Shown here: one piece after another, positions 1 to 34,006 of the stretch
How the letters are laid out: each line of letters begins with the position of its first letter
Position numbering within the stretch: position 1 is the first letter of the stretch
Virus record (IMG/VR): IMGVR_UViG_3300017903_001352
Location: 1 to 34,006 of that record
Source of the DNA: a virus
Lineage: Duplodnaviria > Caudoviricetes
DNA length: 34,006 nt
Direction: 5' to 3' (one strand)
Translations under genes and position numbers: made by a program
Notes under the pieces: model-generated
Database searches by the model: none
Seen by the model: the letters and a program-made list of their open reading frames with translations, nothing else
What the model was told of the DNA's origin: nothing

Positions 1-27
1 AGAAACCGATAACTAAATAATAAAATT

Positions 28-219
28 ATGTATAAATCATACGAAGAGGAGGAGGCTATTAGAGAATGGCTTACAACACAACATATACCAAGCTTGGCGC
101 AAAACATAGGATTAGATAAGGGCAAGTTATACCGTTTACAAGACGGATCTAGTAAAAGGCCTAGCTACAACCTAGTAAGAGAGCTTATACTCTATAAAGA
201 GAAGAAGGAAGCTAGTTAA
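28..219 (+). CDS. XRE/Cro-like helix-turn-helix regulator
   Basis: 63 aa with HTH pattern IPSLAQNIGLDKGKLYRLQDGSSKRPSYNLVREL; clear paralogue of 28060..28257. Confidence 0.7.
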   Translation: MYKSYEEEEAIREWLTTQHIPSLAQNIGLDKGKLYRLQDGSSKRPSYNLVRELILYKEKKEAS

Positions 220-539
220 TGTATGATACTGCTTTAAAATCTTTCTTAGCATACCAGGGACAAATACAACAAATACCGGCGTCGAATCATAAAGCTTTAG
301 TCTATGAATTCTGCGACAAGCTAAATATAGATTATGATAAGCTATATAATAAAAGCAGAAAGTTAGAATACGTGCGCTATCGTGCTCTCTTTTGTAATTG
401 GGTAAGCCTTGGCCACGTAGAGACTGCTAGAATACTAAATAAAAATCATACTTCAATAATGCACCTTAGAGGAACGCATAAAGAAAGACTACAGTACGAT
501 AATACTTATAAAAGACTATTTAAAGAACTATGCACATAA
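219..539 (+). CDS. DnaA C-terminal (domain IV)-like HTH DNA-binding protein
   Basis: KSRKLEYVRYRALF...VETARILNKNHTSIMH matches the DnaA domain IV pattern (SR..+VR.R...EIGR.F.RDHTTV+H); no AAA+ domain. Confidence 0.7.
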   Translation: MYDTALKSFLAYQGQIQQIPASNHKALVYEFCDKLNIDYDKLYNKSRKLEYVRYRALFCNWVSLGHVETARILNKNHTSIMHLRGTHKERLQYDNTYKRLFKELCT

Positions 540-547
540 TGACCCAT

Positions 548-626
548 CCCGTCTAGCTTGGTAACTATACGGGTTCTTGTTATTGTTTATCTATACCGTA
601 TAAGTTGAAAGCTATACGGTTTTTTT
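548..626 (+). ncRNA. Candidate structured 3'-UTR RNA / attenuator (hairpin, U/G-rich seed, terminator)
   Basis: Hairpin CCCGTCTAG/CTATACGGG 548-573; linker 577-592 complementary to 32361-32376 and 32659-32672; terminator 595-626. Confidence 0.5.
595..626 (+). terminator. Intrinsic terminator before the portal gene
   Basis: ACCGTATA (595-602)/TATACGGT (613-620) stem followed by a T-run. Confidence 0.8.
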
Positions 627-682
627 ATGAGTTTCAAAAATTGTAAAAAATCGTTAAATTACTTGCAAACTAATCTTATGCT

Positions 683-2077
683 ATGAATCTATTAGACCTT
701 TTGCCTTTTAGCTCGGTCAAGGCCCCAAATACCCGTATAGTAAACGAATTAAATAAACAGTTATTTAGATTCCACCAGGGTCTACCGATCTCTATAGATG
801 ATACTCAAGGGGCTTACATTGATGAAGGTTACGAATTAAATCCCGACGTATATAGCGTGGTAAATGGTATAACTAAAGCCGGCGCCTCAGTTCCCCCTAT
901 TGTTCACGTAGTAAAAAATAAAACTAAAGCGCTAAAATATCAGCAATATAAAAGAGCTAACAAGTCAAAGGTAAACCAAGCATATCTAGACAATATACTA
1001 GAACTAAAAAACGAAGCTTTTGAAGAAGTCCACGACCATCGGGACCCGCTTTATAAGCTAATAAATAATCCTAATCCGTTACAAGGATATCCGGAGTGGT
1101 ATGAGAATATGAAGGGTTTTCAGCTTATCACGGGTAACGGTTACACTCACTTTGTAGAATTAGGCGACGGTACATTTGGTGAGATGTGGGTAATGCCGTC
1201 TCAGTTTACTAAGATAGTCGCTAACCCTACTTATGAGTCATTAATAGAGTCTTACTTGATTGATATGTATGGCCACGAGGGTAAAAAATTAGACGCTCAT
1301 ACTGTAATGCACTGGAAATATTGGAACCCCGACTACGACGCCGTAGGCTCGCACTTGTATGGTATGAGCCCGCTAAAGTCAGCACGCAGATCTATACGAC
1401 TAGGTAACGACGGGGACCAAGCATTAAGCAAGGCTCTAAAGAACGGAGGGGCCTCGGGTGTAGTATTTCCAAGCGATCCGGATATAGAACAATTAACGCC
1501 GGCGCAACGAAGTCAACTAGAACAGTATTTACGCTCTATGCAAGGGCCGGATAATTATAAGTCTTGGTTAGTATCTAGTGTAAAATTAGGGTTTGAGCGT
1601 TTTGGTATGCCACCCGTAGACCTAGAGATTATAGAGGCGGGTAAGATGACGCAAAGAGATATATGCAACGTATATAACTTTCCGAGTGAGTTATTAAACG
1701 ATCCGGATAATAAAACTAATGCCAATAAAGAGCAGTCTAGAAAGCAGTTATATCTTGACAATGTTATACCCGAACTTAACAGAGACTACGCCGAGTTAAA
1801 TCGTTCTTTGGTTCCGGTATTTAACAAAGCTACGGGAACAAATTATCATTTAGATTTTGATGTACAAAGTATTGACGCATTAAACCAGGATAACGCCGAT
1901 AAAGTTGCGTGGTTAGAACGGGCTTGGTGGCTTACCGCAGACGAGAAACGCTTAGAGATGGGTTACGAGCCCGTCGGGGACAATAATAGATATATACCGA
2001 TGAATCTTATACCGGACTCACAAACCGAGCTAACCGAAGAAGATCTAAAGACATTAAACAAAGAGTATGGAGCTTAA
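683..2077 (+). CDS. Phage portal protein, HK97 family
   Basis: 464 aa; NPDVYSVVNGI, LINNPNP, LITGNGY, LYGMSPL, ICNVYNFPSELL and WLTADEKR motifs typical of HK97-family portals. Confidence 0.95.
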   Translation: MNLLDLLPFSSVKAPNTRIVNELNKQLFRFHQGLPISIDDTQGAYIDEGYELNPDVYSVVNGITKAGASVPPIVHVVKNKTKALKYQQYKRANKSKVNQAYLDNILELKNEAFEEVHDHRDPLYKLINNPNPLQGYPEWYENMKGFQLITGNGYTHFVELGDGTFGEMWVMPSQFTKIVANPTYESLIESYLIDMYGHEGKKLDAHTVMHWKYWNPDYDAVGSHLYGMSPLKSARRSIRLGNDGDQALSKALKNGGASGVVFPSDPDIEQLTPAQRSQLEQYLRSMQGPDNYKSWLVSSVKLGFERFGMPPVDLEIIEAGKMTQRDICNVYNFPSELLNDPDNKTNANKEQSRKQLYLDNVIPELNRDYAELNRSLVPVFNKATGTNYHLDFDVQSIDALNQDNADKVAWLERAWWLTADEKRLEMGYEPVGDNNRYIPMNLIPDSQTELTEEDLKTLNKEYGA

Positions 2078-2432
2078 ATATTTTAGTCAATCAGATTTCG
2101 ACAAGTGCGATCCGCCTTGTAGTATTAATGATATGAACCAAGATTTTTTAAAAAAGCTAGACATAGCAAGGCTAATAGCTGAAGTACCCTTTATAATAAA
2201 TTCTGCTTATAGAAGTGAAGAGCACGAAAAAGCGCAAGGGAGAACCGGCACGAGTTCGCATACAAAAGGTTTAGCGGTAGATATAAAAAGTATCGACAGT
2301 AAGACTAGATATAAAATTATAAGTTCCTTAATTTCAGTTGGTATTACTAGAATCGGTATTGGCAAGAATTTTATACACGCTGATATAGATACAGATAAAT
2401 CGGAAAACGTAATATGGCACTATTATGGATAA
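2067..2432 (+). CDS. Endolysin, peptidase M15 family (Zn D-Ala-D-Ala carboxypeptidase-like)
   Basis: INSAYRS...SSHTKGLAVDI...FIHAD: SxHxxGxAxD and HxD Zn ligands. Confidence 0.9.
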   Translation: MELKYFSQSDFDKCDPPCSINDMNQDFLKKLDIARLIAEVPFIINSAYRSEEHEKAQGRTGTSSHTKGLAVDIKSIDSKTRYKIISSLISVGITRIGIGKNFIHADIDTDKSENVIWHYYG

Positions 2433-2688
2433 AGAACTAAACCAAGTAAAATTCGACATTAATAAACTAGAAGCTATGATTGAAGTGCTAGCAAAAGACG
2501 TACAAGAAATTAAGGAAGCTTTAGTAGGTAACGAGTTCGGTCAAGAGGGGCTAGTAAAAAAAGTTACTCAGAATACCGAACAAATAGCCGAACTACAAAA
2601 GTTTAAACAAAAAATTATAGCTTGGGCCACCGGTGCCGGTCTTGGCTCTAGTGCTTTATTTAATGCCATATCGGAGATGATGAAATGA
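2425..2688 (+). CDS. Coiled-coil protein with C-terminal hydrophobic segment (holin/XhlA-like lysis protein)
   Basis: Heptad-rich N-terminus, IIAWATGAGLGSSALF C-terminus, directly after the endolysin. Confidence 0.5.
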   Translation: MDKELNQVKFDINKLEAMIEVLAKDVQEIKEALVGNEFGQEGLVKKVTQNTEQIAELQKFKQKIIAWATGAGLGSSALFNAISEMMK

Positions 2689-2990
2689 AAAAACCACTAA
2701 AAGATCGAAAAATTGTACGTATCATACAACAAACTACCGCGGGAGAAAACAAAGCCGGGCAAATTTTACACGGGACTCTCGATATTTTACCGTTACCTAA
2801 TCAATTCTTGGGCAAAGCCGTTAAGGCTATTTTTGCGGGAGAATTTGAACAAACTAAGCAAGAACTTAAAAAGGCTTTTACGCTCCGCAACATTGTGGCT
2901 ATAATTTTTACCATAGCCTTAGTTATGGGTTGGATAGAGCCTAGTGATGTAGAGGAGTTTAGTAAAGCTCTAAACGAAGTAGATCTATAA
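2685..2990 (+). CDS. Membrane protein, putative holin/lysis accessory
   Basis: One TM segment (IVAIIFTIALVMGWI); ATGA-coupled to the previous gene in the lysis cassette. Confidence 0.45.
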   Translation: MKKPLKDRKIVRIIQQTTAGENKAGQILHGTLDILPLPNQFLGKAVKAIFAGEFEQTKQELKKAFTLRNIVAIIFTIALVMGWIEPSDVEEFSKALNEVDL

Positions 2991-3040
2991 GATTTTTGTT
3001 ATCGTATGCCCTAGGTCTTGAAACGGTCTAGGGTTTTTTT
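2991..3040 (+). ncRNA. Candidate 3'-UTR antisense RNA ending in an intrinsic terminator
   Basis: 2994-3011 TTTTGTTATCGTATGCCC is the exact reverse complement of 29464-29481. Confidence 0.6.
3009..3040 (+). terminator. Intrinsic terminator after the lysis cassette
   Basis: CCCTAG...CTAGGG stem followed by T7. Confidence 0.85.
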
Positions 3041-3043
3041 ATT

Positions 3044-3841
3044 ATGTCCGACTCTCTACAACAACATAAAAAGTATATGGAATGGAAGGCTATTGACAAT
3101 AAACGCCAAACATTCCAAAAATATGCCGAAAGAATCTTTTATAAGGCGATAAGAAAGCAGTTAAAACAATATACCGACGAGGCTAAGAAGTTAGATAGAA
3201 TAGATTTCGATCTAGACGGAGTAATAACTATTGAGCCTATATATGACGCATTTACAAAGGTATATAAAAGAGTATTAAGAGTGTTTGGTCAAGATACATA
3301 CACTAAGCTACAATCTACATTAAGAAAAGAGATTACAATTAATTGGGACGCACTTACGGAACAATGGTTAGGCGGTACTAATTGGCTAGATGGAGCAGAT
3401 ACTACGAGTAAAGTAGCTTTAGTTACTGAAACCACTAAGAAGGCGGTACGTAAAGCCGTACAACTTGCATTAATCGAGGGCACTAGCGTACAAGATTTTG
3501 CTAGGGAATTAAGTTATATGCCCGACTTTAGCTATAGAAGAGGTGTACTAATTGGTAGGACTGAAATTATAAGCGCTAGTAATGCCGGGTCTTTATTAGG
3601 AGCCCAGGCCTCGGGTGTAAAAACTAAAAAGGTGTGGCTCTCTACACAAGATAACAGAACAAGGCAAGACCATATATTAACAGATGGCCAAGTAGTAGAT
3701 AACCTAGACGGTATATTCTACGTTGGAGAAAATGAGGAACCTATGCAGTACCCGGGCGATTCAACGCTAGGCGCTAGCGCAAGTAATACGATAAATTGCA
3801 GATGTACGGTTACCTACGAACCTTATGATAATAATATTTAG
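3044..3841 (+). CDS. Head morphogenesis / minor capsid protein (Mu gpF / SPP1 gp7 family)
   Basis: IGRTEIISASNAG, KVWLSTQDNRTRQDH, MQYPGD, INCRCT signature. Confidence 0.9.
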   Translation: MSDSLQQHKKYMEWKAIDNKRQTFQKYAERIFYKAIRKQLKQYTDEAKKLDRIDFDLDGVITIEPIYDAFTKVYKRVLRVFGQDTYTKLQSTLRKEITINWDALTEQWLGGTNWLDGADTTSKVALVTETTKKAVRKAVQLALIEGTSVQDFARELSYMPDFSYRRGVLIGRTEIISASNAGSLLGAQASGVKTKKVWLSTQDNRTRQDHILTDGQVVDNLDGIFYVGENEEPMQYPGDSTLGASASNTINCRCTVTYEPYDNNI

Positions 3842-4469
3842 CTATAATAGGCCGGATATGTTGGGCAAAGTTATAGAACAATGTCCGACTAAACCGATAG
3901 TAATAGACGACGGTAGCGACTTCGACCCTATGCCATTCGCCAAAATAAGCGAGTTTCATAGATTAAGGCACAAAGGAAAAAAACAATATTTTTTGAATTG
4001 GCAATATGCTTTAAAATTATGCGCCGAAAGTAACGACGACTTTTTTTTATTTTTACCGGACGATTTTTTAAACATAGATTACAAGACTATCTCGTACCTA
4101 TACGAGAATTTATACGGGGAGTACGTATATAACTTACTTAACGATGGACGTCCTAAATGTTGGACCACGATAAGACACAGAGAAACCAATATAGCCGGGG
4201 TAGACTCTATAAAAGTTAGTTACGCCGACGGGGGTTACTTTACCAATCGAGAGACTTTAGAGGCGATAGGGTTCGAGCAAGATTTTATAGGGTTCAAAAG
4301 ATTCGAGCGCCCCGATATTTCTAGCGGAGTCGGTGAGACTCAAAGTATAAAATACTACGAGAATAGTATACCTATGTATTGCCCTAAAAAAAGCTTATGT
4401 TTTCACGGAAACCACGAGAGCAAAATGCACAAAGAACTAAGAAAAAAACAACCATTAATAAGCCTATGA
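3825..4469 (+). CDS. Glycosyltransferase, GT-A fold (GT2-like)
   Basis: IIIFSYNRP, IVIDDGSD, FLFLPDDF motifs. Confidence 0.8.
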   Translation: MIIIFSYNRPDMLGKVIEQCPTKPIVIDDGSDFDPMPFAKISEFHRLRHKGKKQYFLNWQYALKLCAESNDDFFLFLPDDFLNIDYKTISYLYENLYGEYVYNLLNDGRPKCWTTIRHRETNIAGVDSIKVSYADGGYFTNRETLEAIGFEQDFIGFKRFERPDISSGVGETQSIKYYENSIPMYCPKKSLCFHGNHESKMHKELRKKQPLISL

Positions 4470-4639
4470 ATAAATTAGGTATTATATCGGGTTTAGCTTG
4501 TTTAGCTTGGGCCTTGTTTTATGATTGGCAAATAGTTGGTATACTATTATTATTTTTTATAGCAACTAAGACCGACACCGTTATACTAATAGATCAAAAA
4601 ATAGAACTATTGGTCAACATAATAAGCAAAAAGTTATAA
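4466..4639 (+). CDS. Small membrane protein (about 57 aa)
   Basis: ATG at 4466 overlaps the upstream TGA (ATGA), so it is preferred over the 4397 start; two hydrophobic stretches (LGIISGLACLAWALFY, IVGILLLFFIA). Confidence 0.6.
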   Translation: MNKLGIISGLACLAWALFYDWQIVGILLLFFIATKTDTVILIDQKIELLVNIISKKL

Positions 4640-4642
4640 CTA

Positions 4643-5311
4643 TTGGTCATTACCGCAAACCTTGCCACTATTAAGGCCCGTAAGCATACCCTACAAGGCG
4701 TAATAGATAGCCTAAAAAATCAAGTTACCACCGTTAGGGTATATGGTAACGATTATACGCCGGAGGTAGAGGGGGACAATGTAGAAGTATATAGCGGGCC
4801 GGATTATACGGATAACGCTAAATTTTTTTGGCTACCGATTAGCAAGGGTCTTTATTTGTCGTGCGATGACGATATAATTTACCCCCCGGATTACGTGCAA
4901 AAGATTTTAGAGGCTAGAAAAAAGTACCCAAATACCTGGCTAACATTTCACGGGAGAAAATTAAAAGGACTAGGCTTAAATTACTATACCGAGCACATTA
5001 GTTATCAATGTCTAAAAAATGTAGACGGAGATTATCAAATAGATGTGCCAGGAACCGGGGTTAGCGCTTTCGATACTAGCTTAATAAAGTTTGACCCTTT
5101 ACGTTGGAAATATTATAAAATGAGCGATCTAATGGTAGGTTTAGAGTTAGCTAAGGTTAATGCTAGAGTTATTTGCTTAGAACATAAAGAGGGTTGGATA
5201 AAAAGCGCAAAAAGCTATTCACGGGAGGCAATACACCGCAAGGAAATGAAAAACAACACTCAAAACGAAATAGCTAACTCTATCTATTTACTTTGTTCCA
5301 ATAGAGCATAG
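4643..5311 (+). CDS. Glycosyltransferase, GT-A fold
   Basis: ANLATIKAR...LSCDDDIIYPPDYV DxD motif, PGTGVSAF, MSDL; TTG start. Confidence 0.8.
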   Translation: MVITANLATIKARKHTLQGVIDSLKNQVTTVRVYGNDYTPEVEGDNVEVYSGPDYTDNAKFFWLPISKGLYLSCDDDIIYPPDYVQKILEARKKYPNTWLTFHGRKLKGLGLNYYTEHISYQCLKNVDGDYQIDVPGTGVSAFDTSLIKFDPLRWKYYKMSDLMVGLELAKVNARVICLEHKEGWIKSAKSYSREAIHRKEMKNNTQNEIANSIYLLCSNRA

Positions 5312-5399
5312 CAAACATTAATAGCGTTCTTATATCGGATTTATCTACGGCCCAATTATTTTGTAATTGCTCCGTAACTCTGTTAAATAATTTTTCCAT
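5280..5399 (-). CDS. Putative 39-aa minus-strand protein (below the ORF-track cutoff)
   Basis: MEKLFNRVTEQLQNNWAVDKSDIRTLLMFAMLYWNKVNR*; A-rich AAATAACTATT before ATG; fills the otherwise empty gap before the protease gene. Confidence 0.45.
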   Translation of the reverse strand: MEKLFNRVTEQLQNNWAVDKSDIRTLLMFAMLYWNKVNR

Positions 5400-5482
5400 A
5401 ATAGTTATTTAAATTATTTAAATGTAATTATTTACATTGTAAAATGATGTAAAAAATTTGTATTTTGTAACAAAGTGTAAAT

Positions 5483-6760
5483 ATGAGTTATACCGATTAT
5501 CCACAAAGTGCAACGAATAACGCTAAACGAGCTTTAAAGTATCGTGAGGAGTCCGGCAACCCTAAAGGATGCGGTACCCCGGTAGGATGGAGGCGAGCGA
5601 ATCAATTAGCAAATAGAGAGGCACTTAGTAAAGATACCGTAAAACGTATGGCATCTTTTAATAGACACCGACAAAACAAAGATGTACCATATAGCGAAGG
5701 TTGCGGGGGGCTTATGTGGGATTGTTGGGGAGGCACTTCCGGCATTGATTGGGCTATCAGAAAATCTAAAGAAATAGACGGGGATAAAATGTTAAAAGAA
5801 GAAAGCTTAAAAGTCGGCGACTTTGTAACGTGGAACTCCTCGGGGGGTAGAGCAAGGGGTAAAATAACCAGGATTATAAGAGAGGGCTCTGTAAATGTTC
5901 CCGATTCTTCTATAACCCTAAACGCGGAACCGGACGACCCCGTAGCACTTATAAGAATTTATAGAGACAACGAACCAACGGATAGAATAGTAGGCCACAA
6001 ATTAAGCACTTTAAGAAAAACAAACGCCAAAGATATGAACTTACCTTGGATTACTAAAGATACTAACGCTACTATAAAGGGCGTAGATATGGACCGTAGG
6101 ATAATAGAGGGCTATTATTCTGTTTTTGATTTTAAAGACTCCGACGGCGACGTTATGGTAAAGGGTTGCTACGAAAAAACCATAAAAGAGAACGGACCCA
6201 ATGGAAGTAATAGAATAGTACACCTATATCAACACGATCCGCTACAAGTATTAGGCCGGCCAATGGCTTTATTAGAGGATGAGAAGGGTTTGTACTTTAG
6301 AACAATGATAGCCGATACTACTCTAGGTACTGACGTATTAAAATTATATAGAGACGGCGTATTAAAAGAGCACTCCGTAGGTATAAACTTTATACAACGA
6401 GACTACGATAGTCAAAGCGATTGTTATATGGTAAAAGAGTGTAAGATGTGGGAAGGCTCTACAGTTACTTGGGGAGCTAACGAGCTAAGTATAGGCGGTT
6501 TAGCTAAGGGTGTAAAAAGAGATTTAATAGACCAATATAAAGACCTCTCTAAAGCGTTTCATACGGGAGATTATACCGATGAGACTTTTAGACTTATAGA
6601 GGCGCAAATTAAACATATAGAGCAAACGTTAAAAAATTCACTTCATAATGAAGAGCCGGCTCTAGCCACTCAAAAGGACGAAGCCGAATTAGTTCGCGAT
6701 GTGTTTAATAAGTTCAATCAATCATTAAACTTTGAAAAGGAGTTCAAAAAATGGATTTAG
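5483..6760 (+). CDS. HK97-family prohead protease with two extra N-terminal domains
   Basis: C-terminal half IIEGYYSVF..DSDGD, HLYQHD, GLYF, HSVG, WEGSTVTWGAN; middle domain LKVGDFVTWNSSGG...VGHK resembles DUF2945/Hva1-Tudor. Confidence 0.9.
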   Translation: MSYTDYPQSATNNAKRALKYREESGNPKGCGTPVGWRRANQLANREALSKDTVKRMASFNRHRQNKDVPYSEGCGGLMWDCWGGTSGIDWAIRKSKEIDGDKMLKEESLKVGDFVTWNSSGGRARGKITRIIREGSVNVPDSSITLNAEPDDPVALIRIYRDNEPTDRIVGHKLSTLRKTNAKDMNLPWITKDTNATIKGVDMDRRIIEGYYSVFDFKDSDGDVMVKGCYEKTIKENGPNGSNRIVHLYQHDPLQVLGRPMALLEDEKGLYFRTMIADTTLGTDVLKLYRDGVLKEHSVGINFIQRDYDSQSDCYMVKECKMWEGSTVTWGANELSIGGLAKGVKRDLIDQYKDLSKAFHTGDYTDETFRLIEAQIKHIEQTLKNSLHNEEPALATQKDEAELVRDVFNKFNQSLNFEKEFKKWI

Positions 6761-7965
6761 AAAAAACTTTATCCGAGGGGCTAGAGTCAGTAAAAGGACA
6801 CGTAGATACCCTAAAGAATGACCTCGAAGCTCGTTACGACAAGCTACAAGAGGAAGTAAAAAACGCCGGTGTAGCTGATGAGGCTACTAAGAGCGAAATT
6901 AAAAACCTAGAAGAAATTATTGCCTCTCAAAAAGAGCGTTTAGAAGCTATTGAGAAAAACGGTAATAGACTAGGTGCTAACGGTGAGTCTGTTTCTATGA
7001 AGTCTCAAGTACAAGAAGCCCTAGAAGGGAAAGGCGTACAAGATCAAATAGATGCCTTTAAAGCGGGTCAAATTTCCGGCTTTACTATGGACACCAAAGC
7101 GGTTATTACTGCGGGAGATGCTTATACTAACGATGTCGTACCGGCTGACTATGTTGCTGGCTTTAAGTATGACGCGGATCGTAAAGTACACGTTAGACAG
7201 TTCTTACCAAATGGTACAACTAATAGCGACAAAATCCGTTACATTAAAGAGAGTAGCTTTACCGACAACACCGGCGTAACTGCTGAAGGTAATGCTTCCG
7301 GTCAAAACGACTTTGATTTAACTGCGACTGACGCCGTTGTAGAGAAAATTAGCGCTCATTTCCGAGTGTCTAAAGAAGCTCTAAATGATACTGCCGGTCT
7401 AGCTTCTCATATCTCTCTAAGAGGTATGGAAAAGTATATGCTACAAGAAGATTCGTACTTACTATATGATTCTACTTATGGCCTTACTATAACTTCTACT
7501 GATTATACTCTAGACTCTTACACCGGCGACGCTGATGCTCAAGAGCACGATGTATTATTAGAAGCTATTAAGCAAGTAGAAAACCGTAACTTTAGACCAA
7601 GTGCTATTATGATGTCTATAAGTCGCTTCTATGATATGATTCGTAGAAAAGACGCCGACGGAAATTATATTTTCCCTACAGACGTAGTATTTGGCCAACG
7701 AGTACCGGTAGTACGTGGCGTACCTATCGTAGCTACTAACGCTATCAACGCTAACGACTTCTTAGTCGCTGACTTCCCACAATTAACTACTCTTTTCGAT
7801 CGTGAGTCTATGCAAGTTCGTTTCTACGAGCAAGACCAAGACAACGCAATTAAAGACCTAGTTACAGTACAGATTAGTGGACGTCTAGCGTTACCTACTT
7901 ACTTACCTAATGCGGGTGCTTTCGGTAGCTTTGCTACTGCGATTACTAACGCGGGTAACTCTTAA
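6751..7965 (+). CDS. Major capsid protein, HK97 fold
   Basis: 404 aa; coiled-coil delta domain then AEG, KISAHFRVSKEALND, KDADGNYIF, VRGVPIV motifs. Confidence 0.95.
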   Translation: MDLEKTLSEGLESVKGHVDTLKNDLEARYDKLQEEVKNAGVADEATKSEIKNLEEIIASQKERLEAIEKNGNRLGANGESVSMKSQVQEALEGKGVQDQIDAFKAGQISGFTMDTKAVITAGDAYTNDVVPADYVAGFKYDADRKVHVRQFLPNGTTNSDKIRYIKESSFTDNTGVTAEGNASGQNDFDLTATDAVVEKISAHFRVSKEALNDTAGLASHISLRGMEKYMLQEDSYLLYDSTYGLTITSTDYTLDSYTGDADAQEHDVLLEAIKQVENRNFRPSAIMMSISRFYDMIRRKDADGNYIFPTDVVFGQRVPVVRGVPIVATNAINANDFLVADFPQLTTLFDRESMQVRFYEQDQDNAIKDLVTVQISGRLALPTYLPNAGAFGSFATAITNAGNS

Positions 7966-8023
7966 TAACTAAGAGTAAGGAGCTTTGGAACTTGGGGCGG
8001 TTCGATTCCGCCCGTTCCTCTTA
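7958..8023 (+). ncRNA. Structured element with tRNA-like T-arm downstream of the capsid gene
   Basis: GGAAC-TTG-GGGCGG-TTCGATT-CCGCCC-GTTCC (7987-8018), plus hairpin ACTCTTA/TAAGAGT (7958-7976) over the stop codon. Confidence 0.55.
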
Positions 8024-8039
8024 ATTTAATTTTATTGTT

Positions 8040-8324
8040 ATGCCTTATAGATGTAGAAAAAACTTTATGCACAGTAGAAAAATGTATAATGTAGACGATT
8101 CTTTTAAAGGCGATAAAGGAACCGTTAGCGATATGCTAAAAAGAGGGTTACTCTATCAGACTAAAGAGGATAAGATACCTTACAAAAAAGACTCTAAAGT
8201 TTTTATAGAAAAAGATGAGTCTACTAAAACTATGTATTATATTAAGAAGGGAAACCAAATAATAGACCGTCTTAATAAGACCAAGGCAATAGAATTAATG
8301 GAGCAATTAAATGGGGTATCTTAG
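8040..8324 (+). CDS. Hypothetical small head-associated protein
   Basis: 94 aa, basic, between the capsid and connector genes. Confidence 0.6.
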   Translation: MPYRCRKNFMHSRKMYNVDDSFKGDKGTVSDMLKRGLLYQTKEDKIPYKKDSKVFIEKDESTKTMYYIKKGNQIIDRLNKTKAIELMEQLNGVS

Positions 8325-8916
8325 TACTAGCATAGCTTCACCGGATAACGGCCAAAATGGCGTTGTAACGATTTCAACAGTTGACACGGGTACTAACTCC
8401 GCTACAGATGTTTTAAGCACCTCAGACGCAAAATCGTATGCTAAAATAGAGACAAGTGTAGACGACTCATTAGTAGCTAGTTTAGTAGAAGAAATTATAG
8501 ATACGGTAGAAACTACGTACTCTTTTCAGTTAATAGAAAAAACCGTAACGGCTAATTATGAGACTTTTTCTAACCGTGTTACTTTGCCTTTGTTTCCGGT
8601 TCAGTCAGTAACTAGCGTTAAAACAATTAATAAGAGTGGCGTTGAGTCTACTTTGACGGCCGGAGACGATTTTTATTTAGAGGGAGATACTTTAGTATTT
8701 GCAAAAATACATAACTACGAAAGTCCATTTAATAGAATACGTCTAAAGGTTGTATATACCGCCGGCTTTACTTCAATACCTAAAGGTATAACGTTAGGAC
8801 TTAAAAAAGCCGTTTTATCTAGTTACGAGGACCGTCAAGATCTAGTAGAGGGAGGGGTAAGCGAATTGCCTAACGGATCAAAATCTTTTTTTAAAAAATA
8901 CGCTAAATTGGTCTAA
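8311..8916 (+). CDS. Head-tail connector (gp6 / phiE125 gp8-like)
   Basis: LSTSDAKSYAKIE..DDSLV, LPLFPVQSVTSV, VVYTAGF..IP, YEDR. Confidence 0.85.
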   Translation: MGYLSTSIASPDNGQNGVVTISTVDTGTNSATDVLSTSDAKSYAKIETSVDDSLVASLVEEIIDTVETTYSFQLIEKTVTANYETFSNRVTLPLFPVQSVTSVKTINKSGVESTLTAGDDFYLEGDTLVFAKIHNYESPFNRIRLKVVYTAGFTSIPKGITLGLKKAVLSSYEDRQDLVEGGVSELPNGSKSFFKKYAKLV

Positions 8917-8919
8917 TGA

Positions 8920-9288
8920 ATGAAAACCAAAAGCAGAAAAGAAAACGTCGGGCTAATGAAAGAGAGGATAACTATACAGTATTACTCTCTTTCCTCGGAT
9001 GGTATGGGCGGAAATACACAGACTTGGAGCACGTTAGCAACTGTATGGGCTAATGTGTCCGCCTTATCCGGAAGAGAAAGCTACGAGGTCGGAGGGTTAA
9101 AAGGTAAAGTAAGGTATAGGATAACAACAAGATATAGAGACGACTTTGTAAGCGCCGGTTATAACAAGGCCACCTATGACTACTTATTACGTATTCAGTA
9201 TAACGGAAAGTTATTTAATATTGAATACGCGCAAGATAGAGGAGAGCACCAAAGTTTTACGGAACTTATAGCGGTGGCCGAAGAATGA
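8920..9288 (+). CDS. Head closure / head-tail adaptor (SPP1 gp16 family)
   Basis: MKERITIQ...DGMGG...W..LATVWANV..LSGRE...RITTRYR. Confidence 0.9.
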   Translation: MKTKSRKENVGLMKERITIQYYSLSSDGMGGNTQTWSTLATVWANVSALSGRESYEVGGLKGKVRYRITTRYRDDFVSAGYNKATYDYLLRIQYNGKLFNIEYAQDRGEHQSFTELIAVAEE

Positions 9289-9794
9289 TAAAAGCCGAAA
9301 TAAATAGAGCCGATATAAACAAAGCCCTAGGTAAGTTCGAGAGGTTTAGTAAAAAAAAACGTAACCAAATAGAGTACGTTATAAATGAGGGAGCTTTAAA
9401 AGTAGAGTCTAGCGCTAAACAAAATGCGCCGGTAGATATGGGTGCTTTAAGGAGTTCTATTAAGACGGGAAAATTTGGAGAGCTAGGACGAGAGGTTTTT
9501 ACTAAGTTAGAGTACGCTCCGTATGTAGAATTTGGTACTAAGTCTAAAGTAGATATACCCCCTGGATTAGAATCTTATGCGTTACAATTTAAGGGAAGAA
9601 AAGGCGATTTTGACACCTTGCTACAAAATATAAAAGGTTGGGCAAGACGTAAGGGATTAGATCCGGGCGTAGCTTATCCAATAGCGGTAAAAATTGCAAG
9701 AGAAGGAAGAAGAGCGCAACCCTATTTATTCCCGGCATTTGAACAACATAGACCAAGAATTATACGAAACTTAAAGAGGGTAATAAATGGCTAA
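9285..9794 (+). CDS. HK97 gp10-family neck protein
   Basis: AKQNAPVDMGALRSSI, YAPYVEFGT, AQPYLFPAF. Confidence 0.9.
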   Translation: MIKAEINRADINKALGKFERFSKKKRNQIEYVINEGALKVESSAKQNAPVDMGALRSSIKTGKFGELGREVFTKLEYAPYVEFGTKSKVDIPPGLESYALQFKGRKGDFDTLLQNIKGWARRKGLDPGVAYPIAVKIAREGRRAQPYLFPAFEQHRPRIIRNLKRVING

Positions 9795-10215
9795 AGATTC
9801 TACAACCCAACTACAAGTAGCATATTACACGCTATTAAATAATAACGTATCAGTATCGGGTAGCGTCGTGCCGGTTTACGACGATGTGCCGGCTAATGCT
9901 ACATATCCTTTAATAACCTTTGAGGATACGACTTTAGCGGATAATTCTACTAAGTCTACTTTTATGGACGACGTTACTTTTTCTTTGTCCGTAGTAGATC
10001 GTTTTGGAAGGGATGGGGGTAGCAGAGCTAAAATAAATAGCGCCGTTAATGAAATAAAAACAATTATAAGAGCAAGGCCCGTACCTTTCAATCTAACCGA
10101 CTTTAACGTAATTAGCTCGGTAGTCGATAGCGATATATCTTTAAAGGAAAAAACAGAGACGTACACGTATTTTATTAGGCGTCTAAGATTTAGGCACGTT
10201 ATAGAAGAATCTTAG
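9787..10215 (+). CDS. Tail terminator/completion protein (DUF3168-like)
   Basis: LQVAYYTLL...VYDDVPANATYPLITF; position before the tail tube gene. Confidence 0.8.
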   Translation: MAKDSTTQLQVAYYTLLNNNVSVSGSVVPVYDDVPANATYPLITFEDTTLADNSTKSTFMDDVTFSLSVVDRFGRDGGSRAKINSAVNEIKTIIRARPVPFNLTDFNVISSVVDSDISLKEKTETYTYFIRRLRFRHVIEES

Positions 10216-10280
10216 ACTATTAAATTACAACTATTTTTTTTATATTTTACATAGTTTAACCAAAATTAACCAATACTATT

Positions 10281-10721
10281 ATGCCCGCTATTAACGGAAC
10301 ACTAATTTTATTTAACGTAGACGTAAAAGATGGTACGCCCGACGAGTTGGGTATGACTACTAGCGCTACTCTTAATATTGAAATGGACCTACCCGACGCG
10401 TCTAACAAGCAGTCGAGCGGATGGGCCACGCATATACAAGGCCAAAAGTCTTGGAGCATTGACTTAGATGGTGTAGCTGACTTTGTAAGCTCAACCGGAA
10501 CAGTCGAAAAACTAGGAAACTATATTATAAACCGTAACGCCGTAGATGTTGAGTTCGTACCTAACTCTAGCGGGCCGGACGCCGGAACTTATGTTAAGTA
10601 TAGCGGTGAAGCTTCGCTAGCGTCTGTAAGTTTTGTAGCGGGTAACGAAGATACCGCAACTTTATCGGGTTCTTTTACCGGTAATGGCGCACTAACTGCC
10701 GGAACTCTTACTATAACTTAA
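10281..10721 (+). CDS. Major tail tube protein (TP901-1-like)
   Basis: INGT, D.SNK.SSGW..I.GQKSWSI..DG, SGSFTGNGALT. Confidence 0.9.
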   Translation: MPAINGTLILFNVDVKDGTPDELGMTTSATLNIEMDLPDASNKQSSGWATHIQGQKSWSIDLDGVADFVSSTGTVEKLGNYIINRNAVDVEFVPNSSGPDAGTYVKYSGEASLASVSFVAGNEDTATLSGSFTGNGALTAGTLTIT

Positions 10722-11002
10722 TGAAGGGTAGTAAAAAGGTTACAATATCGGGTAATAGTTACTCGTTCCGTTTTGACCTTAATGCTCTAGAGAGGTTTAC
10801 CGAGGAAGCGGGAGTAGGCTTAAATAGTATGGATGAAGCCTTAGATAAGGTTGCTAATCTAAAATTATTTATACAAGCCTTATCCGCCTCGGGTGGTAAA
10901 GAGGTCCCAAGTGAGGATATAGGTAAAATGGACTTTGTACAACTTAATGAGGTATTTGAGTTGGTACGTGAGTCTATGGGAAACCTAAAGGCCCAAGCGT
11001 AA
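10721..11002 (+). CDS. Tail assembly chaperone (gpG-like)
   Basis: Between tube and TMP; slippery G GGA AAC near the 3' end. Confidence 0.85.
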   Translation: MKGSKKVTISGNSYSFRFDLNALERFTEEAGVGLNSMDEALDKVANLKLFIQALSASGGKEVPSEDIGKMDFVQLNEVFELVRESMGNLKAQA

Positions 11003-11046
11003 AGGGGGAACCCTTCGAGTCGATCGAAGAGCTTTACGTATTGGGC
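10978..11046 (+). promoter_or_regulatory. Programmed -1 ribosomal frameshift signal
   Basis: G GGA AAC (10978-10984), 6-nt spacer, stem GCCCAAGCGTAAAG/CTTTACGTATTGGGC; the -1 frame is open into the 11041 ORF. Confidence 0.85.
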
Positions 11047-11337
11047 TATCGGATGGGGCTTAAACCGGTGGAGTTAAGAAGTACTACTATGTACGATTTT
11101 AACTTAATGTCTAGGGCCTATGGGGAGAACATAAAACACGATTATAACATAATGAGAATAAACGCTTTTTTAGTCTCGGCCTACTCGGGCTTAGATGGAA
11201 AAGCAAGAAAAAAACTAACACCGGAAAAAATGTTTCCTCTAGAGTTAAATAGCGAAAAGCCACCGATAGACAAAGAAAAGCTATTTAAACTAGCGAAGGC
11301 AGTAACAGAAGCAAGGGAGGGAACAGATGTTAGCTAA
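10984..11337 (+). CDS. Tail assembly chaperone gpT-like extension (made as a gpGT fusion)
   Basis: The -1 frame from the slippery site reads PKGPSVKGEPFESIEELYVLGYRMG..., continuous with ORF 11041..11337. Confidence 0.8.
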   Translation, partial: PKGPSVKGEPFESIEELYVLGYRMGLKPVELRSTTMYDFNLMSRAYGENIKHDYNIMRINAFLVSAYSGLDGKARKKLTPEKMFPLELNSEKPPIDKEKLFKLAKAVTEAREGTDVS

Positions 11338-13498
11338 TCTAACGGTAAAGATAGGCGCTAATATTAGTAGCCTAACGGGCGAAATAAAGAAAGCCCAAAA
11401 TCAACTATCTAGGTTTGCCGATCAAACTAATCGAATAGGTAAGGGGCTAACCGTAGGGGTAACTACTCCTTTAGCTCTACTAGGTAGAAGCGCGTTAAAA
11501 ACTGCTAGCGAGTTCGAGGACTTACGTACCTCTTTTGAGGTTATGACGGGATCGGCAGAAAAAGGCGCGGAAGTATTTGAACAATTACGAGAGTTCTCGG
11601 CCTCTACTCCTTTCGAAACTACCGAGCTCGCTAAAGCTACAAAAACTATGCTATCCTTTGGTTTTAGCGTAGAAGAAAGCTCCGAGACGTTAAAAATGCT
11701 TGGCGATGTCTCTATGGGTAACGGTCAAAAATTAGATACTCTAACTCTAGCTTTTTCTAGAATAGTATCTAATGGTAAGGCTATGGGTCAAGAAATTAAT
11801 ATGATGATTGACCAGGGTTTCAACCCGTTACAAATAATATCGGAGAAAACCGGCAAGAGTATGGCCGTCGTGCGCGATGAAATGGCTAAGGGTGCTATTT
11901 CCGCCGATATGATACGAGATGCGTTTAAAACTGCTACAAGTGAGGGCGGGCAGTTCTTTGGTGGTATGGAAAAGGGAAGCCAAACGCTATCCGGTGTATT
12001 CTCTACATTTAAAGACAATGTAAACGGCGCTCTAGGAGAATTAGGAGAGGAGTTAGTAAAAACTTTTAATCTAAAACAGTTAGTAAAAGATGCTACAAAG
12101 AAATTAAAAGAATTTACCGACGCTTTTAAAAATATGAGCGACGAAACTAAAAAAAGGATTTTAACAATAGCTACGGTGTTAGGCGCCGGCGGTCCTTTAC
12201 TTGTTGCTATATCCGCGCTTATGCGAGTCTTTGCTATGCTTAACGTAAAAGTATTGTTAATCGTAGGCGTCTTGGCCCTTGTTGGTTTTGCTTGTCAGGT
12301 ATTAGCGGATAACTTTGAGACTCTTAAAAAGCGAACTTTATACGCTTTTAAAGGTATGACTTTTGCGGTAACTGATTTTGTAATAGCCTTTTTAGAGAGC
12401 GAGAAATTTCTAGGAATGGCAGTTACTAATATATCTACGATTTTCGGAGTTGGCCTTAGCGCCGTAGCTAGTGGGTTGTTATCAATGGCCGGCGGATTGA
12501 GAGCAATGAGAAACCAAGCCGAGGAAGATATGGGCGCTATGAAAAGCGCGGGACTTGGTACGTTTACAAGCTTGTCCGACTCAATGAATAATTTTAAGAA
12601 TAATATAAAAGTCGGATTAGGTAACGCTTTTGATTTTCTTGTAGACACTATGACCGGTTTTGCTGATGAGTCAGAAGAAACGGCGGGAAGCATAAGCAAA
12701 GTATCAGACGAAACAGAAACCGCTACAAAAAGTACTAGAAGATTTAAAAAAGTCTTAGAGAATTTAAAGCCTACGTTACAAAGTATTACGGCTGATTTTT
12801 TAAATATAAGTTTAGATGCCTTTACGCAAAGCTTATTTAATGCCGGAAAATTTAACACAGAAGAGTTAGAGCTAAGAAGAAATGGACTAAAGCAACAAGA
12901 AATAGCTCTAGATGAGTCTTTAAAAAGACAAAAAGAATTATTATTAGAGAAACTTAGAGAGGGTGAAATATCAGAAACCCAATATAATGAAAGAATAAGA
13001 TTACTAGAAGAAGAGAAGGTTTTACAAAGCGCTCAGATACAAAGAGACCTATTAGACATAGAACAACAATTTAACCGTCAAAGGACAAGTAATTTTAAGA
13101 TTGCTTTAGAAGATATGGTAAGCGCCACAAAGCAAGCCGTTAAAGAGATAATAGCAGAACTAACAAAGACGGCTATTATAAAAGGATTTAGTTTTTTATT
13201 AAAAAGCGCAACCGGTGGCGTTGGTGGTTTTTTAAAAGGCATATTCGACTCTATGTTAGGCATTAGCGGTAAAGCAGTTGGCGGTCCGGTATTTGGTAAA
13301 ACTCCTTACATAGTAGGAGAAAAAGGACCGGAGTTATTTGTACCTAACCGATCCGGCTCTATTGTTCCTAATAATCAGTTAATGGGTGGTAGTCAGGTTA
13401 TGGGTAAAACAGATATACAACTAGGCGGAGAATTTAGAATAAAAGGAACTGATTTAGTACTAGCAATTAGCGAGGCAAACTATAAACTAGGTAGGTAA
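11327..13498 (+). CDS. Tail tape measure protein
   Basis: 723 aa; LTVKIGAN start, tape-measure domain (FSASTPFE, LGDVSMG, TLSGVFST), central TM segments, C-terminal AVGGPV...YIVGEKGPELFVP. Confidence 0.95.
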   Translation: MLANLTVKIGANISSLTGEIKKAQNQLSRFADQTNRIGKGLTVGVTTPLALLGRSALKTASEFEDLRTSFEVMTGSAEKGAEVFEQLREFSASTPFETTELAKATKTMLSFGFSVEESSETLKMLGDVSMGNGQKLDTLTLAFSRIVSNGKAMGQEINMMIDQGFNPLQIISEKTGKSMAVVRDEMAKGAISADMIRDAFKTATSEGGQFFGGMEKGSQTLSGVFSTFKDNVNGALGELGEELVKTFNLKQLVKDATKKLKEFTDAFKNMSDETKKRILTIATVLGAGGPLLVAISALMRVFAMLNVKVLLIVGVLALVGFACQVLADNFETLKKRTLYAFKGMTFAVTDFVIAFLESEKFLGMAVTNISTIFGVGLSAVASGLLSMAGGLRAMRNQAEEDMGAMKSAGLGTFTSLSDSMNNFKNNIKVGLGNAFDFLVDTMTGFADESEETAGSISKVSDETETATKSTRRFKKVLENLKPTLQSITADFLNISLDAFTQSLFNAGKFNTEELELRRNGLKQQEIALDESLKRQKELLLEKLREGEISETQYNERIRLLEEEKVLQSAQIQRDLLDIEQQFNRQRTSNFKIALEDMVSATKQAVKEIIAELTKTAIIKGFSFLLKSATGGVGGFLKGIFDSMLGISGKAVGGPVFGKTPYIVGEKGPELFVPNRSGSIVPNNQLMGGSQVMGKTDIQLGGEFRIKGTDLVLAISEANYKLGR

Positions 13499-16400
13499 TG
13501 GCATACGGATTAAAATACTATTTTGTAGACAAGAAAATAGTAACCTCTACTACCGTTACTTATAGGTTTGAGATTTTACAAGAGAACTACACCGGTAGCG
13601 CAACAGAGTGGAACGGTGTAAGTATACAAAGACAATACGAAGAAAGTTCTCTAAGAGATATAAAAAGCATACAAAAGGGCTCCGTAAGTGGTACGATTAG
13701 GGTAGAAGATGCGACGCAAAGAGGGGTAATAGAAACTATAGCCGGCTCGCAGATAGGAGACTATAAAGTACAGTTAAAAAAAGATAACTCTGTAGTATGG
13801 ACCGGTTACGTGGTACCCGATCTAATAAATATTAGTGAAGAGAACTACAGAAACCAAACTGCCGATATAGTTGCTAAAGATTTATTATTTACCGGAGACT
13901 TTACGCTAGATACCGGGGACGAAAAGGCAATAGTACTTATAGCTGATATACTAGATACTTTAGGGTATGGCTTAAATATAACCTCGTATACTTCTTGGAC
14001 TGATACAACACTAACAACTACGGACGATATTTTAAACCAATCTTATCATAAGAAAGACCGTTTAAGAATATTTGCCCAAACAGATAACGACGAGGATAGG
14101 GCGCTAACAAATGAACAAGCCTTAGAGTATATACTAAAAGCGTATGGTATTATATTACGTCAAGCTAACGGGACCTGGAACCTTATACAGATAAGCGCAT
14201 TTGAAACTACTAGCGCCGTTAGGAGATATATATACAATAGTAGCGGTTCTCAGACTTCTAGCGAAACAGATTACCAACTAGGCTCAGTACTTGCTCAAGG
14301 AGATTTAAGGTTATTTGGCGCGACTTCTAATAACTATTACGCCGGTGTTAAAAAGGTAGAAAGTAGGTTTGACCACAACACTAATATACAAGGCATAAAA
14401 CTAAATCGAGAGTATTGGATTACAGACGGATCGGATATTACAAAAAGCCAATTTATACAGTCTGATGGTACGGGTAATATTGAGTTATTTTTTGTTACCT
14501 GGTTTGCTAAAACTACCGCGATAGACCTTGGAAACCCTAACGTATTAGATGTACAGATATACGTAGATACTGCTAGTACGGATTATTATTGGAATGGCAC
14601 GGCCTGGCAAACAACCCCAACAACTATAGATATAGATGTAGAGGCGACGTATAGTACTCAAGATTCCGACGATAATTATGTACACAAAAATAACGGCGTA
14701 AGTATTGTTACTACGGGTATACCCGACGGGTCCGACGGTACTCTATATGTTAAGTTTATTACCGACGAACTTATACAAAATTATGCGTATTGGTATTTAC
14801 GTAGCGTTGACTTAAAGGTAGCTTATTCGGATCAAGTAGGAGGAGTAAGCGAGGGCATAGAATACGAGTTAGTACAAACCGGTTCATATTCACATATATA
14901 CGATTACGGAACATACTATTATGGTGGAGGCCCTACGTCCGGCGCTCTTAGTGCTCTAAGAGATTCTAGCGGGGACTTATTGGGTTCTTGGAAAAGATCG
15001 ACAGACTCTAGCGCTACTAGCCACGCAGAGCTATTATTACGTGAGCGTTTAGATATTATGCGCGGGCAACGTCGTAATATGAGGGGTGTTTTATATGGAG
15101 AGTATGAGCCCGATAAAGCGCTAAACTACGACTCTACTGTATTCTTTTTTTTAGGTGGTTCTTGGGATTCTTCTACGTATCAATGGAATGCTAATTTTAT
15201 AGAGTTAGACGTAGACACCGCGACCGACGACGATTTTAACATTTTTTATATAACCGAGGGTGAGGGTACTACTTCGGGTTCTGTTGGCTCATTAAGTACT
15301 AGCACCGGATCGGGTAGCTTGTACTTAGAGAAAAGTAAAAACCTACAAGATGTTACAAGTGCCTCTACGGCTAGGACTAACTTAGGATTAGGAGCAACTA
15401 GCGACGTAGATTTTGGACAAGTAACCGGCTCAAGTTTTGTTAAAGAGAACGGACAGTCTGACGAATTTTTAAAAGCAGATGGTAGCGTAGACGATAGCAC
15501 ATATCTTACGCAGTCCGATACCGATGCTTTATATGACGACTACAACTATTTTAGCGTATCAGATGGCTCTAGTACCTTTAACGTAGGTAGTCAACAGACG
15601 ATGAGTATTACCGCTAGCGGGGCTAGTTCTCTTACATACGATACAGAGACTAGAAGTATAAATATATCTTCTACAGATACTAATACTGATACTAATCATT
15701 ATTTAAATACGGTTACTTGGGATAGTGGCACGGGTGTACTTAGTTTTGATATGATAGGCACGCCCGATTTTACTGTAGATATAGATGGTAGATATTTAGA
15801 GGCACACCCAACAATAGCAAACGTACCAAGTGATAGTACTAATACCGATAATACTGTAATACAAAGTTTAGGGTTTGATACATTTGGCCACGTTGACTCA
15901 GTAGCTACTAAAGATTTCACAAATGTATTTGATAAGTATAGTTCTTGGACTGCAACAGTTGGCACAGATACCGCTACAATAGGAAGCGCTGACTCTTTAG
16001 AGTTTAGAGGTGGCGATAACGTTACAATAGAATTGTCAGGAAGTCAATTAACTATAAATGCTTCTACCGGTGGCGATGGAGATATTACCGCAGTAAATAC
16101 GGATACTAACTCGGGCTTAGCGGGTGGAGTAACTTCGGGTAGCGCTGATTTAAGCCTAAATATTACTAATCTACCTACGCTAACCGCTTCGGGTGGAAGC
16201 GAATCTATTGCAATACAAGACGGTAATACTACAAAAAATATAGCTATAAGTAATATATCTTTATCTCATTTTAATGATGATTTAACTTATTTAACTAGCG
16301 AAACCTCGCACGATGATGTAGTAGTAGATGGAGACTTTACCGCTAATGGTTTGATGAAACGAACCGCATTAGGGACGTATGCCACTATTACAGATAGTTC

Positions 16401-18402
16401 TAGTAATTGGAACACGGGTTATAATAGATCTATTACCTCAGTTGCTTTTGATACCGGCACGGGGGTGCTTACCCTTAACCAACAGAACGGCGGTACTGTA
16501 ACAAAAGATTTAGACGGTAGATATTTACCATTATCCGGGGGAACACTAACGGGGACTCTTACCGTACAAGCGGTAATGGCGCAGTCTAACGCGGGTCCAA
16601 AGTTTCAACTAATAGAAACGGATGAGCAAGATCTAAATAAGGAAATATATTTAAACGGTGGGGACTTTTTTGTACGTAACCTAAATGATGACGGTACAAA
16701 TCCAACCGGAGAGAATATTCTTAAAATAAGCCACGCCGGTGTCGTAACCTTATTGGCTCAGGGTACTACAAACGCCGAAAACCTTAATGCTCTTTTTCAA
16801 AATTCGGACGGTGTTTTAAAACGTCGTACTCTTGGTTCTAATGCGTTTAACAGTACCACAATACCAACTAATAATAATCAGCTTACAAATGGCGCCGGTT
16901 ATATTACTTCTTTTGACATAACTACGCAAACAGACCCTAAGTATTTAAGAAGTGATGCAAGCGATACAACAACGGGCAACATTACTATAAGTAAAGATAA
17001 CCCTACGCTTACTTTAGTAGAAGCAAATAGCGCGACGGGTAGTTATCCAAGAATTAATTTTGATACGCAGAATAATCAAGGCGTATCACTTTATCATAGC
17101 GAGTTTGATAGTGAACTAACTGTAGATGGATATGGTCTTGTTTTAGATGCTTCATCAAGTAATACACAGTTTCCAACAACGGGGACACTTACTTTTAGTG
17201 TGCTAGGCGAAATTTACGCGGGGGGTACTTCGCTTGGTTCTTTAAATAAGGTATTTCACGATGGCTATCACCCTAATGCTGATACGCTTACAACTTCTAG
17301 AACCATTACACTAGGTGGCGACCTTACGGGCTCGGCGTCTTTTGATGGTAGTGCAGATATTACTATATCAGCCCAGGTATCTAATAACAGTCATACGCAC
17401 GATGATAGGTATTTACAACTATCCGGCGGTACGCTTACGGGTTCGGTAGACTCAAACTCAGAGATTAAGACAACCGACCATTTTACGACTGATTCAGGTG
17501 AACTTTTAAACTTAAATCAATCAAGTTGGGCAAACGAGCCTAATCATTATGTTTTATATAATGCTTGGACTTCTTCGACGGGTGATTATTTATTAGTTAA
17601 AGCTTCGGGTAATGCTACGGGCGAAGTTCACGGAACATTATTAATTGCCGATAATGGATTATACTACGGTAAAGACGGAGCGCAAGAGTCAGCCGAGGAT
17701 AGTGCTACCGCTCCTTTAGACACGACATTATTATACTTTAGATCTAATGGCTCTTACATTAATAGCGATTTAGAAGTAAGCGGAGATATTGAAACTGAAG
17801 AAATAAAAAGCGTAGCATACCCAAATAATAATTTTTTAAAGTTCAATGATGACCAGACCGTAGGAACTAATATGGTTACGCTTGGCTCTCTTGGTAAAAT
17901 GAATTTTATAGTAGATAGTAACGGTAATGATACTACGAGCCATTTTAGATGGGCTACCGATGGCGTGGATATGGACACAAATACCACCCTAATGACGTTA
18001 GACGATGAGGGCAATTTAAGCATTGAATCGGGAGACGTAGATATAAATGGTACACTTACGGCTACGGTAAAGTCTTTTGATATAAAACACCCTACGCAAG
18101 ATGGAAAGCGTTTAGTATATGGTGTTCTTGAAGGTCCCGAGCACGCCGTATTTTATAGAGGTCGCTCAAATTCTAGATATATAGAATTACCCGAGGAATG
18201 GACCGGGTTAATAGACCCGGAAACTATTACCGTACAACTTACACCCGCAAGCAAACCAAAAACATATTACTATAAAGGCTACAAAGATAATAAAATAGAG
18301 GTCGGCGTTAGTGGTTGGAATTGGAATTATGATTATTTTTATATAGTACACGCTACTCGTATAGACGTAGAACCATTACAGACGGTGCAAGATGCTGATT
18401 AA
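13498..18402 (+). CDS. Large tail tip/hub protein fused to a fibre
   Basis: 1634 aa directly after TMP; N-terminal 580 aa like FCB-phage tail proteins; ARTNLGLG and YLPLSGGTLTG fibre motifs; C-terminal KSFDIKHP...LEGPE...IELPEEW domain typical of marine phage fibres. Confidence 0.8.
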   Translation: MAYGLKYYFVDKKIVTSTTVTYRFEILQENYTGSATEWNGVSIQRQYEESSLRDIKSIQKGSVSGTIRVEDATQRGVIETIAGSQIGDYKVQLKKDNSVVWTGYVVPDLINISEENYRNQTADIVAKDLLFTGDFTLDTGDEKAIVLIADILDTLGYGLNITSYTSWTDTTLTTTDDILNQSYHKKDRLRIFAQTDNDEDRALTNEQALEYILKAYGIILRQANGTWNLIQISAFETTSAVRRYIYNSSGSQTSSETDYQLGSVLAQGDLRLFGATSNNYYAGVKKVESRFDHNTNIQGIKLNREYWITDGSDITKSQFIQSDGTGNIELFFVTWFAKTTAIDLGNPNVLDVQIYVDTASTDYYWNGTAWQTTPTTIDIDVEATYSTQDSDDNYVHKNNGVSIVTTGIPDGSDGTLYVKFITDELIQNYAYWYLRSVDLKVAYSDQVGGVSEGIEYELVQTGSYSHIYDYGTYYYGGGPTSGALSALRDSSGDLLGSWKRSTDSSATSHAELLLRERLDIMRGQRRNMRGVLYGEYEPDKALNYDSTVFFFLGGSWDSSTYQWNANFIELDVDTATDDDFNIFYITEGEGTTSGSVGSLSTSTGSGSLYLEKSKNLQDVTSASTARTNLGLGATSDVDFGQVTGSSFVKENGQSDEFLKADGSVDDSTYLTQSDTDALYDDYNYFSVSDGSSTFNVGSQQTMSITASGASSLTYDTETRSINISSTDTNTDTNHYLNTVTWDSGTGVLSFDMIGTPDFTVDIDGRYLEAHPTIANVPSDSTNTDNTVIQSLGFDTFGHVDSVATKDFTNVFDKYSSWTATVGTDTATIGSADSLEFRGGDNVTIELSGSQLTINASTGGDGDITAVNTDTNSGLAGGVTSGSADLSLNITNLPTLTASGGSESIAIQDGNTTKNIAISNISLSHFNDDLTYLTSETSHDDVVVDGDFTANGLMKRTALGTYATITDSSSNWNTGYNRSITSVAFDTGTGVLTLNQQNGGTVTKDLDGRYLPLSGGTLTGTLTVQAVMAQSNAGPKFQLIETDEQDLNKEIYLNGGDFFVRNLNDDGTNPTGENILKISHAGVVTLLAQGTTNAENLNALFQNSDGVLKRRTLGSNAFNSTTIPTNNNQLTNGAGYITSFDITTQTDPKYLRSDASDTTTGNITISKDNPTLTLVEANSATGSYPRINFDTQNNQGVSLYHSEFDSELTVDGYGLVLDASSSNTQFPTTGTLTFSVLGEIYAGGTSLGSLNKVFHDGYHPNADTLTTSRTITLGGDLTGSASFDGSADITISAQVSNNSHTHDDRYLQLSGGTLTGSVDSNSEIKTTDHFTTDSGELLNLNQSSWANEPNHYVLYNAWTSSTGDYLLVKASGNATGEVHGTLLIADNGLYYGKDGAQESAEDSATAPLDTTLLYFRSNGSYINSDLEVSGDIETEEIKSVAYPNNNFLKFNDDQTVGTNMVTLGSLGKMNFIVDSNGNDTTSHFRWATDGVDMDTNTTLMTLDDEGNLSIESGDVDINGTLTATVKSFDIKHPTQDGKRLVYGVLEGPEHAVFYRGRSNSRYIELPEEWTGLIDPETITVQLTPASKPKTYYYKGYKDNKIEVGVSGWNWNYDYFYIVHATRIDVEPLQTVQDAD

Positions 18403-18568
18403 AGTTACATACAACAAGCAAGACGGATCTATAACGTTAGACAAAGACGTTAAAAATATAGAGCTATCTCAGTCTAGTATTGAAGATGATACAGATCAGC
18501 TTTACTTTGAAATAGCCGTCGATACTAGCGAATATGAGCATACGCAAAGTATAGAGGAGGCAGTATAA
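18392..18568 (+). CDS. Small acidic protein (58 aa), not in the ORF track
   Basis: MLIKVTYNKQDGSITLDKDV...EEAV*; overlaps the upstream stop and is TAATG-coupled to 18568. Confidence 0.75.
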   Translation: MLIKVTYNKQDGSITLDKDVKNIELSQSSIEDDTDQLYFEIAVDTSEYEHTQSIEEAV

Positions 18569-21072
18569 TGGCTTCGCTAACGTCTACACAATCCGGTAAC
18601 TTTAATAGTTCTTCAACTTGGGGAGGTTCTACGCCCGCCGATGGAGATACGTTTACTATTACGGCGGGACACCTTGTTACAGTAAATAGCGATTTAAGGC
18701 CTACAAATGGTTATGGTGATATAACTTGCCACGGTAAATTATATATAACGAATAACGGGCAATTTAGGCTAAATGGGCGTATAACTGTAAGAGCTAGTAG
18801 TAAGACGTCTTTTTTTACCGAGGGCGTAAGTACGTCGGGCGGAGCCTTTGTTATGGACTCGGGTAGTAGGTTAGAAATAAGAGGGGATAATTCAGCCCAA
18901 CACGGGATATGGAACGAGACAGAACGATACACTACGCTAGAATGTGTAGGCTCGGAAAAGAATTTAAATACTACATTATCTAGTGAGCATACATATAACT
19001 CTAGTTACTTTACCGTAGCTAGTGCTACTAACTTTTCGGCGGGCGATTGGATTACCGTATTTAACAGAGATAGCGATTATATAGTATGTCCGGACGAAGG
19101 TTTTTGGGTTCACGATGTAGACACGTCAAACAATAGAATATATTTTAGACAGTTTGTAAGCCCTACGGCTACTATATCTAGTTATTTTTATTCCGATATA
19201 TATGTAGATAATGCTAGAAAATTTAAAGTGGGTTATAAAATAGTTTTTGGCACGGGATCTAATAGAAACGTACACACTATAACGGCTATTGATAAGGGTG
19301 CTAATAAGATTACTTGCGATGGTATTGTTAGCGGAAATGTAACCGATGAGATTGTATACCAAACCGGTAACGAGAAAATACAAGAATCCGGTAACTTGGT
19401 TAAACGTATGGCCACTACTCTTACGTCCGCCTCAACGTCCGGAGGAGATATAATTACTGTTGGTAACGCTTCGGATATAAATGTTGGCGATGAAATTATA
19501 ATAGACGTTAATAATGATAGTCTAAACAGTTGGGATTATAACGCAAAATATACCGTACAAAGTAAAGAAGGTAACGAACTCACTTTAACAAGTAGCTTGA
19601 GTTATGACCATAAGGCGGGTAGTATTGTAACTATTGTTACAAGGGATTGCGAGATACACGCGGTAGACACAAGTAGTAATACTAGGCCGTTTATATATGT
19701 AGAATATTGGACGTCTAGTAATGGCTACGATAGGCGTGTAAGATTTCAAAACGTACATTTTAAAGGATTAGGCCGTAACACTTCTAGCACATACTACGGC
19801 GGTGTAATGATTGCCGGTTTTACGGGAATATATAGAGCGGGAGACTCTAGACACCAATATCAAAGTCGTATAGATTCGTGCGTATATGATTCACCTAATA
19901 ATAGAAGCTCTTACTCTGGTTTAGATTGTAGACAGAGTTATTATTTTAGATTTAGAAATAATGTTAGTTATAACTGCGATCGGGGTATATGGGCGTGGAG
20001 TACTAACTATGATATGAAAATAACAAACAACTACGCAACTAGAACTCAATACGGCGGGTTTGTTCTTGATAGTAATTATAACCCTTATGCAGAGATGTCT
20101 TATAATTATGCAACTCGTTCTGATGATTATGGGTTTATGATAAGCCACGTAAGAGAGTTAAATACTATAAGGCATATAATATTACTAAATAACGAACAAA
20201 GACCTTGGTATACTTTCTACGCTCAAGCTCAAGGCGCTATTTTTGAGCGCATTTATGCAGATGGGTACAGAAGGCCACCGCATTTAACTGTATCGGGCGG
20301 TCCGTTAATATTTATAGAGTCTCAAATACAACCTAATAGGTGGGACGGATCGGCAGAGGACGGAAGCGGACAAGTATATAGTAATTATATTATAGGTTAC
20401 TCGACAGATGCTAGAGCAGAATACCAAAGACAAGGGGGCTCTAGTGGTGTAGGTTTATATATAGATTGGGGATTTGAAGAGGGTAAAATAGCTAATCAAG
20501 GTATGGGAGGTATAAGAGTATGGAACGAAACGGAGAAGTATTGGGACGTACAAGTAGCCGGAGACGATAATAATTACGGGTGGTTTGAGTCTCTTTTTGT
20601 TCCGGCAAATACTCGCGCTTTTGTTTCTTGTGATGTACAATGTGTTAGCGGATTTACGGGAACTAGGCCCTATTTATTTGCTAAGTCTCATAGAGGCGGG
20701 CAAAAAATGGGACGTTATGAACCGGATTACCCGGGATATACTAGCATTAAGACAAGTACGCAAACCTCTACGCTAAGAGGTGCTAAACTAGGATTTAGAG
20801 AAATAGCACAATATTCTACTGCTAGCCTCGGAGCTTTTGAAACTAAAACGCTAACGGTAGAGGGTCAGCCAATGGGATATTATTTAATAACGGGGGTCTA
20901 TAATTCTAGTACTAACATACGAGAGGAGGGTTATAAGATGAGAGATATAAAAATTTATTTAGAGCAGTCTTATAATGGGGCCATAATAAGAGTTAATAAG
21001 CAACAGAGTAGCCAGGGAGTACGCTCTAATGCTACTACACCACTAAGACGAATAGGAGGACGAATTGGCTAA
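18568..21072 (+). CDS. Tail spike-like protein with G8-like N-terminus and parallel beta-helix (putative depolymerase)
   Basis: SGNFNSSSTWGGSTPADGD..TI..GH.VTV N-terminus; Asn/Tyr-rich repeats (FRNNVSYN, ITNNYATR, MSYNYATR). Confidence 0.65.
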   Translation: MASLTSTQSGNFNSSSTWGGSTPADGDTFTITAGHLVTVNSDLRPTNGYGDITCHGKLYITNNGQFRLNGRITVRASSKTSFFTEGVSTSGGAFVMDSGSRLEIRGDNSAQHGIWNETERYTTLECVGSEKNLNTTLSSEHTYNSSYFTVASATNFSAGDWITVFNRDSDYIVCPDEGFWVHDVDTSNNRIYFRQFVSPTATISSYFYSDIYVDNARKFKVGYKIVFGTGSNRNVHTITAIDKGANKITCDGIVSGNVTDEIVYQTGNEKIQESGNLVKRMATTLTSASTSGGDIITVGNASDINVGDEIIIDVNNDSLNSWDYNAKYTVQSKEGNELTLTSSLSYDHKAGSIVTIVTRDCEIHAVDTSSNTRPFIYVEYWTSSNGYDRRVRFQNVHFKGLGRNTSSTYYGGVMIAGFTGIYRAGDSRHQYQSRIDSCVYDSPNNRSSYSGLDCRQSYYFRFRNNVSYNCDRGIWAWSTNYDMKITNNYATRTQYGGFVLDSNYNPYAEMSYNYATRSDDYGFMISHVRELNTIRHIILLNNEQRPWYTFYAQAQGAIFERIYADGYRRPPHLTVSGGPLIFIESQIQPNRWDGSAEDGSGQVYSNYIIGYSTDARAEYQRQGGSSGVGLYIDWGFEEGKIANQGMGGIRVWNETEKYWDVQVAGDDNNYGWFESLFVPANTRAFVSCDVQCVSGFTGTRPYLFAKSHRGGQKMGRYEPDYPGYTSIKTSTQTSTLRGAKLGFREIAQYSTASLGAFETKTLTVEGQPMGYYLITGVYNSSTNIREEGYKMRDIKIYLEQSYNGAIIRVNKQQSSQGVRSNATTPLRRIGGRIG

Positions 21073-24000
21073 AGACGTAATAATTACACCCGCCGACGGG
21101 GACGTACAATTTAAAAACGCTTCTAGTGTTGACGCCGGCCGTATAGAACAAACGGGCGACGATATAGCTATTACTAATGCGGTCGGGGACGTTCTTATAG
21201 GTGATGGCTCGAGCGACTTGTATATAGGTGATGGGGTAGCAAGTGTAGACCTAGTATTTGACGTAAACGGCTCTGTTAGAGGTGAGTCAGGTGTTACCCT
21301 TACTTTGGGCGCTAGCGGATCTACTACGGCAATAGCGGGCCTTAGTTCGTCATCAGAAACAAGCGCCGTAATGCGTAACACAACTACGGGGGCTTTAACA
21401 TACAGAACGTTAGGATCTAACGCCTTTAATAGTACTTCTTATTTACCATTAACGGGTGGTACGCTTACTGATGATGTAACAGTTGGCTCTTTTGGTAATA
21501 ATAACGCAGAGTTTTCTCTTGGACAAACAATAGCAAATAAAGTTTTTAGTTATGGCGTAGAGTTTCAAACAAAAAACACAGACATTCAGCTCGTATTAGG
21601 TAGAAATAATGGAACTGCCGTTCAGGGCACGGGAGGTATTGGAGCAAGTGCTACCAATGCTTTTCATATATATGATACAACATCTGTAACTAAATTATTT
21701 GAAGTAGCGCAAACTAGCGGTGATACAACTATTGCTGGTGATGTTGATGTTAGTGGTGGTACAGTAACAATACAAAGTACCGGAACTGCTACGCTAATAT
21801 TAGATGGAGATTCTAATGATGTGGATGATACCGGGCAAACTGATTCTATTATTGATATGCGCCACGATGGTGGCACTTATGGTATGCGTCTGTCTGCAAG
21901 GAATTATAGCGGTAAATCAGCTTTTAGAATACAAGAGAATCGTAACGGTACTTATTCAGAGAGATTTTACATAGACGAAGATGGTCTAATAGGGCTTGGA
22001 ACAACCGATCCCAATGTAGATTTACATATATATAAAAGTGGTAGCACTTACTTAAAACTACAACGAACTACGGTTGGTTCGGAAGGGCAACTAATGTTAG
22101 GGGCAACAAATAGCGATAATAGAATATATAGCCACGGAGTAAATACCTCTACGGGAAAAGACTTAGTAATAAATTTTGGGGGCAACGATACACACGCCTT
22201 TAATAGTAATGGTAGTGTCGGTCTAGGAACAATTACGCCGAATAGTAACGCTAGGCTAAATGTTATGGGTAATGCTACTTTTGGTAAGCCTGGCAACGGT
22301 CAAAATACTTCGGGTAGATTTATTAGTATTGAAGGTAATACAGATTCAGCCGGTGAAGGTTCGGGAAGAATATTCTTTTCAGAGCACAACAGTTCTACGG
22401 CTAGTATGTCAAAATTCGGTATGTCTATCGGGTACAGAGGTGGTGGCACTACAATAACGGGCGCTGATGGTAACGATTGGACCGGGCTAAGTCTTATAGA
22501 TAATGGCGAGTGGGGTATGTGGGGGCACGATAATAGCGCTCAAGGCTCTCTAATAATGCACGGTGATAGAGCGGGCACATTTACTAATATGAGTACTAGG
22601 CTTGGAATAAATGGAGACCCCGCTACTGATTATAAATTAGATGTAAATGGTGCGGGTAGGTTTTATAGGGATCTAGTTGTAGGTGGGATAACTACAAGTA
22701 GTAGTACTATTAATTATGAAAATGTTTTAAGAGTCAAAGGTAAAAATAATTATTCAGACGGTACTACTTGGTATGGAGACTATGGGCAGATATTGCTAGA
22801 CGCTAATACCAATATGACCGGTAGTGCAAGAAAGTTCTTAATAACGAATGCTTTAGGTAATAATAAATTTGCTATTGTTAGATCTGTCGATGCCGGTACC
22901 GACCCTATTGTAAATTCAGTAGGTGGTGGTTCCACGCCAAGTAGCGGTGTTGCTGATTTTGTTATTGATTATACGGGTAAGATAGGTATAGGCAAAACCA
23001 CACCGCTAGCTAAAATGGAAATTAACGGAGGCTTGTTAGTTGGAGGTACTACATTTTCTAAAAATACTAACTCATACGCTACGGGTAATATATCTTTAGA
23101 TAATGGAAGTAATGATAGTGGCGGTATTCATTTTTATTATGCTAATAATACTAACTATGGTATAGACGTAGCCTCTAGCGAGATGAGGTTTGTTCATAAC
23201 CTAGATGAGTCGGGCGGATCGGTTAAGATGTCTTTAAATACAAGTGGAGACCTTGACATTAGTGGCGATTTATACACAAGTGGCGGTATAGTACAGTCTG
23301 ATGGGGTAGACTTACAATTAATAAGAAATATATCCTATGACAAGATAGTAATAAAAGATACTCAAATTGACTTTGACTTAGACCAAGCTACTAGATTTAA
23401 AATTACAAATGATGGTACTACACATTTTAGATTTGGTGGGGCAAATTACGAGGAAGTTACGTTTAGTCATACGGCTAGTTATGGTAACGGAACTATGCAA
23501 ATACAACCCGTTACAATACCTGGCTCAGGTACGGCTAATTTCTACACTCATTTTGCACAAAACTCAGGAGTAGGAACAACAACCCACAACGTAGTAATAG
23601 ACCACGATTTATATGTGGGCGACCAAATAATACACTCAGGTGATACTAACACCTATATGCAGTTCCATGCCGAAGACCAATGGCGTGTCGTTACGGGTGG
23701 AAATGAAAGAATACAGGTAGCAAACGGTGGGATAGTTATAAATGATGGCTCGAATGATTATGACTTGAGGGTAGAATCTAATGGTAATGCCAATATGCTC
23801 AAAGTAGATGGCGGTAATGATGCCGTAGGTATTGGTGTGAATCCTAACAGTGCAAATGCTCTTCACGTTTATGGTGCCGTAAGTGATGCGCCACTAAGGG
23901 TTCAGTCAGGTGATACACATACGGGCATCACGTTTCAAGACCCAAACGGAACAAATCATCTGTTTTATTATGGAAGTCAAAACCATTTCTACTTGAATGG

Positions 24001-24580
24001 TTCAGGTGTTACGTTTGGTGTTGGTGTTAATTCAATTACAACTACTAACCTTTCTTTAGATGTAGAAAACAAAGTGCGAGCAAGTGGTATTATGTTTGGA
24101 ACAGATACCGCAGACGCTAATACCCTTGACGATTACGAGGAGGGTTCTTGGACACCTATATATGCTTCCACGGGTTCGAGTATTGACTCTGTTACTTATG
24201 ATACAGATGTTAGATTTGGTAGGTATATTAAAATAGGTAATGTAGTTCACCTTTGGGGTCGTATAAGAACAGATGGCTTAATTTGGTTTACAAATAGTGG
24301 GTCGGTATATATTGACGGTATGCCTTTTCCCGCTACTCAAGCACTTTCAAACGGAACTTTAACTTTTGCAGGTTGCGTTGGTTATGCTAATAATTTTAGC
24401 GGAGAAGAACCGCAAAAAATAGGTATGTCAGGTGGTTCAACAGATAGGTTATATTTATATTATAACTCAAGTTCAACCGCAAACTCCGCAAATGTAAACG
24501 TAGCAGATTTAGGCGGATCTAGTGGTAGTGGTACTAATGCAAACGATGTAATGTTTCAAGTAACTTATAGAACAGATTAA
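21065..24580 (+). CDS. Long tail fibre / receptor-binding protein
   Basis: 1171 aa; repeated G.+GIGT..P...L.V shaft units; C-terminal ANTLDDYEEGSWTP...GRYIKIGNVV domain; TTG start. Confidence 0.85.
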   Translation: MAKDVIITPADGDVQFKNASSVDAGRIEQTGDDIAITNAVGDVLIGDGSSDLYIGDGVASVDLVFDVNGSVRGESGVTLTLGASGSTTAIAGLSSSSETSAVMRNTTTGALTYRTLGSNAFNSTSYLPLTGGTLTDDVTVGSFGNNNAEFSLGQTIANKVFSYGVEFQTKNTDIQLVLGRNNGTAVQGTGGIGASATNAFHIYDTTSVTKLFEVAQTSGDTTIAGDVDVSGGTVTIQSTGTATLILDGDSNDVDDTGQTDSIIDMRHDGGTYGMRLSARNYSGKSAFRIQENRNGTYSERFYIDEDGLIGLGTTDPNVDLHIYKSGSTYLKLQRTTVGSEGQLMLGATNSDNRIYSHGVNTSTGKDLVINFGGNDTHAFNSNGSVGLGTITPNSNARLNVMGNATFGKPGNGQNTSGRFISIEGNTDSAGEGSGRIFFSEHNSSTASMSKFGMSIGYRGGGTTITGADGNDWTGLSLIDNGEWGMWGHDNSAQGSLIMHGDRAGTFTNMSTRLGINGDPATDYKLDVNGAGRFYRDLVVGGITTSSSTINYENVLRVKGKNNYSDGTTWYGDYGQILLDANTNMTGSARKFLITNALGNNKFAIVRSVDAGTDPIVNSVGGGSTPSSGVADFVIDYTGKIGIGKTTPLAKMEINGGLLVGGTTFSKNTNSYATGNISLDNGSNDSGGIHFYYANNTNYGIDVASSEMRFVHNLDESGGSVKMSLNTSGDLDISGDLYTSGGIVQSDGVDLQLIRNISYDKIVIKDTQIDFDLDQATRFKITNDGTTHFRFGGANYEEVTFSHTASYGNGTMQIQPVTIPGSGTANFYTHFAQNSGVGTTTHNVVIDHDLYVGDQIIHSGDTNTYMQFHAEDQWRVVTGGNERIQVANGGIVINDGSNDYDLRVESNGNANMLKVDGGNDAVGIGVNPNSANALHVYGAVSDAPLRVQSGDTHTGITFQDPNGTNHLFYYGSQNHFYLNGSGVTFGVGVNSITTTNLSLDVENKVRASGIMFGTDTADANTLDDYEEGSWTPIYASTGSSIDSVTYDTDVRFGRYIKIGNVVHLWGRIRTDGLIWFTNSGSVYIDGMPFPATQALSNGTLTFAGCVGYANNFSGEEPQKIGMSGGSTDRLYLYYNSSSTANSANVNVADLGGSSGSGTNANDVMFQVTYRTD

Positions 24581-24581
24581 T

Positions 24582-24836
24582 ATGTTAGAAAAAATAGAAA
24601 GCTTTACTAAAATAGAAATTACGGAGCAAGGTAAAATAATGCTTCGTAAAACAACAAAAATTATTGAAGATGGTAACGTATTATCGCAAAGTCACCATAG
24701 GGAAATGCGATACCCTAACGATGACATTACCGACTTACCACAAAACATACAAGACACTATAAACGCATATTGGACTCAAGACGTCATAGATGCGTGGAAC
24801 GCTTTACAACAACAAATAAACGAAGAATCACAATGA
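24582..24836 (+). CDS. Small fibre-associated (assembly) protein
   Basis: KIEI...LRKTTKIIEDG.VLSQSHHR...INAYWT, a type that commonly follows DDYEEG-type fibres. Confidence 0.65.
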   Translation: MLEKIESFTKIEITEQGKIMLRKTTKIIEDGNVLSQSHHREMRYPNDDITDLPQNIQDTINAYWTQDVIDAWNALQQQINEESQ

Positions 24837-25069
24837 GCCATATAGATAAAACATACAATTCCTTAACTATTGACGTAAGTGGTAGCGTATCAGTACGCAC
24901 CCATTCTAATTTCTGTAACGACGACGAAGTAGTAGTAGCTACGGCTAGAGAAAAAGAGTATTTTGTAAAAGATGCAGATATTAGTAACTTACCCGCGCAT
25001 TATCAAAATGCTATAAATGCTTTTTGGGCGGGTATAGTAACAGAAGAAACAACAGAAGAAAATGGATAG
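24833..25069 (+). CDS. Paralogue of the preceding fibre-associated protein
   Basis: ATGA overlap gives start 24833; DISNLPAHYQNAINAFW aligns with DITDLPQNIQDTINAYW. Confidence 0.65.
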   Translation: MSHIDKTYNSLTIDVSGSVSVRTHSNFCNDDEVVVATAREKEYFVKDADISNLPAHYQNAINAFWAGIVTEETTEENG

Positions 25070-25223
25070 AATAGAAGAACTCAAAGAACAATTAGAAAAA
25101 TTAAAAGCAGACCATAATAAAATGGTTATGCTTATTAATGAAACTAACTACCTCTTACAAGGGTATGAAAATGCCAAAAAAGAAGAAGAAGAGAAGGCAA
25201 AAGAGGAAAATACCGACTCTTAA
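25062..25223 (+). CDS. Small coiled-coil protein (53 aa), not in the ORF track
   Basis: MDRIEELKEQLEKLKADHNKMVMLINE...; overlaps the upstream stop. Confidence 0.7.
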   Translation: MDRIEELKEQLEKLKADHNKMVMLINETNYLLQGYENAKKEEEEKAKEENTDS

Positions 25224-25293
25224 TAACTTGTTAATAATTTTGGTTTTTACATTTTTTTAAATAATTTCTAAAAACCTTAATTAAGTCGGGGTA

Positions 25294-26181
25294 ATGAAAA
25301 AATACACGGAGCAACTAAGCGAGAACGTGCATTTATTCGAGTATGATAATGCAAGGTCTACGGATGTAGTTCCTACGTTATTTTGTTCGGATATACACTT
25401 AGATAGCATTGGGTGTAAAAGAGACATTTTAAAAAGACATTTTGACGAGATAGTAAAAGCCGACGGGCTTATATTTATTTTTGGAGACTTGTTAGATGTA
25501 ATGGGCTCTTACGGGGATCGGAGGTTACAAAGAGAAGATATAGACCCGTTATTTATAAAACACGGCCGGACCTATTTAGACCTGGTTGCAGAATATACAA
25601 TAGAATTTTTAAAGCCTTATGCCAAAAACATAGGGCTTATTTCTTATGGTAACCACGAGAAAACTATTAATAAGTTTCATAACCACGACATACTACGCTC
25701 TATAGTATGGGCTTTAAATTTAGACGAAGATGTTAATATTCAACTTGGCGGGTATTCAGGTTGGGTATTCTTGAGAATGAAAAATATAAACGTCTCTCAA
25801 GTATGTAATATACATTATCATCACGGCTTTGGCGGAAACGCTAAAAGGTCTAAGGGTATGCTAGATGTACAAATTGAAGCTATGAAATACCCGGACGCTC
25901 ATATACTTGTAAGGGGGCACACTCATCAAAAATGGTACGACCCTAGTACGGCGCGTATGAGGGTTACAAGAAACGGCAGAATATATAAAGACAAAATAAA
26001 ATATATACAAAGCGGTAGCTACGTCGACGGCATAGGGGCGGGTAAATCCGGGTGGCCCGTAGAGAAAAATTTTAATCCTACCGATATAGGCGGGTGGTTT
26101 GTAGATTTTAAGTTAAAAAAATCTAACTCCGACTCATATATAATTACTCAAGTAATAGAGACTCCCGTAGAAACTTTTTAA
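25294..26181 (+). CDS. Calcineurin-like metallophosphoesterase
   Basis: SDIH, GDLLD, GNHE, HHG, GHTH: all five motifs present. Confidence 0.9.
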   Translation: MKKYTEQLSENVHLFEYDNARSTDVVPTLFCSDIHLDSIGCKRDILKRHFDEIVKADGLIFIFGDLLDVMGSYGDRRLQREDIDPLFIKHGRTYLDLVAEYTIEFLKPYAKNIGLISYGNHEKTINKFHNHDILRSIVWALNLDEDVNIQLGGYSGWVFLRMKNINVSQVCNIHYHHGFGGNAKRSKGMLDVQIEAMKYPDAHILVRGHTHQKWYDPSTARMRVTRNGRIYKDKIKYIQSGSYVDGIGAGKSGWPVEKNFNPTDIGGWFVDFKLKKSNSDSYIITQVIETPVETF

Positions 26182-26182
26182 T

Positions 26183-26404
26183 ATGTTGTCAGACTTTAGG
26201 ATATTTGCCCAGGTTACAAAAAACGGGGTAGTATATTCGGTACACGAAGTTTTTTACAAAGACGAAGAGCCCTACGATTTTATTTACCTACCTCTTGTTA
26301 TGATAAGCCTAGACGAAGAAGATCTAAAAGCAGAGTTAAGACTTACTCTAGAAGCTTGGTCTAAGCCAATATTAAGCCTTGATAACTTCCCTAACGAGTA
26401 TTAA
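26183..26404 (+). CDS. Hypothetical protein
   Basis: 73 aa with a YSVHEVFY motif, directly after the phosphoesterase. Confidence 0.65.
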   Translation: MLSDFRIFAQVTKNGVVYSVHEVFYKDEEPYDFIYLPLVMISLDEEDLKAELRLTLEAWSKPILSLDNFPNEY

Positions 26405-26434
26405 AAAACCCCTAACCAAATTAATGGCTAGGGG
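26403..26434 (-). terminator. Minus-strand intrinsic terminator
   Basis: Minus strand reads CCCCTAGCCA-TTAATT-TGGTTAGGGG-TTTTTT; the G.U pair and U-tract work only on the minus strand. Confidence 0.8.
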
Positions 26435-26475
26435 ACGGAGTGAACACAGAATACATCAAATACAATAAACAACAA
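26403..26475 (-). ncRNA. Candidate ~70-nt independently transcribed sRNA
   Basis: Bounded by a TATATTTG box (26478-26485, minus) and the minus-strand terminator; no ORF recognised; U/G-rich body. Confidence 0.55.
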
Positions 26476-26477
26476 AA

Positions 26478-26485
26478 CAAATATA
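26478..26485 (-). promoter_or_regulatory. Bacteroidota-type -7 promoter element TAnnTTTG
   Basis: Minus strand TCGT-TATATTTG, divergent from the early promoter at 26519. Confidence 0.5.
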
Positions 26486-26518
26486 ACGAAAAGAGGTACA
26501 AAAAAAATTTAAAATAAA

Positions 26519-26547
26519 TTTGGTATTAATAAAATTATACCTATATT
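26519..26547 (+). promoter_or_regulatory. Early promoter of the recombination/replication operon
   Basis: A-tract UP region, TTTG-19 nt-TATATT, then AACGATAACAAAC; same layout as 32326 and 33213. Confidence 0.65.
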
Positions 26548-26585
26548 ATTGTTAGCTAACGATAACAAACCTAAAAGGATAACAA

Positions 26586-26747
26586 ATGCAAACAGTAATG
26601 AAGATACTAGCTTATGTATGTACTATAGTTTTTCTCTTTTTTCTTATGGCAGAAGGTGAGACTATAAAACACATATTAATACAATTTGTAATTATAACGA
26701 TAACCGGAACATACCTTGTATATTATGCCAATAGAAGAACCGTATAA
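26586..26747 (+). CDS. Small two-TM membrane protein (53 aa), not in the ORF track
   Basis: MQTVMKILAYVCTIVFLFFLMAEGETIKHILIQFVIITITGTYLVYYANRRTV*; first ORF after the promoter. Confidence 0.65.
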   Translation: MQTVMKILAYVCTIVFLFFLMAEGETIKHILIQFVIITITGTYLVYYANRRTV

Positions 26748-27150
26748 CATTATACAGAGCGTAAAAGATGGCGAGACAAAGGCTAGTAATGCTTACGTAA
26801 AGCTACGCGCTCTTAAAAGTGAAATAGAGTACTCTATAAAAGAAATAGAGAGCCAACTACTAGACGAGATAACCCAACTAGATGACAAAGAGGACTTAAT
26901 AGTAGACGGGTATAAACTTAGCCACGTAGCGGGCCGAATTACCTACAACTTTAAAGAATCGGAAGTATGGCTAAAACAAAAAGACTCTCTAAAAATAGTA
27001 GAGGAGAAACTAAAGCAAGCCACTAAGTTAGGCGTAGATTTAGTAGAGCCGGACACCGGCGAATTATACGAACCTATTACCAAGCGACAAGGTAGCGGGT
27101 ACATAAAAATGGAACAAGCAAGAACACCCCTAATAGATATAATAAAATGA
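26725..27150 (+). CDS. Hypothetical recombination-module protein
   Basis: Start at ATG 26725 (MPIEEP) preferred; coiled coil, GRITYNF, VEPDTGE; upstream of ERF. Confidence 0.65.
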   Translation: MPIEEPYNIIQSVKDGETKASNAYVKLRALKSEIEYSIKEIESQLLDEITQLDDKEDLIVDGYKLSHVAGRITYNFKESEVWLKQKDSLKIVEEKLKQATKLGVDLVEPDTGELYEPITKRQGSGYIKMEQARTPLIDIIK

Positions 27151-27680
27151 GCATACATAAAAAACTATTTAAAGTTACGAGCACAATGGATAAGATGACA
27201 AAGGATAGTAAAAACCCTTTTTTCAATTCTAAGTATTTCGACATAAATCAACTTATAGAAGCAGTACGACCGGCGTTCATACGCGAGGACTTATTATTAC
27301 TTCAGCCTATAGAAAACAATCAAGTAGGTACGAGAATAATAGACATAGAAACCGGAGAGGCAGTAGAGTCTTTTCTACCCTTGCCCGATCTTTCGGACCC
27401 TCAAAAGATTGGGGCTTGCATAACATACTACCGGCGCTTTACTCTTGGTAGTCTTATAGGTATAGAGGCAGAGGACGACGACGGTAACTTAGCTTCAGGT
27501 AACAAGCCAAAAGTATCTAAGTCATATAAAGAAATAAAAAAACCTTGGCTCAATGAAGGTATGGACGAATGGGATAAAGCAGAAGAGTTTGTAAAGGGTG
27601 GTGGCAACCCTAATCTTTTACGGCAAAAGTACGCAGTATCTAAACCCAATATGGACTACTTTTATTCTATTGCTAAATGA
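27147..27680 (+). CDS. erf: ERF-family single-strand annealing protein
   Basis: KDSKNPFFNSKY, PQKIGACITYYRRFTL.SLIGI..EDDDGN. Confidence 0.92.
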   Translation: MSIHKKLFKVTSTMDKMTKDSKNPFFNSKYFDINQLIEAVRPAFIREDLLLLQPIENNQVGTRIIDIETGEAVESFLPLPDLSDPQKIGACITYYRRFTLGSLIGIEAEDDDGNLASGNKPKVSKSYKEIKKPWLNEGMDEWDKAEEFVKGGGNPNLLRQKYAVSKPNMDYFYSIAK

Positions 27681-28063
27681 AGTTTAAAAGATATTTCAGA
27701 GTATCAAAAGGCAACACCGTTAAGGCCTGGAGGTTAGAGGTTAGAGATTACCTTACCTCTTTGCCCGACGGTAATTATTCTATAACAATAGAGGAGGCCT
27801 CTAAAGATAACAGAAGCATTTTACAAAATAGGCTTTATTGGAAGTGGCTAGAGATTATAGGCGAGGACCTCGGTTATATGCCAAAAGAATTACACGAAGA
27901 ATTTATAGAACTATACGCGCCGGTCTATACACTTAGGGGCTTAGACGGCAAACCAAAACAAAAACCAATAAGAACGAGTAAGATGGACGTAAACCAAATG
28001 GCTAAGTATATGGAGGCTATTACTATTTTTTGCTCACAACATAACATACGATTACCATTATGA
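27677..28063 (+). CDS. ninB: NinB/Orf-family recombination mediator
   Basis: RSILQNRLYWKWL, ELHE, TSKMDVNQMAKYME. Confidence 0.8.
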   Translation: MKFKRYFRVSKGNTVKAWRLEVRDYLTSLPDGNYSITIEEASKDNRSILQNRLYWKWLEIIGEDLGYMPKELHEEFIELYAPVYTLRGLDGKPKQKPIRTSKMDVNQMAKYMEAITIFCSQHNIRLPL

Positions 28064-28257
28064 AACCTAAACAAGAACTAGAAGAGTTACGGGAATGGCT
28101 ACAAAAGCAAAGCGTAAACGAAATATCCTTTGACATACGTGTACCGGCGCCTAGACTCAGAGCATTTAAAAACGGGGCTTCTAAAGACCCTAGTTATACA
28201 ACCATTAGAAAACTACAAGAATGGAAACTAAAACCTAAGAGCAATGGAAATAATTAA
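28060..28257 (+). CDS. XRE/Cro-like HTH regulator
   Basis: VNEISFDIRVPAPRLRAFKNGASKDPSYTTIRKL. Confidence 0.7.
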   Translation: MKPKQELEELREWLQKQSVNEISFDIRVPAPRLRAFKNGASKDPSYTTIRKLQEWKLKPKSNGNN

Positions 28258-28405
28258 ACTTATATTTGATGCTATTGATCTAGTAGCTAAAATATTAGGA
28301 TTTATAGCTCTATATGCAATAGCGATAGCGCTAACAGATTGGAGACACTTAAACAAAAACAAACTAAAAAACTATGAAGATAACACAAGCACAACAAGTA
28401 CTTAA
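28244..28405 (+). CDS. Small membrane protein (53 aa), not in the ORF track
   Basis: MEIIKLIFDAIDLVAKILGFIALYAIAIALTDW...; fills the gap between the two HTH genes. Confidence 0.6.
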   Translation: MEIIKLIFDAIDLVAKILGFIALYAIAIALTDWRHLNKNKLKNYEDNTSTTST

Positions 28406-28589
28406 ACATATTAGATACTATGGAAAAATAAGCTCTTTAGATGCTTTCCAAGAGTATGGAATTACTAGGCTTTCGGCCGTTATACATAAATTAAAAAAAC
28501 AAGGCCTAAATATAACGGCGGAGACAAAAGTTACAACTACACGACTAGGCAATAAAACTAATTACGCTGAATATAAATTAACAAATTAA
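28374..28589 (+). CDS. Winged HTH protein (HTH_39-like)
   Basis: TQAQQVLKH...ISSLDAFQEYGITRLSAVIHKLKKQGLNI. Confidence 0.8.
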   Translation: MKITQAQQVLKHIRYYGKISSLDAFQEYGITRLSAVIHKLKKQGLNITAETKVTTTRLGNKTNYAEYKLTN

Positions 28590-29011
28590 TGGGACTACAA
28601 AATAGTAAAAATCTTTCATCAGCTAAAAAGACTTGCGACGAGTGGTTTAGCCGTTACATAAGAATAAGGGACGCTAACGCAAATGGATTATGCAAATGCG
28701 TTACTTGTGATACGGTAAAGCCCTGGCGTGAGATGGACTGCGGGCATTTCCAAAGCCGTAGATATATTGCTACTAGATGGCTAGAGCAAAATGCTCACGC
28801 TCAATGTCAATCGTGTAATAAATACCAGGCCGGAGAACAATATAAACACGGAAGAGCTATAAACGATTTTTATGGAGAAGGGACGGCGGAGTATATTGCA
28901 TACTCTTCTAGAGCTTTGCATAAAATGAACAAACAAGAAGTAATGGAACTAGCAAGATATTTTAAACAAGAAACCGAAACCCTAGCAAAGGAAAAAAATT
29001 TAGAAATATGA
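28589..29011 (+). CDS. ninG: NinG/Rap-family endonuclease
   Basis: FSRYIRIRD, CVTC, DCGHF.SR, NAHAQCQSCN. Confidence 0.92.
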   Translation: MGLQNSKNLSSAKKTCDEWFSRYIRIRDANANGLCKCVTCDTVKPWREMDCGHFQSRRYIATRWLEQNAHAQCQSCNKYQAGEQYKHGRAINDFYGEGTAEYIAYSSRALHKMNKQEVMELARYFKQETETLAKEKNLEI

Positions 29012-29412
29012 ATAAAGTTATTTTAATAGGAAGGCTTGGCAAAGACCCCGAGTTACGTATGACGCAAACTAATATGCCGGTGGTAAATTTTAGTCTAGCA
29101 ACTTCTTCAAAGTACAAAGGAGAGGAACAAACAGAGTGGCATAATATAGTTTGTTTTAATAAGACCGCAGAAATAGCCGAAAAATATCTAAATAAAGGCG
29201 CGTTAGTAGCAATAGACGGAAAAATAAAGACGTCAAGTTATGAGAAAGACGGGCGTACTATTTATAGAACAGATATTCTTTGTAACAGTTTAGATATGTT
29301 AGGCAGTAAAGATAGTAGCACTAACAAAGATAAGCCCGTAGAAGCTAAAAACGGCGCTCAAAAGGTAACAAATATAGATCTAAGCACAATAGACGACGAG
29401 TTACCATTTTAG
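29008..29412 (+). CDS. ssb: Single-stranded DNA-binding protein
   Basis: MNKVILIGRLGKDPE, TEWHNIV, C-terminal DDELPF. Confidence 0.97.
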   Translation: MNKVILIGRLGKDPELRMTQTNMPVVNFSLATSSKYKGEEQTEWHNIVCFNKTAEIAEKYLNKGALVAIDGKIKTSSYEKDGRTIYRTDILCNSLDMLGSKDSSTNKDKPVEAKNGAQKVTNIDLSTIDDELPF

Positions 29413-29454
29413 AATAATTTTTTCTACATTAATCAAAACATTAACGCCGGTCTA

Positions 29455-29538
29455 TTTGTCCGTGGGCATACGATAACAAAAGACTAACAAATACGGGGGA
29501 TGTTTGACGTTATGCCCAACGTTGAGCGTTCCCTTTTT
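29455..29538 (+). promoter_or_regulatory. Structured leader/attenuator of the replication initiator gene
   Basis: Hairpin with loop GGGCAT (29464-29469) and a 16-bp G.U-rich hairpin with loop ATGCCC (29512-29517) followed by TTTTT, ending 4 nt before ATG 29543. Confidence 0.7.
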
Positions 29539-29542
29539 ATTT

Positions 29543-30202
29543 ATGAAAGGTTGGATAAGTTTACATAGGAGCATAGAAGAACATTGGTTATATCCTAAAG
29601 GGCGCGAGTTTACAAAATATGAAGCCTGGATAGATATACTCTTACAAGTGAATCACGCAGAAAAAAAAGTAATGATAAAGGACGAGCTTTTTTTGTGTAA
29701 ACGTGGGGACTCTGTAAGGTCTTTAAAGGAGTGGGGCAAGCGTTGGGGATGGAGCCGTAATAAAGTTAGAAGGTTTTTAGAACTGTTAGAAAAAGATTCG
29801 ATGATTGTACTAAGACCCGACACAAAAACGACACACCTAACAGTATGCAATTACGACACTTACCAGGTAGCGCGGAACAGTAACGGACATCAGACGGACA
29901 CCGCACGGACATCAGACGGACATCAGACGGACACAAACAATAACGTAAATAACTATAACAATGTAAACAATGTAAATAAGACGCCGACTATAGATTTAGT
30001 AATAAATTATTTTAAGGAGAGTGGTGTTATATCTAAAAAGGATATAAAAGCAGAGTCTAGAAGATTTATGGCCTACTATGAAGAGATGAATTGGAAAAAA
30101 AATAATATCCCAATAAATTGGATAAATAGAGCCGGTAGGTGGGAGACTACATACACAGAATTTAAATTACGAGATGAACGCAAACATCAAAACCCATTTT
30201 AA
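29543..30202 (+). CDS. Replication initiator / replisome organiser (lambda O-analogous)
   Basis: MKGWISLHRSI..HW, AWIDILL..NH, RWGWSRNKVRRFL..LE, LTVCNYDTYQ; internal iterons; ATG 29543 preferred over TTG 29504. Confidence 0.85.
   Translation: MKGWISLHRSIEEHWLYPKGREFTKYEAWIDILLQVNHAEKKVMIKDELFLCKRGDSVRSLKEWGKRWGWSRNKVRRFLELLEKDSMIVLRPDTKTTHLTVCNYDTYQVARNSNGHQTDTARTSDGHQTDTNNNVNNYNNVNNVNKTPTIDLVINYFKESGVISKKDIKAESRRFMAYYEEMNWKKNNIPINWINRAGRWETTYTEFKLRDERKHQNPF
29883..29937 (+). repeat. Five tandem 11-bp iterons (ACGGACAtcag), probable replication origin
   Basis: ACGGACA at 29883, 29894, 29905, 29916, 29927, followed by an A-rich tract to about 29980. Confidence 0.85.
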
Positions 30203-30204
30203 TT

Positions 30205-30744
30205 ATGAGTACAGTATACACAAAGAAAGAAGTAAGCAAATGTATAGAGCTAGGATTAAACTACGAGTACGATAAAGATCTATTAAATCTTTTGTATCAG
30301 TTTCACATAGATATAGGAGCTACTAAAGACTTACCGGAGGAAAGGAATACGCTAAAAAAATACCTGGTACGACTACACGAAACTATAACACTATACAATA
30401 GATTATATCCCGACGACGTTGCTTTTACCGTTATTTATGGCGATTGGATGCTAGCAGTAGTATATGAAGAGGTAAAAAGGTATGGTAATAATATATCAGC
30501 ATTAGCAAAGTGCTTTAATGATTGGTATAAGATAAATGCAGACAAATATATTAAAAGTACGGCGCCAACAAATAACTATAAGTCTAGAAATATCAAGGAC
30601 TTTACTAATGTGGAGATAGCAAGATTATACGAAACTGTTGATATGCTTAATAATGGCGATAGTATAGGGGGCCTATTCAATACCGGAGGGGCTAAAAGTT
30701 TTTTTAAAAGATTAAAGCAAGAATACGAGACTAGATTTAATTAA
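30205..30744 (+). CDS. Hypothetical protein in the helicase-loader position
   Basis: 179 aa directly after the initiator; no Walker motif seen. Confidence 0.55.
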   Translation: MSTVYTKKEVSKCIELGLNYEYDKDLLNLLYQFHIDIGATKDLPEERNTLKKYLVRLHETITLYNRLYPDDVAFTVIYGDWMLAVVYEEVKRYGNNISALAKCFNDWYKINADKYIKSTAPTNNYKSRNIKDFTNVEIARLYETVDMLNNGDSIGGLFNTGGAKSFFKRLKQEYETRFN

Positions 30745-30767
30745 TTAATTTTTATTAAATTGTTTAT

Positions 30768-31043
30768 ATGGCAGACGGTAGAAAAAATAACGGAGGACAT
30801 TCCACAAAAGGCAGAGCCGGGCGAAAGCCTAAAGCCAAGGAGATAGCTATGCTAGAGGCTATGGATGCTACACTAGCGCCGGTAGAGGTGTGGAAGAGAC
30901 TAGCCGATAGAGTTAATGACGGATCCGATACGGCTATTAAAACCTGGTTATCGTACAGATATGGCCAACCAAAGCAAAGCGTAGACCATACAACCGACGG
31001 CGATAAGATAGAGAGCGTAACGGTACGGATAATTGAGCCATAA
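30768..31043 (+). CDS. terS: Terminase small subunit
   Basis: DGRKNNGG...AGRKPK...YRYGQPKQSVD; immediately upstream of terL. Confidence 0.75.
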   Translation: MADGRKNNGGHSTKGRAGRKPKAKEIAMLEAMDATLAPVEVWKRLADRVNDGSDTAIKTWLSYRYGQPKQSVDHTTDGDKIESVTVRIIEP

Positions 31044-32220
31044 CCTAGACGCTACAAAGTTATACTCTATTACGTGGAACTCTAAAAAGCCTTACGTAGT
31101 CCACCAAGGGGGAACGTCTAGCGGTAAGACTTACGCTATCCTACAAGTCCTTATAATGAAAGCTAGCACGACGCCGGGCCTTGTTATAACAGTAGTGGGC
31201 CAAGATATACCTAACTTACGTGTAGGAGCCTACCGGGACGCTCAAAATATCTTATATAACGACGCTTTTTTTACCCAGGAACTAAAAGACCATAATAAGA
31301 GTAATAGGGTGTTTACTTTTCGTAGTGGGTCTAAAATAGAATTTAACTCATATAACGACGAGATAGACGCGCGGAGTGGTAAGCGTACTCATAGCTTTTT
31401 TAACGAGGCTAACGGTATAGACTTTGGGATATTTGAGCAAATCAGTATGAGGACTACCGAGCAAACTATTATAGACTTTAACCCGTCGGCTAGGTTTTGG
31501 GCTCACGATGTTTTACAAGGTCGATCCGATGTAGATTGGTTTGTTTCTACCTTTCGGGATAACGCATTTATACAACCCTCGATAAGAGAGAAAATATTAA
31601 GCTACGAACCAACTCCGGAAAATGTAAAAAGAGGCACGTCTAACGAGTTTCGTTGGATGGTGTACGGACTTGGTGAGGTTGGTAGACTAGAAGGCTTAGT
31701 ATTCCCTAATTTTGAATTATCAAACGAATGGCCCAATAATTATAAATGGAGGGTATACGGGCTCGATTGGGGTTATACTAACGATCCGACGGCGCTAGTA
31801 GAAATACGGTACTCCGAGGGCTCTCTATATTGGAGGCAACATATATACCGTAAGAGGCTTACAAATCAAAGTATAGCCCGCCTTATAGAGGATATAGGTA
31901 TAGAAGAGGAAATAATAGCTGATAGCGCCGAGCCTAAGAGTATAGCCGAGCTACGTAATAATGGCTTATGGGTCCGGCCCGCTAAAAAGGGTAAGGACTC
32001 GGTACTATTTGGCATTCAGTTACTGCAAGACTACCCGATAAAAATATACTCACAAAGCAAAGACCTTATAGAGGAGTTTAGTAGTTACACGTGGGCAAAA
32101 GATCGGAGCGGTAGCCCAACTAATAAACCTATAGACGACTTTAACCACGGTATAGACGCCGGACGTTACGCGATAATGGATAAAATGAAGAAGAAAACTA
32201 TAGATATTTCCTTAGTGTAA
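31033..32220 (+). CDS. terL: Terminase large subunit (PBSX/SPP1 type)
   Basis: QGGTSSGKT Walker A, FFNEA Walker B, DFNP, GLDWGYTNDP, ADSAEPKSI, NHGIDAGRY. Confidence 0.96.
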   Translation: MSHNLDATKLYSITWNSKKPYVVHQGGTSSGKTYAILQVLIMKASTTPGLVITVVGQDIPNLRVGAYRDAQNILYNDAFFTQELKDHNKSNRVFTFRSGSKIEFNSYNDEIDARSGKRTHSFFNEANGIDFGIFEQISMRTTEQTIIDFNPSARFWAHDVLQGRSDVDWFVSTFRDNAFIQPSIREKILSYEPTPENVKRGTSNEFRWMVYGLGEVGRLEGLVFPNFELSNEWPNNYKWRVYGLDWGYTNDPTALVEIRYSEGSLYWRQHIYRKRLTNQSIARLIEDIGIEEEIIADSAEPKSIAELRNNGLWVRPAKKGKDSVLFGIQLLQDYPIKIYSQSKDLIEEFSSYTWAKDRSGSPTNKPIDDFNHGIDAGRYAIMDKMKKKTIDISLV

Positions 32221-32325
32221 ATAACCAGGAACGCCCGTTCCTAAAAAAAAATTAAAAAAAAATATGGGTCTACATACCCAAAAAGGGCTATTTTATAATA
32301 AATAAAAAATAATTTAAAAATTTAT

Positions 32326-32354
32326 TTGCATTGAATGTAGGAATGCCGTATCAT
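32326..32354 (+). promoter_or_regulatory. Strong early promoter
   Basis: TTGCAT-17-TATCAT with upstream A-tracts; also readable as TTTG-20-TAnn. Confidence 0.75.
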
Positions 32355-32389
32355 TAAGTAAGATAAACGATAACAAAACACCTAAAAAA

Positions 32390-32662
32390 ATGAAATTCAA
32401 ATACGTACACGCCGTCGAGTATTATAATATCAAAACCCGGGATTATTCTTTTTCTCGTTATTTCTCTTCAGAAAAAAAAGCCAAAAAAGATATAACAGAA
32501 ACAGTAAAACCTTATGGTATAGAGCCAAAATTTACATATTTACCCGTTTCGGACCTTACCTATATAACAGACCAAAATGCCTCGCAATTTTATAGAAATA
32601 TAGAGTACCGAAAAGACAGAACTTGCTATCCCGTAGCCATAATTAAAAAAATAGTAGAATAA
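32390..32662 (+). CDS. Hypothetical early protein
   Basis: 90-aa ORF after the promoter and leader motif. Confidence 0.7.
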   Translation: MKFKYVHAVEYYNIKTRDYSFSRYFSSEKKAKKDITETVKPYGIEPKFTYLPVSDLTYITDQNASQFYRNIEYRKDRTCYPVAIIKKIVE

Positions 32663-32676
32663 ACAATAACAAAACC

Positions 32677-32699
32677 GGGAGGCCTTAAGGTCTCCCTTT
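32677..32699 (+). terminator. Weak terminator / processing hairpin
   Basis: GGGAGGCC-TTAA-GGTCTCCC-TTT. Confidence 0.65.
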
Positions 32700-32714
32700 A
32701 ATGGAGAAAAACAA

Positions 32715-33155
32715 ATGACAAAGCAAGATATAAGAGACGAAATTAAAAGACTAGAACAAAAAAAACAGAATAGTACCCTTATAGATAAGAGTAGCTACGA
32801 CCGAGATATAGAACACCTAAAAAGACGTATTCCATTCGAGACAATGAGAGACGATCTAGTAGGTAAATATATTAATAGATGTCTTTGGACTGATGCTTAC
32901 CCGGTCGGTAAGATTGTAGATATTAAAGGCAAGGATACGGTTTTTATTCAGCCCGTAGTAGCCGGAGAGAATAAAACTAAAATGGATTTTATTCCTGGCG
33001 GATTCGGCGCACATTGTACTAACAACAGAGAGCAAAGTTACGACTTCGAGGAAGCCGGCGAAGTATTTAAGGAACGTCTAACATTCTCTAAGTTAGAAAA
33101 ATATTCTTGGTACATACACGACGCGCCTAGCAAGCATTACGATTATAACTTTTAA
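32715..33155 (+). CDS. Hypothetical early protein
   Basis: 146 aa; FIPGGFGAHCTN and C-terminal HYDYNF. Confidence 0.75.
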   Translation: MTKQDIRDEIKRLEQKKQNSTLIDKSSYDRDIEHLKRRIPFETMRDDLVGKYINRCLWTDAYPVGKIVDIKGKDTVFIQPVVAGENKTKMDFIPGGFGAHCTNNREQSYDFEEAGEVFKERLTFSKLEKYSWYIHDAPSKHYDYNF

Positions 33156-33163
33156 TATTAAAC

Positions 33164-33192
33164 GGGGAGCGTAAAAAACTCCCCCTTTTTTT
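33164..33192 (+). terminator. Intrinsic terminator
   Basis: GGGGAG...CTCCCC followed by C and T7. Confidence 0.8.
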
Positions 33193-33212
33193 AAAAATAA
33201 TTAAAAAAATAT

Positions 33213-33241
33213 TTGCATTGTATTATAAATGTGTGTATATT
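33213..33241 (+). promoter_or_regulatory. Strong early promoter
   Basis: TTGCAT-17-TATATT with the same upstream AAAAATAATT..AAAA.ATTTGCATTG context as 32326. Confidence 0.75.
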
Positions 33242-33279
33242 ACTTGTGAATTAAGAAACGATAACAAAACACAAGAACA

Positions 33280-33483
33280 ATGACACACATACAAACAACT
33301 CACAAGACAATAAACAAACAAGTAATTAAAAGCCTTGCACAAATGTGCCCAAGCGCCGTAAGACGTAGCAAAGTAAAAAGCGATCTATACAACAAAATAG
33401 TTTACGTATACGACGCAGAAGGCAATAGCTTAGGTTGGGCGGTAAAGGCTCCACAACAAGAAGTAAAAATAACCATTAAATAA
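33280..33483 (+). CDS. Hypothetical early protein
   Basis: 67-aa ORF after the promoter and leader motif. Confidence 0.65.
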   Translation: MTHIQTTHKTINKQVIKSLAQMCPSAVRRSKVKSDLYNKIVYVYDAEGNSLGWAVKAPQQEVKITIK

Positions 33484-33487
33484 TAAC

Positions 33488-33504
33488 GGGGCTTCGGCCC
33501 CCTT
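33488..33504 (+). terminator. UUCG hairpin (weak terminator / processing site)
   Basis: GGGGC-TTCG-GCCCC; poor U-tract. Confidence 0.6.
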
Positions 33505-33521
33505 ACTTAAACGATAACAAA

Positions 33522-33785
33522 ATGACAAAACGTAAAAGATACACAAGCGCAAATTTCTACCCGGTAGGCGATGTAGATTTATGCAATGTTGAATACGATT
33601 TAATAGCAGATCTACAAATAATGAGCAGAGAAAGCTTTTGGAAAAACGAACTACATAACGAGGACCATCCGGACTTTCTTAGAAAATATAGCACAGAGGT
33701 ACCCGAGTATATGATACTGTATATAGTCGAAAGACTAGAAGAGTATTGGAAAATACTTTATCCCGAGCGGTACGAAGAACAATAA
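33522..33785 (+). CDS. Hypothetical early protein
   Basis: 87 aa, preceded by AAACGATAACAAA. Confidence 0.7.
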   Translation: MTKRKRYTSANFYPVGDVDLCNVEYDLIADLQIMSRESFWKNELHNEDHPDFLRKYSTEVPEYMILYIVERLEEYWKILYPERYEEQ

Positions 33786-33795
33786 ACAACAACCC

Positions 33796-33816
33796 GGGGG
33801 CTTCGGCCCCCCTTTT
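33796..33816 (+). terminator. UUCG hairpin terminator
   Basis: GGGGGC-TTCG-GCCCCC-C-TTTT; near copy of 33488. Confidence 0.7.
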
Positions 33817-33830
33817 AAAACAAAAATACT

Positions 33831-34006
33831 ATGAACGGAATATTAAGAACAATAAACTGCGAAGATTACAAAAAAGAACCAATAACATATTACGAGATGG
33901 ATATTAAGTTCCAAGCTCCTTATAATAACTATACTTACTTTAGCCTAGAGGGTGAAAGTAAACAAGGCTTTATAGATCGAATTACATACGAGATAAAAAA
34001 AATGTA
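33831..34006 (+). CDS. Hypothetical early protein (58 aa); stop completed across the window ends
   Basis: MNGILRTINCEDYKKEP...YEIKKM then TA at the window end; base 1 (A) completes TAA. Confidence 0.7.
   Translation, partial: MNGILRTINCEDYKKEPITYYEMDIKFQAPYNNYTYFSLEGESKQGFIDRITYEIKKM

Follow-up and report, generated by a model that had tools for sequence, protein, structure and literature searches.

Sequences 5′ of two UGA-loop terminators in this phage genome are probably trans-acting antisense seeds which would block translation of early genes. Complementarity to a tag at early gene starts, position against a terminator, covariation between seed and tag, and the frequent inclusion of an anti-AUG are all seen in the sequence. 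As these seeds (A and B) are complementary to the tag and change with it between lineages, an antisense role in trans is likely. The window is a linear record of 34,006 nt (94% complete), labelled W in our comparisons, where L001, L003, and so on denote related loci. It represents a family of uncultured phages for which a Bacteroidota host is likely. We infer the host rather than identify it, because a capsid-gene scan of genome contigs yielded only two MAG contigs (65% and 52% identity).

Complementary segments within the window

All four matches of the original prediction (A to D) are present in the sequence where it had placed them. Segment A pairs 577-592 with 32361-32376 (16 bp, one G.U) and 577-590 with 32659-32672 (14/14), while B pairs 2994-3011 with 29464-29481 (18/18). 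C pairs 7976-7993 with 33906-33922 (17 bp with one bulge) and D pairs 26462-26475 with 33779-33792 (14/14). The arrangement proposed at the time, one guide for one remote site, was wrong. One or two seeds instead face a tag common to many genes, and the seeds are complementary to the translation initiation regions of several targets. Coordinates are collected in the table.

Table. Features of the proposed antisense system and associated elements, in window coordinates
Feature	Position	Strand	Remarks
DnaA domain-IV-like HTH gene	219..539	+	Pfam Bac_DnaA_C, below curated cut-off in W and four relatives
Hairpin 5′ of seed A, possible 5′ protecting/processing stem	548..573	+	RNAfold of 535-690
Putative seed A, antisense to early start-region tag; 3′ end of DnaA-C-like HTH gene transcript	577..592	+	
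Intrinsic terminator A, UGAAA-loop hairpin and U-run	596..626	+	5′ of late-promoter-like site and portal
Putative seed B, antisense to tag	2994..3011	+	18/18 to loop and 3′ arm of rep-leader hairpin 1
Intrinsic terminator B, UGAAA-loop hairpin and U-run	3009..3040	+	Between lysis genes and MuF-like gene
Element C, tRNA-like cis element after major capsid gene	7977..8020	+	Alignment of 15 loci
Candidate D, leftward unit	26403..26485	-	Uncertain
Early promoter-like site TTTG ... TATATTAT, then tag copy 26559-26568	26519..26568	+	
Leader of replication-initiator gene	29449..29542	+	Hairpin 1 and terminator-like hairpin 2, complementary loops
Replication initiator/DnaD-like gene	29543..30202	+	PHROG 2514, 186, 428
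Early promoter-like site and tag copy 32367-32376	32325..32376	+	Tag ends 13 nt 5′ of ATG 32390
Tag variant at stop codon, just 5′ of hairpin	32659..32672	+	Second target of A
Early promoter-like site and tag copy 33258-33267	33212..33267	+	Before ATG 33280
Tag copy directly before ATG 33522	33511..33520	+	After UUCG hairpin, without own promoter
Proposed target of D, direct repeat of 26462-26475	33779..33792	+	Before UUCG hairpin
Proposed target of C, inside hypothetical CDS	33906..33922	+	Judged chance match

Within W, 6 exact inverted matches of at least 14 nt were counted against 4.0 expected, and 1 of at least 18 nt against 0.05 expected (100 local dinucleotide shuffles). One-bulge matches of at least 17 numbered 5 against 1.35 expected (20 shuffles). 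Judged by these counts, the comparison with dinucleotide shuffles which had been suggested as a check left A and C individually at chance level and B borderline (~5%). The early tag of W, ACGATAACAA, has six sense copies in the early region and just two antisense copies in the genome, which are seeds A and B. This raw count is no proof alone, because a control with the reversed pattern of the tag also gave 3+2 matches; support for A and B comes from comparative data rather than from single-genome counts.

No integrase or CI-type repressor was found among the 48 ORFs of this linear, 94% complete record, and to that extent the claim that no CI-type repressor is recognizable holds. Four HTH genes are nevertheless encoded: two for homologous Cro-like proteins (28-219 and 28060-28257), one for a winged HTH protein, and one for the DnaA-domain-IV-like protein. 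The premise that RNA replaces protein regulators is weak in a genome with four such genes. The DnaA-domain-IV-like gene carries seed A in its 3′ UTR, and its product is a candidate late activator or, alternatively, a candidate operator-binding protein for the rival reading discussed below. Searches against Rfam returned no match in W at E≤1 other than a sub-threshold SAM-V match inside a CDS, and none at gathering score in relatives L025, L133, and L036.

Covariation of seeds and tags among relatives

The UGA-loop hairpin is present in all distinct pre-portal sequences listed, except those of L052 (55% portal identity) and the incomplete L003. As our terminator finder requires a TGA loop, conservation of the loop rests on the raw pre-portal and terminator sequences. 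Terminator folds were seen at both A and B, and predicted seeds were moderately open (median unpaired probability 0.55 over 25 seeds; mean of 0.63 for seed A and 0.48 for seed B in W, the last 3 nt of seed B being predicted to pair within its own terminator stem). The seed remains with the terminator where terL, rather than the HTH gene, lies upstream. A second UGA-loop hairpin takes the position of the 548-573 hairpin in the L004/L005/L009 lineage, and UGA-loop hairpins lacking an evident seed were found in L117, L156, and L045. Among 24 A seeds, 17 contain the anti-AUG (CAT) where 8.3 would be expected, without correction for kinship, and it is kept at variable spacing; W's own seeds do without it. 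A pattern scan for further B-type terminators returned one locus only, on a contig already in the comparison set.

Tags and seeds of each lineage were read by eye. In place of the W tag, L001 carries AACAATACA, L005/L008/L021/L023 carry CTACAGA, L015/L056 carry ACTAAG, L029/L032 carry GGATAACAAAA, and L036 carries GATACAATG. Orientation of the tag follows the direction of transcription, including within inverted modules, and most lineage-specific tags abut the start codon.

Seed A tracks this change. In a Watson-Crick run test over 13 lineages, cognate pairs scored 8.5 against 7.2 for non-cognate pairs (0 of 200,000 permutations), and 9 of the 13 seeds scored above shuffled versions of themselves (0.04 or below). 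Neither the starts of late genes nor the same-sense controls rose above background. Failures were L025, L043, L045, and, under strict Watson-Crick scoring, W itself, which ranks its cognate 1 of 23 with one G.U allowed. L100 and L142 also ranked their cognates poorly. At another UGA-loop terminator of L025, a match of 12 nt spanning its own AUG was found post hoc. A G.U-aware test over 11 portal-tree clades, run for all 72 choices of clade representatives, gave 9.6 for cognate and 8.2 for non-cognate pairs (p at most 1e-4), and disjoint pair contrasts were positive in five of six, with one zero. L092 was left out of this test as its terminator was mis-called and it shares its portal with L025. 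For seed B, 6 of 7 beat their own shuffles (124 of 5040 permutations). The exception, L032, has a B which fits the L015/L056 tag and, by an 8-nt match, the foreign leader loop of L056, rather than its own genes.

The compensatory seed and target changes sought by the original prediction are thus clear for A and weaker for B (p=0.025), and its central proposal, that A and B behave as trans-acting antisense seeds against early transcripts, is supported, both following a lineage-specific start-region tag. Its ranking of A and D below B and C does not survive, as A is strong by comparative tests and C is unsupported.

Could base composition alone account for these matches? U-rich pre-terminator sequence would then merely meet the A-rich gene starts of Bacteroidota, leaving only the terminators functional and the UGA loop perhaps as a site for an antitermination protein. 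U-rich seeds do meet A-rich starts anyway, which explains the high non-cognate background of 8.2 nt, and single-genome matches were mostly at chance level. Energy scans likewise fail to single out the targets in most relatives: of the 9 loci (out of 13) in an unbiased RNAduplex scan, only W had the predicted sites ranked first, and in the other 8 the cognate start regions were mostly below the top five. Composition cannot, however, give an excess of cognate over non-cognate matches in 11 clades, and it leaves unexplained both the excess over each seed's own shuffles and the background level of late-gene starts. The cognate test largely refutes this explanation, to which we give very little credence.

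Covariation would also arise if the tag were a double-stranded DNA operator co-evolving with a phage HTH protein (encoded at 219-539, 28-219, or 28060-28257), with A and B as inverted copies. Four HTH genes are available for this role, and in W each of the three early promoter-like sites is followed by the tag at a distance of 10-25 nt. The sites were recognized with a published -33/-7 promoter consensus (PMC6847099). G.U outnumbered A.C mismatches 9 to 4, a bias that is not significant (p=0.13; the other 23 mismatches are transversions) and so leaves room for an operator. The reverse of the W tag also contains TTATC, as in DnaA boxes, which we count for the operator. Even so, we regard it as unlikely. 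Copies preceding genes always follow the direction of transcription, antisense copies occur only against terminators, seeds retain the anti-AUG despite variable spacing, and a promoter-less tag sits right at a start codon (33511). The L036/L042 clade also matches, yet a homologue of 219-539 was not found in the 10-kb flanks of these incomplete contigs.

Viewed on the minus strand, A and B resemble hairpin-tag-ATG junctions. The early modules are mosaics made of such repeated junctions, of which D is a same-strand example, and the seeds might be by-products of cassette shuffling, that is, inverted junctions without a pairing function. Candidate sources are PeSL-like modules or relics of leftward micro-genes. 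We rejected the latter, as reverse frames past the anti-AUG extend for 2-58 codons and are unrelated between lineages. The loops at A and B are UGA, as opposed to the UUCG loops of tallied intercistronic early hairpins (the strict census was used for UUCG loops only, since UGA-loop stems escaped its criteria). Finally, seed position is fixed while sequence is updated to the current tag, unlike a relic. Together these make a shuffling origin improbable, and an antisense function remains our preferred reading of A and B.

The replication-initiator leader and elements C and D

The leader site matched by seed B proved to be a real structured switch. Hairpin 1 has its loop near 29464-29469 and carries the tag in its 3′ arm, ~65 nt from the ATG; hairpin 2 has its loop at 29512-29517 and a U-run before the ATG. 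The start of the initiator gene is likely ATG 29543, judging from alignment with the starts of relatives. In all 7 sequence versions compared, complementarity between the two loops was highest for the cognate partner (1/5040 by permutation). Simple attenuation, in which B would flip a P1 helix against the terminator, was not supported: whether B is present or absent, folding favors two hairpins (-33.4 versus -21.1 kcal/mol for forced P1, in a nearest-neighbour model that does not cover pseudoknots).

The predicted B-leader duplex has an energy of about -30 kcal/mol, with the target 39% unpaired. Seed B matches its own leader loop over 8 nt in W (p=0.0004), 6 nt in L005 (0.012), and 6 nt in L009 (0.019), with a permutation result of 5/120. 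This link is present in 3 of 5 lineages and fails in L001 and L056. In L009 it hinges on one A-to-G change, which is also a neutral wobble in the stem of B. L133, L134, and L116, which are closely related, show a cluster of differences at the leader-loop match. B may also jam the replication switch.

Element C, proposed as a guide, is a tRNA-like element of another kind, for processing or stability. Its acceptor-like stem of 7 bp stacks on a T-arm that has a TTCGATT loop, the connector contains GG, and the element is nearly invariant among relatives. In the alignment, 94.9% of cells are paired and 5 of 13 pairs show two-sided change, with none of 500 shuffles reaching as high on pairing. Only the acceptor-like stem and T-arm are supported: we found no cloverleaf, anticodon arm, or tag reading frame, and neither an Rfam match nor any ARAGORN gene (0). 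We rejected C as an antisense guide, as its target was found in 0 of 51 related loci and a one-bulge match of this size is expected by chance.

Candidate D comprises a -7-like box (TATATTTG, 26478-26485), a U/G-rich stretch (26462-26475), and a hairpin (26409-26434) with a U-run on the minus strand only. As its match is an identical direct repeat on the plus strand, an antisense role for D requires leftward transcription of 26462-26475. The D seed of W did not clearly exceed its shuffles (p=0.11). Leftward terminators of the D type were found in 4 of 11 distinct regions, and the homologous hairpin in L005, L084, and L116 only. One sub-lineage may thus have in D a third RNA that stands alone.

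A putative translational switch and its relation to known systems

We propose that the A and B RNAs are mRNA 3′ ends or processed pieces of 40-80 nt, which the terminator stem would shield. Bacteroidia ribosomes ignore Shine-Dalgarno sequences, and the -20 to +3 region carries the initiation adenines A-3, A-6, A-12, and A-13. Pairing of a U-rich seed with this A/C-rich region would therefore be expected to occlude the 30S subunit. Seed A would close a unit read from early promoters and could provide negative feedback. Seed B would close the portal-lysis unit behind a late-promoter-like site and could turn early genes off once late transcription starts. In some lineages, including W, B appears to copy the hairpin 2 loop and might compete for hairpin 1, which would jam the kissing-loop switch ahead of the initiator gene. 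A chaperone or phage protein probably binds the conserved UGA loop.

Pairing could also be real and act differently, through cleavage or termination at pre-hairpin tags or through competition with a tag-binding activator or antiterminator. Tag copies are also found immediately behind promoters and immediately 5′ of UUCG hairpins (32663 and 33780; an ATAACAA-type stretch similar to 32659-32672 precedes 8 of 18 such hairpins examined in relatives), and the rep-leader copy is far from its ATG. Set against the many lineage tags abutting start codons and the 17 of 24 seeds which span the AUG, we find such an effect doubtful, and favor a block of translation.

More tentatively, a re-writable RNA address code might govern the passage from early to late expression, with lineage-specific early-gene tags read by UGA-loop 3′-end RNAs and with B as a trans-acting kissing-loop mimic that would shut the initiator leader and couple virion-gene transcription to the end of replication; we hold this less likely than not. 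As tags and loops differ by lineage, such a code could act between co-infecting relatives. Known phage antisense RNAs mostly have one target each. We found no phage 3′-end RNAs covarying with the phage's own start-region tag in the literature, mostly open-access papers. If a regulon-wide tag is read by 3′-end RNAs, a dozen lineages already carry compensatory variants of it, and it would offer orthogonal translational switches for Bacteroidota. If B controls the kissing-loop leader, a trans regulator would be named for a class of phage rep leaders.

The C4 RNA of P1/P7 and CI RNA of P4 act on lytic or replication transcripts of their own phage by pairing over short stretches, with specificity varying between phages. 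Both are processed multi-stem RNAs encoded within the leader of the operon under their control, and their role is in lysogenic immunity. As phage RNAs, A and B would likewise be directed at transcripts of their own phage, with a type that varies between phages. They differ as single seed-plus-terminator 3′ ends lying kilobases from many targets. Rfam C4 (RF01695, listed in PMC2864571) had no match in W, where A and B each form one hairpin at the 3′ end of a gene.

FopS/GibS of Bacteroides thetaiotaomicron (PMC11697453) have a single-stranded seed followed by an intrinsic terminator, exist in several copies, and repress many targets by pairing at translation initiation regions, one member being 3′-end derived. 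They share with A and B the seed-plus-terminator layout, initiation-region complementarity, and the phylum of the inferred host. FopS/GibS, however, are encoded by the host, keep a conserved seed, and target host PULs; A and B are phage-encoded, would act on the phage's own genes, and are re-written by lineage. GcvB and the 3′ UTR-derived DapZ of Salmonella (PMC8383071) direct a G/U-rich seed against the C/A-rich translation-enhancer sequence of a regulon, and DapZ shares one terminator with its upstream mRNA. These resemble A and B in a seed complementary to a C/A-rich element common to many targets, and DapZ also in its 3′ UTR origin; unlike A and B, they are enterobacterial, Hfq-associated host RNAs with host transporter targets.

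The rep leader finds its closest likeness in repZ of ColIb-P9 and I-complex plasmids, where a pseudoknot switch is governed by the Inc (RNAI) antisense RNA (PMC8383071 and PMC10286972). In both cases, a replication initiator is preceded by a leader with two hairpins, the loops of which are complementary. Inc blocks the pairing by taking the first loop, and B is proposed to do likewise. Inc is a cis-encoded countertranscript and its switch needs a leader peptide, whereas the candidate blocker here is a distant 3′-end RNA. In the phage leader, a U-run also closes hairpin 2 immediately ahead of the ATG, and the link to B is confined to three of five lineages.

A motif shared by two of the four matches

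Four matches (A to D), predicted to be antisense RNAs paired with remote early or replication sites, were all found at their claimed coordinates. Shuffled controls set them apart only in part. Exact matches of at least 14 nt, the size class of A, numbered six in the window genome versus 4.0 in shuffles, and matches of 17 with one bulge, the size class of C, numbered five versus 1.35; both sizes are thus common here. The 18/18 match of B was reached in 5 of 100 shuffles. D exists as a sequence match, but its two copies are identical on the + strand.

The A and B matches represent one motif, ACRATAACAA. Six sense copies occur at early genes, within leaders or start regions; the two antisense copies each lie directly 5' of a UGAAA-loop terminator. 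We refer to the lineage-specific motif near early starts as the tag and to the complementary stretch before a terminator as the seed.

Portal-based scans for relatives yielded 62, 61 and 37 loci (L numbers below) in partly overlapping sets. In these relatives the pre-portal terminator keeps its UGA-containing loop and the preceding 15-25 nt vary, each variant being the reverse complement of the tag that adjoins early start codons in its own lineage. We compared the longest Watson-Crick run of each seed against early start regions of its own and other genomes in 13 lineages. For seed A, runs were 8.5 in the own genome versus 7.2 in others (0 of 200,000 permutations). Seed A exceeded its own shuffles in 9 of the 13 lineages, the exceptions being L025, L043, L045 and, under strict scoring, the window genome, which ranked first of 23 for its own seed once one G.U was allowed. 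For a clade test, 59 loci were reduced to 23 distinct seeds from 11 clades of the portal tree, leaving out L092 as mis-called. Whichever of the 72 choices of representatives was used, p did not exceed 1e-4, and the contrast was positive in 5 of 6 disjoint pairs. The covariation expected of antisense pairing was borne out for seed A. The element is retained even where the upstream gene is terL instead of an HTH gene.

Seed B fitted its own-lineage tag in 6 of 7 lineages (124 of 5040 permutations), L032 being the exception; for the L032-type seed, a mosaic relic, chance and cross-lineage targeting are candidate readings. The B site is absent from the L025, L039 and L033-L047 lineages, and L025 carries a matching seed at a different UGA-loop terminator.

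Probable block of initiation, with a protein operator as main rival

From these comparisons, A and B are most likely 3'-end RNAs made up of a seed and its terminator, and they would block early-gene initiation by pairing over A/C-rich start regions. PMC6847099 describes initiation in F. johnsoniae as driven by adenines at -3, -6, -12 and -13. Predicted duplexes with tag-bearing starts of the window genome ranged from -11 to -21 kcal/mol, versus about -8 on average for 17 late starts (the strongest of these, with A, at -14.7). A would feed back from the early/middle unit, and B would act after the portal-lysis unit is read from a late-promoter-like site at 642. We infer the existence, timing and sign of this RNA action.

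Several results count against antisense pairing. Energy-ranked scans of 9 loci favored the predicted sites in the window genome only, G.U exceeded A.C by 9:4 (p=0.13), seed openness was moderate (median 0.55), and the seed is missing at some UGA-loop hairpins. The UGA loop might serve a separate function, such as antitermination.

As originally proposed, no CI-type repressor was recognized among the 48 ORFs of this 94% complete record, nor was an integrase, but protein regulators are nonetheless encoded: a winged HTH, a DnaA-C-like HTH and a Cro-like HTH pair, for which the Atlas look-alikes HTH_3/HTH_26 (0.94-0.95) serve only as a lead. The main rival is therefore that the tag is an operator for a phage HTH protein. 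This would leave unexplained both the strand polarity and the anti-AUG, which is present in 17 of 24 A seeds versus 8.3 expected (without kinship correction) and absent from the window's own seed.

The initiator leader and elements C and D

The B target lies within a two-hairpin leader before the replication initiator, whose loops are complementary, each loop version matching only itself (1/5040). Some lineages lack the leader; there, ssb abuts rep or other genes intervene. Bases at the seed B/stem junction copy the hairpin 2 loop, and hence complement the hairpin 1 loop, in the window genome (8 nt, p=0.0004), L005 (6 nt, p=0.012) and L009 (6 nt, p=0.019). L004 retains this pairing via G.U, and no match was found in L001 or L056; across lineages, permutation gave 5/120. 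L116 and L133, 92% identical over portal-holin and 68% in rep, differ exactly at this junction. As caveats, the L009-type change is a single, wobble-neutral base, and the B of L032 matches a foreign leader loop over 8 nt. We consider a link between B and the kissing loop about as likely as not. If the leader behaves like that of ColIb-P9 repZ (PMC8383071), less initiator would be made when the loop pairing is blocked.

The C match is the 5' half of a larger element that persists after the capsid gene in relatives with capsid identity as low as 50%, some of them without element A. Its 7-bp stem stacks on a T-arm; in the alignment 94.9% of cells are paired, and 5 of the 13 pairs show changes on both sides. 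The proposed guide function toward 33906-33922 was not upheld: sequence across the pairing positions is nearly constant, and the target was found in none of 51 loci. Element C has no Rfam match, and the most plausible reading is a tRNA-like signal for processing or stability. In L064 another hairpin, of the UUCG type, occupies this position.

In the window genome, candidate D combines a perfect -7-like box with a terminator predicted to function leftward only; homologues of its hairpin are present in 4 of 11 distinct regions. Comparing the adjoining stretch with own-clade early junctions, 0 and 2 of 150 shuffles scored as high in L084 and L133, and the window genome and L116 were not significant (both 0.11). 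A same-strand relic accounts for D equally well.

Genome setting and known systems

The record is a linear, 34-kb virus with all ORFs taken as genes on the + strand, encoding portal, MuF-like, protease, HK97-type capsid, tail, Erf, NinB, NinG, SSB, DnaD-like initiator and TerL proteins. The host is probably a member of Bacteroidota. TerL has its best-named relatives in Phocaeicola and Flavobacterium phages (35-37%), and a capsid relative (52%) sits on a Roseivirgaceae MAG contig. Three early promoter-like sites (TTTG, 19-20 nt, TA..) resemble the -33/-7 consensus of PMC6847099. Window-end genes usually precede window-start genes in the portal-scan loci, and in the L033-L047 clade portal directly follows terL. 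Shine-Dalgarno-like GGAG is frequent at early starts of L042, L043 and L045 (10/18 in L042 versus 1/23 in L021), which may indicate another host group for that clade.

Features of the window genome and related loci (L numbers)
Feature	Position	Description
Element C	7977-8020	Acceptor-like stem and T-arm, GG-bearing connector; after major capsid gene
Two small Cro-like HTH genes	28-219; 28060-28257	Homologous (33% identity); not picked up by Pfam or PHROGs
Kissing-loop leader	29449-29542; also L001, L004, L005, L009, L036, L056, L117, L156	Seven loop versions in the phage family
Early-gene block	32240-34006 and 1-539	Promoter-plus-cassette units inserted between terL and portal; content highly variable among relatives
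Late-promoter-like motif	642-660; similar, 5448-5466	TGT, 6 nt, YTGTTAAWTT-like; precedes portal in close relatives, the similar copy precedes protease gene; candidate site for DnaA-C-like HTH protein
Long intergenic region	5311-5483	AT-rich, nested inverted repeats; before protease gene
Stand-alone UGA-loop terminator	L025:830-900	Seed fits lineage's AAATGGAT starts; divergent promoter region before probable rep gene
UGA-loop hairpins	L117 near 1937 (-); L156 near 613 (-); L045 near 1427 (-)	Leftward early leaders; no evident U-rich seed
Imperfect tandem repeats	L008:880-1060	~15-nt units (GTTATTGTCAG/GTTAGCAG-like), 5' of early promoter
L032-type seed B	L032:12330-12385; also L029, L030, L031, L094	Fits L015/L056 tag and L056 leader loop, not own early genes

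The A and B elements fit no Rfam family and are distinct from the C4 and CI RNAs. C4 is listed as an RNA family in PMC2864571. In their proposed way of working, A and B resemble FopS/GibS (PMC11697453) and GcvB/DapZ (PMC8383071). Examples in the first third of a 2025 phage sRNA review (PMC12197685) are mostly single-target or host-directed, and a literature search at the level of titles and abstract openings gave no description of the A/B layout with its tag. The present phage family extends these systems by a pair of 3'-end seeds with a common loop class, by seeds and tags that covary in 11 clades, and by a candidate connection of anti-start seeds with a kissing-loop rep leader.

Follow-up and report, generated by a model that had tools for sequence, protein, structure and literature searches.

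Directly 5' of the predicted terminator that ends its portal-lysis unit, this phage carries a segment complementary to the motif that precedes early start codons, and in related phages the equivalent segments vary with the early motif of their own clade. From sequence comparison, the conserved pair would be that of a late seed with early leaders, an RNA-level role against early start regions is the simplest reading of the seed, and the seed probably acts on early mRNAs by pairing with them. In this genome the same segment extends into an 18-nt exact complement of a hairpin in the leader of the replication initiator gene, which appears to be a non-random but lineage-specific link. The leader itself is very likely a real structured cis-element.

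The window, by which we mean the whole 34-kb stretch of DNA analyzed, is a virus record that is 94% complete, with all annotated genes on the plus strand in the order portal, endolysin, head and tail genes, Erf, NinB, NinG, SSB, DnaD-like initiator, terminase and small early genes (features in Table 1). In relatives whose terminases are about 68-84% identical, the gene order is syntenic and joins the two ends of the window. Terminase relatives at 48% identity or less are distant and are found in Bacteroidota genomes; a search for cultured relatives returned no close one, the best reaching 43% for the terminase and 50% over part of its length for the initiator. Early promoters follow the pattern TTTG-N19-21-TAnn(T/A)T, close to the Bacteroidota promoter consensus as presented in part of a published account (PMC7366714). 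Because of this resemblance and the distant terminase relatives in Bacteroidota genomes, the host is likely a member of the Bacteroidota, and the phage group is likely one of marine, Bacteroidota-infecting phages. The two small ORFs 3' of the endolysin gave no informative family match (2425-2688 gave only one weak coiled-coil-type match) and may encode holin/spanin functions. Direct repeats of ACGGACATCAGACGGACA within the initiator gene (29883-29934) are likely origin iterons. Before the portal gene, at 628-665 of the window and at the same place in relatives, a conserved TTTC-N5-TTGTAAA-N5-GTTAAwTT-like block is a candidate late promoter or activator site. On the minus strand at 26409-26434, where no minus-strand gene is annotated, a strong terminator-like hairpin lies upstream of the middle promoter.

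Table 1. Position, strand and basis of the features discussed, in window coordinates
Feature	Position	Strand	Basis or context
T1 element at the end of the early operon (seed 577-590, terminator hairpin 595-620, U-tract)	577-626	+	
M15 peptidase endolysin	2067-2432	+	family match
Endolysin and two small ORFs, 5' of the seed	2067-2990	+	
18-nt antisense segment	2994-3011	+	sequence comparison
T2, predicted intrinsic terminator ending the portal-lysis unit	3008-3042	+	
Motif copy, 10 nt	26560-26569	+	3' of the promoter box at 26542, recombination/replication operon
Candidate -7 promoter box of the initiator leader, weak	29425-29432	+	profile scan
H1 leader hairpin	29449-29485	+	3' arm has the early motif; target 29464-29481
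H2 leader hairpin, 17-bp terminator-like stem rich in G-U pairs	29495-29540	+	U-tract immediately 5' of the start codon
Replication initiator, DnaD-like / replisome-organizer family	29543-30202	+	
Early start-region motif	32367-32378	+	3' of the promoter box at 32349
Early start-region motif	33258-33269	+	3' of the promoter box at 33236
Early start-region motif	33511-33522	+	directly before the ATG of an 87-aa ORF

The segment TTTTGTTATCGTATGCCC (2994-3011) is, as a first-pass annotation had claimed, the exact reverse complement of 29464-29481, and no other exact inverted match in the window is as long, the runner-up being 14 nt. Its first 12 nt (2994-3005) form the seed complementary to the early start-region motif, 3006-3011 lengthen the match across the H1 loop in this phage only, and the last 4 nt (3008-3011) are at the same time the base of a terminator-like stem (3008-3034) followed by a U-tract, so that the 18-mer does run into a terminator stem, as first described. 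Equally sound was the claim that part of the 18-mer complements an early leader motif: ACGATAACAAAA occurs at 29470 and before early genes at 32367, 33258 and 33511, and its inverted copy at 2994 only. The description of the site as a lysis 3' UTR is fair, given the M15 endolysin upstream. The two sites had been placed 26 kb apart, which is wrong, since the gene order of relatives joins the ends of the window and puts them about 7.5 kb apart on the genome map. In Markov shuffles of the whole window, counting inverted arms at least 200 nt apart, a match of at least 18 nt was reached in 7, 5 and 8 of 300 sequences (orders 1, 3 and 5); in shuffles of the 1,413 intergenic nt, a restriction picked after the match was seen, 18 nt was reached in 1, 1 and 3 of 1000. 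The match exceeds chance, and alone it is modestly significant on the whole window. Two exact matches to the 18-mer in viral contigs both fall in the same stretch of unrelated, apparently coding sequence and were discarded as chance; an exact scan with the H2-loop 18-mer gave 0 matches. DNA contigs of runs X1, X3 and X4 have no listed differences over 29413-29613, and the run X3 contig has seven over T2, at positions not given. None of the sequencing runs listed with this sequence is an RNA run, which carries no information about expression.

Across the relatives, the segment just 5' of both T1, at the end of the early operon, and T2, at the portal-lysis end, complements the motif before early start codons. 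In the window, T1 carries a second seed of this kind, 577-590 being complementary to 32659-32672. Seventeen of 26 T1 and T2 segments (14 genomes) have a mean exact complement of at least 6.5 nt to their own early start regions and nine fall below it; of the other hairpin-plus-U sites 1 of 41 reaches it, many of these controls lying in coding DNA with unmatched composition. Over 12 representative genomes the seed score against the own genome is 7.32, versus 6.29±0.22 permuted, and 0 of 20000 permutations reach it, a count that overstates independence because the relatives share ancestry in the terminase tree. Ranked by seed, a genome's own early genes come first to third in 9 of 12 cases (L014, L002 and L093 rank theirs at 6, 9 and 10). 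The matched seed and motif words differ between phages, being CATCTTAGT/ACTAAGATG in L082, TGTATTGTTT/AAACAATACA in L044, TTATTATCCT/AGGATAATAA in L085 and ATTCTGTAG/CTACAGAAT in L007, and the differing words are scattered over several supported clades of the terminase tree, whose core is unresolved. The one representative without a T1 seed is L093, where another terminator (L093:3650-3710) complements the early start regions strongly (7.8). The early genes between terminase and portal (window 32220-34006; L001-L015, L021, L038 and L044) are small shuffled cassettes, typically made of a short GC hairpin and the common start-region motif, and their content varies even between near-identical phages.

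Could the motif be a site on double-stranded DNA, bound in either orientation by a phage protein with no RNA pairing involved? The motif copies do lie just after early promoters, and the last gene before T1, the small and conserved ORF 219-539, is a candidate regulator with a weak Bac_DnaA_C match (E 0.0045, below the curated cut-off). Against this, the motif word varies between clades though the ORF stays homologous, the complement spans the start codon in several clades, and before the terminators it is the inverted form that matches and not the sense form: the reverse complement scores 7.32, the plain complement 5.79, the reverse 4.89 and the sense orientation 4.58. We regard a protein site as very unlikely. 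Less plausible still is that the inverted motif marks where a minus-strand gene starts, or belongs to a decoy RNA carrying the motif in sense. The minus strand does read hairpin then motif, as in the early cassettes, and an early-type promoter match on the minus strand of this genome, at 645, faces T1; yet a stretch of 45 nt holds no ATG in 12 of 40 segments, among them both sites of this genome, the ORFs of the others span 2-58 aa with no peptide common across clades, and no such strong minus-strand promoter match was found at T2, nor at T1 in relatives. A search for a conserved minus-strand ORF or promoter that would account for the inverted motif found none. The promoter match facing leftward across T1 (640-669) has the fourth best score in the window and could yield an RNA sequestering the T1 seed.

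Pairing of the seed with early mRNAs is consistent with what is described for the likely hosts. Part of the literature on Bacteroidota reports that translation initiation favors an unstructured, A-rich start region (PMC7797042) and that the Bacteroides sRNA GibS represses through pairing at the start region (PMC7366714). A seed that adjoins an intrinsic terminator and is complementary to target start regions, as seen here, is a trait of trans-acting sRNAs derived from 3' UTRs. Duplexes of T2 RNA with three early start regions are predicted to gain 10-14 kcal/mol and with the portal start 7.8 kcal/mol; in a longer mRNA context the seed is predicted to be only about half unpaired. The promoter profile scan found no conserved promoter for a separate seed RNA.

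The T2 terminator is kept in relatives. Because the head-morphogenesis gene has its ATG (3044) directly adjoining the U-tract, that gene likely needs read-through; the profile scan found no promoter between them. This arrangement also fits a reversed direction of control, in which the terminated leader RNA of about 105 nt, together with early 5' ends, acts as a natural trans-antiterminator that binds the nascent late transcript and causes T2 read-through into the head-morphogenesis genes. The 18-nt match enters the T2 stem, and the predicted duplex would also strip the stem base, equally fitting this direction: without 3008-3011 the T2 fold drops from -11.3 to -2.2 kcal/mol. The relatives' seed mostly stops a few nucleotides before the stem and therefore could not break the terminator, and the H1 target is itself partly base-paired. 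We consider the reversed direction quite improbable.

What kind of element is the initiator leader that the 18-mer matches? It lies between ssb and the initiator ATG (29543) and consists of H1, a 9-nt linker and H2 with its U-tract. The H1 loop word TGGGCATA (29463-29470) can pair over 8 nt with the H2 loop word TATGCCCA (29511-29518), as foreseen in the claim that the 18-mer spans a GGGCAT loop able to pair with an ATGCCC loop, and covariation bears the H1-H2 pairing out. In alignment A3, a MAFFT alignment in which the stems are out of register and the row of this genome is off by two columns, pairing of the loop-loop helix reaches 91% across 16 sequences, compared with 13-52% for slid controls, and 7 of 7 pairs change on both sides. 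The own H2 loop is the best or equal-best match for the H1 loop in 15 of 16 leaders, the exception being a folding error. Over 14 loop types, four of which (L138, L023, L027 and L036) were chosen for their loop complementarity, cognate loops have a mean complement of 7.5 nt versus 3.7 nt for non-cognate ones. A scan for long terminator-like hairpins immediately 5' of an ATG, over all DNA examined, yielded 45, with a loop complement of 2-4 nt in 24, 5 nt in one and 6-9 nt in 20. In 12 of 16 leaders a -7-like box is found upstream of H2, at a distance of 66-77 nt, with low scores.

Besides this genome, the leader is present in L021, L022, L038, L039, L043, L044, L061, L063, L081, L138, L147 and L160, and also in more distant phages, before different initiator families (L065, L073, L074 and L096); it is retained while the initiator family is swapped (L138, L065 and L073). 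In L138:143-247 and L022:4040-4144 the same H1 stems, with two compensated loop changes, stand before initiators of different families, so that leader and initiator have been swapped independently. The same loop-to-terminator-loop design occurs before non-initiator ORFs (L023:9380-9490, L027:9670-9790 and L036:16210-16320), in two cases just 5' of an initiator, and one ORF behind such a design resembles an HNH nuclease gene. In the leaderless L001-L006, ssb and the initiator are separated by a nucleotide-metabolism block (L002:6694-8524), whose ORFs are presumably MazG-like, deaminase-like and thymidylate-synthase-like. Covariance model R1, built on A3 with only 10 pairs, had 0 matches in five Bacteroidota genomes, a blank that is uninformative because R1 also missed L023 and L036.

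In predicted folds of transcripts cut just past the H2 loop, the loop-paired, H1-open fold has the lowest energy in 8 of 16 leaders and comes within 2 kcal/mol of the minimum in seven more. In the full-length transcript this alternative is 7-19 kcal/mol worse than the terminator fold, and antitermination would therefore have to be kinetic. The modeled folds suggest that the loop-paired form is a kinetic antiterminator intermediate; possibly, the H1-H2 kiss stabilizes the terminated RNA instead.

How far is the link between the seed and the initiator leader shared? The contigs of 12 of the 15 closest terminase relatives include the initiator; the leader is found in 0 of these 12, with the seed core kept before T2. 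In five leader-bearing relatives with T2, the match to H1 is 6, 6, 4, 6 and 6 nt, compared with 4-8 nt for non-cognate pairs (the L043-type leader was paired with the T2 of L148, which has the same leader). In 17 other leader records, two of them complete genomes (G004 and G011) and the rest fragments, the longest exact complement to H1 is 8-11 nt. An H1 carrying the early motif together with an 18-nt T2 match is found in this genome only, among those compared. The 18-nt pair had been called the strongest of the proposed circuit, with conservation in relatives as its test; at 4-6 nt in five of five relatives and at most 11 nt in 17 of 17 records, it fails that test. A loop-specific 6-nt match between T2 and H1 in L021 and L038 was considered and rejected, non-cognate pairs being equally long.

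The seed might act on early mRNAs only. The 18-nt match would then be an unused by-product: H1 acquired the 12-nt early motif, either as a copy or because the motif has a sense-direction role, next to a loop whose fit to the base of the terminator stem is accidental. The restriction of the pair to this genome and a whole-genome null of about 2% speak for this, as do two comparisons with relatives. Over the 18-mer, the T2 of the leaderless L007 type shows one gap and one substitution only, and most letters of the 18-mer are therefore explained by seed and stem; the closest leader, that of L021, has the related loop GAGCATA without the early motif. The T2 side would accordingly be largely inherited, and what appears new here is the H1 side and two letters. 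Those two letters both perfect the match, the new sequence is accommodated in both arms of H1 and in the loop of H2, and the intergenic null is 1-3 per 1000, all of which count against a by-product. Drift is hard to reconcile with the 18-nt match, but the case rests on one genome. On balance, we find the by-product explanation unlikely, and use of the 18-nt pair in vivo less likely than not. The duplex of T2 RNA with the initiator leader is predicted to gain 17.5 kcal/mol, and blocking 29464-29481 in the fold prediction abolishes the loop-paired fold with full H2 still forming.

The overall explanation that we tentatively favor is that the late portal-lysis end provides an RNA seed that blocks early translation and, in this phage, also opens H1. 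The end of the late portal-lysis transcript would accumulate as an mRNA end or as a processed small RNA, and its seed would pair at A-rich early start regions and repress early translation. In the leader, pairing of the H1 and H2 loops would be a co-transcriptional antiterminating intermediate; late RNA bound to 18 nt of H1, in this phage only, would open H1 and favor termination before the replication gene. Because the loop-loop pairing is taken as antiterminating, a blocked H1 would mean that the initiator is OFF, and OFF rather than ON is the more probable effect if the pair is used. A larger scheme can be imagined, an all-RNA lytic timer in which T1 and T2 seeds silence all early genes through one co-evolving tag and a kissing-loop attenuator gates the initiator; H1 would have taken on the tag in this lineage, and one late 3' end would shut down both early translation and initiator transcription, so that the lineage would preserve a step in the rewiring of the timer. 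Such a timer seems unlikely to us. The first-pass annotation had proposed a late transcript end that switches off replication initiation and early genes; its early half is supported, in that the seeds track the early motif of each clade, and its initiator half would fit the predicted folds in this lineage only, the pair being unconserved.

In lytic phages, the shut-off of early genes and the control of the initiator are for the most part attributed to proteins. The two covarying RNA elements seen here, in marine phages that probably infect Bacteroidota, would offer RNA alternatives to protein control: a repressor in which one seed addresses many leaders, and an attenuator in which a loop pairs with a terminator loop and many orthogonal loop codes exist. 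Synthetic switches might also be built from such codes. Being restricted to one lineage, the 18-nt link is less important than first proposed; should it function, it would be an example of a new target recruited to an existing seed.

No described family was found for either element. Rfam gave 0 matches at the gathering score for the window and nine related loci, with two chance matches at E 6-8, and a literature search found no description of either, though a motif catalogued only in a supplementary table could be missed. P1/P7 C4 is an antisense RNA system akin to P4 CI. The phage P4 CI RNA (seqA/seqC) is similar in being a phage RNA that pairs with a leader and causes premature termination before replication genes, but CI is processed from the leader transcript that it controls (PMC4825925). 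The terminated H1-H2 RNA might be an effector of that kind here. StxS, like lambda 6S, is a terminated RNA from a phage late region with a regulatory role; StxS is a promoter-proximal termination product, whereas the seed here ends an operon of roughly 2.4 kb (PMC7547250). The portion of a 2025 review of phage sRNAs that was available names no such element (PMC12197685). OppZ and CarZ are described as autoregulatory, RNase E-processed sRNAs from 3' UTRs (PMC7398697). As with these, an operon 3' end with a terminator would pair with translation start regions, and T1 would act on its own early operon; unlike them, the targets here would be copies of one motif common to many early genes of the phage, and T2 belongs to another unit, a late one.

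The pT181 attenuator, as outlined in part of a published account, is a terminator in the 5' UTR of the rep initiator gene whose 5' hairpin holds the antiterminator, and an antisense RNA fully complementary to the 5' part of the attenuator is the OFF signal (PMC4878617). The leader shares with it a predicted intrinsic terminator in a rep-gene 5' UTR; it differs in that the complementarity amounts to 18 nt, is contributed by the 3' end of a remote late unit and occurs in a single genome, and that the cis pairing is from loop to terminator loop. For a pT181-type countertranscript encoded in cis over the whole leader, a minus-strand promoter at a shared position was sought in the 16 leaders by profile scan only, trained on 18 early promoters, and none was found. 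I-complex plasmids use translational coupling to a leader peptide. In their rep control (ColIb-P9 repZ / IncB), a hairpin loop has two alternative fates, activation through cis pairing or capture by an antisense RNA, each specificity group has its own loop sequences, and cis pairing upstream of rep is nucleated by a loop, as it would be here; there, control is translational and exerted by the cis-encoded RNAI, while the partner loop in this phage belongs to a terminator hairpin (PMC10724649). In five T2-bearing relatives and 17 leader records, no antisense RNA covaried with the target loop as in the I-complex systems. Since neither a countertranscript nor a conserved antisense RNA was found, we do not place the leader in the pT181 or I-complex families; by analogy, the leader would work like pT181 and I-complex rep control, and the seed like sRNAs derived from 3' UTRs.

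What the first reader, a model, noticed from the sequence alone, without database searches (positions are those of the whole stretch)
29455..29542. Kissing-loop / terminator leader controlling the replication initiator
Seen: hairpin 1 (TTTGT.CGT-GGGCAT-ACG...ACAAA) and hairpin 2 (16-bp stem 29496-29511/29518-29533 plus TTTTT) have exactly complementary 6-nt loops, GGGCAT and ATGCCC, immediately before the ATG. Established: IncI/IncB plasmid rep genes are activated by a loop-pairing pseudoknot that an antisense RNA blocks, and pT181-type plasmids use antisense-driven attenuation; those RNAs are cis-encoded. Inference: a plasmid-like replication-control switch in a phage, operated by a trans-encoded RNA from 2994-3011.
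Basis: partly seen in the sequence, partly recalled or inferred. Interest (0 to 1): 0.85.

Follow-up and report, generated by a model that had tools for sequence, protein, structure and literature searches.

The report
Kissing-loop terminator gating phage replication initiator

Summary
Observation confirmed. Hairpin 1 (29449-29485) and a terminator-like hairpin (29495-29538) have complementary tips, 8 nt (TGGGCATA/TATGCCCA), ending 8 nt before the ATG of a DnaD-like initiator. The pairing is conserved. Twelve related leaders carry six loop codes. In an unguided alignment 96% of loop-loop cells pair and 6 of 7 pairs change on both sides (0/500 shuffles). The design is widespread: 41 of 167 long terminators in related phage loci have it, versus 3.8 expected. 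Best model: a cis attenuator working like the guanidine-IV riboswitch platform but lacking conserved loop residues. Hairpin 1 catches the nascent terminator loop and allows read-through; blocking it gives termination. The 18-nt complement at 2994-3011 is real but is not a conserved partner. A near-identical site exists in phages without the leader, it matches an early-gene leader tag, and strong cognate pairing is seen in the window only, not in 4 relatives. No conserved IncI-type leader peptide or counter-promoter was found. No Rfam match, and nothing in print in my searches; this scan has noted the class 67 times. No expression data. Interest 0.6.

The parts
29008..29412 (+). ssb gene, upstream neighbour; the -35-like hexamer of the putative leader promoter lies in its last codons
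   Evidence: PHROG 44 E 3.5e-45; Pfam SSB
29401..29430 (+). Putative promoter, TTACCA-18-TACATT (8 of 12 to sigma-70 consensus; weak, inferred)
   Evidence: Read from the sequence. Relatives' best + promoters end 118-127 nt before the ATG in 10 of 10, inside a 65-nt search window, with TATATT in 7 of 10.
29449..29485 (+). Hairpin 1; tip TGGGCATA 29463-29470 is the partner of the terminator loop; its 3' arm contains the early-gene tag ACGATAACAAAA (29470-29481)
29495..29538 (+). Hairpin 2, predicted intrinsic terminator: 17-bp stem, tip TATGCCCA 29511-29518, T-tract 29534-29538; stem ends 8 nt before the ATG
29543..30202 (+). DnaD-like / replisome-organizer replication initiator (219 aa)
   Evidence: PHROG 2514 E 3.3e-29, PHROG 428 E 7.6e-8; phage homologs annotated replisome organizer or replication initiation protein; no Pfam hit
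29883..29933 (+). Five ACGGACA repeats at an exact 11-bp period inside the initiator gene; likely iterons of the origin (inferred)
2994..3011 (+). 18-nt exact complement of hairpin 1's tip and 3' arm, at the 3' end of the lysis module; a candidate anti-leader tract; its last 4 nt lie in the terminator stem
3008..3040 (+). Predicted intrinsic terminator after ORF 2685-2990 (holin-like by position only; no family hit)

Best explanation
This is a conserved two-hairpin leader whose first tip is complementary to the loop of the terminator-like hairpin before the initiator gene, and it likely acts as a cis transcription attenuator in which that pairing is the read-through state. Shown: the anatomy, the covarying 7-9-bp loop-loop helix, the + strand polarity, and the position before the initiator. 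Inferred steps: (1) a promoter just after ssb starts an RNA about 12 nt before hairpin 1, and hairpin 1 folds first. (2) When the terminator's loop leaves the polymerase, before its 3' arm is made, hairpin 1's tip captures it. With only 9 nt between the two stems, the lower terminator stem then cannot close in time, so polymerase reads into the initiator gene. (3) If the stem wins, or the tip is occupied, a roughly 100-nt RNA is released. (4) The loops vary freely, so the input is probably an RNA, not a metabolite. The likeliest blocker is the released leader RNA itself: its exposed terminator loop could kiss the tip of new transcripts, giving negative feedback as genome copies rise. Step 4 is the least certain (about 0.3). 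The terminator arm also covers the ribosome-loading region, so translation may be gated too.
For: Unguided MAFFT alignment of 12 leaders: RNAalifold picks the loop-loop helix as the consensus. 81 of 84 cells pair, 6 of 7 pairs change on both sides, covariation 0.777 vs 0.264 shuffled (0/500), and at most 0.154 when slid. 14 of 138 distinct initiator upstream regions (window included) have a loop-loop match of 7 nt or more. Across 273 loci, 41 of 167 long terminators have a 7-nt or longer upstream complement to their loop; permuted mean 3.8, max 10; downstream control 6. 28 of the 41 have a 20-33-nt gap, with 25 distinct codes and only 3 of 600 cross-matches of 7 nt. L007, L016, L048 and L222 each carry two elements with different codes, which fits self-contained units. 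[quoted passage not shown] IsrK is a terminated phage leader RNA that acts in trans on its own read-through transcript (PMC4825925, passages).
Against: No transcript, termination or probing data. The direction (kiss = ON) is borrowed from guanidine-IV. The promoter in the window is weak (8 of 12), and the scan tool did not list it. In the window a classical antiterminator is also possible (pairing probability 0.77). The leader is dispensable in close relatives: L018, L021-L023, L028 and L029 have ssb abutting the initiator. The 12 aligned leaders represent only 6 codes and are related, so the shuffle control overstates significance; pairs with double change 34/500, further pair types 321/500. 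Self-RNA feedback has no direct evidence.
Confidence: 0.6

Rival explanations
1. One reading: a late RNA ending at the 3008-3040 terminator is an 'anti-leader' RNA against the early-gene tag, and in this lineage it also pairs 18/18 with hairpin 1, blocks the kiss and shuts off the initiator late in infection.
For: Best partner of hairpin 1 among 2240 windows (-33.4 kcal/mol; tags elsewhere -9.5 to -16; net -17 after unfolding). It lands exactly on the tip. The tract is complementary to 4 early leaders in the window and to 6, 3, 7 and 9 leaders in L021, L023, L028 and L029 (0/300 shuffles each). Seed-level preference for the own loop in the window, L001 (6 nt, top 2.7%) and L019 (6 nt, top 0.6%). 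TATGC at the site occurs only in the two genomes with GCATA loops among the sites compared.
Against: Leaderless phages carry a near-identical site, two letters apart from the window's over the 18-nt stretch. No strong cognate pairing in L001, L019, L020 or L027, and none of them is cognate-best by duplex energy. Seed test fails in L020 and L027. G001 (100% complete) has no antisense match over 9 nt. GCCC, the part that would meet the loop, is inside the site's own terminator stem. The tract-tag match is weak in L001, L019, L020 and L027 (10, 8, 73 and 7 of 300 shuffles) and absent in L030. An 18-nt distal match arises in 3% of simulated genomes.
Confidence: 0.25
2. Fixed-ratio or protein-tuned attenuator: the kiss only sets a constant leak through the terminator, or is stabilised by a phage or host protein; no trans RNA is involved, and loop codes differ by neutral compensatory drift and module swapping.
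For: Pairing rather than sequence is conserved. Many distant members share an A/U-rich spacer (AAGA-A-ATT-like) that could be a protein site or a tertiary strand. Near-identical initiator N-termini carry different leaders (L001 vs L002).
Against: 25 near-orthogonal codes, six of them in close kin, are more than a fixed leak seems to need. No candidate protein was identified. The spacer motif is absent from the window's own subfamily.
Confidence: 0.3
3. Translational switch (IncI-like logic): the pseudoknot frees the terminator's 3' arm next to the start codon, and the main effect is on translation of the initiator from ssb-operon read-through mRNA.
For: The stem ends 8-13 nt before the ATG in 9 of 9 core leaders. 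In I-complex plasmids a pseudoknot switches rep translation (titles and passage in PMC10724649).
Against: A T-tract follows the stem in all members. No conserved leader ORF. In distant members the first ATG lies up to about 50 nt downstream.
Confidence: 0.12
4. Cis-encoded countertranscript control as in pT181, from a minus-strand promoter inside the initiator gene.
For: A 10-of-12 promoter-like site on the minus strand at 29701-29672.
Against: Position and strength are not kept in 10 relatives (7-9 of 12, at 118-201 nt). The scan finds 41 such sites vs 29.8 by chance. A countertranscript would not need loop-loop covariation.
Confidence: 0.07
5. The element is mainly a small RNA gene, and the terminated RNA acts on other targets through its loops; or the pairing is DNA-level or incidental.
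For: It has its own promoter-like site and terminator; terminator loops can seed pairing (PMC11979758, search listing and abstract start only).
Against: The codes covary only with each other. No second model hit in the window or 41 other sources beyond the known members. G-U-rich stems favour RNA on +.
Confidence: 0.06

Closest known systems
Guanidine-IV riboswitch (GGAM-1 / mepA motif; PMC7736828, PMC11611296, passages read)
   Same: 5' hairpin whose loop pairs with the loop of the intrinsic terminator; about 100 nt; directly before a gene; the kiss competes with completion of the terminator.
   Different: Guanidine-IV has highly conserved loop nucleotides needed for ligand binding and sits mostly before sugE-type exporters. 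Here loop positions vary freely (commonest base 15 of 25 at best), the genes are phage replication and early genes, and there is no Rfam hit.
pT181/pIP501 antisense-driven attenuator (PMC4878617, passages read)
   Same: Terminator in the leader of a rep gene; a 5' hairpin decides termination; blocking that hairpin gives OFF.
   Different: There the antiterminator sequesters the terminator's 5' arm and the antisense RNA is a fully complementary countertranscript. Here the partner is the terminator loop, and no counter-promoter is conserved.
IncI/IncB/IncK rep pseudoknot with Inc RNA (PMC10724649, passages and reference titles; leader-peptide coupling recalled)
   Same: Loop pairing upstream of a replication initiator; the loop sequence could define specificity groups.
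   Different: Translational switch needing a leader peptide and cis antisense RNA. Here there is a terminator with a T-tract, and no conserved leader peptide.
P4 CI RNA / Gifsy-1 IsrK / P1 c4 RNA (PMC4825925, passages; c4 table entry in PMC2864571)
   Same: Phage leader RNAs that control premature termination or translation in trans; CI gates P4 replication genes; IsrK is the terminated form acting on its own read-through form.
   Different: No Rfam match to these families. No separate CI-like RNA was found. The complementary pair lies in two loops of one 90-nt unit.

Membership tests
Guanidine-IV riboswitch | 5' hairpin loop pairs with the terminator loop | tested here: met
Guanidine-IV riboswitch | Highly conserved loop nucleotides forming the ligand pocket; match to the curated model | tested here: not met
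   25 different codes, no invariant position; no Rfam hit at gathering or up to E 10 apart from two unrelated chance rows
Guanidine-IV riboswitch | Upstream of guanidine exporter or related genes | tested here: not met
   downstream gene is a DnaD-like initiator
Guanidine-IV riboswitch | Ligand-dependent read-through | not testable with these tools
   needs in vitro transcription
pT181-type attenuator | Intrinsic terminator in the rep leader | tested here: met
   predicted only
pT181-type attenuator | Antiterminator that sequesters the terminator's 5' arm | tested here: inconclusive
   probability 0.03-0.77 over 9 leaders, 0.77 in the window; not conserved
pT181-type attenuator | Cis-encoded countertranscript | tested here: inconclusive
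   no conserved minus-strand promoter in 11 leaders; no RNA data to look for the transcript
IncI/IncB rep pseudoknot | Conserved translated leader peptide coupled to rep (feature recalled) | tested here: not met
   leader ATG ORFs differ in start, length and frame across 11 leaders
IncI/IncB rep pseudoknot | Pseudoknot upstream of a replication initiator | tested here: met
P4 CI / c4 / IsrK trans-acting phage RNAs | Match to the curated RNA families | tested here: not met
P4 CI / c4 / IsrK trans-acting phage RNAs | Separate trans RNA whose complementarity to the target is conserved | tested here: inconclusive
   strong in the window only; 0 of 4 relatives by duplex energy, 2 of 4 at seed level

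The most novel reading that the evidence does not exclude
Phages use bar-coded kissing-loop terminators as protein-free copy-number and immunity switches: each released leader RNA shuts off new transcripts carrying the same loop code. In this lineage the initiator's switch has also been wired to the late anti-leader RNA, so a single 3'-end RNA of the lysis operon turns off both early-gene translation and replication.
Probability: 0.15. Interest if true: 0.9.

Novelty: new variant of a known kind. Interest (0 to 1): 0.6.

Why it matters
If the model holds, loop-to-terminator-loop kissing, so far shown for a ligand-binding riboswitch, is a common ligand-free control device of phages. It gates replication initiation with at least 25 near-orthogonal 7-9-nt codes. 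That would give a testable answer to how phages with no recognisable repressor (none found in this 94%-complete record) limit replication, and a natural library of orthogonal 90-nt attenuators; few orthogonal pT181 variants could be made by rational mutation (PMC4878617, passage). This window adds a possible link between this class and lysis-operon anti-leader RNAs.

Tried and rejected
Exact loop pattern in 39 loci: no match, because the codes differ. The 18-mer in viral contigs: 2 hits (L040, L041) in unrelated, apparently coding DNA, dropped as chance. Terminator pattern scan: 46 loci, most unrelated; L047 and L051 were new members, and L048 a distant design. One search used start coordinates about 10 nt off; its leader windows still covered the element, and redid the test. 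One search counted one terminator several times (67 of 239) and was replaced (41 of 167). The simulation (29 of 150) also counted self-palindromes and was replaced (10 of 300). Rfam: nothing. RNA model R1 over 42 sources: 10 hits, all known core members. Sequencing runs: no RNA holder listed. DNA contigs X2 and X4 (one other study) cover the leader with no listed change in 29413-29561; X2 covers 2994-3011 with none; not informative on covariation. Literature searches that found no description of this element. PMC5737381 (passages; 'kissing' 0 times) and PMC10690425 (passages; 'kissing' 0 times) do not describe it in the main text. The supplement of the first could not be read and that of the second was not examined; either may list it as an unnamed candidate. 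PMC7430163 (passages) gave nothing relevant. No structure prediction or complex job was run.

Full report
Setting. The window is a 34,006-base virus record, 94% complete. Its annotated genes lie on the + strand, with portal, endolysin, head, tail, recombination, ssb, initiator and terminase genes. The best holder is a seawater metagenome that may be its source. The host is unknown. The closest initiator homologs in named genomes lie in Bacteroidota bins (Prolixibacteraceae, Lutibacter, Flavobacteriales), but Bacillota also appear among the 35 loci. ORF 29543-30202 is a DnaD-like / replisome-organizer initiator, with five 11-bp-spaced ACGGACA repeats at 29883-29933 that look like origin iterons (function inferred).

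Observation. Hairpin 1 (29449-29485) and hairpin 2 (29495-29534, T-tract to 29538) are as described. Their tips are complementary over 8 nt. The stem has six G-U pairs and folds much better on + than on -, so the functional molecule is most likely + strand RNA. The folding z-score alone is -2.15.

Conservation. Initiator homologs were collected from viral, metagenome and genome collections. Of 138 distinct upstream regions examined, 37 had a terminator-like hairpin and 14, the window included, had a loop-loop match of 7 nt or more. Twelve of these form the window's own subfamily, with six codes: TGGGCATA, GAGCATA, GATGCAGA, GTGCAGT, ATGCAGG and TGTACGCTA. In a plain MAFFT alignment, RNAalifold chose the loop-loop helix as the consensus. 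Counted alone, the helix has 81 of 84 cells paired, 6 of 7 pairs with double-sided change, and a covariation score of 0.777 against 0.264 shuffled (0/500) and at most 0.154 slid. Two of the five measures were not extreme (34/500 and 321/500), and the sequences are related. Six close relatives (L018, L021-L023, L028, L029) have no leader at all, so it is an optional module.

Wider class. Over 273 loci (2.72 Mb, chosen mostly around initiator homologs, so not a random sample), 41 of 167 distinct long terminators have a 7-nt or longer complement to their loop within 65 nt upstream. The permuted mean is 3.8 (max 10) and the downstream control gives 6. Twenty-eight have a 20-33-nt gap and show 25 codes that rarely cross-match (3 of 600). 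Eighteen of the 41 have a Bacteroidota-type TAnnTTTG (motif recalled) 7-17 nt before the first tip; the window's subfamily does not. Four loci hold two elements with different codes. Earlier notes of this scan list 67 similar findings; these are leads, not independent support, but they show the class is not unique to this genome.

The trans-RNA claim. The match 2994-3011 / 29464-29481 is exact. A distal match of that length appears in 10 of 300 simulated genomes, but this one falls on the tip itself, which chance alone makes unlikely. Against a dedicated partner: 12 of the 18 nt are a tag found before several early genes. Leaderless phages carry almost the same site before the same terminator. 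The complete relative G001 has no antisense match over 9 nt to its loop. Cognate duplexes in L001, L019, L020 and L027 rank only in the top 5.6, 32, 50 and 51%. The site is better read as a candidate anti-leader tract: it complements 4 leaders in the window and 6, 3, 7 and 9 in four leaderless relatives (0/300 shuffles each), weakly in L001, L019 and L027, and not in L020 or L030. For a link: in the window the duplex is -33.4 kcal/mol, about twice that with any tag, and at seed level the site prefers its own loop in the window, L001 and L019, though not in L020 or L027 (a post hoc test on short AT-rich words). I put a functional link in this lineage at about 0.25.

Mechanism. The tested precedent is the guanidine-IV riboswitch. 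There a kiss between the first hairpin and the terminator loop hinders the full terminator and promotes read-through, and lengthening of the terminator stem shortens the linker and disfavours the kiss (PMC7736828 and PMC11611296, passages). The same geometry is here: a 9-nt linker and a 17-bp stem. I infer that the tip of hairpin 1 captures the terminator loop before the 3' arm is made. The lower stem then cannot wind in time while the RNA is tethered to polymerase (my inference), giving read-through. Otherwise an RNA of about 100 nt is released. A + strand promoter-like site ends 118-127 nt before the ATG in 10 of 10 relatives, within a 65-nt search window. In L002 and L090 ssb is distant and inverted, so the leader there needs its own promoter. 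Because the loops have no fixed letters, a ligand pocket is unlikely. The likeliest input is an RNA with the loop-2 code, and the released leader is the only such RNA guaranteed in every member. IsrK is a precedent for a terminated leader acting on its own read-through form, and P4 CI for RNA-driven termination before replication genes (PMC4825925, passages). From general rate constants (own knowledge), trans capture within the 1-2 s of leader synthesis needs hundreds of copies or a pause, which is a real hurdle. This step is untested.

Known families. It works like the guanidine-IV expression platform but is not a member: no conserved pocket, other genes, no Rfam hit. It is not an IncI or pT181 system: no conserved leader peptide, counter-promoter or 5'-arm antiterminator (definitions from PMC4878617 and PMC10724649, passages; the leader-peptide feature recalled). 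Eight literature searches found no description. Supplements of PMC5737381 (unreadable) and PMC10690425 (not examined) may hold it unnamed, and most subscription journals are not in the library.

Verdict. A real structured RNA leader (about 0.95). A kissing-loop attenuator with kiss = read-through (0.6). A dedicated trans trigger from 2994-3011 (0.25). New variant of a known kind, apparently undescribed in print, but recurrent in this scan. Interest 0.6.

Noticed in passing
window 2991-3040, with tags at 26559, 32367, 33258, 33511, 32663: U/G-rich tract before the lysis-module terminator is complementary to the tag (A)CGATAACAAA(A) found before early genes; kept in leaderless relatives; a candidate anti-leader small RNA. 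In the L027 clade both tract and commonest leader word differ.
   Followed up: partly
window 548-625: Two hairpins in tandem before the portal gene, with a tract between them complementary to the A-rich word at 32659-32672 (14-nt inverted match); a possible second anti-leader tract or simply a terminator tail.
   Followed up: no
window 26520-26570, 32325-32380, 33212-33270: Three similar early promoter-like units, TTTG(C/G)-about 20 nt-TAT(C/A/T)AT(T), followed by the tag; two are preceded by A-rich inverted repeats.
   Followed up: partly
window 29883-29933: Five ACGGACA repeats at an 11-bp period inside the initiator gene, followed by an AT-rich stretch; likely the replication origin.
   Followed up: partly
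window 33488-33501 and 33796-33811: Two near-identical GC-rich UUCG hairpins (15-nt direct repeat) flanking ORF 33522-33785; a cassette-like arrangement of small early genes.
   Followed up: no
window 219-539: 106-aa ORF with a weak DnaA C-terminal helix-turn-helix hit (E 0.0045, below cut-off).
   Followed up: no
window 10721-11337: Tail assembly chaperone-like ORF pair (10721-11002 and 11041-11337) before the tape measure gene; a programmed frameshift is common there (recalled) but was not checked.
   Followed up: no
L048:8850-8915 and 9990-10060; L016:16250-16312 and 17760-17821: The same loop-to-terminator-loop design after TTGACA-type promoters, two elements per locus with different codes; in L048 the terminator is branched. 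The class seems not limited to Bacteroidota-type promoters.
   Followed up: partly
L139:170-238 and L199:1720-1789: Variant with a gap of about 55 nt and an extra small hairpin between the two partners, also before initiator homologs.
   Followed up: no
L001, L002, L047, L051: Leaders and initiator N-termini appear shuffled among relatives: near-identical N-termini with different leaders (L001, L002), and one leader code with different initiators (L090, L051).
   Followed up: partly
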